DNA of 64,000 nt from Bilabrum cf. latius (lineage: Eukaryota). The notes beneath the pieces are model-generated. The model was given only the letters and a program-made list of their open reading frames with translations. It was not told where the DNA came from and made no database searches. Both the position numbers and the translations under genes were made by a program. Shown piece after piece: positions 1 to 64,000 of the stretch. Positions within the stretch are counted from its first letter, which is position 1. The number at the start of each line of letters is the position of its first letter. Where the stretch lies: positions 682,001 to 746,000 of the forward strand of contig OZ237739.1 of assembly GCA_965178125.1 (NCBI GenBank). Reading direction: 5' to 3'.

Positions 1-11
1 CACCAATCACT

Positions 12-3000
12 TCACTTTGAAAGCTTGGACTGCACTGCCAGTCCAGAAGGCTGTTCATTGCTCCACTTCCCTGTGCGTCGATTCACGAACACGACGGTGC
101 CATCAGTGCCAGCCACCCGCTCCCACTCCGAGCCCTCCCCAGGGCCTGCACCGGCACCGGCACCTCCGCCGGCAGCCGTGCCACTGCCTCCAGCGGCACG
201 TACCATACCGTCAACCCGCTGTACTTTGGGTGTACGACCTCCTTCTACCCCGCGGTCGCGCCGCTTTCCCGAACCTTTGCCGCCCCCATCGTCGTCCCCG
301 CCTGCTCCACCTCGCCGTGCCACTATTCCTACTCCTGCTGCTCCCAGGTCAGCGTCCAGTCTGGCCTTAGCCTTGGCACCCGCCGCAAACTGGGCTTTCT
401 TCTCCTATCGCAGTGCCCGAAGTCTCTTTTCCCTGGCCTGCGCCGCCGCTCTGCTGCTGCCCGTCTCCTGCTGCCGGCTCGCCTCTTCCGCTCGCCTGAG
501 CCGAGCCGCCCTCTCCTCCTCCGCCAGCGTCCTTCTAGCTCCGAGGAGACGGCCGGAGCCTCCAAGTGCCATGCGAGAGTAGGTTTGGATGGTGCCACTG
601 CCAGTGAACAATGGGCTGAACTTGTGCCTTGCTGCATGCCTGCGCGTGATGACGCCCATTTTGAGCAGCTTGCTGGCATCCGTGGTCCACCGGGGCATAG
701 TCCATCGGCTTTCGCCAGTTTCTGCGCAGTAGTAGAAGTGCGACAGATGGTCCTCAGCTGTATCACCGGTATCGATGCCGGTGAACTGCTGCTATGAATC
801 GTCCTCGGGCTGATGCGGAACGAGCTCCCAAGCACTCGGGTCCTTCTCTGCATCGTCGCCGCCGAACACGGGAGGCTCCTTGGAATACTCGGCCCGCTGC
901 TCCCGCTTACCACGGAAGGAAGACGATGAAGCGGAAGACACATTCCGGTCAGACAGGGTCTGATCTGCCCCTGCTCCGCTGGCTGGCTCGGGCTCCAGGC
1001 GGTCCGTCTCACCAACCCTGGGATCGCTGCCATCATCAGCGTCCCCATCAAAGCCGCCCTCCTCGTCCTCGTCTTCGCCGCTACCCCCGTTGCCTGTTTC
1101 GTCCTCGAATCGAAGTCGAGCCAGCAGGAACTCGCCCCTTCGGTTGAACGCGCCGCCGGGCGGAGGGCGAGGCAAACGGCCTCGCCACACACCGGCACAC
1201 TCCCACCCTCCGCCAGTCACAGCTCCGTTCCCCGTGACCACACCCATGAGCCTAAGAGTGTCCCAGTACCTGCTAACCGATGGAAGCACCCATACCGTCC
1301 TCTTACTCCTCGGGTTGAAGAAGTACTCCTGCCCGTCCTTGGTGTACAGCTTGTCCCACTCCTCCGGTAGGCCTTCCTCCTCCACCGTGTGCGCAAGTCT
1401 GCGGATGGCGTCGCGAACGCGGTACCCTCGCCACACCCTCGCAAAATCTTTTGCGATGTTGCTGCGCCGGACTTCTTCGAATGCCTCCAGCGCCGCAGCA
1501 GAGTCATCCGCAGCGCGCTGCTCCTGCCTCTTGAGATACGCCTCAAACCCGTCATAGTCCTTCCCAGCGGCCTGCAAGACGTAAGACAGGAGGTTCACGG
1601 CATGCTGATTCCTCGGTTCTATATCGATGGCATCCAAGAGAACCCGCTCAGCCTGCCAGTGCTCCCCCTTGAGTGCAGATAGCAGCGCCCCCCAGCTCAT
1701 TAGCGCGACTTGGTCGTGCTTGTCGTGGTCATAGGCGTGCTGGAAGAAGCCCAGCTCAGCCATGGCAAAAACTGACAGATTGCGAGACACGCTCCGCTGG
1801 CCAGGTTTTTCCCTCAGGACATCTTCGGCGGACCGGGCACGCTCGATCATCACCTCGATTACGTCGAAGGACTCTTCCTGGGTCACCATGAGCAGGAGCG
1901 CAAAGCCGTACAGGATCACTGGTTCGTCTGGGCCTCGTCGGGTCATCCAGTCCAGCAGCCCCACGTACATCTGCCTTGCCCTAGCCAGGTCACGCTTGAT
2001 TGTCTGCTGGTAGAGCGCGTAGTTTACCCTCGCTGCAACATCCGTCGGCCGCTCCAGGTAGGAGTCCTCTGCCTGGCGCATCACCCGCTTGGCCTTGACA
2101 CACCGCATGACTGCCTTCCGCAGACGGGCAGCTCGGTATGACAGCGCAACGTGGCTGCTGGCGTAGTCCTCCTCCCGGATGTGGCCGATGCGTCTGTTCT
2201 CATCGCCCTGCCGGCTGGCAGCTCTATCAGCCCGCACCCACTCGAGGGGCTAGTGCCAACCTGCGGCATCGCTCGGGATGCTGGGGTCAACAACTTGAAG
2301 ACCGGTTGGCTCTGCAATCGAATGAGACAACGAGTGCCCCTGGAGCTGTCTGGCAAGGGCAAGAAACGCATGAGCGCGTTCAAGCCAAGCATCGCTCTTT
2401 CCACCCACCCTAGACTCTCCTTGCGATCCGCGCATGGCAGGCATATCACAAGGATGCAGGCACGCGGATGGCAGGGGCCTCCACCAACCGTGCTGGGTGT
2501 GTGGTCGCAGCCTTCGCGCGGCAGTGTCCAAGTCCCAGTCTCCTTGTGGCAGAGGGGTCCGGCAGCACAAGGGCCAGTCCTGCTGGACCTACCACGGCCA
2601 CATTTTCCCCACGAGGACCGGATCCATCCGTGCCGATGAGTCTGGCACGTAGAATTTAGGCAGAACTCGCACGGCAGGCACTGGCCGCTCGCCCGGGTCA
2701 TACTTGGCTGACATCAGCCGGCCATCAGGACCCTCTGGTAGCAGGGCAAACTCGCTCCAGCCGTTTCGGCGTCGCAGTAGCAGGCCTCGCTCCTTGGCCA
2801 ACTGCTAGAAATAGGATTCTTCCTGCTGACCACTTGGCGGCCAAAAGGCAGACGCTGCACGGATCCATCGCACAAATACCCTGACGCGAAAGCCCAGATA
2901 CACCCTTTGAATCGTCCAAGCAGCCCACTGTTCGGACTGTTTCTTGTGTTCAGCATACCATGTGAGGACGCCTTGCCGACCACGCCAGATGCGTTGTAGT

Positions 3001-6000
3001 GCAGTTGCACCGTCACGCTCCCTGCGCTTCAAATCGACCACCTTTCGCGCACGGAAGCAGCGGAATGCGCATTGCACAATCAGTGAGGCAGCTGACATCT
3101 CCCTAACCGCCCGCATTGCCCTCCTCGCGCGCGAGCGACGGAACGCGCGCTGCATAGCTCGCGCTGCCTGGCTGCGTTGGATCTGAATTTCGAGCAAGGC
3201 CTGCTCGCGCTGCTTGTCCCTCCTGTAGTCCTCCACCGTCGCATCATCCACCTCAGCCTTGGCGGGGTTTCGCCGCCTTCGCAGTTCCTTGCGACCCAGA
3301 CGAGCGACTTCAAGCGGGTCGTCGTCCTGCGTCTCACCGGAGACAGTGTGTCTGAACCGCACCCTACCCCGAGTTGTGTCTACAAAGGGTTCCCAGCCGC
3401 CCCCAAGCTCGTCCGGTCGCTGCTCCGTCTCCTCGCCGGTGATTCGGTGCCGCCAAATCGTCTTTCCATCAAGCAACCTCACGCTCTCCGACCAGTCTCC
3501 TCGCTTGCCGAAACTGAAGCCCCCGGATGCGACCAAACGGCCGCCAGCCGTGGCTAGCGGCCTGCTATGATGCGCAGCCTGCCCGTTGGCTTGTGGGCTG
3601 CGAAGACCGACCCCCAGCCGGGGCAAGGATGTTGCATCAAGCGAACCAAGCGGGGCTGTCTTGAACACGGAATCATCAAGGTGTTGCTTATGCTGCATCG
3701 ATCGGCTGTCCGACTGTCCAAAGGCACTGGTGACGGAGCCAGCTGGCCCTTCGGCAGACGACGCAGATCCACGCTACGATTGTCCCCAAGTGCTCGACGG
3801 GCTCGCCAGCTCGACAGCATGGGCGGTATCCTCATCGATAGAGAGCTGAGACTCGAACCCAGGGCTGGTCGGTCCCCCGAAATGGGGCGTGCTCTGCTGC
3901 ATCGAGGTACCCAGGGCAGCAGGCAGACCACCCGGACGAGCGGTCCCGCGCGATGACGTACCAAATACAGAGTCGTCCCGCTTCAGCGATGACGCAGCAT
4001 CCGGTGCATAACTCAGTCGAGCCCCAATTCCCTTGAACTCGTGAGCGGGAGTAGCCGGTCGCAGCGCGCCAAACCGAGTCTCCGTGAGCTTGTCCAGTGC
4101 CTCCTGACCGTGACCGTGCCCAGTGCTTGAGGATCTTGCCGATCGATCTCCATCTGTAATGTGCTCATCCTGCGCCTACCCAGCCACTGCTTCTGCGTCT
4201 TCCTTCACAAGCCTGGCCTCTCCGCTGCCGGAAACGACCACCTCGACAAACTCAGCGAGCAGCAATCTCTCGAGCTTAGCTGAGCCGCACATGCGGGCCT
4301 CGCCGAGGGCTGTCCTGCCCTAGAAGTTCTTGATGTTGGCATCTAGCTCGTGCTGCAGCAGGAGCTCTGCGCAGTCTGCGGCGTCCAGGGCAGCGCAGAC
4401 GTGAAGGGCAGTCTCCCCACGGAAGTTCGTGTCGTCAGGTACAGCCGCATTGTTCAGCAGTTCTGCCACTGCAGGGGCAATCCCAAGCCTGCAGGCCATG
4501 TGCAGCGCCGTGTCACCAGCCGAGTTCTGAATGCGCACGTCTGCATCACCCTCCACAAGTGATGCCAGCATTTCCGCAGAAATCTGCGCCGGTTCCGCAT
4601 TCACCTCCTCAGAATTCCCATGGGCACCAGAAGCAGCGTCACTCCCAGTTGGGCCAGGTGAATCCGAGGCCTCTTCTGTGACCGAATCGCCACTTGCTTC
4701 CGCTCGGTATCCCTGTCCTTCTTGCTTCTCCAGTCCAGCGTACAAGGCAGCGTAGTGCAGAGCCGTGTTCCCGATCCTGTCTTTCAGTGCTGTGTCGGCT
4801 CCGCTGTGCACGAGCAAGGCGACCATCGCGCTGTGGCCAGACTCCACAGCCACATGAAGCGGAGATTTTCCCTCGTACTGCCTTGGATTCGGCACTGCGC
4901 CTGCTACTAGTAACGAACTTGCAATCTGAACACTGCCACGCCTAGCAACGACGTGCAGGGGGGTCTCTGCCTTGCTGTCCCTCGCATTCGGTGACAATCG
5001 CCACTTTCCTTGCAGGAGTACGTCAACGGTAGTCAAATTTCCAAACTAGCACGCTAAATGCAAGGCAGTTTGACGCTGTGCGTCCACGATACCGCCCTTG
5101 GCAACGTTCTGCAGGAGAACCTCACAGCTGTCTGCGCGGCCGTGTTTGGCCGCAAGCATGAGCGGAGTCAGGCCCTCAGTATCCTATATCTCTGTGTCGG
5201 CACCTCGAGACACAACGTAGTCCAGCAGCTCCATCTGCTTTGGAAACGGGCGCGCCGTCGCAAGCACGTGCACAACGGTACGACCTGTTGCGTCCTGCTG
5301 GTCGGCGTTGGCCCCAGCTCGCAGGCAGGCTTTCACGATCCGCCTGCTGCCGTGGGTCGCGGCACGCATAAGCATGTTTCGGCCATCTCGATCCTGGGTA
5401 GTTGCCCAGTAGAAAGCATGTTCGCCGTAGAGATAAGGCAGCAGCACGTCAGCCTCCTTCTCGTCCGCAAGACGCATCATGAGCTCGATGCGCTCGAATG
5501 CAACGTCGCGCCTAGCTAGATGGCCCCGCACGATGCGCTGTATACTAGTGGCGGATTCTGCGAAGTGTCGATCCCACGCATCTCGCCGGGAGAATGCATA
5601 TGCTCGCCAGGCGCGCTAAACGCTGCGAGCTGATCTGCTCCACGTCCTTATTCTCCTTGCTAGCCGCCTTGCGCCGTAAGCTCGCCAGCGTGACTGTATC
5701 ACCGTGGCCGCAAGTCGCTGTCGCCGCATAGTTGCCACCAAGAACTGAGCTCGTCGTGCCCTGTACACTGCTTGCAGACCCAGTGCCACTGCTAGCCTTG
5801 CCTGTTTGCAGCTGGTTGCAGAATCTCGCCAGTCGTGGAATCTGCCCCGAAGCGATGTATCCATGGCGCGCTTAAACATTGCCGCCACCTGCTTGTTCCG
5901 CCTCACGACCCCTCTCCAGAGCAGCAGGCAGGAGCTCTCCAGTCTCCTCTGGATTCGTCCGAGAGACAACTTGATCAGTCGCTGCCGCCGCGCTTGCTCT

Positions 6001-9000
6001 CGCTGCACGGCCACTGCCAAGTGCCTGCCTGCGAAACCTCGCCAGAGAGACTGCAAACCTCGAGCAGCACGGTGCATTGCAACGAGTCGGCGCGCAAATC
6101 TTCCACGGTACCGCTGCTGTAGACCCGAAGCAACACGAAGCCTCGCGTCCCTGCAAGCGCGAGCGTGCGCATAGAGGCCCCCCACGAGCACATGCCTCTA
6201 CCGCGACGTGGTGATTCGACGATACAGAGCCCTGGCACCGCGCCTTCTGTCCCAGTGGCGCTTCCAACCGTTGAACGCAGAACGCTGTACCCGTGTAAGT
6301 ACGTGCTTTAAGAAGCTCTACGCCTTGGAATGCTTGGTTGCGTTCACCTTGCGCATGATCTGATAGTCCTCTCTGGCCCGTCGGCCAAGCCACAGCCTCT
6401 CAAGATGGCCGGCAATCCTCCGCGCCGACTTGTGCTAGTCACTTCTCTGCTTCCATAGCTTAAACCGCTCTTTGATTCTCCGGTTGGTGCCCTTTCTCGC
6501 GCTGCTCTCCAACTGTGCCCATCTTGCCCAAGCTGAGAAAACCCGGCCGACATGCCTTCCCTGCATTTCGTGCACAAACCGGCGCACAATGTGCCTCTTA
6601 AGGCCTAATTCGTGGTCCATCAAACGTATGAGCTGCTCCTGTTGCTCTCTGAGCAGCCTTTCGATAGCAGCTTCCCGATCACTCTCAATTTCATCCTTGC
6701 GGCGCTGCACATCGACCTGGGCCTCTTGCCGAATGCGGTCGCGCTCGAGTCTATCTCGATATGCGTGCTAGATGCGAGTGGCTGCGCGTTCAGATAGCTC
6801 CATGGCAAAGTGTTGTACGTCATCTACAACGGCATCATGCGCGTCGAGCTAATGGATCGCACCGTTGTTGATGCTGTCGCTGACGTCCTGCGGGCTCGGC
6901 GGCCGCGTGCGCAAGCGGTCAAACTCATCCAGAGCCGCCTCTAGGTGCCAAGGGATGCAGGCATCCCAGAGGCTTTCGTATACGTTGTGAGCTGGAGAGT
7001 CGCCGGGATACGGAAGCTTGCCCGCCAGAGCGAGGACTCCAGGCGGTGCCCCGCTAGTACTACCACCAGGCTCATGCTGCCGGCGGGAGATCCACCTCTG
7101 CTCTAGCCTGAGCATGCTGAGCCTAAACGCGGCCAATCCTCGGCGGAGAGCAGGTCCTTGGTCCATGGCAAATCGCGTATTTCGAGGATCTTTCTTATCT
7201 CTTCGGGCAATAGGAGGCAGTGGTGCCGGTTTCCGTCCAAAGCCGGCGCCAGACGCCGCATCGATGGTGGCCCACGATGCCTCTTCCGCCTCCTTGGCTT
7301 GAGCTGCCCTTCGCGCTGCCTTTGCGAGCGATTTTTCAAGCCTCGCTATCTCTCGACCAAGCTATTCTTTCCTGGCTATTTGCCTGGATGCCTTGGCTGC
7401 GAGTTCGGCTTTCTTGTCAAAATCGGATGGCTTGCCTGTCCACCTGCCGTTCAGCAGCATTTCGTCGCTCTAGTTTGTTTCAATAGCCTAATTGATGCGT
7501 GTCAGCGAATTTTGGCACACCTACAGCTGCTGGTGAACCTCTTGCTCATCTGAAGCAGCCTGTTTGGCTGCTGCAGCTGCACGAAGCACACGATCGGGGC
7601 GAGTGCCGGTTGCACTTCCAGGCTCAGCCTAGACATTCTGTTGCAGAGGGCCGTCATGCTCCAACGCTGAACGGCGAACGTCGTCATCTGACGCTGCAAC
7701 AGCGCTATAAACGAACCGGAAGAATTCCCGTGTATCTGCCAGCGGCACTGCAAAACCATCCAGCTGCCGCAGCACGCCGGATTTGATGAGGGCACAGCAG
7801 GCTGTGTCAACCAGCCGCTGTGCACACCCTCTCAGCGGTCTCGACATCGCCTCTCCCGATGGTATCTCATCGTTTGATCCATTTCCTCCACTTGCATGGC
7901 TCGAATGCACGCTCTGCACGCGCTTCTGGTCGCGTGGGACAAGGTCTGCAGGTGGCTCGCAAGCCGAACCTTGTCGGGCCTCAAAGGCAGCACGCAGCAC
8001 CACCTGGACCGCTTCAACCGACAAGAACACTCTACCAACTTGTCCTGACAGTCGATCGTCCCGCAAGGACACAAATGCTTTCTCAAGTGGAACCGCTCGT
8101 CCCTGGTACTCGTCTGCATACCCCTGCCTGGATCTGAGGTTCAGGCCAAGCATGGCGCTGGCCGCCCTCCGTACGGCTAGCATTGCACTCAAAGCCAAAG
8201 GATCGTCCGACTGCCTCAGTAGCCTGCTGAAGTGCGCCACTTCGGGGAATGCGGGGGGCAACATGGATTGATCCACACTAGAGGGGTCGTCGTCGCCTGG
8301 CGAGACATCCACTGTCTGCTGAGTACCTGAGCGCTGGCTTGTTTCCGCACGTGTACGGGGCTTGGCCATGTGGTGCATTGACAGCATCCAGCGGTCTACA
8401 AAGGTGTGGCATGCCGCCGGAAGGCCAGCCTTCCTCCTCATCTGCCTTGCCACGCAGGCCGGAAAGTCACGGGTCGGGTCAACAGACAGGTCACCGGATG
8501 AAATGGCAGCAGCATCTGATACCTCGTCTAGCACATCCTCTACTGTAGACAAGGTACTGCGCGGATCCATCAGTTTGAACGGCTTGCTTGCATGTCTACT
8601 GCTGGAGATGGCGGGGAGCGGTGCCTTGGCAGAGCTCCGAGGCGATGCCTCTTCCGCGCTGCCCTGCCCCCACGCCACTCTCTATGGCAGCACGTCCCTG
8701 CGAGGTGCATCGGCATCGGCATCGGCATCAACCCGACCCGGTCGCCCAGCAAGGGATGAGGAAGACTTGGTGTGGTGCAGCCGAGCAGGCATGGTGCCTC
8801 CCAGCCCGGCAAACGGTGAATCCGGTCTCAGATGGCGCTGGCGGCTGCGGCCAGTCCTCGTCCTGCCTCTGGCCTTGCCGCGCCCGCTGCCCAATCCACC
8901 GGTGGATTCGCGTTCCAAGTGCCTCGAGGAGCCCGCGCTGCCTGGTGCTCGTCTTGTACCGCCCGCGATGTGCCTGTCGCGAGCATTCTCTAGGTCCTTT

Positions 9001-9758
9001 GCATTCCTTCTGCTCGCATGATGACCGCTGCCGCTGCCGACCGCGCTAGTTCCGCCTCGAGGCCTGGTGCCAAGCCGCTTCACCGCAACACGCGCTCTAC
9101 TGCTCTTTTCAATTGCTCTTGGCCGAGGTACTAGACGGTCCAACGCAGAGTAGAAGGAATAGTACTGCTGGCGAAGGACCTCTTGGGCACCAATCATGGC
9201 TGGACTGGGGTCTCCTGCGGGGTCCGAGCCGCTTGCCGCCACGGCGGCGAGTTTTTCGTCACCTACGGCGCCAGCCGCAGCAGGTTTCCAGGTGGTTTGC
9301 AGCGATGGCAACTTTGGTGCAATGCTGGATTGTTTTCCTGATACATCCATGCCCACCTCGCGATCCACTCCACGGTCAGCGAGCTGTATTCGCAACTCCT
9401 CCGTGACCTCTGCGTAACCCACGTTCGCTTCGATTTCAGCAGCACTTCTATAGCGACTTGGGGAGCTCGAAATGCCCTAATAAGTTGATGCTAGCGGAGC
9501 TTCTTGGGATTCATGCTCCTCCAAGAGCGCACGATTGCCTTTGTTTCTGGCAATATCGCTCTGTTTCGTTTCCTCCTACTCGTCAATATCAAAGGCATTT
9601 CGCAATTCGGCCACGGATAAACTTGCCAGACTTTGCTGTTTGTCTCTTCTCTTCTTTCGAAGTCTTCTTGATCGGTCAGACTGTTTCACAGTCTAATCAA
9701 TGGAGAATGGCGACTGTACAACCCCACCTGCTGCACTAAACCACTCATTACGCTACAT
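12..9758 (-). CDS. Giant (~3248 aa) intronless protein with IQ motifs, ankyrin repeats, WW domains and a TPR-like segment (TAG read as Gln)
   Basis: ORF pieces 8682-9422, 7629-8678, 6849-7166, 6435-6710, 5616-6191, 5184-5531, 4320-5036, 2805-3698, 2589-2801, 2250-2570, 792-2237, 405-698 and 12-323 share one frame and are separated only by TAG (~26). ATG at 9758, TGA at 14-12. IQ motifs (AATRI*HAYR, ARSV*RAWR, ATVIQSRWR), ankyrin repeats (GKSPLHVAV, GNTALHYAA, EI*DTEGLTPLMLAA), WW domains (EEWDKLYTKDGQEYFFNPRSKRTVWVLP; WERVAGTDGTVVFVNRRTGKWS). Confidence 0.85.
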
Positions 9759-10075
9759 AGACCGAACAATATTCACAACTAAACTACTCGTGGCACAATG
9801 TAAGCCATTACGCCGATATTACTGGGCTTGAAGCCACCCCAAAGCATTATTGCGAACGGATTCAACAGAACGTTCACTAGGGTTCCTTGGCTGCGAAATG
9901 GCGCGCTGAGCGCCGCGCTCGGTTCGTACCAATAACAACAGCCAGGATAGCTTAAAATAGCTTGGTAGATGTTCCACGGGGAAGTTTAAATTAGTTATTC
10001 CTGGTAACTTTGGCCTGCGAGGCGTCAGTACAGCTAGCCGTTTCCTTAACTTCAGCTGACGCGTGCGCTGACAAC
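9759..10075. promoter_or_regulatory. Short AT-richer divergent (head-to-head) intergenic region, likely bidirectional promoter
   Basis: 317 bp between the ATG at 9758 (-) and the ATG at 10076 (+); lower GC than the flanking CDS. Function is inferred from position. Confidence 0.45.
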
Positions 10076-13000
10076 ATGGCTGCGATGGAAGTCTTGATGC
10101 TGCTGGAAGGCCGGGCCCTCGAAAGAGTATACGACGAGTTCAAGAAGAAGGCAGATGAAACAGATGGCGATGGGCTGACTCTCGATGAGTTTATTACTGC
10201 GTGCCTCAAGAACATTGAGTCCACTGATGCTACCCGCGTTGAGCTCGTCGACCAGCTGACGGAGCTATTTGCGGCAATCGATGTCAATGGAGACGAGTAG
10301 TTGGAGTGGTCTGAGTTTATTGGATTCATTGCAGAAGCCGGTGTTATGAGTTCTGTCAAGAAACTGCCGCCTAGGCCCTTCCGGTACGCATTCGATGCAA
10401 TGTTCGTTGACCGGTGTTCAAGACCAGATTGCAAGCAGATCCTAAAGCTGCAGCGCTCTAGCGGCAGGAGAGGCTGCATTTACGCTCTTGAGGATGAAAT
10501 TAGCGAAATTAGAATCTACGATTAGATCTGCAGTGCGCAAATCGGATCCATCAACGTGGACCCCAACCATCGAGCCGGGCAGCCGCCACTCTTTGCAATC
10601 GATATGGAGTTGATCGCGGAGCATCGGCTGGTCGCAGTCATGCTTAGTAGCTACACAATTGGACTTTGGCACACGGCGGGGTAGCAGTCGTGTCACGGCA
10701 TGCTGCCTCGGCGAGGAGCACACCCAAGTTGCATGTGCTGGAATGCAGACTCCAACCGCCTATTCGTCGGCTGCAAGGATGGCAGGGTCCAGGTGTTTGA
10801 CGTGGAATCGAGAAAGCTCGTCGCTGAAATACGAGCGCACGCAGACGTCGTCACCAGCATCTTATCTGTGTATACGGGATCGACCGGCTCCATCGTCACC
10901 CACGGCCTGGACAAGAAAGTGCAGCTGTGGGACGCAACCCTCGGTTCTACTCGGCCACAGCCCATCGTAGGAACCAAGCAGATTCTAAATTGTCTCACAT
11001 GGATGCCGAAGAACGCCAAGCTATTGGCCGCGACGCACGGTGGCGGCGGGGAGATTATTGCGTGGGACTTGGCGATCACGGGAGTGGCATTCTAGCTGGT
11101 TGGCCACCAGAGTGACGTGGTCGCCATGAGCCCGGTGCACAACGATTCAAGGCTGGAGCGCCTGGTGTCTGTCGATTCCACCTGCATGTTTCGCGTGTGG
11201 GAGCTGTACGAATCGGCCACTGGTGAGATCCCGTGCCTGACCGTGTTCAGCCCGCCTGCGGTGTCCGTGCAGCAACCCAACTGCATGCTCGTCCTCTCAT
11301 TCAGAGACGAGAGCAATTCCGGTGGACAACAAGCCATAGGCGACGGGCGCGCTATGGGAGGGGCCAGTGGCAGCAGGTCTGATAGTGAAAGGCAGGCCGC
11401 CGCAGTGACTCGGTCATTGAAGCGGAAAGACGAGAACCCACCGGCCCTTCTTGGAGTCGCTGACGAGCACACCATTGTGCTGGCTGGGATGCGCATGCAG
11501 CTGTACCGTCACACCTTCTTTGTGCCCGGGTCTATTGTCAATGTGGCCGTTCACAATCCAGTGTCACATGCTTTCGTGACTTGCGTCGGGACAGAGCTAT
11601 CTGTCTGGGACGACCACAATGGGCGGAAGACCCTTGAGCTTCCCAAAGTCTTCCCCACTGACGCAACTGCGATCTGTTTCGACGACCGCAAGCGCAAATT
11701 GATTATTGGGAAGGCTGATGGAGTCATCACTGCTTATAATTGCTTGAACGGGGCGGAAATGAAGGAGGTCAGTGTTCCGCATGCGGCCGAGGTCACGAGC
11801 CTCGTGTACCACGTCAAGGACAGGAACCTGGTGTCTACGTCGCGAGATGGAAGCATCATGGTGCACGACGAAGAGCCGCAGGAATCGATAGAGACATTAC
11901 GGTACGTTTAGAATGCGCACGACGGTGAGTGTACGTGCGGCGCTGTCAGTGAGGAGCTGGCCTATATCGCGTCCGGTGGGGCTGACGGTGTCGTCAGGGT
12001 GTGGGACTACGAGTCTCTCGAGCTTATCGTGGAGCTAGTGCATGAGATCAGCAACAGGACCAGCATAGATAGCCATAACATAGATCCTAAAGCTGCGGTG
12101 GCACCTCCTGTCCGAGGCGGCAGCGTGCGAATGCACTCGTCTGCAGGTGCAATGGCGACACCTGCGGTGCTGCCCGGTGTTCGGGGCCGTGTCGGTCCGT
12201 CCATTCTATCGCTGAAACTATCGGGTGCCCGCCCGCTTCTGGTGTCGTCAGACGCTGCAGGTACTATTCGATTGTGGGGCTTACAGGCAGCCCCAGTCTC
12301 GAGAGAGTTTACCCACATTGCTGCGTTCTCGCACACTTTTCCGCAGGCCCGTTCCGTGCTCGATACGTCCCCACCAAGTGGTCGAGCAAGCCTCCGTGCT
12401 ATCCGAGCCGCAGTTGCCATGTCAAAGCCATCTCACCTGCATCAATCCGGACAGATCTCTCAGGCGGCTGCTCGGTAGCTGGCAGCACTCAGGAAAAAGC
12501 GGAGGCCTGCCGGAGTCCGGTTACCAGTGGAGGATGAGGCCAGTCGGTGGTGGGAGGGAGAGCTATAGAGGAACAGCTACATCTCGCGAGTGATTGACTT
12601 CTTGTTGGAGCGAAGCAAGCGAGCAGGCCTCCTTGCACCTCAGAGCAAAGCAGACAAGTAGCGGGAATAGAGAATCTAGGCGGCAGTCGCAACTGCGTCC
12701 GATCGTGGCCTCACTCCGGAACAAGCTGCAGCTGAGGCTGAGAAAATGAGCGGTGTCGACGGCGACGACAAGGCTTCAGTTGCAGCACTGTATGCTATTG
12801 CAAATGCTTCGCTTATCCGAGACGAGATGCAGCGCCTAACAGCAGCCCAAAAGAATCCGAGAATGCGACAGGTAGTCGAGGCTACTGCCGAAGCGGCTCA
12901 CTTGATTGGGCTTGAATTCGACCTTGAGGCACTGGACATGCTAGCCCAGGCAACCGTTGGTCAAAATTCATCCACAGAGACCTATAAAGACTGCAGAGCT

Positions 13001-15661
13001 AAGTAGTCAAGCTTATCGGGAGTTGGGGTGCGCCAGCTGTCAGGGCCACGCTCGGTATCGGCTGCTCTGTGCCTGTACGACGACGCTGGTAACGTCACAG
13101 TATACAATATCGAAAGCCTGCTTGAAGAATCTCTGAGCTAGAAGTACCTGTTTCAGATTCCAGATGACTCTTTCTCATATAATAGAGGCAGCTATGAGGC
13201 AATGCGTACCGTCAGGCTGAGTGGTCGACCATACCCAAGGCAGCACATTGGCTTGGTCACGCGCAGATCAACCGGCCACACCGTGAGAAGTAGCTGTGAC
13301 GCTAAATCAGTCCATCTTCAACCTGTTCGATAGTTTTAGGCTCATGCAGAGTCCATGCGGACTGGATAGCTGCTGCGGGTTTCTGGGTAGTATTGTGTGG
13401 CGACTGGTGGGATGGATGGGAGGGTTAGAGTGTGGTCAGTCGGCGGAGCCATCCTTGGATAGCTGTGCACGCCACAGTGGGAGGCACAGCTGTGGGACTC
13501 TAGCTCCAAGGCTAGCCCTCCGACCTGGTTGTTTCCCTCCGAGCTGGAAGCAGAAAGGGAGCGAGCAAGGTAGGAGGCAGAGAAGCTGGCCAGGCGAGTC
13601 ATCAGCGAGAGCGGCCAGCAAGCAGCGGAAGATCTGGACACAGTCGACAAAGGGCTGCATCAATATTAGTCATCGACATTTTTGACTGGAGTCGGGCTAG
13701 ATCAGGACCCGTCAGCACCAGCAGCGAGCTCGACGGCCGATGCACCGGGAAGCCTTCGCAGCAAGTCTCAAGCAAGCGTAGCCTCTGTTCTGGGAATGAC
13801 ATCATCATCCAGGACTGAATTGATGTTTGCAGGCAGTTCACCGCTTCGACTCAAGCATGACCGCAATGCGTTGGGCAGAAGCACAGAACCGCCGGTCGGT
13901 CTTCTAGCCCAAGCCAGGCGCAGCAACGGCGAGAACGAGGTCGATGAAGGCGAGTTGGTTCCCCTTGAAGTGATCCAGAACTTGGACTAGTAGCGCGTCG
14001 TTGAAGACCTTGCGACAGAGCTCGATGGTGGCAATCGACGAAAACCTTCTAGACGCGAGATGCGACGAAAGTCCGCGTATTCTGGTGCGGCATCGGTCAG
14101 GTCACACGGCGGCAAGACTGCCAGTTGGACGGAGCAGCTCCTGCCGCAAATGTCTGCGGTTGCACGAGCCAAGTACGAACTATCGGTTAGAGAGCGCGTC
14201 AAGGCACTGTACAAACACGCGGCTCGGGACAGGTTATCTGGCATGGGGGTTACAATGACAAGCATGGAGCAGAAACATGAGCGCGCGGTGCAAGCAGTTG
14301 CAACCGTGTCGCCCTTTCTGTCTTCACGATTGCCTGTACTCACTGAACGCAAAATAGATTCAGAGGAGAGCCGAGGGGCGGCTAGTTCCCGTAGGATGGT
14401 TGGGTCGCCTATCGCCAACTCTAGGAAGTCTATTGCCCGGCAGCCAACCACGCCTGGCCAAGAGGTTCGACGCAGTGCTCGTACAGGAGTGATGTTGAGC
14501 TAGCGCATGCGATAGAAAGACAGTATGCCTGGAGTGCACCAACTCAAGTCGGATGCAACGAATGACCGTGCAAAAGCTGGGAAAAGGGTCGACTCGGTCG
14601 TCGCTAGCAAACTCGAATAGTCAATGTTAGCACTGTCTGCAGCGAAAGGATCGGCCATTGCTGCTGTTGGGCAGGTGCCGCATTCAAGGTATCGAAGAGC
14701 ATCCACTGCCATGGATCGAGCCAAGCTCGAGAGTTTACTCCATTCCCAGGCTGCTCCTTCCGAAGCCGCGCCACAGTCTGGCAAGGGAGAGCAGCCAGGT
14801 ACTGGCAAGGGAGAGCAGCCAGGTACTCTCGAGCCGACCCGGAAGGTTGGGTCTACCCATCCGGGTCTTTTGCCTCCTCTAGAAAACGATCAGAAGTCAA
14901 ACGGTAGTGATGATGAAGAGCGTGACGCCTACTTGTTGAAGGCATACAGAGCTGCCGGCATCAAGCCTCCCAAGCCACGAAGGAGCAAGGTCTCCAAGAC
15001 TGACAAGGTCAAGTGGAGTGGAAGCCCAAGGAGTGGGGCAGGCGGTGCTGGCGACGGGTCTGATGGTGGTGAAGACATTAAGGTACCGACTCGCTTCGGG
15101 CCCTATTCCGCTTTGGAAGTAATTCGGATGAGGCGCCTCTTTGAGAGCATTGACAAGGACGCGTCTGGCAGCGTTGAGCTGCACGAGTTACAGGGAGCGC
15201 CAGAGTGGAAGCAACTCTTCTCGGACGAGGAGATCAGGCAACTCTTCGAAGCAATGGACATTGATGGCAGCGGAGATGTTACACTATTCGAGGTCTTCAG
15301 AGCGGCGTTCCCGGTGGCCACCGCATCGGACATCAGGCTGATGATCCGGACTACCAGACTGTAGCGCACTGTTAACATACAGCCGGTGAAAAAGGTTAAG
15401 CGAGAGCTATCTGCAGGGTAGAAAGCAGAAATCGAAGCGGTGTTCCGGGCGTTTGATATCCACGGCAAAGGAGAAGTCACTGTGGGCAACATCAAGCAAG
15501 TCATGGAGTAGTACCGAGGCTTGCTGTCCGACGTGTTCGGCATCAAGGAGATCACAGATGTGCTCGCGGCCTACGACGAGGATGGCAACATGGCCTTTGA
15601 CGTGGACGAGTTCACGGTGATGATGAAGGACAGGTGGCTTGCAGACGTGGACGGCCAATGA
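10076..15661 (+). CDS. EF-hand + WD40-repeat + C-terminal EF-hand protein (~1861 aa; WDR49/EFCAB8-like architecture; TAG read as Gln)
   Basis: One frame from ATG 10076 to TGA 15659-15661 with ~27 TAG and no TAA/TGA. N-terminal EF hands (DETDGDGLTLDEF; DVNGDE*LEWSEF), WD repeats (AHADVVTSI...DKKVQLWD; GH*SDVVAM...MFRVWE; AHAES...GGMDGRVRVWS), C-terminal EF hands (DKDASGSVELHE; DIDGSGDVTLFE; LSAG*KAEIEAVFRAFD; DEDGNMAFDVDEF). Confidence 0.85.
14779..14826 (+). repeat. 24-bp in-frame tandem duplication (GKGEQPGT x2)
   Basis: ctggcaagggagagcagccaggta occurs twice in succession. Confidence 0.8.
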
Positions 15662-15735
15662 CAGCCAACAGGATGCGCAGGACGAAAATTGAACTAGGAT
15701 AAGACTGTTGTTTTCTACACCCCACATACGGCACC

Positions 15736-18700
15736 TCACATGGTACCCCCTGAATCCCCGACCGACTCCTCCTCTTCGTCCTCCTCCTCTTCTTCTTCGC
15801 TCTCGGACCCCTCCATGACTGCCATTGCAAGCAGAAGCTCAAGCACCTCCTGCTAGTCGCGATGCACGCGGCGCACTTCCTGTCGCGTGGCCTACATCTG
15901 TGCCACGATGTGAGACACCAGGAATGGGTTCTGGATATCCATGGCTTCGATGTGGCGCGGATCAAAGATATTACCTTGAGCTAGGATCCCACTGCTGGTA
16001 CTCGACGCGCCAGAAGGACGCCTCGAATGCCCACGCCTCGCTAATCGGTGCCCTCGCTGGGGCGCATTGACTTCAGTGGTGGAGAGGATCCCAATGCCAG
16101 TTTGTCTAGAGAATTGCGTGCTGTCTGTTTCTCCGCTTCGCGAGGACATCTCCTTGCCAGTTGGCATGATTGCCGGAGTGTTCGACCGTGACAGTCCACG
16201 CCGTGCCGAAGCCGAACGAATCGGAGACGCCGCACCAGGGTCTTGCCCTGCACCGCTGCCCTGTGGGACTGGTGGCACCTGCCATGGCGCCATGAAAGAG
16301 GCTCGCGTATCGCGGGAGGTGCCATGCCTGGCACCATGAGATGACGCTCTCCTGACCCAAGTTTCTCGTCCGCCAGCACCCACTACAATCGAGTTGTTTC
16401 TTGGCGTTCTAGATCGTGAATGCTTCGATGAGCTAGGTACTCGAGCAGTGCTGTGAAGCTTGTCCTCGGCGGAGCCGCTGTCAGCACAAGTAGCCTCGCG
16501 CATCACTCGTGACACAGCGTCTGCAGGTGACCGATCATCCCGTTGAGTGAGGCTCGCAGCAACCTCCTAAATGGCCCCGTCGCCCTCAGATTTGACTCGC
16601 ACCTTCTTGCCATGGAAGGTGCCTGGCTACAATGCATCGCTCGGACTGAATCCATCACCGATTCCGTCGCTCTGCTTGCCGGGCAAGCGCGATGCCTTCG
16701 CTCGCGCCGTTGCGGCTGACATCGAGAGCGACCTTCGCTTTCTCACCTTGTGCAGCGCAGCCTGCACACGAGTACTGCGTGCAACGTCCCCCGGAAGCCG
16801 TAAGTCTTCGCTAGGCTCGTTTGCAGACAGCAATGAGTGGAGGCGAACACCGCCGTGGGGCGTGGAGTAGTGCACCGGACCGGCCTCAGATAGGGGTGCC
16901 AGCATTCCCACAGTCCTCGCACCCGACCCCTGCAGACTGCGAGCGCTGCCGAGCTGTCGCATGGCAGGCGATACGTGAACGAAGGTTGCTTTCCTAGACG
17001 TAGCACCTGCGCTCTACGTGCCCTGGATAGACCCAGCCACCTGCTCTTGAGGCTCTGTAGCAGATTCTCTCAGCTGTTTCGCAGAGCTGAAGCTGAACCC
17101 GTGCCTCTTCATCGGACTACCCGTGGTGTTGAAACCCTGGCCTAGGTCCAGCCGCTCCGAGGGGCTGCCTGTTGGGGTTGCCACGGGCATCACTACGGCT
17201 CGCGCCCCATCAGGCAGTCGCGGCAGCGTCGGAGCCGAAAATCGCCTTGAACGACCCGCTTGTTGCATCACAGCGGCAGAGGCAGCCTGTAGCACATCGC
17301 CGTCGCCACCACCGCTAGCACCAGGATCCTAATGGATGGAATCAGGGCCAGATTCTTCTCGATCGATAAGTGTGTCCATGGCAATACCAGGATCTGCAAG
17401 ATCTGTGGTCAAGTCTCGCTCGTCATTGAATCCCACGGCCTGCGATGCACTCTAACGAAGCTCCAAGGGGGCCTAGCCAGCTATACCAGGCAACACGGCG
17501 CCGCGGATGGGTCGGGCTGCCCCCGGCTCTTGCGCAGTGCCTCCTCTGTTTGAAGTGGCAATCGACCCGCCAGCGATTGACTGGATTGATCTTGTAAAAG
17601 AGTGTGCCCCGTGCTTTGATAGAAGCGTCTAGAAGTTGGCCCCTGTTTCTTGCGCGTGCTCCATGGCCGCAAGCGTCTGCTCAATCAGCTTGCCAGACTT
17701 TTGGGCGATTTCCCGACGCTCACTAGGCGTGACAATGTGATCCTACGACGGCGGGGACGCAAGCAAATTCTTCTTGGCAGCATCCAACGCGGTGTGCAGA
17801 GCCCGCGGGCGACGAGAGGACCGCTTGGGTTTCGAGCCGGTGCTGCCTTGCCCGCCCGTCCCCGCTCGGCTAAGGAGCATCCGGCGGCTTTTCGCGGCAA
17901 CGGCTTTCCGCAGCATGCGCCTGCTCTGCTTTTGAGTGGGCCCCTACGGGCTGCTACCTGCAGCGCCGGTCGACTTGAGCCGCATAGATGATGCCATGTG
18001 CCGCAGCGCGTTCAAGATGTCTCGTCTAGAGTCTCCACTTGCTTTAGGCACAGGGGCACTTTCCCCCTCCTTGGATCCATCGTTGTCTTCGCCAAAGGAC
18101 CCATCTCTCTGCCTGGAAGGCGACGGAGAATTCTTGTAGGAGCCTTGGCTTCCAGTCTTGGAGTCGTGCAAATCCTCAGCATCCGACGCATCGAAGTGAG
18201 AGTTCGAGATCACGATACCGTCCTTGTCCACATTACCAAAGGCCTTGTGAGCGTGGGATGCAAGACCAAGACTACTTCTCCGCGTTTTTTTGCCCCTAAA
18301 TCCGGCAAGCCTGCGCCGCTTGATCCTTCGAAGCCTTCCTAAAGCCACCTCGAGCAGCTCTGCTTCCACCTCGGGATGCTCGCCGAGGATGCTGTCGGCT
18401 TTGTCTCTGTTCACCACAAAGAGCTCCACAAAGGACTGAGCGCGCACGGAAATCACATGCTTGGACGTGCATAGCAGAGCAATCTCGCCAAAGATACTAC
18501 CCCTTCCCAGCCGAAGCAACACTTCCCCATCCAATGAGATGAATTCGACGATGCCATCCGCAACTATGTACAGCGCATTTCCAGTGGACCCTTCTTTCAC
18601 GATAGTCCGCCTCGGTGCATACTGAGCTGGATACGACGCAAGCAGGAAACTGGTGATGAAAGCCGGGTCCTTTCCTGTGAAGAACCTGGCCTTTTGAATG

Positions 18701-20280
18701 ATATCCTTATAGATCTCCAGCACGAGCTCCACCTGCAGCGGCTGGGACAGCTCCCGCAGGAGAGTCTGCTCGTCGAATCCCGTGGCAGACCTTCGCTCAA
18801 AAATAAGCTCAAAGTGGTCTCGCACTCTGGCCCGCAGCCCTGCGCTAAGCTTCTTGGAACTCATGAAGCTCTCCACCTGCTCCATGCGGATACGTTTCCT
18901 GCGACTAGCGCTATCCACCTGGTCGATATAGGCAGCCAAAGTGGCGGTGATAAACGAGAAGAGAACGGCCCCAATGGCAGTAATGATAGTCACGTAGATC
19001 CTCTCGGCCATTGTGACCGGTACGAGGTCTCCAAGACCAAGGGTGCTCAGGATCGTGAGTGACCAGTATATGCTGGCCACGTATCTCTCGTCCAAGGGAG
19101 CATCCAAGAGCTCGTATCTGGCAAGCCACGCATCCGGGTCCGGGAATTCAGAGATAGCCACGAACGAGAACCCGCACGCCACCCAGTGCGAGATCAGAAA
19201 GAACCACATTGCGAACTTGATGATCCGCAGAGAGGCCGGGTTGAAGGTGAGGTGCTCCTGAAGCGGTCGAAGGTACTTGTCCAGCCGCCACGCCCTCAGG
19301 ATCTTGATGAAGCGCAGCAGCTTTAGCAACTTGAACAACCGTGGCAGTCTCAGCAGCCTGAATCCCCTGAGCTAGGAGCCCAAGCTGGGTGCGATGATGC
19401 TGATTGGGATGCTGCCAACGAGGTCTATGGCAAAATACGAGGTCAGGTAGTTCCACCTCACCTGATTCCAATCCACCACCACCTAGTTCTCGTGCTCGTA
19501 GGCGCTGCAGAAGTTCACCCCGATGTCAACCATGAAAAATACATCCACGATAATCTCGGTGATCACCCAAGCATCGTACGTGACTGTCTCGTCGCTGTAG
19601 AAACCGATCCGAAACGGTATTATGGTGGCCGACCAGATGAGTAGCACAACCACGATTAGGTGCCAGACGCGCAAGAACTGGCTGTTCGGAAGCAGGAGCC
19701 ACGTGTTCCTCACGTATTCCGGCAGCTGGTCTGGGCGAGCGTGTTCCAACTCGGCTGCCGAGATCACCCGGGCCGTGCCGATGTCGTCCTCCTGCTCCTG
19801 GCGGATGTGAGCGACTATTGTCATGGCTCGAAATCGCTATCTAACGTTCAGCCATCTCAGCTATGCTCTTTCTTTCGCCTCAAGACTTTCCATTGCACGG
19901 GTGGCCTTCCCGGACGAGCCTGCCGTTGCCGAGCTCCCTGCATCGTACGCATCGGCGACTACTGACGCGGTGCCTGCTGCAGATTCGACAGACTGGTGTC
20001 TTCGTGGTTCACTGGCACCTTGATCTTGTCCAGGCGACTCCCTTGAAGGAGGTCGAGGCTTCGAGGGCGGTCCGGGTACTGGAGTGCGAGGCCCGATCAG
20101 GGCATCGATCCCGGCCCTTGAGCTCCCGACAGTGGGCTCTCCGAGTCTTATCTCATGCTTACTATCTGGAGCATCATGATTTGGCGTTTGCTGCGCCTGC
20201 CTTGCAGAAGCGAGTAAATTAGTCGTCTCTGCTCTGCTGACGACACCGCTTGTGTTTCCAGCAGGATGAACTCTTGACAT
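15736..20280 (-). CDS. Voltage-gated K+ channel of the cyclic-nucleotide-binding-domain family (KCNH/HCN/Shaker-like) with a long low-complexity C-tail (~1514 aa; TAG read as Gln)
   Basis: Pieces 19861-20280, 19483-19824, 17944-19338, 17014-17295, 16627-16962 and 15892-16515 are in one frame joined by TAG; TGA at 15738-15736. S1-S3 (WHLIVVVLLIWSATIIPFRIGF; DVFFMVDIGVNF), S4 (FRLLRLPRLFKLLKLLRFIK), S5 (SHWVACG), pore (YWSLTILSTLGLGDLVP), C-linker and CNBD (FGEIALL). Confidence 0.9.
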
Positions 20281-20743
20281 CGCCACAGGAATCAGGATGT
20301 ATTTTATGCAAACGAGTCACCTTGCAGTCCTTGAGTCCAGCCCTGCCAATGGTAGATTGGTGCAAACACACGAACGGCAATATCTCGAATTCGGTCAATC
20401 ACCGCAAGGCTTGACGCTGACAGAACAATCGTAGTAGCAGCAGCGAAATAATTACTATATTCTAAGCCTAGTCTGATTAGCAGTCTGGCGAAAAGTGCTT
20501 CAGATTGCCTAGGATGCACCGATAAATTGCTGCGGATGTTGCGACCAACCCCAATCTGGAGGTCGCACACTGGCAGCCGGTTGTAACCGTTGTCAGCAGT
20601 TTCCTTTGTTCCACTCCCAAGTAAAGGGGAGAGCGATCGAGAGGCTGTGCGAGCCAGGAATTGTTTTGTTTATATTGACGGAGTTGTTTACATCCCTCAA
20701 GTATTCGGTATCGAGCCGCTACGAAGAGAGAACCGCGACTTGG

Positions 20744-23700
20744 ATGTGGTGTGGAAATGCTGGAATCATCGGTGTATTGACTGCGATACTAACGTCCTCA
20801 ACATGCTCCAGTAGTGTTATTCCGAGCAAGTAGACCTTCTAGCTTCACCAGGGCAAATCATTTTCCGTCTCGCATTCCGTTGGTGGCTCGTATGTGGCGG
20901 GGGTAGAAAACTCCTACTGGCGGTTCCATGCGAATTCATCACGATGCAGAGGTTATTTGAGCGTTGGCAGAATTTCTCTAGAGGATTTTCCAGATGAGAC
21001 CCGTGCAGTTATTGGGTCAGGTCTTTCGATTCAGCTCAGTGGAACTGAGCGAACGGCAACGATTTCCTCGCCTCACCTTCTTGGACCTGATTCGGCTCGG
21101 GCGATGGTGCACCAGGTGGACAAGTGCCCTGGTGATGATGACCTTGCTAGTCCAATTGTCTCAGGGCATTTACTATTCGAGCGATAGCTGAGCGCTGGCT
21201 TAGGGCGAAACCGAACGGCCGATGGCACAGCTCTCGAAGCGACACTTCGTGCCCTTGCAGACGAGCGCCAGGCAACACGCTGGGTTCTCGGTCAGTGGCA
21301 GTTTGGATCTCAAGTATAGCAAAGCGCTGCAAACGAACTTGGAGGGGAGAGTGGCGCCACTGAGGACTCTACTGCTGCAGGGGGCGAATCTTCTGGCACC
21401 AGCAGCCTGGCGCAGTTTGCAGCCCCATCGCCCCTGCCGCTCATGGTGTCGTTTACGGATTCAGGTAGACCATCCGATGGATGTATGGCACGACCGGAGC
21501 TTCGTTGGGACCGCGGTGCGCATCTCGCCGATGCTAGTGAAGCTGGGGCTGCAGCAGCGGCTGTTGTTGGCGGCCGGTCCGGTGCAGGGCTTAGCGACGA
21601 CTAGGATAACTCTAAAGCCATTGACATACTCCCTGTTGGTGCTTTATTAACTCGACCGTAGCTACCAATCACAGTCGAGCAGGCAGAGCGAGCCTCCATG
21701 CCATGGAGTGTGGTCGCATCGCCAACTGAGCGGGTGTCTGCGGGCGGATGGTCCCACGCGCTACCTACGCGAGTGCCAAGTGGGCAGGCCTCACGTGATG
21801 ATAATCGCGCAGTGTCCATGTTTGTTGGTGGGGTCGCGCTACTAGGCGTGTCCACAGGCTCAGGACAGGCACGCACCGGGAGGTCTAGCCCATCAGGGCC
21901 GGCATTCCTGTCGAGGGTTGCTGCATCTGTGGGGTATGCCAGGACTGTACGATGCGGTGGTACCGCCGCCAATCCCGGAAAATGCTGGCAGCAAGTCGAT
22001 CAACTTCCATCCGGACACTCTTCTCGGCCCCTTTGGTTCGTTTTCATCACTGGAGACCGAGACCTGCCTCGGCTGGCAGTCCGCAGTACCGCTGAATGCG
22101 CTGGGTCTGACGCGCTTCCACACCCAGAGGACGATGAGGCTGCCGCAGTGCCCTTCACAGTGCCGCTTAGTGCAAGCGCTCGAGAGTCCGTGGGCTCCGC
22201 GCGTGCAGACCCTGCGAACACCGCCACGCTGTACTCGCTAGCAGCAGGCAGGATGCTGGACGGGCCACCAGCCGGAGTCACCACGCAGGCTGCTAGGTCT
22301 CCAGTTCGCTGGTGCCCCTTCTAGCTACCAGCTGATGGTGTGGTTGCCATGGCACTAGGCCCTACCCCCGGACGGGACCGCGGAGTTGAGACAGGGGTAC
22401 CGCAGTCCGAGGCTGCGGGGACAGGTGCAGACGGAACGACTCCAGTCCTTTTGCATTCGCAGGCAGTACCAGATGCTGCTGCTTCGTTGCTTGCATCCGG
22501 GCAAACTGGCGCCCCGTCCAACGAGACTTCATCCCTGGGACTTACACGGACATCCGATATAGTTGATAATAGCGTGCAGGGCGGGCTGCTGGGACCGATT
22601 GCGTCACCCGTGCTGTCGCGAGTGTTGCAACTGAGCGGCGGAACCCGGGCCGCCGTATCATCCGCTGACTCAGCCACTCCAGCTGACGATGTCTTTGAGC
22701 TCCTGGGCTACACAAGATACAGGATAGGGCCTGGACGCTTGAGAACGAGCTTGAGAGGCAGCATGCGTCTGCAGCAGGGAGGGTTCAGGGACGGCGAGTG
22801 CGGTCTTCGGCTGGAGATCGGGTACAGCCCTGAGGTTCGTGCTGTGCTGCCTTCTGATCTCAACCAAGCCGATTCCTCTAGCGGAGCATCAGCAGATGAT
22901 GACGTGATTACCGGTAGTGGAGGTGGGTCAAGCGGAAGTAGCTCCCGAGGCGGCGATTCTGTAAAGGAGGGTGACCTCCCCCCACTTGTGAGGCGATTTA
23001 GGGTGCTTTGTGATGACTGCGGGGCGGGCCCTTCAGCACCTACCTCTGCTTCAACCCCACGAGGAGGCAGGGTGCTTGCCGAAGTGGACGTGCCTATTGG
23101 GCTGGCAGCACAAATACGGCTGCATCCACTGCCACTGATTCCCACAATGGAGTTGCGATTAGAAGTTGCTGCTTGGACTGACGCCGGCACGTCAAGTCTC
23201 ATGCAACGTATCGAACTTCTGAGGTAGGCTAGTGGGTCAAGTGACATGCTGGCTATGCATCCGCAGTCCAATTCAACTGCCGTAGCGGCGGCGTCTGCTG
23301 GTGGTGCAGGCCTCCCTGCCCTAGCCACTCCTGACCACGGCAGCGTGCCCGCGCAAATGTTCACCAATCAGACCGACTTTGGGGCAAGAGGGTCTGATGT
23401 AAGCGGTGAGATAATTTGGCTTGACTCTGGCCAGAACCCACTTCCAGTTGGGACCACTTGCCGCGCGCGAGTGGGCAGACTAGCCATTGATGTACCTCGA
23501 AGTGATTTGCTGCAAGGCCTGCCTGGCACCCAGGCCGCACTTGCAGGGACATTACCTGTGGGATTGGTAGGAGCAGGGGCTGAGTATAGCGTAGCTTTGC
23601 TTCCTGGTGAGCTGCAGGGTCTTCCACTTGCCTCGCGCCTTGTGGTGCGCAGGCTTCGCTGGCCCTTGTTCTCACCGCAGCTTTCGGAACAGGAGTCTAA

Positions 23701-26700
23701 CAATTGGGCGAGGACCTTTGAAGGTGTGGTCCCTGTGGCAAGCATCGAGGTTACGGTGTCGTTGGGTACCTCTGCCATCTCTACACTCACGATCCACCAC
23801 ACTCTCACACCGGTTGGGGCAGCTGGACATGCCGGGTGCCCAGAGGCACCACGGGATAGCCTGATGGCGGGCCCCAGCACCATGCCCAGCGGCGCCGTGC
23901 CAGGCACACGAACGAGTAGCGCTGGCTTTCAAGGAGAATGGGATATTGATAGTGGAGTGCCTACGCATGGTGCTGCGTGTGGTCTGGTCAGCGCGCTGTC
24001 ACCGAGGCTTGCGCATGCGACCCGATCTGTCCTGAACACGACAACGGGGCAGCTGGAGGCAGTTGCAACGCTTCGACTGCGAGCTGTTGGAACGTTTGTG
24101 CTGCGTGCAATTGCGGTTGCTGATGACCTGCTGCCGTCCGAGGTTCTCACTGCTGTCATTCGGATTGATCCGCCGCTTGCACCCGTTGGACAGCCAATTC
24201 AGAGGTTTGTTAGTAGGCTGCCGTCTTCCGTGTCTTCGTCACAGGCTGGATCAATCGGGATTAGCACACAGAGAGTCCTCTCAGATGCCATGCCGCATGC
24301 CGGTCGGATGGGTGTGCTGACCCCCGCTTCTATTCCGAATGTCACGCACGCAGCTGCAAGTGTTGAAGCGATCGGAGACGCGTGCTTTGCCGGCGATGGC
24401 ATTTATTGCCCTACGAATTGTTCTGCTACCTACTACACGTGCTCAGCAGGGGGTATGTCTAGTGCCCAGCACGTGCTTCCGAGTGGCCTCGTGTGCGCAC
24501 GCGGTCGCATCGAGTACTTCGGCCGCGCCTCTCTCAGGCGAGGAGAGATTTCAGAGTGCCTGGGAACACCTGGCGTTACTCTTCGTGGGGATGATGATTA
24601 TAGCTCTTTCTGCTCGGCGGCACCCGATGGAGACTATTGCACGGCCCCGTGCTCTCGTAACATCTTTTCGTGTGCAGCTGGCAGGGGCAGCCAGGTCGTA
24701 CGTCTAGGGTAGGACTTCAGGTGCTTGAACGGATTGATTATCGAGGCAGATTCTGACGTGTGCGAGGCCCAAGTGGACAGGCGGCAGGCACTGCAAGACG
24801 CTGTTGATGCCGGTAATTTCGACCTCGTCGATGATCACCTACAAGAGGTGTCCACGGAGAGCTGCCCGGCCGGCGACGGCATATATTGCAACGCCATCAC
24901 ACACGGCAGGTGCTCCGAGTCGTACTTCTTGTGCGATGATGGGAAGCGAAGTCGCACGTTTGGGGCCCCAAATGGGACGCTGTGCTTATCTCAGTCGCCT
25001 GGAACTACGCTGGCGGCAATCGTGCACGACACTCATCCGCAGTGCACCGACAAGAGCTTGTCAGCAACGTCTGTGCTGGGGCACATATACAGAGATGGCG
25101 AAACCGCGGCTGATCGTGTGCAGCCTGCAGGGGGTACAATTGGATCTGTCTGTGCGGCAGCTGCTGCGTTTACGGCAGTTGAGCACGCTTATGGCCTGCA
25201 CGCAGGCTGGCTTACCTCAGCTGCTGGAAGCACGGCAGATTCCACCGCCGCCAGCTCCGCAGTTGATACGCAGTCAGCTCGATTGCTTTTGCAGGCGGTT
25301 GCTCAAAGGCGCGAATCAGGTGTTTCGAATCCTGGTGATGTGTTGCAGCCGGACGCAAGCGCACTTCGAAGCGAGCTCGGGGTGCCGGAGGCAAGCGCGC
25401 AGCATGTGCGTGATATGATGCCCGATCAGCCTGCCGCAACGATGCAGTGCGTCTGGTCGACGAACGATATAGCGAGGCGCTGGCCAGCCAAGCGAAGAGC
25501 AGCGGTAGATGGCAGTGCGACCGCTGGGATTCTTGGCGTGGACCAGAGCACGTTTGTTGACAGGACGAGGCCTTCGCAGGGAGAGGCAGCACTCGCTCGT
25601 ACCTACCAGTGCACGACACACTACATGGCCTGTGTCAGGCAGACTGCTCAAGATAGCTGGTGGCCAAGGACTGGGCATACCAGCAACAGCGGTCCGGTCG
25701 CCTTGTCTCCCATGAGCACGTATCGTGGCATGCTGCAGTCAGTCAGCTCGTGGAGCACAGGAGCAGCAGAAGATTGGCAACCGCTTGCAATCTAGCGCGT
25801 ACCACCAGGCACCATGTGCCTGGGAGGGGTGCTGGTACCTGACAACCATCCCGCCTGCGGATCTCTCTTTGACCCTCCCGCTGGCCTACTCAATGGGCAG
25901 CTGGCGGAAGATGCAAGAGAGGGTGATGAGGACGCGTTTGCGGTCTTGCGCGCGGTCGATGCAGCCAGGCAGGTTGGCAGACTTCCGTAGCCATCGAAGG
26001 CGGTGGAAGGCTTTGCCGTGCTACGGGGTATCGAGGAGGAGCATCTGTCTGATGCTGCCTTGGCTAGAGCACGACTTCTCCTCGTGTCATTCATTCGGTC
26101 CATCAACGGCACTCAATTGGCCCGACGACTCACCTAGGCGGCATCAGATGAGCTGAATGCAGGTAAGTCCTCCAGCAACTCAGCTGAAAGCTTTGCAGAC
26201 GCCCTTGCCTTGTCCAGGCAGTGGCCGGCGCTGACCCCGCACCAGTACGTCTGGCTGGAAGTTGTGAACTCCACTGATGCATCGCTCGGAACGGTACCAA
26301 GCAGCCTGTGGGACAGGATATCTGACGCTAGCGTGCGCAGTGGTGGCCCGGCACGCCGCCCTTCCGAGTCTCGGGGATGCACGCCTGCACAACTGGCGAG
26401 AGCAGCCCGAGCGCTCGATGCACTCGCATCCGGAGACGCGCGAGACGCAGCCGCGGCAATTGCCGCGTTCGAGGACCCTGTGTGCGCTTTGAGCATTCCG
26501 ATGAGCAGGCGTCGTCCGGCTGTCTCGCAGTGGGTGTCGAGCGGGCTGTGGCAGCGCGCCCGACAGCATCCTAGAGTTTGCAGTAGAGGCCTGTGCGACT
26601 TTTCTGCCGCCGAAAGCAGAACTGGTGCGCTGGCAGGTGTGCTTGTGACAGCATCGCAAACGAACGGGTCAGACACGGCGAGTCGATTGGTGGGCTTTGG

Positions 26701-28867
26701 AACGAGTCGCGGAGGCAGAGAGCAGAGTCTTCCTGCCAGCTGGGATGGTGCCAGAGGCACGTTGCTTGGAACTAGGCCTGAGCTCGCCGCAGCTGGTTGG
26801 CAAGCTGCAGGAAGCGCTGCCTTTATTGGATCCGGCGCCGTGCCCGATTCCTAGGTAGGCAGCCTGCTGCTGGGAGCAGGTGCACGCGAGGACGACCTCG
26901 GGGCCACCGGAGTACAGTGGACGGAGACAGGGACGGTGTCCAGCAGCGGAATGGCCGCGCCGCTTTGGTTGATGGATTCTAGTGCTCCAACGATCCATGC
27001 TTCTGTGGCAGCGCCTGATGCTGACTTGGGATCCCGCGGCTCGAGCACGGGGGCCGGCGGCTTGCCTCCAAATAGCACTATGAAGGGCCCTCTCAGGACC
27101 GGCCGAGACGCCGCTGTGGTGCAAGTGAGGGTGGGCGTGGAATCTAACGATGATAGAATCGTGCTGGCGCTGGCGAAGGCAGTAGATTTCTTCTTCTCGC
27201 AACCTGCTTTGACCGCAAGGCTGTCGGCTGCGTTGCGTGGCGAACTTGGCTTGACGGGGCAAGACGTCGTCGCCAGTTCGGCTGCCTGGCTTGAGGATGG
27301 CGTGATGGCCCCAGCGCAGAGCAGTCGAAGGTTGCGGTCGTTATCAGATCCAAGGAGACAGAAAAGTGCTTCACCTACACGCAGCAGGAGGCTTCAAGCC
27401 ATCTCACAAGATATGGCGCTGCGGACAAGAGCTCCCGCTGTTGGGTCGGCTGGTGGAGTGGGTGCGGTATGGAGCGGTGGTGCTGGTAACTCGGGCTTCC
27501 GATAGCGTGCGAACCCCCTCTTTCGCGAACTGAATGATGATAGTGATGATGAGCGGTTGCTGTCCGACTGGGCTATCGTTGGAATTGTGACTGGATCGGC
27601 GCTGTTGCTAGCGTTCTGTGGCGTACTGTGCTGCTTGCAATCGCAGAAGAGTGCAGACGAAGAGGGGAAGGGTATCGTAGCTGTGGAGAAACGAAAACAG
27701 CAGCAGCACTCGGCAGGTGGCAAGCGGCGCAGTAACCACAGCCACAGGCACCATCATCAAGACCGCAGCGATTCCAAGCATAAAAGCACCCGCGGGTCAG
27801 CGGTGAAGCGGATTGCAGTCAAGTCGCTTGGTGGTGGTAGCCGTGATTCTGAAGCTGAGAGCAAGTCAATGGGCCGGTCGAACGGTGGCGCAAAAGGCAA
27901 GTCAAAGGTCAGGAAACTTGACTTGCATCGCGGGGCTAGTCCCGTGTTGCCCAGCGGGGGCAGCTCTGGCGGGCGAGGTACGCCCACCTTTCGCGGTGTG
28001 GAACCTCTCTCACCGATGAGAACGACTGGGAGTTCCAACAAGAGGGGCAAACGGCGCGGCTCGACCCACAGAGAGGAGCTAGAGGACCTGGACGAAGTCC
28101 TGAAGGGGGGAGGTAATCTAGAGTATTCTCGCGCTGGAATGGACGAAGAAGCCAGGAGCAAAAAGAAGAAGAGGAAAGGGGGCGCTGATGTGATGGAAAT
28201 CTTCCATGACGCCTAGGAGGAAGAGCGGCCGCCCGAGCTCGACGGCGCTGTTCCATTCGCTTAGTCTCCAACTCCGCGCGGTGGTCGCATTGAAGAAGAA
28301 GAGGAAGATATTGGGGATGACGAGTCCTCCCTCTCAGATCCAGATGAGACCACTTCGAAGCGTCTGCAAGTTGCAGCGCAGCACTTGGAACAGGAGCAGC
28401 GGTGGCAGCACCAGCAGCACCAACACCACTAGCCTGGCATGCAGCCAATGTAGCAGCAACCGATGCAGCAATTCAACGGGGGGTTTGGTGATATGCCTGG
28501 ACAGGCTGGAATCCCGGATACGTTGAAGTAGCAGCAGCAGGAAACGCCAGGAATGCAAGGCTTCGGATCAGCATATGGCGGGACTGGCGGAGGCTTCATG
28601 TCGGGCCCACAACCAGGCGGATTCTCGGGCGGTATGCAAGGCTACGGAGTTGATCCAAGCATGGGCATGGGTTCAAGCATGGGCATGTATGGCACTGGGT
28701 AGGTCCAGCCAATGTATGGCGGTGGCCCTGTCCCGGCCGGCATGCCTCAGGCTGGCGGTTGGGGAGGGGTGCCGCAGGCAAGTAGCAGCGGTCCAATGGC
28801 AGGCCAGCCGTAGTGGTAGGGCGATGGATATGGCCAGGGAATGCCCCCAATGGACGGCTTTGGCTAA
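20744..28867 (+). CDS. Very large (~2707 aa) type-I membrane protein: signal peptide, Cys-rich repeats, one TM helix, Gln/Gly/Met/Pro-rich cytoplasmic tail (TAG read as Gln)
   Basis: Single frame from ATG 20744 (MWCGNAGIIGVLTAILTSSTCS, signal-like) to TAA 28865-28867, interrupted only by TAG. Three to four C..DG.YC...C...Y..C..G units at ~24380-25050; TM WAIVGIVTGSALLLAFCGVLCCL at ~27570-27640; tail HQHH*PGMQPM*QQPMQQF. Confidence 0.75.
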
Positions 28868-29062
28868 GTACTATGCGCTCTTCGTTGGCTACTGACATGG
28901 GCATCCGCGAGTCTTCGTAGTTATCACCTAGGGCTGTCATTCATTCAGATGTATGCCACTCGGTTGTATCAAATAGCGTGGTATATTATATGCAAGCACA
29001 GTATTAAATGCACAAGAAGCAGGCAAACAAGCAACCAAGCCAAGCAGCTGGGCATCGCTGCG

Positions 29063-30889
29063 TCACCCTAGCGTCGGCTATCCACACTTGTACTCGCGAG
29101 GCAAAAGCGGCTTCAGCTGTGCGACAACGTCGGGGTGGTCTTGTAGCACGTCCGACATTTCGAACGGGTCGGCTGCAACATCGAAAAGTAGTTGAACCCA
29201 ACCGTTCTTGTCGGGCCTGTTCGGCACAGTGGTCGCAGCCCCAGGGCAGGAACCTCGGCAGCAGATGAACTTCCAGATCGGCGACGGCGTGCCATTCTCG
29301 CGCACCACGTTCAGATTGGTGGCCGTGGCATTCTCAGCCTGCACGACCATGCGCCAGTTGTACCCGCCGTTGGCGTCGCTCTACTCGCTGGTTACTGCAT
29401 CCGTGTTCCAGTCGCGCTCGGCATCTTTCCCAGAGGCGCCAAACGGCGTGCTCTGCAGCCCGCTGCTGACGTACGGTCGCACGCTCGGGCTGCTGCCCTC
29501 CAGCACAGGCCGAAGGGACCGTGACGTCATGCCCTCTGGCACGTCAACCCCAGCGTAGTCCAGGATTGTCGCCGCGATGTCCATCACTGTGGCGGGGGCG
29601 CGCACCGTAGCATTCTGCCGGATGCCGAGGCTGGGGGCGCGGAAGACCAGGGGCACGTGCGAGGACCCCTGGAAAGGCTTGGTCTTGCCGACGACACCGT
29701 GGTCCAGCAGCATCTCGCCGTGGTCGCTGGCGAATATGAAACTGCGATAGGGGAGAGGGGCGATCGCAAACTGGCAGACTGTAGCAGAAGGATGCACGCT
29801 ACGCACAGTGGAACAGTGTTCTAGTGTAGAGGGCAGTCGAGTGTACGACCCGCGCAGCTTCCACTGCGATGCGCGAATCAAGGCGCCCAACGAAACTCAC
29901 ACGGTGTTGTCGGCGACCTGCTGGCGGTGCACCTCTCCCATCACCGCAGCCATGGCTTCGTCAAGTCTCTCCATCTCAGCCGCGTAATCGCACCTGTTGG
30001 ACTTGCTCGTGGCTGGCTCTCCGGTGGGGACGCAGGTGATTGAGGCCGACCGGTGGGAACCGCTCTTCTTGTAGTCCACTGGACCAGGGAAGGTGCGGCC
30101 TGCCACCACCTTGGTTTGGTTAGTGGTTACCGAGAACGGAGGGTGCGGCCCCGGCCAGCTGATCCACAGGGCGAAAGGCTTGTCAGTGGGCCGTCGGCGC
30201 AGCAGCTCAAGGGCGTTCCGAGTGGTGAAATCATCTTCGTACACGAAGTCGTTGTAGCTGGTGGAGTCGCACAAGGGGTCCGATGGACCCTTGCGCAGGC
30301 AGGCGCGGTGGGGGCCCCAGGCAGACATCTCCGTGCCGTTCTCAAGAGAGACCGTCTGGTTGTCGAGCCAGAAGCCATAGGGCTCGTGCGGCGTCTGTGT
30401 CGAGATCACGTCGTCTTTCCCGCTGAATCGGATCCAGTCCTTGAAGCCGAGGGCTACTGCATTCGTATCGCCATTTGGACCTGGCTGAGTAGTCTTTGTG
30501 AGATCGTCTTTGCCCGTGGTTGCCGTGTGGTAATTTCCCGACTTGCTCAGCGCCTGGAAAAGGTTGGAGATATTCGTCGGCACATTCCCGCAGAAATTGC
30601 ATGGAGTACCAGCGCTATCATATTCACGACCAGTAACGATCGTTGCCCGACTAGGGGCGCACACTGGGGCGGCCGAGTACGCATTTGCGAACCAGGTCCC
30701 TTCGTTCATAAGACTCGTCAAGAACGGCATCTACAGCGGGATCGGGGCGCCATCATCGTTCGCACCCTTTGATTCAGGCATCCAGTCTCCGCGCCACTAG
30801 TCAGGAAACATGAACACGACGTTTGGCCGGCTGGGATCCGCTGACGCAAACGCAGAAGATGACCCTGCAATAAGGGCCAGCAGAATCAT
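29063..30889 (-). CDS. Secreted formylglycine-dependent sulfatase (choline-sulfatase/arylsulfatase-like, ~555 aa), 2 exons (29901-30889, 29063-29741)
   Basis: Signal peptide MILLALIAGSSSAFA; PNVVFMFPD*WRGD; CAPSR formylglycine motif; GKDDL; SWPGPHPPF. Splicing restores NTVFIFASDHGEMLLDHG; SHVPLVF; LFDVAADPFE. TGA at 29065-29063; 4 in-frame TAG. Confidence 0.9.
29742..29900 (-). other. Spliceosomal intron (159 nt) in the sulfatase gene
   Basis: GTGAGT...CTATCGCAG; removal deletes an in-frame TGA and rebuilds the conserved NTxxIFxSDHG motif. Confidence 0.85.
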
Positions 30890-31100
30890 GACGCGTCTCT
30901 TGTTGTCGATGCAGGTAAACTATATCAAAAAATCCCGCTCGAGACACGAAATATAGTATCAATTAGCCGTAGCTAGGCCGATTGCAGTGCACAAGTTCAC
31001 CTCTGCTCTTGTTCAGGTTCGTTGTAGTGGACCGAAGGTTCCTTCTGTGCGAAATTCAAAATTGCAGGCTCTGCTTTCATTGCCAACTTGTGGTAGGAAG

Positions 31101-34100
31101 ATGCAATCGTAGAAAGTGAGATATATTTCCCAGCAATTAAATACAAGCATTTATTGCGTTTCAATCGCGCAGTGGTGCGGAAATCATTCGTTAATCGAGA
31201 GAAATTGAATTTCATTCAAACGCAGGCAAAGGGGGGTGCTGCGACGTTGCGCAGCTTCTTTACCCCCACCGTAAAGGATGGCAGCGGTTCCTCCAAGAAT
31301 GCTAGTTCAGCAAGTGGCTCTGCGGCAGCAAAAACGGAAAAATTCACGGCGTCCAAGCCTGAAGCCAAAGCTGCGCTACCCTCTGCCGTGCTGTCAACTC
31401 ACGGCTCCGCGCAAGAAGACGGCAAAGCAAGAGCGAGCGTATCGTCATAGGGTGATAAGAATGATATCGAAAGTCCTGCTGTAAATTTGAGTTCGAGACT
31501 TGATGAAAGTGCGGGAAGCGTTGCTCCTGGCACTGGATCCGCAAAGCCAGTCCAGGTTGTCTTGGACGACGACGATGAGGAGGAGGAGGGGAATGCCAGC
31601 GGACTGGCAAGCAAATCCTAGCAGTCGAAAACCTCCCGCGGTGGCCCCAGCGCTGCGGAGCAGGAATCGTCCACGGTCTCACAAGCCGGCACCGGCGCTG
31701 TAGCCGCCATCGCGGGCCAAAAGCGACCGAGGCCAGACTTAGGTTTAGAGGCCAGCAACAGCAACAGCACCAGCACTGGCTCCGCGAGCGGCCCGTCAAC
31801 CGAGCCAAGGGGCTCAGCTGCCGAAAGCAAGTCCCAGCCCGGCGACGCTGCTGCAGCTGCATCGGCAGCTCCTGCTGCCCCTGCTCCCCCGAAGAAGAAG
31901 CGCCGCACTGGCCCCGTAGAGCTGCTCCAGGCGGACGAGGACCTCGTGCTGCTCAAGGAGCAGCTCCTCGGTCCCTGCGCAGCCATGACGAAGAAGCAGA
32001 CGGCCAAGGCATTTGTGGAGGCATGGAAGGCCAAGCACGACAGCCAGGGTCCATCGGCTGCTGCTGCGGCAACCGAGGAGGGTGGCGATTCCAAGGGGAA
32101 CAGCAAGGGGAAGAAGAAAGCGGGCCCCAAGGGTCACCAGGCACCATCTCTGGTACGCGTGTCTGCCACCATCGCGGCGATCGCGACCCGAAAGAGAGGC
32201 AAAGGAGCTGTGTGGGAGCTGGTGGCAGGCTAGGGCGATAGCGTCAGCGCAGGGGCGGAATCCGCGGCAAACGTGCCTGCAGCCGATGATGGCGCCCCTG
32301 CACCAGCTGCAGGCTCGGCAACTGCCTCCTAGTCGAAGGCGATGGAGGCAGTGGCAGCAACGGCGGGTAGCGAGGCTGCTGCTGGCGCTGGCGCTGGCCA
32401 GGCTGCGATGGAGGACGGGGAGGAGGCTGGCGCACCACCGAGCGCGGCGTCTTCATCCGTCGCATCATCCGCTGCCAGCGGTGCCAGTGCCTCGGCCGCA
32501 TAGCCCGAGGCATAGCCTGCGGCTGCAGGGGCTCCCAAGGCGGAAGAGGCTGTCACCGGGTGGCGCAAGACCATCCTGGACGCAGCGCAGTCAGCAAAGT
32601 CGAACATCGCCGGGCAGCGCGATGGCGCGCTTGGAGTGGACCGCGAGTCCGGCCTGAACTTCGTGGGCCAGGCACTCATGAGCGAGACTGACGGCAGCGG
32701 TGGTACCTCTGTGTCTGACGCTCTCCGGCCCTTCATGGCACTGGCGAGGGCTCGCCTGGGCGAGGCGCGTTCCGAGCTGGCAGCCCAGGGCGCTGCCGCT
32801 GTTGGTGATAGCCTCGAGCGTGGTGACGAAGCCGCTGCAGCTGCAGGCACCGGCGGCGGCACTACGCCGGTCGCGACGGACGGATCGCAATCGGACTCGC
32901 TGCCATCTGGGCTAGACTCGATCGAGCGGATGGCCAAGGAGATCGCAGCTCTAGGAGACAGCGGCTCGAGTGACAGCGGGGCCAGTAGTGGAGACGATGC
33001 AGCGGCTAAGGACAAGGCAGGCGCGCCAGCACCAGCACCATCGTCGTCATCGACCGATGCGCTGGGATCGGCTGCCAGCAGCAGCGCAGATTCAGCGCCG
33101 GTCAGCGCGGCACCCAGCCCGAGCGCTGTCGGCAAGCTCGCGGCCATCGTGGTGCACGGCAGCTTTGCCACCCTGTCTGCAGCCGCAAGGACGCTGTGCG
33201 CCGTGGTGGGACCATCTGGCAGCAGCAGCAGCAGCAGCAGCAGCGGTAGTGGCGTTCCCGAAGAGCAGCTCCTCACGGAAGTTGCAGCAAAAGCAGCCAT
33301 CACGGATGTTCTCCGCAGGGTGCACTACTCCAGCCGTTCCCGCAGCGACGAGGTGGATGAGGAGCTGGCGCGGTGGTGCATCAAGACGGAGCACAAGGAC
33401 CTCGTGGAGGGCCAGGAGCCGCCTAGTGAGGAGGACGACGAGGCGGCATTCGGTGCGAACTCGGCGGCCACGGCGTCCTCTGGCGCGTCCGAGTCTGCCA
33501 GCGGCAAGTCTGGGAAGGGCGACAAGGCCAAGCGGCAGCGCCTGCAGCTGAGGCAGCTGGATGCCATCCTGGGGCACCACGTCCCCGTCCTCAAGGCGCT
33601 GGGCGCCGCTTTTCGGCAGTGCAGGGAGATCGAAGCGACGATGACCGACAAGAAGAAGGCAGACAAGGCGGGGTCCAAGGTGCGAGAGATGCTGTCCAAG
33701 CTGAAGGAAGCCGTGGGTGCCTTCGAGGCCGCGCACAAGGCGGCCCAAGAGAAGGAGCACGCTGCCGACCAGAGGGCCCGGGCACAGGCAGAGGCGGCTG
33801 AGAAGAAGAGGAGGGAGCGGGAAGCCGCCAAGGCCGAGAAAGAGGCGGCCAAGGCCAGGGCCAGGGAGGCCAAGGAGGCCGAGAAGGCCGCAAAGCTCTA
33901 GGCTCGGGAGGACAAGAAGAAGGAGGCCGAGGCCGCCAAGCGCGCGGCCAAGGAATAGAAGCAAGTGGCCAAGGTGGAGAAGAAGCTCAAGAAGAAGGGC
34001 GTCTCTCTCAAGGAGGCCGGCTTCTTCATGTCGTGGGCGGGTAAGTCTGGCGCGCAGGATGCTGTGGCATCGGCCGACTCGCCACTGAAGGCAGCGGCGG

Positions 34101-37100
34101 CCGCCGGTCTCGTCAAGCCCGCGACTTCCAGTGCGGCTGCTTCTGCTTCGAGCGGCAGCGGCGAGGCATCCGCCTCATCAGCCGGGTCCCCACTGCGTCC
34201 GCAGCCGCAGGCGAACAGGGCCAAGGAGCCCACAGAGGCCGAGCTGAAGGCGCTCCGAGAGAAGGAGCAGGCGCGCAAGGAGCGCGAAGATCGGATTGAT
34301 GCAGCACTGGGTCTGGCGCAACCTGCGGCCGGCGGCGCAGCACAGGCATCGTCGTCCTCTTCCTCGTCATCATAGTCCTCGTCCGCCGCCTCCGGCTCCT
34401 AGGTTGCTGTGGACGTCCTCGCCGAGTTCCGCGCCAGGATGCAGGCCTGTGCCAGAGACCGCAAAGCCAAGGAGGCGGCTGGGCGGCGCCGGCTAGAGAT
34501 CTCGGTGAGGGAGCAGAAGGAGGCGAGGCAGGTGCTGCTGGCCAGCGCGGACTGGGCGCCCATCCTGGGCTCTTCGCGAGACACCGCGGCCAAGACGCCG
34601 GATACCAAGCTGTTCCACAGAGAGGTGGCTGCCATGGGGGTGGTGGGCTCACCGCCGCGCGGCAGGCACCGCGCGTCCCACGCAGAGCTGTCTTCCTCTG
34701 AGGTGGTCGCGCTGGAGGCAGCCATGGACCAGCGGGCCCAGCGGAGGGTGCGCGCTGAGCTGGGCGCCGCGCGCTGCATCTCGCTGGAGGAGCGCAGCCT
34801 GATGCCTCGCAAGTCTGACGATGGTGCGGGCAGCAGCCGCAAGCACATCGCGTACTTTGGCACCTTTTCCCGGCAGAGCGCCGTGGGTGGGCCGGTGGAC
34901 CAGCTCAAGGAGAGGATCCGAGCGATGATGCCGGTGGCCGCGCTTGGTCCCTCCGATGGGGAGGGCGCAGCGGAGCAGGACGAGGACGGAGTGGCCTTCG
35001 GTTTCGGTTTCGGACTCGGTGGTGACGCCGGGCTGGCTGCTGCGGACGCCAGCAGTGGCGGCAAGGTAGGCAGGTCGGCAGCGTCCGCAGCGTCCAAAGA
35101 GTCCGAGGCAGCGACCGGCCAGGCGGCCATGGAGGACGACGACGACGCTGCCGGCGGCGGTGTCGTGGTGGAGGGCTTCGGTCTGGAAGACGCGGAGGGC
35201 GACGTCATCGAGGGCTTTGGCTTGGACGATCTCGAGGGAGGGGAGGACGATGGGGACAAGCCTTCCACGGGCAGCGGCGGGGCCTCGGCAGAGGCCATCG
35301 AGTACGGGTTCGGCGGCGATGGCGTGGAGGAGGGCGAGGACGCTGCTGCAGGCGATGGCGGCGAGGGCGATGACGAGGAAGAGGACCTCGAGGAGCTCGG
35401 GCTGGAGGGCAGGGTAGAGCAGAGCAGGCGGCTTACGGGCCGCGCCCCCTGCGTGAGGGACTGGTCTCTGTTTGACTACGCCGTGGACGAGATGGAGGAC
35501 GGGGTGGGCGATGGGGACGAGCAGGGTGACCTCGTGGATGGCGACGGCGGTGAGGAAGAGGAGGAGGAGGACGTGGATGAGGAGGAGGAGGGTGAGGGTG
35601 CCGTGTTTATGGTGGACGATGACTGCGTGGAGTATGAGGAGGACGAAGCCGGCGACAACAGCGGCGTCGCCGAGGGCACATCCCAGGACGCCGCATCGGG
35701 AGCGGGCGCCTCTCTGGCTGCCACGGCTGACCCCATGGGGGGCAAGTCAAGCAAGCACGGCTCGCGCGCCTTTGACTCTGCGCAGGCCAGGCAGCAGGCC
35801 ATTCAGAAGCGCAGCGAGAAGGTCGTGGGCCCCGTGTGGTTCGATGCCAGCCTGTCCGCGCTAAGGGAGTCAGAGCAGGGCAGGGCGAGGTGGGCGGCCC
35901 TGTCAGACGAGGCGAGGGCACAGGCCAGGGAGGTCTTGCGGTTCGAAGCCATCCGACTCTGCGACACCCCGGTACGGTCTCAGGGCCTGGCCGACGCGGA
36001 GGCGGCGCTGGCCGAGGAGAAGAGGCGCGAGGAGGCAGAGGCGAGGTTCCAGCAGGAGTGCCGGGCCGCGGTGCAGGCGGCCCGGCGCGCCGCTGCCACT
36101 CGAGGCGCCGGGGAGCTAGAGGTCGCCGAAGCGGCCAAGATCGCGGAGGACCTTGCGCGCGCCAGAGGCACTGCTGCCAAGGCCGCCGCGAGCGGCGGCA
36201 GCGGAAGCGCGAGCCACGGCGACGGCATTGCAGGAGAGCAGGGTGAGGACCAGCTGCCCAAGATCCGGCAGCTCTCGGGGGACCAGCTGGTGTGCCTGGC
36301 GCGGGCCATGCACGGTTCTACCGCCAAGCGATCCGACATTGACGCGGCGGTCAAGGAGCTGTGCGAGCACGGCATGGAGGCCTCGTTCCAGGGACCCTTG
36401 CGCAGGGCCGCGCCGACCAGCCTGCCCAGCGGAGCCCCTGCTGGTGCTGCTGGTGCTGCTTCCGGTGCAGCAGCTGCAGGCATGCTCTCCACTCCCACGC
36501 TGGCATCTCTCCCTCCCGCCCCTGCCCCGCCAGCTGCAACGAAGCCGGCGGCATCGTCTTCCTCCTCATCCTCCTCTGCGGCGGCAGTTGCATCGGCGAC
36601 ATCGGTATCATCATCAACGCCGGCGGCGTCCGGTAGCGCAATCGCAGGCTTCTCTCCCGTCGCGCAAGCGCTCGTAGTATAGCAGCAGCAGCCTGCGGGC
36701 CAGGCCGTGCCTGCGGTGACCGGACCCAAGGTAGCAATCGTCACGCTGCAGGCATGCAAGAACGCCATGGATCGGATCAAGACGTCCAAGAAGAGGGCGG
36801 GCGCGTGGGTCGTCAGGGATGCGGTGTTGGACGGCCTCGGCCTTGGCGAGCTGAGAGCCAGGTTCGCGCCACCCGCACCTGCACCCGCACCGATACCGAC
36901 ACCGGCACTGGCGGTGCCTCAGGTTCCATCACAGGCCTTGCAAGCGGCCAGTGCGGGGGCCGTGCCGCCTCCCGCGGCTTCGGGTGCCGGCAAGGCTGTC
37001 CCGTCCTCGTCATCCTCCTCTTCGTCCTCGTCCGCAGTCGGAGCCGCAGCCGGAGCCGCTACCCCGACAGCCAGCACCCCCACACTGGGAAAGAAGCGGG

Positions 37101-38122
37101 CGCGAGTCGAGGCGGGGGCAGGGGCAGGGGCAGGGGTAGCGCCGGCCGCCGCTGCCACCGCTGGCACCGAGCAGGGCCAGCCCAGCAGCAAGAAGGCCAG
37201 ATCTGCCATGGCCGCGCCCGCAATGGTGCTGCCTCCGTCCCCCGGGTCCATCAAGTCGAGCGACCAGCTGGCGGCGCTGGCCGCCGCCGCCGCCACCGCG
37301 GGCACGAACGGGCCGGAGCTGGCGGCTCTGCTGTCGCAGGGCCAGGCTGCCTGCAAGGCCAGGCCGGGCCTCGGGGCTACCGTCCTGTCGGACTCCGGCG
37401 CGGAGCACCCCTTCCTGACCCTCGTGACGAGTGCGGTCTCCGGTGGAGCTGCTGTCGGGAATGAAGCGGTGCGGCAGGCGGGTGCCAAGGCCGGCATGTG
37501 GGTGCTGCGCGGCGCCACCGCCGGCGGCAGCAGCGGAGCTGGAGCGGGGAGCGGCGGCAGCTGGACGGCAGGGGCCACCAAGTTGGCCGGTGCCGCTTCG
37601 GCTGCCCTCCTGTCCCGGCCCGGGTGCCCCGCCCTGGCCCGACTCGCCTGCGAGGTGACGGGCGCGCTGGCCCGTGTGGGTGCCCCGGCGATTGCCGCGC
37701 TGCAGCATGCAGGCGTGCTGGCGCAGCTGGCCGGGGCCGTTGCCTCGAGCGGGGTCTGCGCCCAGCCCAAGGCCTGCTCGGTGAGCCGGCACGCCTGCGT
37801 GAACCTGCTTGGGTGCGAAGAGGCCGCGGCGGCGCTGGCCGCGGGCGGTTGCAACCGGTGCATCGAGGGGCTCGTCTCGTGCCTCCTGCTGGCGGCGGTG
37901 AGGCAGCAGCACGAGGAGGGCGAGGTAAGGGGGGAGCTCGTGCCCGCCGCCGAGACGCAGCCGGCGGTGGGAGTGCCCTCCGCCGCGGTGTTCTTCGCGG
38001 GGCATCTGGACCGGGTGCAGCAGCGGCCGTGGGGCAAGGAGGCCGTGGGGAAGCTGATGGCGTCCTTCGGGTGTCCCGACGGCGCCTCGGTCCGCGCGTC
38101 CGAGTGGATCGGGGGCGTCTGA
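31101..38122 (+). CDS. CHAF1A: Chromatin assembly factor 1 large subunit (p150/Cac1/FAS1)-like, expanded to ~2303 aa; exons 31101-31115 and 31226-38122 (TAG read as Gln)
   Basis: N-terminal PIP-like TLRSFF; NLS PPKKKRR; K/E/R coiled coil at ~33650-34000; AYFGTFSRQS ... GRAPCVRDWSLFDYAVDE followed by an acidic tract and FMVDDD (matches the CAF1A YYGTW / RxPFxxD / DYEVDS / FxVPD pattern); C-terminal winged-helix-like LARAMHGS...AWVVRDAVL. Single frame joined by TAG; TGA at 38120-38122. Confidence 0.7.
31116..31225 (+). other. Spliceosomal intron (110 nt, phase 0)
   Basis: GTGAGA...ACGCAG, AT-rich; joins ATG CAA TCG TAG AAA in frame to GCA AAG GGG. No in-frame ATG was seen near the start of exon 2. 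Confidence 0.7.
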
Positions 38123-38333
38123 ATGAACAAGGGGATATGGAGAGTATGCCACGATCCTAGGCCTGTCACTTTGAAGTAAGGTGCGCAAGTACACGAATGT
38201 CCGATTTTCCAGCTTGCTGCGACCACCACGCCGAACGGAACCAGGAACCGCGGCGCCGGTCGCAGCGCGATCTGCCTCTTCTCGCACTGACGCACCCTTC
38301 CGGGCTTCCGCTCGCCCCCTGTCCCTCGTTCTA

Positions 38334-39455
38334 ATGCTAGCGGTAGCTGCAACCCTGCTCGTTGCCTGCAGTTTCGCCAGCGCCCGCCGCGTGCGGGGCC
38401 AGGCGCAGCTGTCTTGGTCTCCCAATCTCCAAATCGCTCCTTCGTCGCGACCGGGCCCCGGCTGCGTGGTTCTCAAGAAGCTCTCTACAGAATTTTCCGG
38501 CCTGTCACCCGAAGGTCTTGATAAGCAGAATCGCTTCGCGCTCTGGAAAAAGACGGCCAAGCGGGTGTTTTGCGTGGTGCCCGGCACCGGCGACAGCCAG
38601 GCGGACATCGTGTGGAAGAAACAGCCAGGGGCCAGCAAGCCGCAGGGCCGCATGCAGCTGGCCGAGATAGTTGCGGTGAAATAGAACGAATGCAAGGGCC
38701 ATAAGAGCTGCATCCTCTTGAAGGGAACCGACCCGAACGGAAAGGCGATTGCCGTGAAAGCCTGGCCAGAGCCCGGCAGCAAAGAAGCCCAGAGGCACCC
38801 CATCATCGAGCTCGCGCACGCCGTGGAGCGGCAGGGCGGAGGAGCAGCCATCTCGAGAGAGCTGCGACTGGACGCCTTCTTGACGCCGCTGTACGGGCTG
38901 GCTCGAACGGATTGCGGCGGCGGGGGAGCGCAGCAGCTGTACGCTTCGGGACCCGAGGTGGAGGCCGTGGGCGCGACGCTGGTGAGGGACCGCCACGGCA
39001 GCCACGAAAGCGCGGCCGGCACGACGCCGGCCGAAGACCTCGTGCTCGCGATTCTGCCCAAAATGACCCAGATGTCGGCGGACGTCGCTGCGGAACTGGC
39101 AGACCCCAAGATCACCCAGGAACGGCGGGACAGCCTCACCCGTCTGCAAACCGACCTGCCGCTCCGAAGGGGCGCCCTGGCGACGCTGCTCGAGGACCCG
39201 GGGGACGATGCCGCGTGCGCCGCCATCTACAACATGTACATCAAGCAGTCGACGGGCGGCGGGACCTACGAAGCAACCCCAGGCTAGTACCCCATGAACC
39301 TGCCGGACAAGGCCGTGCCGGAGACCGCGGCCGACTTTTGCGGCTCGGCAGAGGCAAGGGCGAATATCATCCAAGAGGGCATCGCGTATCTCTCGGCTCA
39401 GCTCTAGGGGTGCCCGATGGGATCCTTCACCGAGGAACTGCTGTCCGGGCGCTGA
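38334..39455 (+). CDS. Hypothetical protein (~373 aa) with signal-peptide-like N-terminus and PH-like domain (TAG read as Gln)
   Basis: ATG 38334 MLAVAATLLVACSFASA; WKKTAKRVFCVV...IVWKKQPGASKPQGRMQLAEIVAVK resembles a PH fold; 3 TAG; TGA at 39453-39455. Confidence 0.65.
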
Positions 39456-39574
39456 TGGTGGGGCGCGGGGTGTGCGGAGCATGTGTCGCTCGCTACCTTC
39501 CCCTCTACTGCTGCGAGGTGGCGCGTGTTGGGCCGGCATTGCCTCCAGAGACTGCATCGGGATCAGCTGTGGCT

Positions 39575-39682
39575 AGGGAGCCGCTGTTGCCCCCGATGGC
39601 GAGGGAGCCGCTGTTGCCCCCGATGGCGAGGGAGCCGCTGTTGCCCCCGATGGCGAGGGAGCCGCTGTTGCCCCCGATGGCG
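39575..39682. repeat. 27-bp minisatellite, 4 copies
   Basis: agggagccgctgttgcccccgatggcg x4, downstream of the 38334-39455 gene. Confidence 0.95.
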
Positions 39683-40006
39683 TAGTCGCCTGCGCAGCGG
39701 CCAGCCAAAATGGGATACGATACTTGGATAGTTTTGAATCATTTTTTTTTCCAGCTCGAGACTCGAGGTTTAACGTCTCTTCACATCTGGAGCGGTAGCC
39801 TTGCGATGCGCCCATGCCCACCGTCCGTATCCGCACCTCCCACGTGCAAGCGCACCTCCTTCCACTCCCCCCTCAGCAACACACCCGTCCCACGAGCCCG
39901 TAATGGCTTCAAGACGCTGCTATCCCTGTCATGACATCGCCCCTGCACAGGCCCCGCAGGAATATGACGCTGCCATTGGCGCAGATGCAGCAATAGGGCC
40001 ATTTTG

Positions 40007-40187
40007 GGCCAGTGGAGCCCAACGAGGCAAAAACGAAGGACGAGCCTTGAACCCCAGCCCACTCCCGCCCCGAAGGTGTGGGAAGCGGCAGGCACCTGGC
40101 CAGGCAGCCCAACGAGGCAAGAATGAAGGACGAACCCTGAATACGGCGGCCGGGAATCGCGGCTCGCCCGCGCAGGTGACCCCAGCC
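40007..40187. repeat. Orphan ~1.5-unit copy of the tRNA-Gly-linked 133-bp repeat
   Basis: Near-identical to array units (cccaacgaggcaaaaacgaaggacg; tacggcggccgggaatcgcggctcgcccgcgcaggtgaccccagcc), same orientation as 45506-48964. Confidence 0.9.
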
Positions 40188-40213
40188 ACACGTTGGGGAT
40201 GGTAGAGCAGAGT

Positions 40214-40935
40214 GGGGGGGACGACGGTTCACCGGAAAGTAGTGGAGGAGAAGATGATTGGTGGGGTCATCGGGTTAAGGCGTGGGACTGGAAGGGGGAG
40301 GGACAGGCCGGGCAGGTGGGGGTTTGGGCATGTGTGTGACCAGTGACTCGGATCAGGGGGATTGGATCACCCGACCACATGCGGATGTGGAAGTTGAGAG
40401 GTCACAATTGTTGGTGAGGCCAGCAAGGTCTCTGAGATTGAGGTCGCGCGGTGGGCGCAGGACCCGCTCGAGGTGCAGGAGCAGATGCGACGTAGCGATG
40501 CGGAGGAGTGAGAGAGAAAGAAAGCGGCTAGGGATGCAGACCAGGAGCGGCGGCGACGCGGGGTGGGCGACAGGTGGAAAGGGGGGTGGTGTGGGTGGAG
40601 CAGAGAGAGAGGGCGAGGGATCGGGGGGGGGGCGGAGCGGAAGGAGAGGGCGAGGGGTGGGGGGGGGGGGGGAGGGGGCGGAGCGGAGAGAGAAGGCGAT
40701 AGATGGGCGGGGGGGGCAAAGCAGGGAGGAGGGGGGGGCGGCGGTTCACCAAGTGGGGAGGAAGTAGTGGAGGAGAAGATGAGTGGTGGGGTCATCTGGT
40801 TGATACGGCGGATAGAAAGGGGGAGGCACAGGCCGGGCAGGTGGGGGGTTGGGCATGTGGGGGACGAGTGACTCGGATCAGGGGGGATCGGATCACCCGA
40901 CCACATGCGGATGTGGAAGTTGAGAGGTCACAATT
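40214..40935. repeat. Pair of diverged ~200-bp direct repeats (~40214-40409 and ~40731-40935) flanking a G-rich spacer
   Basis: Shared ggttcacc..aagtagtggaggagaagatga..gtggggtcatc..acaggccgggcaggtgggg..gtgactcggatcagggg; identical ending ggatcacccgaccacatgcggatgtggaagttgagaggtcacaatt. Confidence 0.85.
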
Positions 40936-41948
40936 AGACTCGAGCGGCAATCAAGCCGCGTGCTATTCGGGCGCTGAGGGGCAGCGCTCGCCATTTTTTG
41001 CCTTATTAACCTCTTGCTCTACTATAGTTTCAAGTCAGGCATCACAGAAGCGCACAGAGCGCGCTGAGCGTCGGGCGGCATCAAAAGCCGGTCCGAGTGG
41101 AGATGTGGCGCTGGAATTGTAGCACATTTTGGGGAGCACGCGCACCAACCAGCGCAGAAAGAGAGACGCCTGCAGCACAAAGTAACATACACTGAGTGCA
41201 GGTGGCGTACAACGAAAGTTGAGCTTACAGCTGAACATCAGAAATTCCTCTTGCGTCGAGGCAGCCACGGGTGGAAAAATGAGCTTCTGAAGTGTGCCAG
41301 CCGCACACAACCTTGCGACATTTCGCAATAATGTGAAGGCACATCGACATCGACCTTTGGAATGCATCAAGGAATATTTGGCGGAGACAGCGCTTAAGGA
41401 GGCGCTGTTTAAAGCCCCCGACGTTCCCATCGCCTTCCTACAGGACAAGGTCGGACCACACAACCTTGGCAAAGGCGTGGTCGCGGCCTGCACGGATAAT
41501 CAGGACCATTAGTCAGTTCTCGAGCCTGCAAATGATTCGGTGGTATGGTGTCTGGCCGAGAACGAGCTGACCTATGCCCCAAACGAACCCGAGGAGTTAT
41601 TAATAATCCTATTCAGTGTCGCGTGCTCGCATAGCGGCACCTGCGTGCGTGGCAGTAGGATCACCAGGCCAGCGTGCTATAAATGCTTAAAAAATTGGTT
41701 TTGGAGGGGAGAGAGATCTCGCTACATGCTGCTGTCGGGGTCGTGCACGCACGTCGCAGGGGCAGCGAGAGGAAAAGGGGGCAGACTACGAAATTGGCTG
41801 GCGGTGCAGGTGACAGTGTGGATAGGACGCTTAGATAGGCTCACAGAGGTGTCAAGGTTAAATCTGGAGTCGCACTGGGGGTACGGCCAAGTTATCGTGC
41901 CTGCTCAATTGGATGCATTCTAGCCGGCCGCTTCTCGCCCATGCGCAG

Positions 41949-44900
41949 TCAGCCGATCCTGTACAGCTCGAACCCATTCGCGGCCGTGAACGCAGTCAAA
42001 TACAGCTTGCCGTCGAACCACGTCAGGTAGCCTGCATAAGGGGTCGGCATGGCACTCGGGTCGGTGAATCTAGCGCATTCGTGGTTCGTCTTGCAGGTCC
42101 ACACGTGGTCGTCGTCACCGCCTCCGACGAACCACAGTTTGTCCCCGCTCGGGGCGGGCGCCAGGTACTCGGGTGAGACGCCGTTACCTCCCTGAACCAG
42201 GTCCGCCACGATGGAGCACGTGTCATCCGTCCCGCAGCTCCACAGCTCCGTTTGGTACGCGTTGGTCACGGCCTAAAAGTACAGCCTGTTGTTGAAGACT
42301 GCCATGTTCTTCGGGTTAGATGGGGTGCCTGCAGCCGGCTCGATGTCCTAGACCAGAGCGCAGACGTCACTGGTGTCGCATGACCACAGCTCTCGCTAGT
42401 AAGGGCTCACAATGGCGCTAAAGTATAGCTTGTTGTTGAACACCGTGATGTCCGCGATCGCGGTGCCGGTCGCTCCTGCGACAATCTCGACTGCAGTGCA
42501 AGTCTCGCTGGTGTCGCACTTGTGGATCTCCTCACCAGTCGTCTGCGCTTTGGCCTCGAAGTACAGGTGATTATTTAGCACTACGAGACCGGCAGGTACC
42601 GAGTTGCCGTTCGTCTACGGTGCGAAGTCGCGGACAAGCCCGCACTGGTACTGGCCGTCGCAAGCATACAGCTCGCGGAAGGAAGTGGGGTCAAACGCCT
42701 AGAAGTAGATCTTGCTGTTGAACACGGCAAAGTCGGTCGGCAACGACCCCGTTGTACCTGGCTAGAGCTCGATGTAGTCGCAGTTGTTGCTTGCATCGCA
42801 GTAGAAGGGCTCCTTGCCTCCCGCTCCGCTTGCCGTGAACCAGACCTCGCTGTTGAATTCGGTGAATCCGCTTGGGTGGGAACTTCCAGTTCCGGCGTTG
42901 ATGTCCATCACAAGCTCGCATGTCCCGGAGGTGTCGCATCTCCAAGGCTCTTTGCCCTCGTTTACGGACTTGGCTCCCATGTATAGGTGTCCCAGGGCAA
43001 CGGCCAGGTGGTTGGGGCTGCCTGAGTCGCTGCCGGATTGGAACTCGTGGAAGAGCCCGATGGTGGGAATAGCCGATGGAGAGGGGGTATTGCTGGGCGA
43101 ATGACTTGGGGTTGGTGAGTTGGACGGGGTCTGGGAAGGAGTGGCCGAAGCACTGCTTGTAGTGGACGGGGTCTGCGATGGGGAAGATAGGATACATGCT
43201 TGAGCCTATACCAAGAAGAATAGCAGGGAAGCGGTAGCAGACGTATTGTTATAGTAATGCGCAGCCCAAGCGTCTCACGGGAGTCGATGAAGCCGTCGAC
43301 GTGGTTGAGGGTGTAGGTGTCTCCGAAGGGGTGCTGCTGGGGGTCTGCGGCGATCACAGACGAGAGAGGTCACGGCAGCAGGCGCGGGGATACAGTGTCT
43401 AGGAAACCATTGAATCTTTCATGGGGAGTACTTTTTTCGTTGCCAGAGGAAGCCATAATATGGTTATCCGATTGCCAACCAACTGAATGTAGGGCTATCT
43501 CTCACCGGCGTCTGGGTTGCAGTAATGGAAGGAGTCGGTGTCTCGCTTGGCGTCTGCGGGTGTGTTTGGTGATGGCACAGCTGATGGTAGGTGCGATTGC
43601 GGATGTAATGTCTTTGTTGCCATTCCTCCCTTCAATCAGCGGGAGGAAGAAATGCAAGGCAGGATACAGCAACGGCGGCTCGTGGCTCAATTGTATTCTC
43701 ACGGGCGTGCTTGAGGCCGTATTGGTGGTAGACGGAGTCGGCGTGGCAGACGAAGTCGAAGTTGTGCTGGGGGACTGCGATGAATTGTTGGAAGGGAATG
43801 GATGCGGTTCGGTGGGTCTATCACCACTGGCTGCTGGGCAGGAGGAGCCCGGCGACAGAGGGGTTTAGCTGGGCGGGAACTACGATCATCTCACAGGCGT
43901 TGCACTCGTGGTAGGGGTCGTGCTAGGGGTAGGACTGACCGTAGCTGTGGATGTCGTGCTTGACGTCTGCGCGGGGGAGGGTACGCATAGATTTCATGTC
44001 ACGAGGGGCACTACTTGCTCTGTGGGCGACTAAATCGATGCTTGGGGGTGCACAGAGACTCACTGGCGTGGCGCTGCTGGTGGTTGTGGTCGATGGAGTC
44101 GGTGTGGCGCTGCTGGTGCTTGTGGTCGATGGAGTCGGTGTGGCGCTGCTGGTGCTTGTGGTCGATGGAGTCGGTGTGGCGCTGCTGGTGCTTGTGGTCG
44201 ATGGGGTGGGCGTGGCGCTCGGCAGCTGGGGAACAGACGAAGCTTGGGCCGCCACAGCGGGCTCTAGAATCCTCCGTACGCCACTGATGACACTGCCGCC
44301 GATAGTCGTGGCGCTGCAGCCGCTTGTTGTTCCCTGGATGGGCTCCTCATCACTGGCAGCAGCTGCGGCTTGGGCATGCAGCTCGCCAACCACGCGGGCA
44401 ACATCGGCCGCAGTAGCGTTGCTTCCAGGCACTGCAACGACTGAAACGGCGACGTAGGCCTCCGAGCTACCCTGAGCAGGGGTGCCAGCGGTGATGGAGA
44501 TCGAAGGCCCGGCGTCGATAGCCGCGGTCACGGAGTCTATCCAGTCGTGTTGCACCGCGGCCTGCGTCCCTGGCTCCAGCGGGTTGCATGGGATCGTGAT
44601 CTGGGCTTCACGCGCTGGCTGCACGAAAACTTCGGCACGCGTCATGATGGCTTCAAAGTGCGTCCCGTTGGTCAGCCCCGCGATAGTGGCTTCGTCCAGG
44701 GACGCGCCCTCGGCGCAGCCGGTGCCAAACGTGCCGGGCGGGCACTGGCACGCGCTCACACCCGTATGCTAGCCGCCTGAATGTAGAGGTGTGCATGAAC
44801 CATCACCACACGCATTATTGTCGGCGCTGTCGCATCTCGCTGAGCCCCAGGCGGATTGTAAGGGTGAGGAGGAACCGTTGGTCCCGCCGTCGTCCCCGCC

Positions 44901-45146
44901 TGCGGAAGCCAGCACGGCAGCTGCCGCTGCGCCACCGGCAAGCAAAAGAAGCAGAACAATAGCAGCAGTGCCGTACATACCCAGGCAGCCGCAGCAGATG
45001 CCGGCAGCAGCTGCCTTGTTGTCGTCTTCTTTGTCGCTCTTGGTAACCTTTGCAGGGGCCGTCACAGGCACTGCTCGCGAAAATCTCGCATCTTTTTTCA
45101 TTGGATTTTCGTTTGAAAATCCCTATTCCACGTCAGAGCCGCTCAT
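41949..45146 (-). CDS. Type-II membrane protein (~854 aa): TM helix, EGF-like domain, Ser/Thr/Pro mucin stalk, ELWxxDGT-like repeat propeller; 6 exons (44064-45146, 43895-43966, 43703-43774, 43506-43553, 43279-43344, 41949-43172)
   Basis: ATG 45146 MSGSDVE*G; TM AIVLLLLLAGGAAAAAVLA; EGF-like CDSADNNACGDGSCTP...CQCPPGTFGTGC; TPSTTSTSSATP repeats; repeats such as GKEPWRCDTSGTCELVMDINAGTGSSHP, RELWSCDTSD and FNNKLYFSA. TGA at 41951-41949. Five GTGAG...CGCAG phase-0 introns link the pieces. Confidence 0.8.
43173..44063 (-). other. Cluster of five phase-0 introns (43967-44063, 43775-43894, 43554-43702, 43345-43505, 43173-43278) separating four micro-exons of 72, 72, 48 and 66 nt
   Basis: Each intron begins GTGAG after a Pro codon and ends CGCAG before a Thr/Ser codon; each exon is a multiple of 3 and encodes an S/T/P repeat. 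Confidence 0.8.
44064..44218 (-). repeat. 36-bp coding tandem repeat (TPSTTSTSSATP), ~4 copies
   Basis: gtggcgctgctggtgcttgtggtcgatggagtcggt repeated on the + strand. Confidence 0.9.
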
Positions 45147-45505
45147 GGTTTCGCGAGACTAAGAAAAGCTGAGCACGCGCCGCGCGGCGCTAGCACGCGC
45201 CACGGCAGCGTTTAGTCGTGACGACTCGCGCCTGCCACTGCAGACCCCTCAGTGGGGGAGGGGGGGGGGGGCGGGCGGTGTACCGCCTCTTCGAGGCGAA
45301 ATCCTGTGCCCCCCTTATTAAACTGCGTGTTACTGGCCAACAATTAAAGTGATATTATCCCGGAGATGACATATAAGTTCTAAAAATGGTAGAAAGAGCC
45401 AAGAATGGTAGCAAATTTTTATTAGAAGATGCGACGACCCCAACGTCCCGCAAGGGTTCCGATACCCTAATCCGATCCAGTGTGAGAGGGTCACGTATTC
45501 ACAAA

Positions 45506-48500
45506 GGAATCGCGGCTCGCCCGCGCAGGTGACCCCAGCTCACTCCCGCCCCGAAGGTGTGGGAAGCGGCAGGCACCTGCCCAGGCAGCCCAACGAGGCA
45601 AAAACGAAGGACGAAGCCTTGAATACGGCGGCCGGGAATCGTGGCTCGCCCGCGCAGGTGACCCCAGCCCACTCCCGCCCCGAAGGTGCGGGAAGCGGCA
45701 GGCACCTGGCCAGTGGCAGCCCGACGAGGCAAAAATGAAGGACGAAGCCTTGAGTACGGCGGCGGGGAATCGCGGCTCGCCCGCGCAGGTGACCCCAGCT
45801 CACCCCCCGCCCCGAAGGCGTGGGAAGCGGCAGGCACCTGGCCAGTGGCAGCCCGACAAGGCAAAAATGAAGGACGAAGCCTTGAGTTCTACGGCGGCCG
45901 GGAATCGTGGCTCGCCCGCGCAGGTGACCCCAGCCCACTCCCGCCCCGAAGGTGCGGGAAGCGGCAGGCACCTGCCCAGGCAGCCCAACGAGGCAAAAAC
46001 GAAGGACGAAGCCTTGAATACGGCGGCCGGGAATCGCGGCTCGCCCGCGCAGGTGACCCCAGCTCACCTCCCGCCCCCCTCGGTGCGGGCAGCGGCAGGC
46101 ACCTGGCCAGGCAGCCCAACGAGGCAAAAATGAAGGACGAAGCCTTGAGTACGGCGGCGGGGAATCTCGGCTCGCCCGCGCAGGTGACCCCAGCTCACCC
46201 CCCGCCCCGAAGGCGTGGGAAGCGGCAGGCACCTGGCCAGTGGCAGCCCGACAAGGCAAAAATGAAGGACGAAGCCTTGAGTTCTACGGCGGCCGGGAAT
46301 CGCGGCTCGCCCGCGCAGGTGACCCCAGCTCACCTCCCGCCCCGAAGGTGGTGTGGGAAGCGGCAGGCACCTGGCCAGGCAGCCCAACGAGGCAAAAATG
46401 AAGGACGAAGCCTTGAGTTCTACGGCGGCCGGGAATCGCGGCTCGCCCGCGCAGGTGACCCCAGCTCACCCCCCGCCCCGAAGGCGTGGGAAGCGGCAGG
46501 CACCTGGCCAGTGGCAGCCCGACAAGGCAAAAATGAAGGACGAAGCCTTGAGTTCTACGGCGGCCGGGAATCGCGGCTCGCCCGCGCAGGTGACCCCAGC
46601 TCACCTCCCGCCCCGAAGGTGGTGTGGGAAGCGGCAGGCACCTGGCCAGGCAGCCCAACGAGGCAAAAATGAAGGACGAAGCCTTGAGTTCTACGGCGGC
46701 CGGGAATCGCGGCTCGCCCGCGCAGGTGACCCCAGCTCACCTCCCGCCCCGAAGGTGCGGGAAGCGGCAGGCACCTGGCCAGTGGCAGCCTAACGAGGCA
46801 AAAATGAAGGACGAAGCCTTGAGTTCTACGGCGGCCGGGAATCGCGGCTCGCCCGCGCAGGTGACCCCAGCTCACCCCCCGCCCCGAAGGTGGTGTGGGA
46901 AGCGGCAGGCACCTGGCCAGGCAGCCCAACGAGGCAAAAATGAAGGACGAAGCCTTGAGTTCTACGGCGGCCGGGAATCGCGGCTCGCCCGCGCAGGTGA
47001 CCCCAGCTCACCCCCCGCCCCGAAGGTGGTGTGGGAAGCGGCAGGCACCTGGCCAGTGGCAGCCCAACGAGGCAAAAATGAAGGACGAAGCCTTGAAATC
47101 TACGGCGGCCGGGAATCGCGGCTCGCCCGCGCAGGTGACCCCAGCTCACCTCCCGCCCCGAAGGTGGTGTGGGAAGCGGCAGGCACCTGGCCAGGCAGCC
47201 CAACGAGGCAAAAATGAAGGACGAAGCCTTGAAATCTACGGCGGCCGGGAATCGCGGCTCGCCCGCGCAGGTGACCCCAGCTCACTCCCCGCCCCGAAGG
47301 TGCGGGAAGCGGCAGGCACCTGGCCAGGCAGCCCGACAAGGCAAAAATGAAGGACGAGCCTTGAATACGGCGGCCGGGAATCGTGGCTCGCCCGCGCAGG
47401 TGACCCCAGCCCACTCCCGCCCCCCTCGGTGCGGGCAGCGGCAGGCACCTGGCCAGGCAGCCCAACGAGGCAAAAATGAAGGACGAAGCCTTGAGTACGG
47501 CGGCCGGGAATCGCGGCTCGCCCGCGCAGGTGACCCCAGCTCACCCCCCGCCCCGAAGGCGTGGGAAGCGGCAGGCACCTGGCCAGGCAGCCCGATAAGG
47601 CAAAAATGAAGGACGAAGCCTTGAAATCTACGGCGGCCGGGAATCGCGGCTCGCCCGCGCAGGTGACCCCAGCCCACTCCCCGCCCCGAAGGTGCGGGAA
47701 GCGGCAGGCACCTGGCCAGGCAGCCCGACAAGGCAAAAATGAAGGACGAAGCCTTGAAATCTACGGCGGCCGGGAATCGCGGCTCGCCCGCGCAGGTGAC
47801 CCCAGCTCACTCCCCGCCCCGAAGGTGCGGGAAGCGGCAGGCACCTGGCCAGGCAGCCCAACGAGGCAAAAATGAAGGACGAAGCCTTGAGTTCTACGGC
47901 GGCCGGGAATCGCGGCTCGCCCGCGCAGGTGACCCCAGCCCACCCCCCGCCCCGAAGGTGCGGGAAGCGGCAGGCACCTGGCCAGGCAGCCCAACGAGGC
48001 AAAAATGAAGGACGAAGCCTTGAAATCTACGGCGGCCGGGAATCGCGGCTCGCCCGCGCAGGTGACCCCAGCTCACTCCCGCCCCCCTCGGTGCGGGCAG
48101 CGGCAGGCACCTGGCCAGGCAGCCCGACAAGGCAAAAATGAAGGACGAGCCTTGAAATCTACGGCGGCCGGGAATCGCGGCTCGCCCGCGCAGGTGACCC
48201 CAGCCCACCCCCGCCCCCCTCGGTGCGGGAAGCGGCAGGCACCTGGCCAGGCAGCCCAACGAGGCAAAAATGAAGGACGAAGCCTTGAAATCTACGGCGG
48301 CCGGGAATCGCGGCTCGCCCGCGCAGGTGACCCCAGCTCACTCCCGCCCCCCTCGGTGCGGGCAGCGGCAGGCACCTGGCCAGGCAGCCCGACAAGGCAA
48401 AAATGAAGGACGAGCCTTGAATACGGCGGCCGGGAATCGCGGCTCGCCCGCGCAGGTGACCCCAGCTCACTCCCCGCCCCGAAGGTGCGGGAAGCGGCAG

Positions 48501-48964
48501 GCACCTGGCCAGGCAGCCCGACAAGGCAAAAATGAAGGACGAGCCTTGAATACGGCGGCCGGGAATCGTGGCTCGCCCGCGCAGGTGACCCCAGCCCACT
48601 CCCGCCCCCCTCGGTGCGGGCAGCGGCAGGCACCTGGCCAGGCAGCCCAATGAGGCAAAAATGAAGGACGAAGCCTTGAGTACGGCGGCGGGGAATCGCG
48701 GCTCGCCCGCGCAGGTGACCCCAGCCCACTCCCGCCCCCCTCGGTGCGGGCAGCGGCAGGCACCTGGCCAGGCAGCCCAACGAGGCAAAAATGAAGGACG
48801 AAGCCTTGAAATCTACGGCGGCCGGGAATCGCGGCTCGCCCGCGCAGGTGACCCCAGCCCACTCCCGCCCCCCTCGGTGCGGGCAGCGGCAGGCACCTGG
48901 CCAGGCAGCCCAATGAGGCAAAAATGAAGGACGAAGCCTTGAAATCTACGGCGGCCGGGAATCG
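45506..48964. repeat. Tandem array of ~26 units of ~129-137 bp, each containing the 3' ~18 nt of the adjacent tRNA-Gly plus its trailer and terminator
   Basis: Recurring tacggcggccgggaatcg-cggctcgcccgcgcaggtgaccccagc...gcggcaggcacctggcc...aggcaaaaatgaaggacgaagccttga; the last copy runs directly into the tRNA gene. Confidence 0.95.
48920..48924 (-). terminator. Oligo-T (T5) RNA polymerase III terminator of tRNA-Gly
   Basis: TTTTT on the minus strand ~23 nt downstream of the tRNA 3' end; reiterated in every array unit. Confidence 0.6.
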
Positions 48965-49017
48965 AACCCGGGGTGCTTCGATGGCAACGAAGCATTTTAC
49001 CACTAAACCACCGCCGT
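48947..49017 (-). tRNA. tRNA-Gly(GCC): tRNA-Gly (anticodon GCC), 71 nt, no encoded CCA
   Basis: ACGGCGG/CCGCCGT acceptor stem; D arm TGGTTTAGTGGTAAAAT; anticodon arm CTTCG-TTGCCAT-CGAAG; T arm CCGGG-TTCGATT-CCCGG; discriminator A. Confidence 0.93.
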
Positions 49018-49204
49018 ATGTTATCACGGCGTCAAAAATGCGCTATAGAAATAAACAAAGTTGGTTACATGGTAGATGAGCCTTCTATCTTTGCCTCTCC
49101 TTGCTGCTGCACCAGATTTCAGCAGGCAGTCCCGCGTTTCAAGAGCACGGGATGCAAGCATCAGCCTCGTGAATCCAGATGCATAGAAATGAAGTAAACC
49201 AGCC

Positions 49205-50941
49205 ATGATTCGTTGCGTTTCGAACCGAGTCACGGCCCCTCCGGCCCGGGCGCTTCTGCGCCTGCGGTCTCGATCGCGCCTCTCTTGGCGGCGGCCCCCT
49301 TCCGCGTCCGGCCGCGCAAGCCGGTACGGTAGGAAGTATACCTCTGGTGCGACGTCTCTGGCGTCCCGCGTGTGCCACGTGTCGGTGTACTCCGATGCGG
49401 ACGGGCCGCTGCGGTCGTTCTTCCGGGACGGCCTGGAGCTGCCCGTCGTGGTGCCGCCGACGCCGTACGCCTACGGCGACGAGTCCTCCGACGACGACGA
49501 CAAAGACGACAAAGACGACGACAAAGAGGGAAATCCCGCGGGGGTCTCGTCGCGGCCGTCGGAGCTCCGGTTCGACCTGGAGATGTTCCTGCTCGGCAGC
49601 GGCACCGGCGTGGAGGTCTACCGGGACCCCGCCCTGCACCGCGCCCGCGCCGAGACGAGCCAGCCGCCGGGGAGCATCGGGAACGTCGCGCTGGAGGCTC
49701 CCTCGGACAGCACCGACACGGCCCACGCGCTGGTGGACAGGCACCTGATGGAGCTCCAGCCCAAGCCCGTGGTGTACCACGTCCCCGAGGACCCGGAGGC
49801 GAGGCGCGCGTGGCAGCGCCTGCAGGACTCGCTGCCCTCGCCGACCATGGCCGAGCGCGCGCCCCCCCCGCGCTACCAATCCCCAGCGGGGGACGGGGCG
49901 GCGGCAGGAGGAGCAGGAGCAGGAGCAGAAAGCGGCGGCGGCGGCGGCAGCACAGGCTCGCCGGGGCGGGTGCGGCCGCTCCCCGCGTGGCTCTTCCGGA
50001 AGCAGTGGGTCCGGATCGGCGGGGACAAGTACTCGCTCAACGACGAGGCCGTGCAGGCGGCGGCCCGGCTCGGGGGCGCCATGCCGCCCTGCGGGTACCA
50101 CTTCATGTGCCAGTGGCACCCCGCCTTCGCGTACCGCCCCAGCCGCTGGAGGCTGGAGGCGCTGGACGGCCTCCCCGTGGGGGCCCTCGGGATCACCGGT
50201 TGCAACCGGATCACCTGGGTGGTGGACGACCCCGACGGGGAGGCGCTGGACCCCACCCGCAACGGGGCCCTCGCGGGGACGGAGGGCGAGGAGGAGGCCA
50301 TCGGCGGGTCGGCCCCCTCCATCGCCGCCCTTGCGCTGCAGTGGAGCAAGCTGAACCACGCCTCCTGGCAGAGGAGCGCCAGGGAACTAGAGGTGAGGAT
50401 GCCCGCGGGGGGTCCCAACCTGCACTACGTGGCCGCGGGGGGGGGGGCCTCAAGCAGGCTCAAGGAGAGGGTCGGGCGCATGCTCGGCTGGGAGTGCGCC
50501 GTGTACTCGCTCGAGCACGCGTGGGCCGCGCTGCGGAGCAAGGGCCTCGAGGGCCTGGCCGTGCCCGGGGCGAGTTCCAGGGGCAGGCTGGTGCTGGCGC
50601 TGGACGCCGTGGGCGGGACCGGCCTGGAGATGCACCTCGTCCCGCAGTCGCCCGCGCAGCGCCGTGCCACCCTTGCCTCCGAGGGTGCTCTGCGGCAGCT
50701 GGAGGCCCAGGGGCAGGAGGGCGCCGTGGGCATGGCGCTCGCCACGGCGGACGGGAGGGGCCGGCGGGCGCACCGCGTGTCGGCGCCCCTGCCCGAGGGC
50801 CTGCAGAGGAGCATCGAGGAGGCGGCGAGGGCGGCGCTCGAGCGGCTGGAGGTCGGTGAAGGTGAAGGTGAAGGTGGCCGAGCTGGGGGGGCGGCGAGGG
50901 CGCGGCTCGCGGCAGGCAATGGGGGCGGGCGGGTCCAATGA
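49205..50941 (+). CDS. Hypothetical protein (578 aa)
   Basis: Uninterrupted ATG..TGA ORF with very strong GC3 bias and protein-like composition; Arg/Ser-rich N-terminus (possible organellar presequence); no family recognised; no TAG codons. Confidence 0.7.
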   Translation: MIRCVSNRVTAPPARALLRLRSRSRLSWRRPPSASGRASRYGRKYTSGATSLASRVCHVSVYSDADGPLRSFFRDGLELPVVVPPTPYAYGDESSDDDDKDDKDDDKEGNPAGVSSRPSELRFDLEMFLLGSGTGVEVYRDPALHRARAETSQPPGSIGNVALEAPSDSTDTAHALVDRHLMELQPKPVVYHVPEDPEARRAWQRLQDSLPSPTMAERAPPPRYQSPAGDGAAAGGAGAGAESGGGGGSTGSPGRVRPLPAWLFRKQWVRIGGDKYSLNDEAVQAAARLGGAMPPCGYHFMCQWHPAFAYRPSRWRLEALDGLPVGALGITGCNRITWVVDDPDGEALDPTRNGALAGTEGEEEAIGGSAPSIAALALQWSKLNHASWQRSARELEVRMPAGGPNLHYVAAGGGASSRLKERVGRMLGWECAVYSLEHAWAALRSKGLEGLAVPGASSRGRLVLALDAVGGTGLEMHLVPQSPAQRRATLASEGALRQLEAQGQEGAVGMALATADGRGRRAHRVSAPLPEGLQRSIEEAARAALERLEVGEGEGEGGRAGGAARARLAAGNGGGRVQ

Positions 50942-51092
50942 TGCCGGGGTTGTTTCTCTGCCACGGTGGGTGGTGCTAGAGACCGGGAGGCGGTGGGAGT
51001 TCAAGGTGCGGAGCGGAGGCGGGCTTGGTGGGGGGCTTGGTGGGGGGCCGCGTCGCGCGCCCGGGAAAGACGGGGTGCATATGCGTGTTGGG

Positions 51093-51363
51093 GTGTGGGC
51101 GGGGGAATGCGAAGAGGGGAATTGTGTGGTTGAAGGAATGTGGGCGGGGGAATGCGAAGAGGGGAATTGTGTGGTTGAAGGAGCGTGGGCGGGGGAATGC
51201 GAAGAGGGGAATCGTGAGGTTGAAGGAGCGTGGGCGGGGGAATGCGAAGAGGGGAATTGTGTGGTTGAAGGAATGTGGGCGGGGGAATGCGAAGAGGGGA
51301 AGTGTGTGGTTGAAGGAGCGTGGGCGGGGGAATGTAAAGAGGGGAATTGTGTGGTTGAAGGAG
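51093..51363. repeat. 45-bp G-rich minisatellite, ~6 copies (plus ~2.3 copies at 52225-52328)
   Basis: tgtgggcgggggaatgcgaagaggggaattgtgtggttgaaggaa repeated with few substitutions. Confidence 0.95.
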
Positions 51364-53214
51364 TGAGGCTGCTGCCAAGGGCAAGTCTTGGTGGGCTGGC
51401 CTGACGGTGCACAGTTTGAGGAGTGTTGCAAAGACAGAGACTGCTTGCTGCGTAATGCGCGCCAAGGGCACATATCCGAGTTGCGAGTGGTAATATCCAC
51501 ATCAACGGCCGTATAACCAAAGCATACATCGAAATCACTGCCGCACAGCAGGCTAGGCACCTCGCACACGAGCAAGCCAGCAAGCCCGGTCACACCCAGT
51601 CGACGTCCTCCCCGGCGTCCCTGTCCGCGGCCTCCTGCATCATCCTCTCAAACTCCTGCTCCTTGCCCGGCGGCGGCAGGAACTGCACCATGGCGATCTG
51701 CGCCTCGAACTGCTCCCCCGTGGGCCCGTGCTTCACCCCAAAGCTCCCGTCCATGCGCCCCGACGGCGCCGCCAGCCGCACCCCCGATGCGTACTCGAAG
51801 CACTTCCCCGGCTCGAGCACGGGCTGGTGGCCCACCAGTCCGGGCGAGCCCCTGGGTACCTCCACCTTGCCCCCGTCCTCGTCCACGAACCTGAGGTGCC
51901 TAGACCGCACCTGCACGGGCACGCTGCCCACGTTGCTCACCCGCACGCGGTACGTGTAGGGGAAGCTCGGGGCCTCGTGGGACCGCAGGGCAAGCGACTC
52001 TTGTGCGATGCCACTGCCTCCGCTGCCGCTGGTGGACGAGGAATTCGATTCCTTCTGCTGCGAGTCGTCGTCTTGCTGCGACTGCTTCCTGCCCTGCTCC
52101 GCCGCTCCGTCCGATGCCCGGCTCTGTTCAGCCCCAGCCCCTCCTCCTGGCTTGGCCGTGGTACTGCCCAGTGGGCGTCCCAGCCGCACCTCCCGCCTGC
52201 CCCCCGGGGCCTCCCCGCTGCCCATGTGGTTGAAGGAATGTGGGCGGGGGAATGCGAAGAGGGGAAGTGTGTGGTTGAAGGAGCGTGGGCGGGGGAATGT
52301 AAAGAGGGGAATTGTGTGGTTGAAGGAGTGAGGCTGCTGCCAAGGGCAAGTCTTGGTGGGCTGGCCTGACGGTGCACAGTTTGAGGAGTGTTGCAAAGAC
52401 AGAGACTGCTTGCTGCGTAATGCGCGCCAAGGGCACATATCCGAGTTGCGAGTGGTAATATCCACATCAACGGCCGTATAACCAAAGCATACATCGAAAT
52501 CACTGCCGCACAGCAGGCTAGGCACCTCGCACACGAGCAAGCCAGCAAGCCCGGTCACACCCAGTCGACGTCCTCCCCGGCGTCCCTGTCCGCGGCCTCC
52601 TGCATCATCCTCTCAAACTCCTGCTCCTTGCCCGGCGGCGGCAGGAACTGCACCATGGCGATCTGCGCCTCGAACTGCTCCCCCGTGGGCCCGTGCTTCA
52701 CCCCAAAGCTCCCGTCCATGCGCCCCGACGGCGCCGCCAGCCGCACCCCCGATGCGTACTCGAAGCACTTCCCCGGCTCGAGCACGGGCTGGTGGCCCAC
52801 CAGTCCGGGCGAGCCCCTGGGTACCTCCACCTTGCCCCCGTCCTCGTCCACGAACCGGAGGTGCCTAGACCGCACCTGCACGGGCACGCTGCCCACGTTG
52901 CTCACCCGCACGCGGTACGTGTAGGGGAAGCTCGGGGCCTCGTGGGACCGCAGGGCAAGCGACTCTTGTGCGATGCCGCCGCCTCCGCTGCCGCTGGTGG
53001 ATGAGGAATTCGATTCCTTCTGCTGCGAGTCGTCGTCTTGCTGCGACTGCTTCCTGCCCTGCTCCGCCGCTCCGTCCGATGCCCGGCTCTGTTCAGCACC
53101 AGCCCCAGCCCCAGCACCAGCCCCAGCCCCTCCTCCTGGCTTGGCCGTGGTGCTGCCCAGTGGGCGTCCCAGCCGCACCTCCCGCCTGCCCCCCGGGGCC
53201 TCCCCGCTGCCCAT
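51260..53214. repeat. Tandem segmental duplication: 51260-52224 (965 bp) and 52225-~53214 (~989 bp)
   Basis: Near-identical sequence at offset 965 (e.g. 51590 vs 52555); the copies differ by a few substitutions and a 24-bp Gly-Ala repeat indel. Confidence 0.9.
51590..52225 (-). pseudogene. Duplicated 3' half of the ApaG-domain gene; intact 211-aa ORF (partial duplicate or new short gene)
   Basis: ATG at the duplication junction (MGSGEAPGG...), ApaG core intact, TGA at 51592-51590. Confidence 0.6.
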
Positions 53215-54078
53215 CGGACGGCCCCCACGGGAAGAAGCAGCCCCTCTCGACCCGTCCCCGCTGTAGTTCCGGTTTTGATCCGACCCGTGGCCTCCCCCCG
53301 GGCCTCTGCCCCCGAGGGCCTGCTCGTGGATGGCAGCGGCCCGCAGCGCCTCCGCCATCCGCTCGTTGTACTGCGTGCTCACCTCGACTCGCACCCCGCG
53401 CGTGGTCGCGACCGAGTGCGTGTGCTTGGCCGCTGACTCGGCGCGCAGGATTCGGAGCGCTTCAAAGGCCCTATCCACGGGGTTGCCGCGGGGCGGAGCG
53501 GCCGCGGCCGCCGCCAAGGGTTTCAACGACAAGTGCGACTGCGCAGCTGCGCTGCGAGCCTCTTCCATGATGGCGGCTGCGACTAACGCGCCGCTGTAGG
53601 CGCCATTGGGCAACTGCGGCGTCTGGCCGCCTGTGCGGCCCGGCGGATCGTCCGCTGCTGCGTGCTGGCTTGGCTTGCCTGCGCCGGCCGAGCCGAAACC
53701 AAGCCGGGCTCGAGCAATCGTTTGCATCGGATACTCGCAACGGCTGTCGGACAAAATTTCGCCCCGCAACGCTCTTTGCGCTCGCTCTGATTCGAACATT
53801 TGCTCCAGCCGCGCCCCGACCTCCTCAGTCGGCATGAAGCGGTGCCGCCCCCACCCCGCGTGGTGGTACTCTCGAATCGGAGCATGCACAGCAATACGAG
53901 TTTCTTTTAGGGCGGCTCGGAGTAGGGCCCGTAGGACTGCTCTGCCGGTGCGAGCCTCCGCGTCAGCCACTGACGGCACTGATGCATCGGTCGTCTTCGT
54001 GCGCGCTCCGTGGGAAACGAGGGAATTATTCAGCGCAAAGAGCTTTCCAGTTGCGCGAGAAAGCCTGCGACGCCACAT
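52555..54078 (-). CDS. ApaG (DUF525) domain protein (~507 aa) with split ApaG domain and N-terminal extension
   Basis: TTRGVRVEVSTQY ... YTYRVRVSNVGSVPVQVRSRHLRFVDEDG..EV..GSPGLVGHQPVLEPGKCFEYASGVRLAAPSGRMDGSF matches ApaG; ATG 54078, TGA 52557-52555. Confidence 0.85.
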   Translation of the reverse strand: MWRRRLSRATGKLFALNNSLVSHGARTKTTDASVPSVADAEARTGRAVLRALLRAALKETRIAVHAPIREYHHAGWGRHRFMPTEEVGARLEQMFESERAQRALRGEILSDSRCEYPMQTIARARLGFGSAGAGKPSQHAAADDPPGRTGGQTPQLPNGAYSGALVAAAIMEEARSAAAQSHLSLKPLAAAAAAPPRGNPVDRAFEALRILRAESAAKHTHSVATTRGVRVEVSTQYNERMAEALRAAAIHEQALGGRGPGGGHGSDQNRNYSGDGSRGAASSRGGRPMGSGEAPGGRREVRLGRPLGSTTAKPGGGAGAGAGAGAGAEQSRASDGAAEQGRKQSQQDDDSQQKESNSSSTSGSGGGGIAQESLALRSHEAPSFPYTYRVRVSNVGSVPVQVRSRHLRFVDEDGGKVEVPRGSPGLVGHQPVLEPGKCFEYASGVRLAAPSGRMDGSFGVKHGPTGEQFEAQIAMVQFLPPPGKEQEFERMMQEAADRDAGEDVDWV

Positions 54079-54976
54079 GCGTGGCTCTTCCACAGGTACT
54101 TCTTATCAGTCGAAAGCAACCGGGCAAGAAAGCCACCATGACAGTGTTACTGCTCCGGATCCGCCATCGCAGGCTCGCAACGCTGCTGGTCGTCACGCTG
54201 CACGCACGCTTGTGCAGCAGCGTCCACGCTTGTCTTGCGAGGCCATTGTCACACTACATCGTGTTTTGATTGATGGGGTGCTGTGTGCATGGCATGAGCC
54301 GTCCAGTCCCGCATGCACGTTGCATGCAAAATGCCGCGTGCCACGCGGTGGCTGGCTAGATCCATGTCCACTGCCATGCTGTTGCAGGAGAAGCACAAGC
54401 GGACCGCTGGGGAATCGTGAAGCAGCCTTCGGCTGGACCGGACGGTGGAGCAAGGGCCCGGACCGGCGGCCAAGGGACGTGGGGAGGAGGCAGCCATGCA
54501 TTGGTCTCCTCACGGAAGGTGCACCACTTTTGGAGTCATCCCCTATTCTTCAGGTGGCCGTAAAGAGCCACTGGGGCCACTGCTAAGACTCATGAAGCAG
54601 GTCAGCTGCGGCTGCAATCGCAGCGTCCATCGTGCCAGCCCATGGCGACCCCCAACCCGTCAGTCCACCAGGTGCACGCCCTGTCCGCATGCCGCATGAC
54701 AGTCAAAGCAGAGAGGGTCAGAGGGCGAGTGGCCACAGGTCACTCACCACAACGCTGTGTCCGTTCTGAACCTCACCAAACTTACCTGCAATATGCTCCT
54801 GCGACCAGAGTACCTGGGTGAGCTGGGTTGCGACCAAACCAAACCAAAGGCTAAATATCGTATCCTCGGTAAGGTGCATTTTGTGGTCTGCGCTTGCAAG
54901 ACACGAGGACCATTCTGCAAGTCGCATGCAGGACACGGGGACCATTCTGCAAGTCTTCATAAAGAGTGCGGCAAAC

Positions 54977-57479
54977 ATGCATTTCGCTCAAGCATCATGC
55001 GGTGCAGCGTTATGCGTTCTTCTCTTGATTGGTGCTGCGTCTGGAGAGGGTGTCTTGAACTGCACTCATTTGCTCGGTGTTGACTCCGCTCTGGATGGAA
55101 ACGTCGAACTCGATTCGACAATCGAGTACACTGTTGAACATAAAGTTGTAGACGATCGAGTGCTGGTGCGTCTGAGCGCCAATCACGATGGTTGGCTTGG
55201 ATTTGGCATCGCAGAACAGGTGAGCGACTAAGATCACGGAATTCTGCGACGTCCCTCGCACTTCTGTGTATCCTGGTGGCATGATTTGATTTGCTGCTGG
55301 CGTTAATCGACTTGATACGCGTCTATGCGATGGAAATTTGGCTTTGTGGAGGAGAATCAAGCAGGAACGCCTGGCTCGTATGGCGGTGGGTTGGGCGATT
55401 GTTGCGTTTGACTCTGGGCACGGGCTGGGTCGCAATCTGGTTTATAGCAGACATTTCTCCGGCAAGCTCGCCTAAGTCTTAAAGTCCAAAGTTAGTTGGT
55501 GGACAAAGCACTGAAGATTTCTCATTTCGCAGACCAGCGGACACATGAAGGGTTCCGATCTAGTGACGGCTTACGTCACAGATAGTGGCGCTGTCCAGGT
55601 CCAGGACAGGTACGCTCCTTTCGTTCCCGTTGCGTACGACAACGTCACTGGAGCAGCGTCCTATCCGGGGCTCACTGCGATTGCAGATGACCGCAACGAC
55701 TGGACTATCGAAAACGGATTCCGGTCATCTGACGGGTACATGCGGATCGAGCTGAGCCGACCCCTGGACACGAACGACACGCAAGACCGCCCCATCGCAA
55801 CCGGCCCACAGAGGATCGTGTGGGCCTGGGGCAGCTCAGGCGCAGTGGGATACCACGGCAGCCATCGCGGCACCGGAACCATCGAGTTCGTCCCAGCGGC
55901 AGGGAGTGCTTCGGCCGCCAGGCAAGTGCTTGATCAAGACGCGTCGGCGCTGGACGAAAAGCCCAGCCCAGCGGAACTCGTAGGGCGCCGCGCATCCTTC
56001 CAGCCAGAGCAATCACCGATCCCCCCGCACGACGGGTACTGGGACATCAACATGAAGGGCTACGAGATCCCGAACTAGCGCACCACGTACGCTTGCCAGG
56101 CGGCCTACCTGCCCACGGACAGGAAGAGGCACGTGGTCGCATTCAGGCCCATCATCCAGGAAGAGAACACCAAGCTGGTGCACCACGCCATCGTGCACAT
56201 CTGCACAGGGAACACGACCTACTTCAGGGACCACTTGGCACCGATGAAGTGCGGGGGGGACGACAAGCCGGGGCAGGGTCTGTCCCCCCTCGGCGACCAG
56301 TCCTCCAGGTGCTCGGGTCTCATGTACTCGTGGGCCGTGGGGCACGGTGACTGGGTGCTGCCTGATCTGGCCGGCCTGCCCGTGGGGCCAGACTCAACGG
56401 ACATATCGCAGATCATCCTGGAGATGCACTACGACAATCCCAGCGTGATCCAGGGACGCGTGGACAGCAGCGGATTCCGGGCTTTCTATTCCGAGTCTCT
56501 CAGGGAACACGACGCAGGCGGCATGACGCTCGGAGATCCGCTCGTCAGCATGGACGACATCCCGGCAGGCCAGAGTCGCGTGCATCGCCAGGCGACCTGT
56601 CCCTCCGCCTGCACTGCAGGTTTCAACGAGACTGTGACCGTCTTTGCCGAGTTCCCTCACGCGCACTACCACGGCAGGCAGCTGTACTCGGAGCTGTACA
56701 ACGAAGACGGTGACTTCCAGCGGGTCACCACCCGGATCGACTACTGGGACAACGGATTCCAGCAGATGCTGCAGGGCTCGTCTTTCCACGAGTACCAGAT
56801 CCGGCCAGGGGATTCCCTGCAGACACACTGCGTCTTCGACACTTCGGCATCGCCCACGGCGGTGCAGTTCGGCATAGAGACGCGCGACGAAATGTGCATG
56901 ATATTCCTGTTCTTCTATCCGGCGCAATTTCGCGGCATCGATGCGAGCGGGCAGCCCGCCAGCCTGTCCAACTGCGGCCTCGCCGACAACAACAATCAGG
57001 TGTCCGCGTGCGGGGGCCTCTCCCAGGTGCCGATCTCGGATTATTTCCTCCCCTTCACGCAGCTGGACAGGCAAGCCATCGATCCTGAGGCCACGGATCG
57101 TTTCGGAGCCGTAACAGTTCCCGGACCAGGGGAGCCCACCGAGGCGGATGCCTGCAGCGGGGTGTACTCGACTGAGCACAACCCTCCCGGGGCGGATGGC
57201 GGTGGCAATGGCCACCAGTCTACTGATGACTCACCAGGGCCTCTACAAGCCGGGGGGATCGCGGTAATTGCTGTGGGGGCTGCTATATTGCTCTTCGCGG
57301 TGGTGGGAGTGCTTGTCCTGGCGGCAAAGGCTACTGCAGATGACGCCTACTACTTGGCGTCCGCTGGAGGCACCCCTGGATCGACCAACATACAGAAGGG
57401 GGCCGTACGTTCCGAACGTGCCCACGCGGGACAGCTGTCCGAGGAGCAGTCTGATGCAAGGCCGCCAGAGTCGGTGTGA
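54977..57479 (+). CDS. DOMON + copper type II ascorbate-dependent monooxygenase (DBH/MOXD1-like, ~729 aa) with signal peptide and C-terminal TM; exons 54977-55219 and 55533-57479
   Basis: GWLGFGIAEQ|TSGHMKGSDLV (DOMON); SRPLDTNDTQD; IVWAWG..YHG; IPN*RTTYAC; LVHHAIVHIC; LEMHYDNP; DSSG; PHAHYHG; DEMCM (Cu ligands). One TAG at 56076; TGA end. Confidence 0.9.
55220..55532 (+). other. Spliceosomal intron (313 nt, phase 0)
   Basis: GTGAGC...TTTCGCAG; removal reconstitutes the DOMON GxGxxxxxxxMxGSD motif. Confidence 0.85.
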
Positions 57480-58215
57480 GCTGGACCCTGCTTCGCCCTT
57501 GGCCCATGGGTGCAGTCGCAACCATTTAAGTCGAACAAATCAACACACTGTATGCTAATGACGCGCATACCTTCTTTGTGTTTTGGAGAGGGGCGGAGAT
57601 TGTGCAGTTTTGTTGCCCACCCTCCCAACCCCGCGTGCTCGGCGGGGTTGTGCGAGTGCTCTTGCAAGTTCCGGCCAAAGGTCGCGCACACGCACAGCTT
57701 TGCTAGGTCTTGCCATGCTTGTTTGATTTAGAGACTAGGTTTTGCGCGCACCCTATGGCATCGGGGACCTAAATCGCACGGTATTCCAACGTTGTCGAAT
57801 GCTTTGTGATTGCGAGTGCTTTATCATTGGACGCCCGAAAGGACTAGTGTTTCAAGATTTCTCTTCTCTATCTGTACCCCTGTCATCGCGAATGGCTGTC
57901 GCCCGCAATCCTAAGAACTTTTCCGCCATGCTGCCCGGCGTCTGGCATCTGGCAAGACCTTCAGTCACCTGGACGTAAAGGGGTCCCAGAGGTGAAGGCC
58001 TAGCTGGCTACTAGGAGGTAGCAGGACGAGGTATTGGTGGGTCGCCCCTTTCCGCTCCTATTGGCAGCCCAAGTTGCTTGTTTTCGCAACACAAAGATAG
58101 TGCTAAATCAGATTTCCCACCGAATCCCGCCACTTGAGATGCCCGATTTGAAATTGTGTGCTCTCTGGTTCCTTACAATATGGTTTATTAACTCTATCTC
58201 GTGAGGTGCATGTAA

Positions 58216-61200
58216 ATGCGCACGAACTCTTTGGGTGAACTCTGCCTCAGCAGGCTCATGCTCGCCTTTTCTACCATTTTTTGCAGATCCATAGCGCAAA
58301 GTAGACACAGTTCATCCGAAATTAATCCCTAGGCGCGCAAACTCTCGTCTACTACGCTACCGGACCCCGTAAAGGACGTAGACACAATCGGGCATGGAAC
58401 GACTGGGATCACCACCCTGCAGAACGGAATCTACTTTGGCTCGGGCGTTACGATGATTGATGACCTGAATGGAGATGGAAGGCCAGAGATGGTTGTAGGA
58501 GCGGACGGATACGACGACGGTGGACCGAATGGAGGCGCCATCGTTGTGATTTAGATGGGCGCGGGTGGCTTGCCGGAATCTAGCTCGCTTGTGCCGAGCA
58601 CACAAGTGGATATGTGGTCAGAATTTACCTTGGGCGACTATTCGTAGTTCGGATTCAGCGTCTGCGGTTACACGCCGCACTAGGACGGGACAAGCCGTGT
58701 GGTTGTTGGTGCACCCGGCGTGTCCGACGCGCGGGGCTCGGTCTTCCTCATCGGGCTCTCGAGCTCCAGAGTTGCGTAGCGCTTGTCTTCGGACATGATC
58801 ACCTCCGTGAACGGCTATTCCTTGGAGGACTTTGACAAGTTTGGTAACAGCGTCGCCTGGGTGACCGGACTGGGCAGTGGACCCGGGGCAACGGACGCCA
58901 TCGTGGTGGGCGCACCCGGTGACGACGACCGCGACTCCGGTGCGGGGGCCGTCTACGTTCTGTTCGTGAACGCGCAGGGCTCGGTGGACGACGAGAACAA
59001 GATTTCCGGCTCCGGCGGCACCCTCGGGACGTTCGCCGTGGACAGCTTCGGCGAGTCGGTCGGCAGCCTGGGTGACGTCGACGACGACTCAGTTCCGGAT
59101 ATTGCAGTGGGAGCGCACTACCATGACGACGGAAGCTCGGACGCTGGCGCTGTATGGGTGATCTTCCTCACCACAGCCGGGGGAAGCAAGGACTACAGCA
59201 AGCTGGCGCACTCCAGCGGAGGCATAGCCCTTGGCAGCCTGGACGACTACGCATACTTTGGCAAGTCTGTCTGCGGGATGGGAGACCTGAACGGTGATTC
59301 AATTCCGGATCTTGCGGTAGGGGCCACCGGGGATTCCGATGCGGGAACGAACGCGGGGGCTGTCTTCATCATCACTTTGGACAGGGAGGGGCAGGCGACA
59401 GGGCAGGGCAAGATCACGGGCGGCACGGGAGGCCTCGCAGCGGCTGCAGTGAGTGCGCGGGACAAGTTTGGCACGAGCGTGGCTGCAATCCCCGGCAAGT
59501 CATCCGGCGACCGGACTCGCCTGGCCGTGGGGGCGGCCTACCGAAGCCTGGGGGGCACTGAGAGGGGCGCCGTTCACCTGCTGGAGCTGGCGAACTTGGT
59601 ACCGACCCCTAGTCCAACACCCAGCCCCTCTTCCAGCCCCTTGCCCACGCCCAGCTTCACTCCAACACCAAGTCCCAGCCCGGAGTGGCCACGGTTCAAC
59701 AGTCCCCCACCGGGCGTGTACTTTTTAGATCCAGACAGGCTACCCTCTGATTGGGACTGGACGACCGCAACAGAGCCACGGACGGTGGACGGAACCACAT
59801 ATAGCACCGCCTCAGTGACGGTGTCACCGGACAGAAGGGTCCTGACGATGACCCAGGAGCAGTGCGCCGGGGCCTATGCCTAGCTGTCGCTAGGCCATCC
59901 GATCGGAGACCTCAGCCTGACCTTCGCGGTATCAGCCAGCACCAGCGCGACGATCCCATAGGAGACCCACTTCATGCTGGTAGACTCAAATGGTACCCAG
60001 CTGGACAACGAACTAGTGACATCGACAGCCCTTGCTGGAACGCAGGTGCAATTGGCTGCTGCTGGCCTCACTAATGGACTGGAGGTCTTCTTCCTCGTGC
60101 GGTTCTGGCCGCAGGACCCCTACTACTACGGCTGCAGCGGTGACGTCGCATCTCCACACACGCTGCCACTGCCTGCCAGAGGAGGCACCAAGTGCGGTGT
60201 GCAGGCCTGCGATGGCGCTGGCGTCGGACAGATGAGGGTTGTGATGACGCTCACCCCACCTAGCATTGAGGGCAACTTTGGGGGGATGGCACCTTCTGCT
60301 CTCACCGACATGCGTGTGACGAGTGACCCAGGGAATAGAGGCCTGGGGTGGGGCTTCAATGCGCTGCTTGTTGGGGCCATGTGCAAAGGCAAGGCGTTGG
60401 CGTCGGCGTCGCGATGTGTCACGCAGGGCAGCGTGCTGGGAGCCACCTGCGACAACCTGAACTTCGCGGCGGACGGCCAGAGCCTCCGGTGCGACGTCTC
60501 CGGTCTGTCACCGCAGGCCGGCAGTACTAACCAATCTTTGCTCGTGCGTCGCCTTGGCACTGGGCCGCATCTGTCTATCGGAATTATGAAATGGCAGGAA
60601 GGCAGGGTGGACCATGCTGACCGAGTGCCCTATACGATGCTGGAGGACGCAAACCGCCACAAGACGCAGGGGGTGTCGATGATCGAGAGCCTTGGTACGA
60701 GTCTGACCGGCGGACGATCCGCGATCGTCACGAGGGCAAGTGCCATCCGGCTGGGTAGCTCTCTGTCCCTCCCCGGCGGCAACGGCGCTCTATTTGTTCA
60801 CACCACAGACGATGCGTTCATTGCAAGGTCCCTAAACCTGACCGAGACCGCGTTTGGGAACGGCCAAGCAGATGCTGTCTCCACATCCAACCCCCTGCAC
60901 CTCCCCTCCGGCAGCTCAGTGCAGCTTCTCGGAGACATTGACGGCAGAGACGGCGTGGTGCAGCACGTGATCACCGGCAACCCGTCCATCAGCTCGCTTA
61001 CTGTGAGGACCGTGTATCCGGCAGAGGACCCCTTGGGAGACCTGCCGTTCGCAGTGAAAGACTCGTACACCATAGCGCCCAGCGAGTACGCGGGAAAACG
61101 CTACGGTGCGAGTATCTCATACATGGGAAGGGGATTGCTTGGCAGGATGGTTATTCACGACCCAGTTGTGGCAGTAGGTGCGCCCAGTGCGGCGGCTGTT

Positions 61201-64000
61201 GACGTGTTCTTGCTAAAGCGAGTTGGGTCAGCAGGGAGTTACGCCCGTAGTAGAGTACCTATTACGACGCTATCCACCGGTATGCTGCCGCCAGCCTCGG
61301 CTTTTGGCTCGTCCTTGTGCTATCTGGGCCCGCTTCGACCGGAAGAGCAGGGAACGGAGTGGGAGCCGGCCCGCATGGCTGGGTAGGTGGCGATTGCAGT
61401 GGGCGCCCCCCACTACACTGACCGCCTTGCTGGAGACATGCAAACCGGCGTGATCGTGCTGATCTTAATGGATGTCGGCTGGAACGGCACTGCGGGCTCA
61501 CCGACGCTCCGGGGCACCTGGAGACACATCCTCAGCCCAGTGAAGAATTTGCCCGGCGCCCTGCCTCCAGTGCGTACCTCGCTGTATGACGAAAGCGGAC
61601 CTGTGCCGTACCCGGACTTGTTCGACCAGTCATGCTTCGGGGTCTCCATCGAGCTCGTTGGCTTCCGGTACGATGACGATGCGGATGACCGCTCGGTGGT
61701 GCTAGCAGTGGGCGCCCATTACCAAGACAGACAGAAGGGCGCCGTGCTCCTGACGTCAGTCAACGTGGGTCCAATAACTCCGGACATGACTGTTGAGCGC
61801 ATGCTCACCGTCTATGACATGCAGCCGGCGGAAGAAGACATGTACGACGTGCGGGAATCGAGTTGCAGCTTTGGTGTGGGCATGGAAATGATGCGATCGT
61901 ACGACGTGCCGCTGCACATGCAGTCCCTCAATCTGCTGGTGGGAATGCACCCGGGGTTCTGCGGATCTGGTGCACTGCAGGTACAACTGCGGGATATTAT
62001 CGGCAACGACTCGGAGCCGATCTATCCCAACCCTCCGTGGATGCACCGGGCAGACGCGTTGATCCTCGATGCCCTGGAGTGCAGTGGCACGGCCAGTTTG
62101 TGCCAGTCGTTGGCAGCGGCCGGTGGCAGTGGAGGCCAGCCAGTAGGCCAAGCCGGGGACGCGGTGCTGCTTGGTGCAGCACCGACCGAGGCAGCGTACC
62201 TCGAAGCACTCGGGCTTGGTATCAACGCCAGCACTACCGGTCCCGGCAGTGATTTTCATGCTAGAAATCGGAACAGGACCATGTACCACGTTCAGAGGGC
62301 TGCATGTCAGCTGGCCGGGGATGCCCTCGGGGGGCAAGCACCGGCTGCAACTGGAGGTGACAGAGCGCGGCAAGGTGACATCCTGTGGGCCGGTCCGGCT
62401 GCAGCGTGCTAGGCGTCGTTCGCTAACCAGCCAGGTGGCCTGCTTGCTGTGGTAATTGCACGCAACCACTCAGAAGGTCACTGGAGGCCGGGAATGCCAG
62501 TTCTGGAGGGACCTCTTCCATCGGAGTTGGGACTGGCGCAGGAGGCTGCCATGGTCTGGGTAGGTGGGCTTCGGTGCCTCACACGGTCTTGGGTCGACGG
62601 CCCGTCGTGGGTCACTATCACGTGCGAGCCGGAGAGGGGGCTAGTTCCGGGTTTGGCTGAGGTGGTGGTACGCTCGGGTGGGGGCGGCTGGTCCACCGAT
62701 GGGCTGGAGGCTCGAGGGATTCGGAGTGGGAGTGGGTGTGCACTCGCTTCCAGGCAAGCCGGAGGTGGATACCCTCGTCCAGAGGAGCCGTCTGCCGACG
62801 GCGTTGCCTGCGTCGCCATTGGTTACGCGGGAGAACTCGGATTGCGAGCGGTGGAATCCGCTGCACTTGACGAGAAATGGTGGGAGGTGCCCTTGCTGCC
62901 GTCAGAGGAGGCGATCTTCGAACCAGTCGGGAATGCCTGGCACGGCGGCTCTGTGCTCGATGCAAGCAAACGGAGCGTGGCCGGCGGTGCAAACGCTCTG
63001 TCTACAGGAGTAGCCACCGATTCGTCGTTGTGGGCGCTACGTGAGAAACACAGGAGCCCTGCTTCCCTTGGCTACCAGCACGTGCGCCTTCGGATGGGTA
63101 CCCTCTCCTGCAGAGTGTCGCCCGATGCAGGCAGTCTGATGGGACTGCAATCCCGGAACTAGCAGACTGGAAGTAGCAGGGTATCCTGCTGGGTGCACGA
63201 TGACCTCCCGGGCGGGCCGTTCCAGGCTGGCATGCACCTTCCTGGGCTGGAGTGGCTGGAGACGGCGGTCATCCCCGCATCTATCGAAGGCGACGATGCA
63301 GCTGTTGCGCCCCTATGGGTGCGATGGGCGAGATCGTAGCTCCAGGGGGTAGAGCCGCGGAAATTCTCTGTCCTAGACATGCTTCAGTCACACCGAGACG
63401 CGTCGTTGAACACGACAGTCACTCTGCGTGGGACTGGGCTAGAGCAAAATGGAACGTCGGCCGCTGTGGAGGTGTTTGTAGGAGGGGCACGCTGCCTTGG
63501 CATCGAGTATGCGGGCACAGATGCCATTCGCTGCCGAGTGCGGCCTGTCGAGGTGCGCAGTGGTGTCATCGAAATTGTGCGAGGCTCAGGAGGGCTTCTA
63601 CTTGATCCAACAGGGATTGATGCGCAGCAGGAATGGGCCATACTATCGGGAGTGGGTTCGTCCGTTTCGCTTGGAGTCCCGGCGCCAGTCGTATTGCCGG
63701 AACAAGGCTCCCCTAGTGACCGGCACACAGGGCTGCTGTCACCCGCAAACCCGGCCGTCCTGGGGTCAAGCCCCACCACCATGTCCACGAGGGGGGGTTC
63801 CGACCTGCAGCTCCTAGGCGTTGATCTAGGGGCATCACAGGGGGAGTATATCGCTTCAGTGGATATAGATGGCACGCCATGTCAAAACCTCACGTGGTTT
63901 TCCGACTTTGTCCTGCGATGCACCTCCGCTGCTTCGCTCGGAGGATAGGGCACGGTCAACGTGAATTCCATCTGGGGCCAGACCTTTGACAGCGCGCCTG
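58216..64000 (+). CDS. Large extracellular FG-GAP (integrin-alpha-like propeller) repeat protein with Pro/Ser/Thr linker and IPT/TIG domains; 3'-partial, start uncertain (TAG read as Gln)
   Basis: One frame from ~58216 to the window end with only TAG interruptions. YFGSGVTMIDDLNGDGRPEMVVGA; FGESVGSLGDVDDDSVPDIAVGA; YFGKSVCGMGDLNGDSIPDLAVGA; VVGAPG..GAVYV; a second degenerate FG-GAP set at ~61100-61750; IPT-like STRGGSDLQLLGVDLG..VDIDGTPC..LRC. Confidence 0.8.

Follow-up and report, generated by a model that had tools for sequence, protein, structure and literature searches.

The window, by which we mean the whole 64,000-nucleotide stretch of Bilabrum cf. latius contig OZ237739.1 that was analysed, has a GC content of about 60% and is gene-dense and intron-poor (Table 1). 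The Pfam domains recovered from its frames are eukaryotic: Ank, WW, WD40 and EF-hand, Ion_trans with cNMP-binding, sulfatase, DOMON with Cu2 monooxygenase, and FG-GAP/TIG domains. These domains flank TAG codons on both sides, placing in-frame UAG within genuine protein-coding genes. In gene 5, the first ATG does not occur before codon 375.

Table 1 Genes and long frames of the window, with the number of in-frame TAG codons in each.
Feature	Position	Strand	Description	TAG	End
Gene 1	12..9818	-	3268-codon frame; ankyrin repeats, IQ motifs, WW domain	26	TGA
Gene 2	9956..15661	+	1901-codon EF-hand and WD40 protein; TAGTAG at 13988-13993	28	TGA
Gene 3	15736..20316	-	1526-codon HCN-like cyclic-nucleotide-binding cation channel	15	TGA
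Gene 4	20477..28867	+	2796 codons; no Pfam family; Gln/Gly/Met-rich tail	23	TAA
Sulfatase gene	29063..30958	-	Two exons; one TAG at the D-Q motif (30799-30797)	5 (across two frames)	
Gene 5	30863..38122	+	2419-codon low-complexity frame; weak CAF1A-like match	14	TGA
426-codon frame	38175..39455	+	No family; moderate coding score	3	
Repeat protein	41949..43274	-	441 codons; repeated ELW/Cys-containing units	7	
Mucin-like frame	43821..45248	-	475 codons; Ser/Thr/Pro-repeat	4	
DBH-like gene	55515..57479	+	DOMON and copper type II monooxygenase; TAG at 56076	1	TGA
FG-GAP/TIG surface-protein gene	58216..63999	+	At least 1928 codons; leaves the window	12	

Under the standard code, the longest frame in the window was 759 codons. 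Setting TAA to sense left this value unchanged and setting TGA to sense extended the frames to at most 1209 codons; reading TAG as sense gave a longest frame of 3268 codons, followed by frames of 2796, 2419, 1928, 1901 and 1526 codons. Seven long frames contained 119 internal TAG codons versus 117.6 expected, no internal TAA (46.8 expected) and no internal TGA (216.4 expected), with expectations calculated from the five alternative frames of this DNA. TAG is therefore used in frame without avoidance and TAA and TGA are absent, a pattern that far exceeds chance. An earlier note on this DNA had described long frames broken by TAG alone, more than 100 times; the present count was 138 TAG codons in 11 stop-to-stop frames, next to three further ORFs without TAG. 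Its statement that these frames are never broken by TAA or TGA held overall, with the exception of the sulfatase frame, in which a TGA interrupts the frame within a 159-nt GT-AG intron (29742-29900, minus strand). The tandem TAGTAG of gene 2 was recovered from the translations, and the TAG at 9755-9753 is the second codon of gene 1 only if the putative start codon is correct.

The same trait was found in a second genome. Metagenome contig L001 has the same gene order as the window, with orthologues that are 36-72% identical. Its gene-2 orthologue spans 1914 codons with 14 TAG, the longest standard-code frame there being 500 codons; L001 likewise requires TAG as a sense codon, and the trait is common to both. 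Its presence in an independent contig argues against pseudogenes, sequencing error or misassembly as the source of the in-frame TAGs, as do the restriction of the effect to just one of three stop codons and the letter-for-letter recurrence of the window sequence in contigs of sequencing runs that come from several studies. Nothing in support of such an artefact was found, and we regard it as extremely improbable.

Neither UAA nor UGA is a sense codon: besides being absent internally, TGA terminates 12 of the 13 closed frames, and TAA terminates gene 4 as well as the gene-2 orthologue of L001, where it lies within about 5 codons of the window TGA. Because frames were defined here as ending at TAA or TGA, and the genes covered number only about 14, there is some room for UAG having two meanings, Gln in gene interiors and stop close to the ends of some genes, like the context-dependent codes of some ciliates (Condylostoma type). 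However, none of these approximately 14 genes needs TAG as a stop. L001 also has the TAG located 38 codons before the end of gene 3, and the sequence after it is conserved (local identity 0.79); the EF-hand domain of gene 2 lies downstream of its last TAG, and one contig of sequencing run X5 stops 56 nt past the gene 2 TGA. A dual use of UAG is accordingly considered unlikely.

Conserved motifs indicated which residue is encoded. The TAGs at 6770-6768 and 5618-5616 occupy the Q of two IQ motifs of gene 1 (AATRI-Q-HAYR and ARSV-Q-RAWR), and further IQ motifs in the same protein encode this Q by CAA or CAG. In the sulfatase, the TAG within FPD-Q-WRGD was opposite Q in three of the four solved sulfatases aligned at F-P-D-x-W-R. 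The TAG at 15419 in gene 2 (LSAG-Q-KAEI) faced the Q of calmodulin and Cdc31 at L-S-A-G-x-K-A-E-I, the E-E-Q site, and the TAG within IPN-Q-RTTYAC of the DBH-like gene faced Q in 7 of the 10 closest homologues (10 of 60 aligned overall). In the repeat protein, both SPY-Q-RELWSC and NAYQTELWSC were present, TAG being opposite the CAA/CAG Gln of the sister repeat, and the TAGs in Gln-rich runs were located near 28430-28530. All of these sites had been proposed in the earlier note and were found as it described them.

Database fragments from closer relatives (77-94% identity) gave further support: they ended at positions corresponding to a window TAG (two), CAG (one) or GAG (one), and at window TAGs inside the fragments they carried Q, Q and E. 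Other sites spoke against Gln. A 92% identical relative had Glu opposite TAG380, and human HCN1 had Glu and Asp opposite two TAGs of gene 3. Distant gene-2 orthologues mostly showed Thr, Ser, Arg or Lys at five TAG columns, which are variable polar sites and do not discriminate between residues.

A codon-by-codon comparison was made with L001. Among 52 aligned window TAGs, 18 faced Gln (CAG 15, CAA 3) and 3 faced TAG; the other partners included Lys (6), His (5), Ala (4), Arg (4), Leu (3) and Glu (1). A non-Gln residue was thus opposite 31 of the 49 window TAGs facing a non-TAG codon, mostly in poorly conserved stretches, and L001 TAGs facing a non-TAG window codon had Gln opposite at only 4 of 31 sites. 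Where local identity was at least 0.6, TAG was opposite Gln at 11 of 17 sites (both directions), a rate equal to that at which true Gln codons faced Gln (0.64). In an empirical likelihood comparison Gln was the best assignment; relative to it, Lys scored -44.3, Arg -51.8, Glu -54.5 and Leu -124.6 lnL. As judged from these aligned codons, TAG behaves like CAA and CAG with respect to the related genome. An assignment to a residue other than Gln (Glu, Lys or Leu, for example) could draw on the single sites with Glu or Asp, on Lys being the second commonest partner (6/52) and on UAG being read as Leu, Ser or Glu elsewhere (PMC11687900, in the sections available). The likelihood deficits of 44 for Lys, 54.5 for Glu and 124.6 for Leu, together with the IQ, sulfatase D-Q and calmodulin E-E-Q positions that demand Gln, make such an assignment very improbable.

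Contigs from other runs were compared with the window. X5 contigs aligned to 11000-30999 showed no differing letters, and the TAGs that they cover are therefore unchanged; in one of them the sulfatase intron had been removed exactly at GT..AG. The single difference in run X7 (30215 G>A) was away from any TAG. Retention of TAG at the RNA level leans on the spliced joint in X5 and is not secure, since the kind of run was guessed as 'probably DNA' and the depths of three X5 contigs were almost equal (67.7, 63.9 and 64.7). If TAGs were edited from U to C to give CAG, or spliced out, the Gln pattern at the protein level would be identical, and X5 may indeed be DNA. However, the X5 and X7 contigs agree with the window at the TAGs they cover, and TAGs lie within domain-coding sequence with the frame unchanged. 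We know of no precedent for more than 100 nuclear sites each being fully edited from U to C, and rate both editing and splicing out of the TAGs as highly unlikely.

Collectively, the data presented indicated that UAG is most likely an ordinary Gln sense codon, accounting for about 17% of Gln codons, with UAA and UGA as the sole stops (the meaning of NCBI table 15). This is the code claimed in the earlier note, and the L001 codon comparison, the motif positions and the absence of in-frame TAA and TGA support it. We hypothesize that a dedicated tRNA-Gln would decode UAG through a CUA anticodon, which a single base change separates from that of tRNA-Gln(CUG), and that eRF1 would have lost or weakened recognition of UAG and still recognise UAA and UGA. 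The best explanation, to which we assign a probability of roughly 0.9, combines nuclear DNA of a protist with about 60% GC, UAG as a Gln sense codon, UAA and UGA as stops, and these changes in tRNA and eRF1. The window contains a single tRNA, a tRNA-Gly(GCC), and L001 has none; no tRNA-Gln(CUA) was found in the approximately 79 kb of both, and no eRF1 gene among the window frames. The domain-1 motifs named for this factor are GTS, NIKS and YxCxxxF (PMC5304391, from the part available).

The absence of a CUA anticodon from the 79 kb examined could also be accounted for if UAG were read as Gln by tRNA-Gln(CUG) through a first-position mismatch, with eRF1 weakened for UAG and no dedicated tRNA. 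In yeast, tRNA-Gln(CUG) acts as a natural UAG suppressor. Near-cognate stop codon readthrough mediated by tRNA-Gln, described in the accessible text of PMC13192750, also speaks for this mechanism. However, in-frame TAG is undepleted, reaches 28 codons in one gene and occurs in tandem, and even modest inefficiency would be enough to abolish proteins of 3000 residues. The available portion of PMC5304391 further argues that UAG and UAA can be separated only via a CUA anticodon. We therefore find mismatch decoding improbable.

The lineage was examined through orthologues. Among 20 orthologue clusters looked up, 8 were named and none was from a ciliate; stramenopiles were found in 5 of 6 clusters with a species name. 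A tree of a single gene (15 rows) grouped the window with L001 (100/100) as sister to Cafeteria and one further row (84/88). The nearest named orthologues thus appear to be those of stramenopiles, with Cafeteria closest in the one gene analysed, and the gene content is neither ciliate-like nor fornicate-like. A literature search of limited extent found no code restricted to UAG-to-Gln in stramenopiles. These results are consistent with the independent, undescribed origin suggested by the earlier note. The chances are about even that this is the first nuclear code change in stramenopiles, an independent UAG-to-Gln change with UAA kept as stop; the clade would consist of heterotrophic flagellates near bicosoecids whose genomes are compact and GC-rich. 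The change would be old enough to include the environmental relative represented by L001, and would have arisen in a GC-rich genome, for which codon loss under AT pressure offers no explanation.

Known codes were compared with that of the window. The list of cases given previously was roughly right but incomplete: UAG = Gln is named for Iotanema spirale, and also for Protocruzia tuzeti and two phyllopharyngean ciliate lineages, in the available sections of PMC11687900. In the fornicate I. spirale, UAG encodes Gln, and UAA and UGA are stops (PMC5304391, as far as available). Similarly to the window, this is a single-codon reassignment with UAA still a stop, and the prediction for both is a tRNA-Gln(CUA) together with changes in eRF1. 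I. spirale, a metamonad that lives as an anaerobic endobiont, is known from a transcriptome; the window, by contrast, is genomic DNA, includes a copper monooxygenase gene whose product depends on oxygen, and has its nearest named orthologues in stramenopiles. P. tuzeti and the two phyllopharyngean lineages share UAG = Gln with UAA unreassigned (same source); compared with these ciliates, the window has about 60% GC, genes of up to 9.8 kb and a contig that carries multiple genes over 64 kb or more. Codes of the NCBI table 6 type (UAR = Gln; many ciliates, ulvophyte green algae, Hexamita, Streblomastix and Amoeboaphelidium; PMC11687900, in part) have also captured a stop codon for glutamine, but change UAA and UAG together, in contrast to the window, where TAA ends one gene, and another in L001. 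UAG is uncoupled from UAA as in the window in a rhizarian (exLh, Leu), Scotinosphaera (Ser) and ciliate PL0344 (Glu), according to the same sections; the residue in the window is instead Gln, whose lead over other residues exceeds 44 lnL units. Genetic code 15 with TAG = Gln is also used by crAss-like phages (PMC9523058, in the part available), in which recoding belongs to the phage stage in bacteria; the window, by contrast, is nuclear DNA of a eukaryote that has spliceosomal introns.

The meanings of UAG and UAA are split in few nuclear lineages, listed in the available text of PMC11687900 as Iotanema, Protocruzia, some phyllopharyngean ciliates, a rhizarian, Scotinosphaera and one oligohymenophorean, and the window is probably a further, independent case. 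A GC-rich genome with public DNA, and possibly RNA, contigs would be a tractable system for studying how eRF1 and tRNA-Gln(CUA) uncouple UAG from UAA, and its code tests the need for AT-biased genomes in such changes. In public protein collections, standard-code gene callers have cut the genes of this clade into Met-to-TAG pieces (P0087, P0107, P0208, P0122, P0089 and P0241). As long as table 15 is not applied, this biases the annotation of these organisms, estimates of their completeness and surveys of metagenomes.

Read with the standard code, the window as a whole contained no stop-to-stop frame longer than 759 codons. Reading TAG as sense gave frames of 3268, 2796, 2419, 1928, 1901 and 1526 codons, distributed over both strands, the 1928-codon frame being still open at the end of the window. 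The same treatment of TAA left the longest frame at 759 codons, and that of TGA gave at most 1209 codons. Seven long frames together comprise 14,498 codons, and the stop codons within them were compared with the numbers expected from the remaining five frames of that DNA: internal TAG was found 119 times against 117.6 expected, internal TAA 0 times against 46.8 and internal TGA 0 times against 216.4. Across 11 frames, 138 in-frame TAG codons were counted, where an earlier note had proposed more than 100; three additional ORFs contained none. All coordinates of that note that were checked against the frame translations were correct. Its description of frames broken only by TAG holds for the seven long frames and requires one amendment, since the sulfatase frame contains a TGA. 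This codon lies within a 159-nt intron with ends GTGAGT...CAG, the removal of which restored the conserved F-A-S-D-H-G stretch.

The closed frames terminate in TGA (12) or TAA (1), and no gene requiring TAG as a stop was seen among the approximately 14 genes in view. In L001, a syntenic metagenome contig from a relative, gene 2 stops at a TAA located about 5 codons or less from the TGA used in the window. A TAG found 38 codons from the end of gene 3 is common to L001 and is followed by conserved sequence. A dual role of UAG as both stop and sense codon is much less likely than a sense codon throughout, occasional use of this kind being compatible with only about 14 genes in view.

Features of the window, with the basis of domain assignments
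Feature	Position	Strand	Content	Basis
Gene 1	12-9818	minus	Ankyrin repeats, WW domain, IQ motifs	Pfam
Gene 2	9956-15661	plus	EF-hands, two WD40 propellers	Pfam
Gene 3	15736-20316	minus	Ion-transport and cyclic-nucleotide-binding domains	Pfam
Gene 4	20477-28867	plus		
Sulfatase	29063-30958		Sulfatase	Pfam
Gene 5	30863-38122	plus	First 374 codons (30863-31985) without ATG	
Repeat protein	41949-43274	minus	Repeats of ~50 residues after a Ser/Thr/Pro-rich leader	
Satellite array	45506-48964		3.46 kb; unit 133 nt, about 26 copies, 92% matches	
tRNA-Gly(GCC)	48946-49018	minus	Sole RNA gene in the window	
Minisatellite	51095-51363		Unit 45 nt, 6 copies	
Tandem duplication	51260-51559 / 52225-52524		Spacing 965 nt; 300 nt at 100% identity	
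ORF	51590-52612	minus	ApaG (DUF525) ending	
ORF	52555-54102	minus	ApaG (DUF525) ending	
DBH-like gene	55515-57479	plus	DOMON, both copper type II monooxygenase domains	Pfam
Last gene	58216-63999	plus	FG-GAP, TIG	Pfam

Genes were separated by 75-160 bases and GC content ranged from 56 to 69% across the window. Gene 3 aligned with human HCN channels across 466 residues. The start region of gene 5 overlaps the divergent sulfatase start at 30889; its ATG-less segment has a coding score from about 31200, and either an additional exon upstream or an atypical start may be present. The DBH-like frame opens (55515-55540) at position 39 of the 124 in the DOMON profile and lacks a signal peptide, so that this gene probably has a second intron and another exon upstream.

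To find orthologues, a word-based search with the whole of gene 2 was tried and returned only 15 generic WD40 proteins, none of them an orthologue, so that HMMER was needed instead. Using the first 1200 residues as a query, HMMER recovered short public proteins 70-94% identical, and one cluster among these matches led to L001, 15 kb of a JGI metagenome contig with a GC content of 56%. Genes 1 to 4 follow in the same order as in the window, 1 and 3 on the minus strand and 2 and 4 on the plus strand, and orthologous proteins are 36-72% identical. The L001 gene-2 orthologue is a single frame of 1914 codons with 14 TAG, reduced to 500 codons or less under the standard code; L001 likewise requires TAG as a sense codon. 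Its channel-gene orthologue (8740-13349, minus strand) is not a single frame but two that overlap (8740-11718 and 11589-13349), which may reflect a frameshift or intron, or else an error in the sequence of that contig.

Fifty-two window TAG sites could be aligned to L001. The codon found opposite was Gln in 18 cases (CAG 15, CAA 3), TAG in 3, Lys in 6, His in 5, Ala and Arg in 4 each and Leu in 3; Thr, Asp, Met, Ser, Glu, Gly, Pro, Ile and Val occurred once each (9 in total). When the 31 L001 TAGs opposite a non-TAG window codon were considered, only 4 faced Gln. Non-Gln partners were mostly in poorly aligned stretches. Conserved contexts were defined by at least 60% identity over 14 flanking residues, counting TAG sites in both directions. 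Gln was opposite TAG at 11 of these 17 sites (the others being His 2, Arg 2, Thr 1 and Asp 1), and true Gln codons in the same stratum were opposite Gln at a rate of 0.64, indicating that TAG behaves just like a Gln codon. A likelihood test based on a substitution table derived from the non-TAG columns of the same alignments ranked Gln first, ahead of Lys (-44.3 lnL units), Arg (-51.8), Glu (-54.5) and Leu (-124.6). This tabulation of residues opposite TAG in orthologues favours Gln by 44.3 lnL, and a code in which UAG specifies another residue is much less likely.

The motif sites at which the earlier note had placed TAG in Gln positions were correctly located. Seven of the 10 closest homologues have Gln opposite the single TAG of the DBH-like gene; the full alignment of 60 rows has K 27, Q 10, E 5 and S 5 at this site, the K rows being distant animal sequences. 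Of four sulfatases with solved structures that align at the F-P-D-x-W-R motif of the sulfatase, three have Gln at the TAG residue x and one has Asp; another sulfatase TAG falls at a variable site. Within L-S-A-G-x-K-A-E-I of gene 2, x is opposite a Gln of both calmodulin (E-E-Q-I-A-E-F) and yeast Cdc31 (E-E-Q-K-Q-E-I). Among the many IQ motifs of gene 1, strict matches had CAA/CAG at the Gln position in 6 cases and TAG in 1, a second TAG-bearing motif having a slightly different spacing. Other comparisons were uninformative: five TAG columns in distant gene-2 orthologues were variable polar sites (mostly Thr, Ser, Arg, Lys) with nothing specific, HCN1 structures had Glu and Asp in loops opposite two gene 3 TAGs, and the codons adjoining TAG were enriched for Phe, Tyr and Asn because of local AT content, with Gln enriched just 1.22-fold.

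Codon comparison, motif sites and the lack of in-frame TAA and TGA thus uphold the earlier proposal; at the level of DNA they show that UAG is used as a Gln sense codon and that UAA and UGA are not sense codons. TAG accounts for 17.3% of Gln codons in the window and for 3 of the 21 L001 codons that are Gln or TAG at window TAG sites, as predicted by free synonymous use. By analogy with other UAG codes, for which PMC5304391 gives a tRNA-Gln(CUA) and an altered eRF1 domain 1 as the basis of the mechanism, UAG would be read by a tRNA-Gln whose CUA anticodon pairs with UAG and not UAA, and eRF1 would be altered in domain 1. Near-cognate reading of UAG by tRNA-Gln(CUG) is much less likely.

Sequencing runs were used to examine the TAG codons at the nucleotide level. 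The stretch (query 9900-19899) was present in nine public runs dated 2024-2025 from five studies, none of them listed as RNA, and four were compared over 11000-30999. Coded run X1 contained the whole 20 kb as one contig with zero differences, and the window itself may derive from this run. X5, from another study, had separate contigs for 11000-15717 and 15730-20458; in a third, 20627-29741 was fused straight to 29901-30981, the sulfatase intron being absent at its GT..AG ends. No letter differed over the covered parts, so the approximately 65 TAGs covered were unchanged. The record of X5 does not state DNA or RNA, the automatic guess is "probably DNA", and the three contigs have nearly equal depths; its contigs provide moderate support, short of proof, against mRNA editing of TAG. 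Editing and an artefact are both much less likely than a Gln codon. Parts left uncovered in X7 and X8 and the gaps between X5 contigs were excluded as evidence. As a weak hint, X5 and X7 contigs (two studies) stop short of about 20510-20626, through which X1 and X8 continue. X5 contigs of genes 2 and 3, which converge, leave 12 nt between their ends (15717-15730), and those of genes 3 and 4, which diverge, have starts separated by about 170 nt (20458-20627); if these were transcripts, untranslated and intergenic regions would be extremely short. The same DNA, with 0-1 differing letters, occurs in runs under four coded organism labels and a "protist metagenome", and this organism may be carried along in other cultures, as an associate or a contaminant.

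Fragments in public collections that share 77-94% identity with gene 2 begin at Met and stop just before a window TAG (2 ends), CAG (1) or GAG (1), and window TAGs within them face Q, Q and E. L001's own public fragment ends precisely at an L001 TAG, which supports reading such ends as TAG sites. The trait therefore seems to span a clade, the genes of which have been broken by gene callers. A standard-code piece of one recoded window gene gave only weak matches in a protein atlas (scores of 0.83 or less).

No marker gene is present in the window. Names were looked up for the 20 top gene-2 orthologue clusters; 8 had a source label, of which two gave no species and 6 did, namely Cafeteria roenbergensis (the best-ranked of the named matches), Platysulcus tardus, Hondaea fermentalgiana (two), Aphanomyces and the malawimonad Gefionella. 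In a maximum likelihood tree of 15 rows, kept when their best match spanned query positions 120-640, the window and L001 (100/100) were sister to Cafeteria and one unnamed row (84/88). Two other families had as named matches a brown alga and an unidentified MMETSP eukaryote, and Vitrella and oomycetes, respectively. As a lead from a single gene, the organism could be a heterotrophic stramenopile, possibly near bicosoecids. The Cafeteria orthologue is full-length (1885 residues) under the standard code, indicating that the UAG change does not extend to that group as a whole. The organism is unlikely to be Iotanema or a ciliate, with a copper monooxygenase present and no named orthologue from either group.

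UAG read as Gln with UAA retained as a stop is a known type of code change, reported for Iotanema spirale (PMC11687900, PMC5304391) and, among ciliates, for Protocruzia tuzeti and two phyllopharyngean lineages (PMC11687900), which the window resembles in both respects. Within the open full-text literature, no report was found of a changed nuclear meaning of UAG in any stramenopile, bicosoecid or labyrinthulomycete, or of any nuclear code change in a stramenopile; a term search of the text of the Incisomonas paper (PMC12614181) likewise found no nuclear UAG reassignment. The owners of the 2024-2025 run data may already know of the change.

Several repeats were also observed. The satellite array reaches into the end of the tRNA gene, and no convincing coding frame was seen in this region. 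The two ApaG ORFs share the same last ~200 residues, and the duplication at 51260-52524 is either very recent or an assembly artefact. The repeat protein, which had no Pfam match, is built on units of E-L-W/Y followed by C-D-T-S...V-F-N-N-x-L-Y-F, and resembles bacterial "ELWxxDGT" repeat proteins.

Follow-up and report, generated by a model that had tools for sequence, protein, structure and literature searches.

The 64-kb stretch of DNA analysed here, which we call the window, very probably follows the nuclear code of a GC-rich, intron-poor eukaryote in which UAG specifies glutamine and UAA and UGA are stop codons, with TAA 28865-28867 as the genuine stop codon of an 8.1-kb gene. This codon table is the "genetic code 15" of the literature. 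UAG is a sense codon that behaves as the Gln codons do. UAA is missing from the interiors of coding sequences (CDS) and serves as a gene terminator in two related species, and UAA and UGA replace each other at one orthologous gene end, that of a WD40/EF-hand gene. A preliminary description of this DNA had proposed from a single TAA that UAG is sense while UAA remains a stop. The proposal is now supported beyond that one codon, by two TAA-ended orthologues on L001, a syntenic metagenome contig from a related species.

The 8.1-kb gene converges on a sulfatase gene, and the features of this locus are as follows.

20744..28864, plus strand: CDS of the 8.1-kb gene, coding for a 2,707-residue protein (ATG at 20744; 22 in-frame TAG; orthologue in L001)
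28865..28867, plus strand: TAA stop codon of the 8.1-kb gene (from the sequence, the drop in GC and coding score, and an L001 orthologue that is also TAA-ended)
28868..29062, no strand: spacer of 195 nt between the convergent genes, GC 0.477, presumably the 3' UTRs of both
29063..30889, minus strand: sulfatase gene with a TGA end and an intron at 29742..29900 (GT..AG, minus strand), from Pfam and structure alignment

The ORF of the 8.1-kb gene (20744..28867) thus holds 2,707 sense codons, 22 of its in-frame triplets being TAG, and is closed by TAA. Its product gave no match in Pfam. Hydrophobic parts of the protein are a stretch at the N-terminus and a single segment close to the C-terminus, and its tail is rich in Gln, Gly and Met. 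Repeated TAG in this Gln-rich tail, followed by a TAA end, had been pointed out previously and was confirmed, with six of the 22 TAG located within the last 145 codons.

We compared the DNA on the two sides of the TAA. GC content falls from 0.633 in the final 300 nt of the CDS to 0.477 in the spacer, similar to that of the other intergenic spacers (0.486-0.490). The 65 in-frame codons past the TAA have a codon-usage log-odds of -6.8, while 41 CDS blocks of equal length gave a mean of +4.9 (sd 4.5) and a minimum of -4.9. Both GC and coding score therefore drop to intergenic levels past the TAA, in agreement with the UTR-like composition originally noted there. The next in-frame stop is the TGA at 29522, 218 codons downstream, and the stretch leading to it overlaps the convergent sulfatase CDS in the antisense direction.

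We then took a census of stop triplets across the window, which has a base composition of about 60% GC. Other genes referred to below are as follows.

12..9758, minus strand: ankyrin/IQ/WW gene, 3,248 residues, 26 in-frame TAG, TGA end (Pfam)
10076..15661, plus strand: WD40/EF-hand gene, 27 in-frame TAG, TGA end (Pfam; L001 orthologue TAA-ended)
15736..20280, minus strand: cyclic-nucleotide-gated (HCN-like) K+ channel gene, 15 in-frame TAG, TGA end (Pfam; homologues)
55545..57479, plus strand: DBH-like copper monooxygenase gene, a single TAG at 56076-56078, TGA end (Pfam; homologues)

The window also contains an ApaG ORF, which is TAG-free. Thirteen gene ends were accepted, 12 with TGA and one with TAA; eight of the 12 TGA-ended ORFs are backed by Pfam domains, length or orthology and four were accepted as ORFs only. 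The earlier statement that the other genes end in TGA is thus true for all 12. The codon census covered nine confident CDS segments with a total of 44,373 nt, or 14,791 codons with the terminal codons left out. TAA occurred 0, 30 and 50 times in the three frames (in-frame first), TGA 0, 221 and 335 times, and TAG 114, 112 and 124 times. The zero in-frame TAA previously given for about 45 kb of CDS therefore holds for this set. UGA is likewise kept as a stop, with no internal in-frame TGA and 12 ORFs ending in it.

Under the standard code, ORFs of 300 codons or more add up to 13,533 codons; with TAG freed the sum is 31,718, and with TAA alone freed it is 13,968. The longest frame with in-frame TAG extends over 3,248 codons, genes reach 9.7 kb, and Pfam domains extend across the TAG-bearing ORFs. 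Standard-code gene calling, which turns the 31,718 codons back into 13,533, shatters the proteins of this organism, and this may be why a protein database search with the WD40/EF-hand protein brought up no relative of full length. The search returned generic WD40 matches only (20-35% identity over 5-35% of the query, mostly bacterial), so these matches carry no information on its TAG sites.

L001 was found by a metagenome scan with the core of the HCN-like channel. Two further hits of the same scan, L002 and L003 (23% and 31% identity), were left out of the comparisons, and no relative came up when metagenomes were scanned with the last 784 residues encoded by the 8.1-kb gene. Orthologues in the window and L001 are 51-53% identical. 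That of the 8.1-kb gene (L001 440..8929, minus strand) is 53% identical across 2,628 aligned residues and also ends in TAA, with a GC of 0.47-0.48 beyond the stop versus 0.57 in the final 300 nt of the CDS. The WD40/EF-hand orthologue ends in TAA as well, three codons beyond the position of the TGA in the window, and the DNA of the two species is conserved as far as the stop and divergent beyond it. Readthrough of this TAA would add more than 150 codons, first across a 93-nt spacer with a GC of 0.45 and then in antisense direction into the channel gene. Two of the three gene ends in L001 are thus TAA; together with one of the 13 in the window, the TAA-terminated genes number three. Among the 6,593 codons of L001 we counted 52 in-frame TAG and no in-frame TAA, against 30 TAA in each of the two other frames. 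Further, the orthologue alignments between the window and L001 contain no TAA opposite any sense codon.

The reading of UAG as Gln is supported by codon pairing between orthologues and by TAG sites in conserved motifs. For the pairing we used well-aligned orthologous sites only, a filter passed by 34 of 69 TAG in the window and 16 of 53 in L001. The 34 window sites face CAG (13), CAA (5), TAG (4), CAT (3), AAG (2) and seven single codons, and the 16 L001 sites face CAG (5), TAG (4) and seven others. CAG or CAA is therefore the partner at 18 of 34 and 5 of 16 sites, respectively. The partner profile of TAG (Q 47%, TAG 16%) is like that of the Gln codons themselves (Q 47%, TAG 11%), and Gln beats the next-best residue, Lys, by 51 log-likelihood units.

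Individual sites were more varied. The sulfatase TAG at 30797-30799 falls on the Q of a conserved 'DQ.R' motif and is Q in three of the four solved structures aligned; a second sulfatase TAG is matched by K, E, I and K in the aligned structures and does not point to Gln. The single TAG of the DBH-like gene corresponds to Q in nine of the 13 best homologues, and also in human DBH. Over all 58 homologues this column has K 25, Q 9, E 6 and S 5, the K coming from animal MOXD1 proteins. Two IQ motifs of the ankyrin/IQ/WW gene carry TAG at the Q position (6768-6770 and 5616-5618). The EF-hand TAG corresponds to Q in the calmodulin N-lobe and to S in the C-lobe, and two TAG sites of the HCN-like channel, E and D in HCN channels, lie at variable, uninformative positions. 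The internal repeats of ORF 41949..43274, compared by eye, gave one TAG/Q match, the remaining columns being variable. Around TAG codons, Gln was only weakly enriched (1.32-fold, p = 0.02).

We considered whether the meaning of these codons might depend on context. In Condylostoma, karyorelicts and Blastocrithidia nonstop, UAA is a frequent sense codon with a context-dependent meaning, and in Blastocrithidia it still terminates. A code of this type would make UAG, and perhaps UAA, both sense and stop, with proximity to the 3' end deciding between the two. The DNA studied here resembles those systems in that a stop codon is used as sense in a nuclear genome. One TAG lies five codons ahead of the sulfatase TGA and two lie 15 and 17 codons ahead of the TAA of the 8.1-kb gene, and, judged from the DNA alone, termination may occur at such 3'-proximal TAG. 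However, no gene requires TAG as a stop, and the orthologous C-termini of the WD40/EF-hand proteins reach TGA or TAA with no TAG close by. Unlike in those systems, no sense UAA was seen, the window and L001 together having none in 21,384 codons. Moreover, dual use of UAG is absent from the UAG-only codes as these are presented in the pertinent parts of PMC11687900. We therefore regard a context-dependent code as improbable.

A second alternative is that UAA is also a Gln codon. Codes of the table 6 type (UAR = Gln) occur in many ciliates, in Dasycladales/Cladophorales, in hexamitin diplomonads, in Streblomastix and in Amoeboaphelidium. They share UAG = Gln with the window; UAA is Gln there too, whereas here it closes genes and is missing from CDS interiors. 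If this ciliate/dasycladacean code applied, UAA would be rare through the high GC content, and the 8.1-kb gene would end at the TGA at 29522. Consistent with such rarity, the window has fewer TAA (188 and 185 on the plus and minus strands, respectively) than either of the other two stop triplets, and a single one of its genes is closed by TAA. However, A-ending codons are common in frame (CAA 147 vs CAG 435; GAA 230 vs GAG 592). With TAA used like TAG and at the same ratio as CAA to CAG (147:435), the window should contain about 38.5 in-frame TAA. The Poisson probability of the zero observed is about 2e-17, though the test involves some circularity, since TAA was treated as a stop when the ORFs were drawn. 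About 25.2 would be expected in L001 if TAA were used as a Gln codon, and again none was found. The 218-codon extension is non-coding in composition and score and antisense to the sulfatase CDS, and both TAA-ended L001 orthologues are followed by spacer-like DNA. Taken together, these points make Gln-coding UAA very improbable, and leave UAG as Gln with UAA as a stop as the preferred reading.

We also examined contigs of sequencing runs over the locus. Contigs of runs X5, X6 and X7 cross the TAA at 28865-28867 without a joint, and those of X5 and X6 skip the sulfatase intron (29742..29900). The three runs were guessed to be RNA and X5 was flagged 'probably DNA', the intron-skipping contigs being the sole sign of transcript origin. 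The X5 contig that covers the entire 8.1-kb gene (20627-29741) is the same contig that lacks the sulfatase intron, and it differs from the window in no letter, indicating that the TAG codons are not edited away. That the in-frame TAG are assembly errors, pseudogenes or sites of UAG-to-CAG RNA editing, under the standard code with an ordinary TAA, has nothing in its favour except the low prior probability of any variant code, and it is the least probable of the alternatives in view of the 114 in-frame TAG over nine CDS segments with their long open frames, the same pattern with 52 in-frame TAG in the independent contig L001, orthologue conservation that continues across TAG sites, and the spliced X5 contigs, which retain every TAG with no differing letter. 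The X5 and X6 contigs span the spacer (28868..29062) and run through both convergent 3' ends, so they are uninformative on transcript ends. An X7 contig ends at 29009, 142 nt past the TAA; it comes from a single study and was left out as evidence.

With UAG as Gln and UAA as a stop, UAG would be decoded by a tRNA-Gln with the anticodon CUA, which would be unable to pair with UAA. Such a tRNA could derive from tRNA-Gln(CUG) via a single anticodon change, and a tRNA with the anticodon UUA should be absent from the genome. The eRF1 would have become weak or blind towards a G in the third position of a stop codon and would still read UAA and UGA. A putative tRNA-Gln(CUA) combined with a UAG-blind eRF1, as put forward in the preliminary description, is what one would infer by the standard argument, which is logically sound and is identical to the one made for Iotanema in the relevant part of Panek et al. 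2017 (PMC5304391). The only tRNA gene in the 64-kb window is a tRNA-Gly(GCC), L001 contains no tRNA gene, and no eRF1 domain was found among the 22 window ORFs scanned against Pfam.

The preliminary description had presented UAA and UAG as changing together in most variant nuclear codes. This framing is incomplete, since it omits decoupled codes that are already published, and the surprise is accordingly smaller than it implied. According to the portions of PMC5304391 and PMC11687900 that treat them, such decoupling has been in print since 2017 (Iotanema, several ciliates and others), and decoupled nuclear codes are rare, comprising Iotanema, exLh, Scotinosphaera, Protocruzia and a few phyllopharyngean ciliates; one ciliate has UAA = Lys and UAG = Glu. 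The passages on 'UAG' in PMC6733595 concern plastid codes and are irrelevant here.

The closest parallel in codon meaning is Iotanema spirale (Fornicata), in which UAG = Gln and UAA and UGA are stops (Panek et al. 2017; passages on its code in PMC5304391). As in the window, UAG alone has gone to Gln and UAA is retained as a terminator, with the same inferred tRNA-Gln(CUA) and altered eRF1. The same passages describe Iotanema as an anaerobic metamonad with UAA as its primary stop and report a change in the GTS motif of its eRF1 (PMC5304391). By contrast, the DNA studied here has about 60% GC, encodes an O2-dependent copper monooxygenase and has TGA at 12 of 13 gene ends in the window. The lineage is evidently distinct from that of Iotanema.

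Three ciliates, Hartmannula sinica, Trochilia petrani and Protocruzia tuzeti, also have UAG = Gln with UAA as a stop, as given in the corresponding sections of McGowan et al. 2024 (PMC11687900). They share with the window a reassignment of UAG only, to Gln, with widespread in-frame UAG and UAA never used as sense. Unlike here, where UGA dominates in the window, UAA stands at 86.9-98.3% of their gene ends and UGA is the rarest stop, as stated in those sections (PMC11687900). UAG has been captured alone, with UAA and UGA as stops, for other amino acids as well: Leu in the rhizarian exLh (in the part of PMC5304391 that mentions it), and Leu in TARA phyllopharyngeans and Ser in Scotinosphaera (both as cited within PMC11687900). 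The amino acid sets these apart, as Leu and Ser fit the partner profile in our data far less well than Gln does.

In the main texts of an open-access library and bioRxiv, we found no report of UAG-only reassignment to Gln in a GC-rich non-ciliate lineage. It is conceivable, at slightly below even chances, that the window represents an unreported independent origin of UAG = Gln with UAA = stop, in a GC-rich, aerobic, non-ciliate protist with weak stramenopile hints, in which the code would be old enough to be common to two species with orthologues of only 51-53% identity, and UGA the main terminator in the window. If true, such a GC-rich case would speak against the AT-pressure-driven loss of UAG as a route to its capture. 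Each independent case is a test of whether UAG and UAA can be told apart by eRF1 and the tRNA pool, and a GC-rich, UGA-dominated one common to two divergent species would broaden the known conditions for UAG capture. It would also provide a natural eRF1 that ignores UAG yet reads UAA and UGA.

As to the affinity of the organism, the gene structure, in which genes as long as 9.7 kb lie on a contig no shorter than 64 kb, does not look ciliate-like, and neither do the best named homologues of the channel, which are from an oomycete and a diatom. Named channel homologues also include one from Rhodelphis, and the three have identities of 24-30%. Named homologues of the DBH-like protein come from a brown alga, from animals and from the transcriptome record of a red alga; apart from these, its best homologues are 41-46% identical.

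The window, with a GC content of ~60%, is nuclear DNA from a eukaryote and has long genes that are almost without introns. When all three stops were enforced, ORFs of at least 300 codons in the window summed to 13,533 codons; freeing TAG gave 31,718, and freeing TAA alone gave 13,968. Pfam domains on the long frames were ankyrin/IQ/WW, WD40/EF-hand, ion channel with cNMP-binding domain, sulfatase, copper monooxygenase and FG-GAP/TIG. The ORF of the 8.1-kb gene comprises 2,707 sense codons, with 22 TAG in frame. Its product matched no Pfam domain, and has a single hydrophobic segment close to the C-terminus and a Gln/Gly/Met-rich tail. As the preliminary description had it, TAG is repeated in this tail (6 of the 22) and the gene ends at TAA:

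28865-28867, plus strand: TAA stop codon of the 8.1-kb gene, closing the ORF opened by the ATG at 20744

We found that the 8.1-kb gene really terminates at this codon. GC was 0.633 over the last 300 nt of the CDS but 0.477 after TAA, in a spacer of 195 nt ahead of the convergent sulfatase stop (29063-29065); the other intergenic spacers in the window have a GC of 0.486-0.490. We also calculated a codon-usage log-odds score in 65-codon windows, trained on genes other than the 8.1-kb gene. The 65 in-frame codons past TAA scored −6.8, against a mean of +4.9 (sd 4.5, minimum −4.9) for 41 windows of the same size within the gene, the last three ahead of TAA scoring 4.3, 3.6 and 7.1. The spacer-like GC and the negative coding score bear out the UTR-like composition reported after this codon. 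The next in-frame stop is a TGA at 29522, 218 codons downstream, and the frame up to it runs antisense to the sulfatase CDS, scoring 0.3 per 65 codons compared with 10.4 for the sulfatase's own frame.

Among the sequencing runs whose contigs match the window, contigs of X5 and X6 lack the 159-nt GT..AG sulfatase intron (29742-29900, minus strand), and a second GT..AG intron, of 110 nt (31116-31225), is missing from an X5 contig. These contigs therefore behave as transcript-derived, with the caveat that X5 is flagged as probably DNA and none of the matching runs is recorded as RNA. An X5 contig across 20627-29741 has no differing letters, so the 22 TAG and the TAA of the 8.1-kb gene are unedited. 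Further, no contig has a joint at TAA 28865-28867, and the codon is therefore not spliced out.

We then counted stop codons in nine confident CDS segments (44,373 nt, or 14,791 codons, terminal codons left out).

Stop triplets by reading frame in the window CDS
TAA: frame 0, 0; frame 1, 30; frame 2, 50
TAG: frame 0, 114; frame 1, 112; frame 2, 124
TGA: frame 0, 0; frame 1, 221; frame 2, 335

The earlier statements that ~45 kb of CDS holds no in-frame TAA and that the other genes end in TGA both held, the gene ends of the window being 12 TGA and one TAA. A-ending codons are frequent in frame (CAA 147, CAG 435). If TAA were a Gln codon with a CAA:CAG-like share relative to TAG, the expectation would be ~38.5 TAA in frame; a count of zero then has a Poisson probability of ~2e-17, in a test that is partly circular because the ORF limits were set with TAA as a stop. 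The signal after TAA at 28865 and the comparison with orthologues in L001, a metagenome contig of a related species, are independent of this circularity.

L001, found by scanning metagenome contigs with the channel core as query, covers 21,376 nt out of the 24,932-nt contig Ga0136560_1000269. Its gene order is that of the window from 9.7 to 28.9 kb. The channel orthologue has 85% identity over the best segment, and the remaining orthologues are 51-53% identical to the window proteins, so L001 comes from a different species. It carries the counterpart of the 8.1-kb gene:

L001 440-8929, minus strand: orthologue of the 8.1-kb gene, with 22 TAG and a terminal TAA

GC in this orthologue is 0.57 over the last 300 nt of the CDS and 0.47-0.48 past TAA. 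The WD40/EF-hand protein ends with '...KDRWLADADAGNGT' then TAA in L001, and with '...KDRWLADVDGQ' then TGA in the window. In the DNA alignment of this gene, conservation is codon-like as far as the stop and gives way to divergence beyond. Readthrough of the L001 TAA would add >150 codons, first through a 93-nt spacer with a GC of 0.45 and then along the antisense strand of the channel gene. The 6,593 codons of L001 CDS contain 52 TAG, no TAA and no TGA in frame; TAA occurs 30 times in each of the other frames, and ~25 would be expected in frame if it were Gln-like. One L001 gene ends in TGA and two in TAA, giving 13 TGA and three TAA for both species. With two TAA-ended orthologues and no in-frame TAA in L001, UAG as sense with UAA as stop is supported beyond the reach of a single window, and the observation at TAA 28865-28867 is confirmed. 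At L001 ~11020-11101 the frame of the channel orthologue shifts where nine A's follow one another, which is probably a homopolymer error of the metagenome assembly and not a real frameshift or intron.

We aligned the window and L001 orthologues codon by codon and also compared TAG sites with homologues; taken together, the reading of UAG as Gln is well supported, and the remaining residues tested fit far less well. In the codon alignment, sites were kept when at least 5 of 10 neighbouring residues were identical. The window TAG that passed (34/69) face CAG 13, CAA 5, TAG 4, CAT 3, AAG 2 and seven single codons in L001; the L001 TAG that passed (16/53) face CAG 5, TAG 4, GCC 2 and five single codons. 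The TAG partner profile (Q 47%, TAG 16%) resembles the one for normal Gln codons (Q 47%, TAG 11%) and puts Gln ahead of the runner-up, Lys, by 51 log-likelihood units. At the sole TAG of the DBH-like gene, nine of the 13 best homologues carry Q, two E, one A and one R. When all 58 homologues are counted, K (25, from animal MOXD1 proteins) outnumbers Q (9), E (6) and S (5) in this column, which also has three gaps and ten others; Q is present here in human DBH, and E in PHM. The sulfatase TAG in 'FPD-x-WR' corresponds to Q in three of the four solved sulfatases shown and D in one, and a second sulfatase TAG lies in a variable column (K, E, I, K). In the ankyrin/IQ protein, [ILVM]x..[FWY][RK] matches 16 times, with Gln at x in 11 and TAG as its codon in two of these 11. 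The TAG in the EF-hand lead helix aligns with Q of the calmodulin N-lobe and S of the C-lobe, and two channel TAG are at variable positions, where HCN channels have E and D.

A plausible mechanism, already put forward in the preliminary description, combines a tRNA-CUA with a UAG-sparing eRF1. Since UAG is decoded as sense but UAA is not, the tRNA in question would be expected to have the anticodon CUA; one with UUA would wobble onto UAA as well as UAG. The eRF1 would have to retain recognition of UAA and UGA and spare UAG. The same argument is made in passages of Panek et al. 2017, which indicate a GTS-motif change in Iotanema eRF1 (PMC5304391), and likewise in parts of McGowan et al. 2024 (PMC11687900). 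The only tRNA gene in the window is tRNA-Gly(GCC), L001 has none, and no eRF1 domain was present in the 22 window ORFs scanned.

The codon table here, with UAG as sense (Gln) and UAA and UGA as stops, is genetic code 15 of the literature. NCBI names it the 'Blepharisma nuclear code'. The term 'genetic code 15' occurs in the abstract of PMC9523058. Reassignment of UAG only, with UAA kept, is described in passages on Iotanema spirale (Gln) and rhizarian exLh (Leu) (PMC5304391), and on Scotinosphaera (Ser), Protocruzia tuzeti, Hartmannula sinica and Trochilia petrani (all Gln) and three TARA phyllopharyngeans (Leu) (PMC11687900). The decoupling of UAG and UAA is therefore not new in itself. According to the same passages, the main stop of Iotanema is UAA (PMC5304391), and UAA ends 86.9-98.3% of genes in the ciliates H. 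sinica, T. petrani and P. tuzeti (PMC11687900), whereas TGA is dominant in the window. What sets the present case apart is its genomic setting (~60% GC, long genes, a large contig), and the same code is common to two divergent species. Named homologues of the window proteins are distant and mixed in taxonomy, and no report fitting such an organism was found in the open-access papers and bioRxiv preprints searched.

Sequence near-identical (at least 99%) to 12000-31900 is present in X1, X5, X6 and X7, filed under three coded organism names in three studies; X7 has one difference, G>A at 30215. These matches could be strains that were labelled differently, or an organism present as a cohabitant or contaminant. 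Introns 29742-29900 (minus) and 31116-31225 (plus) are the sole ones detected in this interval. As the latter is upstream of the ATG at 31985, the low-complexity gene probably starts before that ATG.

A tandem array at 45506-48964 consists of ~26 copies of a 133-nt unit (271-nt double unit) at 92-93% identity. It adjoins tRNA-Gly(GCC) (48946-49018, minus strand), and every unit has a copy of a 34-nt segment covering the 3' end of this tRNA and its flank. About 1.3 units also lie at 40007-40187, and L001 has zero copies. Three further loci were noted:

41949-43274, minus strand: ORF with a Ser/Thr/Pro-rich linker followed by six ~48-residue repeats ('..ELWSCDTS..C...' type)
51590-52438, minus strand: ApaG-domain gene
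52555-54078, minus strand: second ApaG-domain gene, in tandem with the first

The repeat-containing ORF has seven in-frame TAG and no Pfam match. The ApaG genes are nearly identical in their C-terminal halves, suggesting that they were duplicated locally and recently. They contain no TAG, and beside them lies a 45-nt repeat in six copies (51095-51363).
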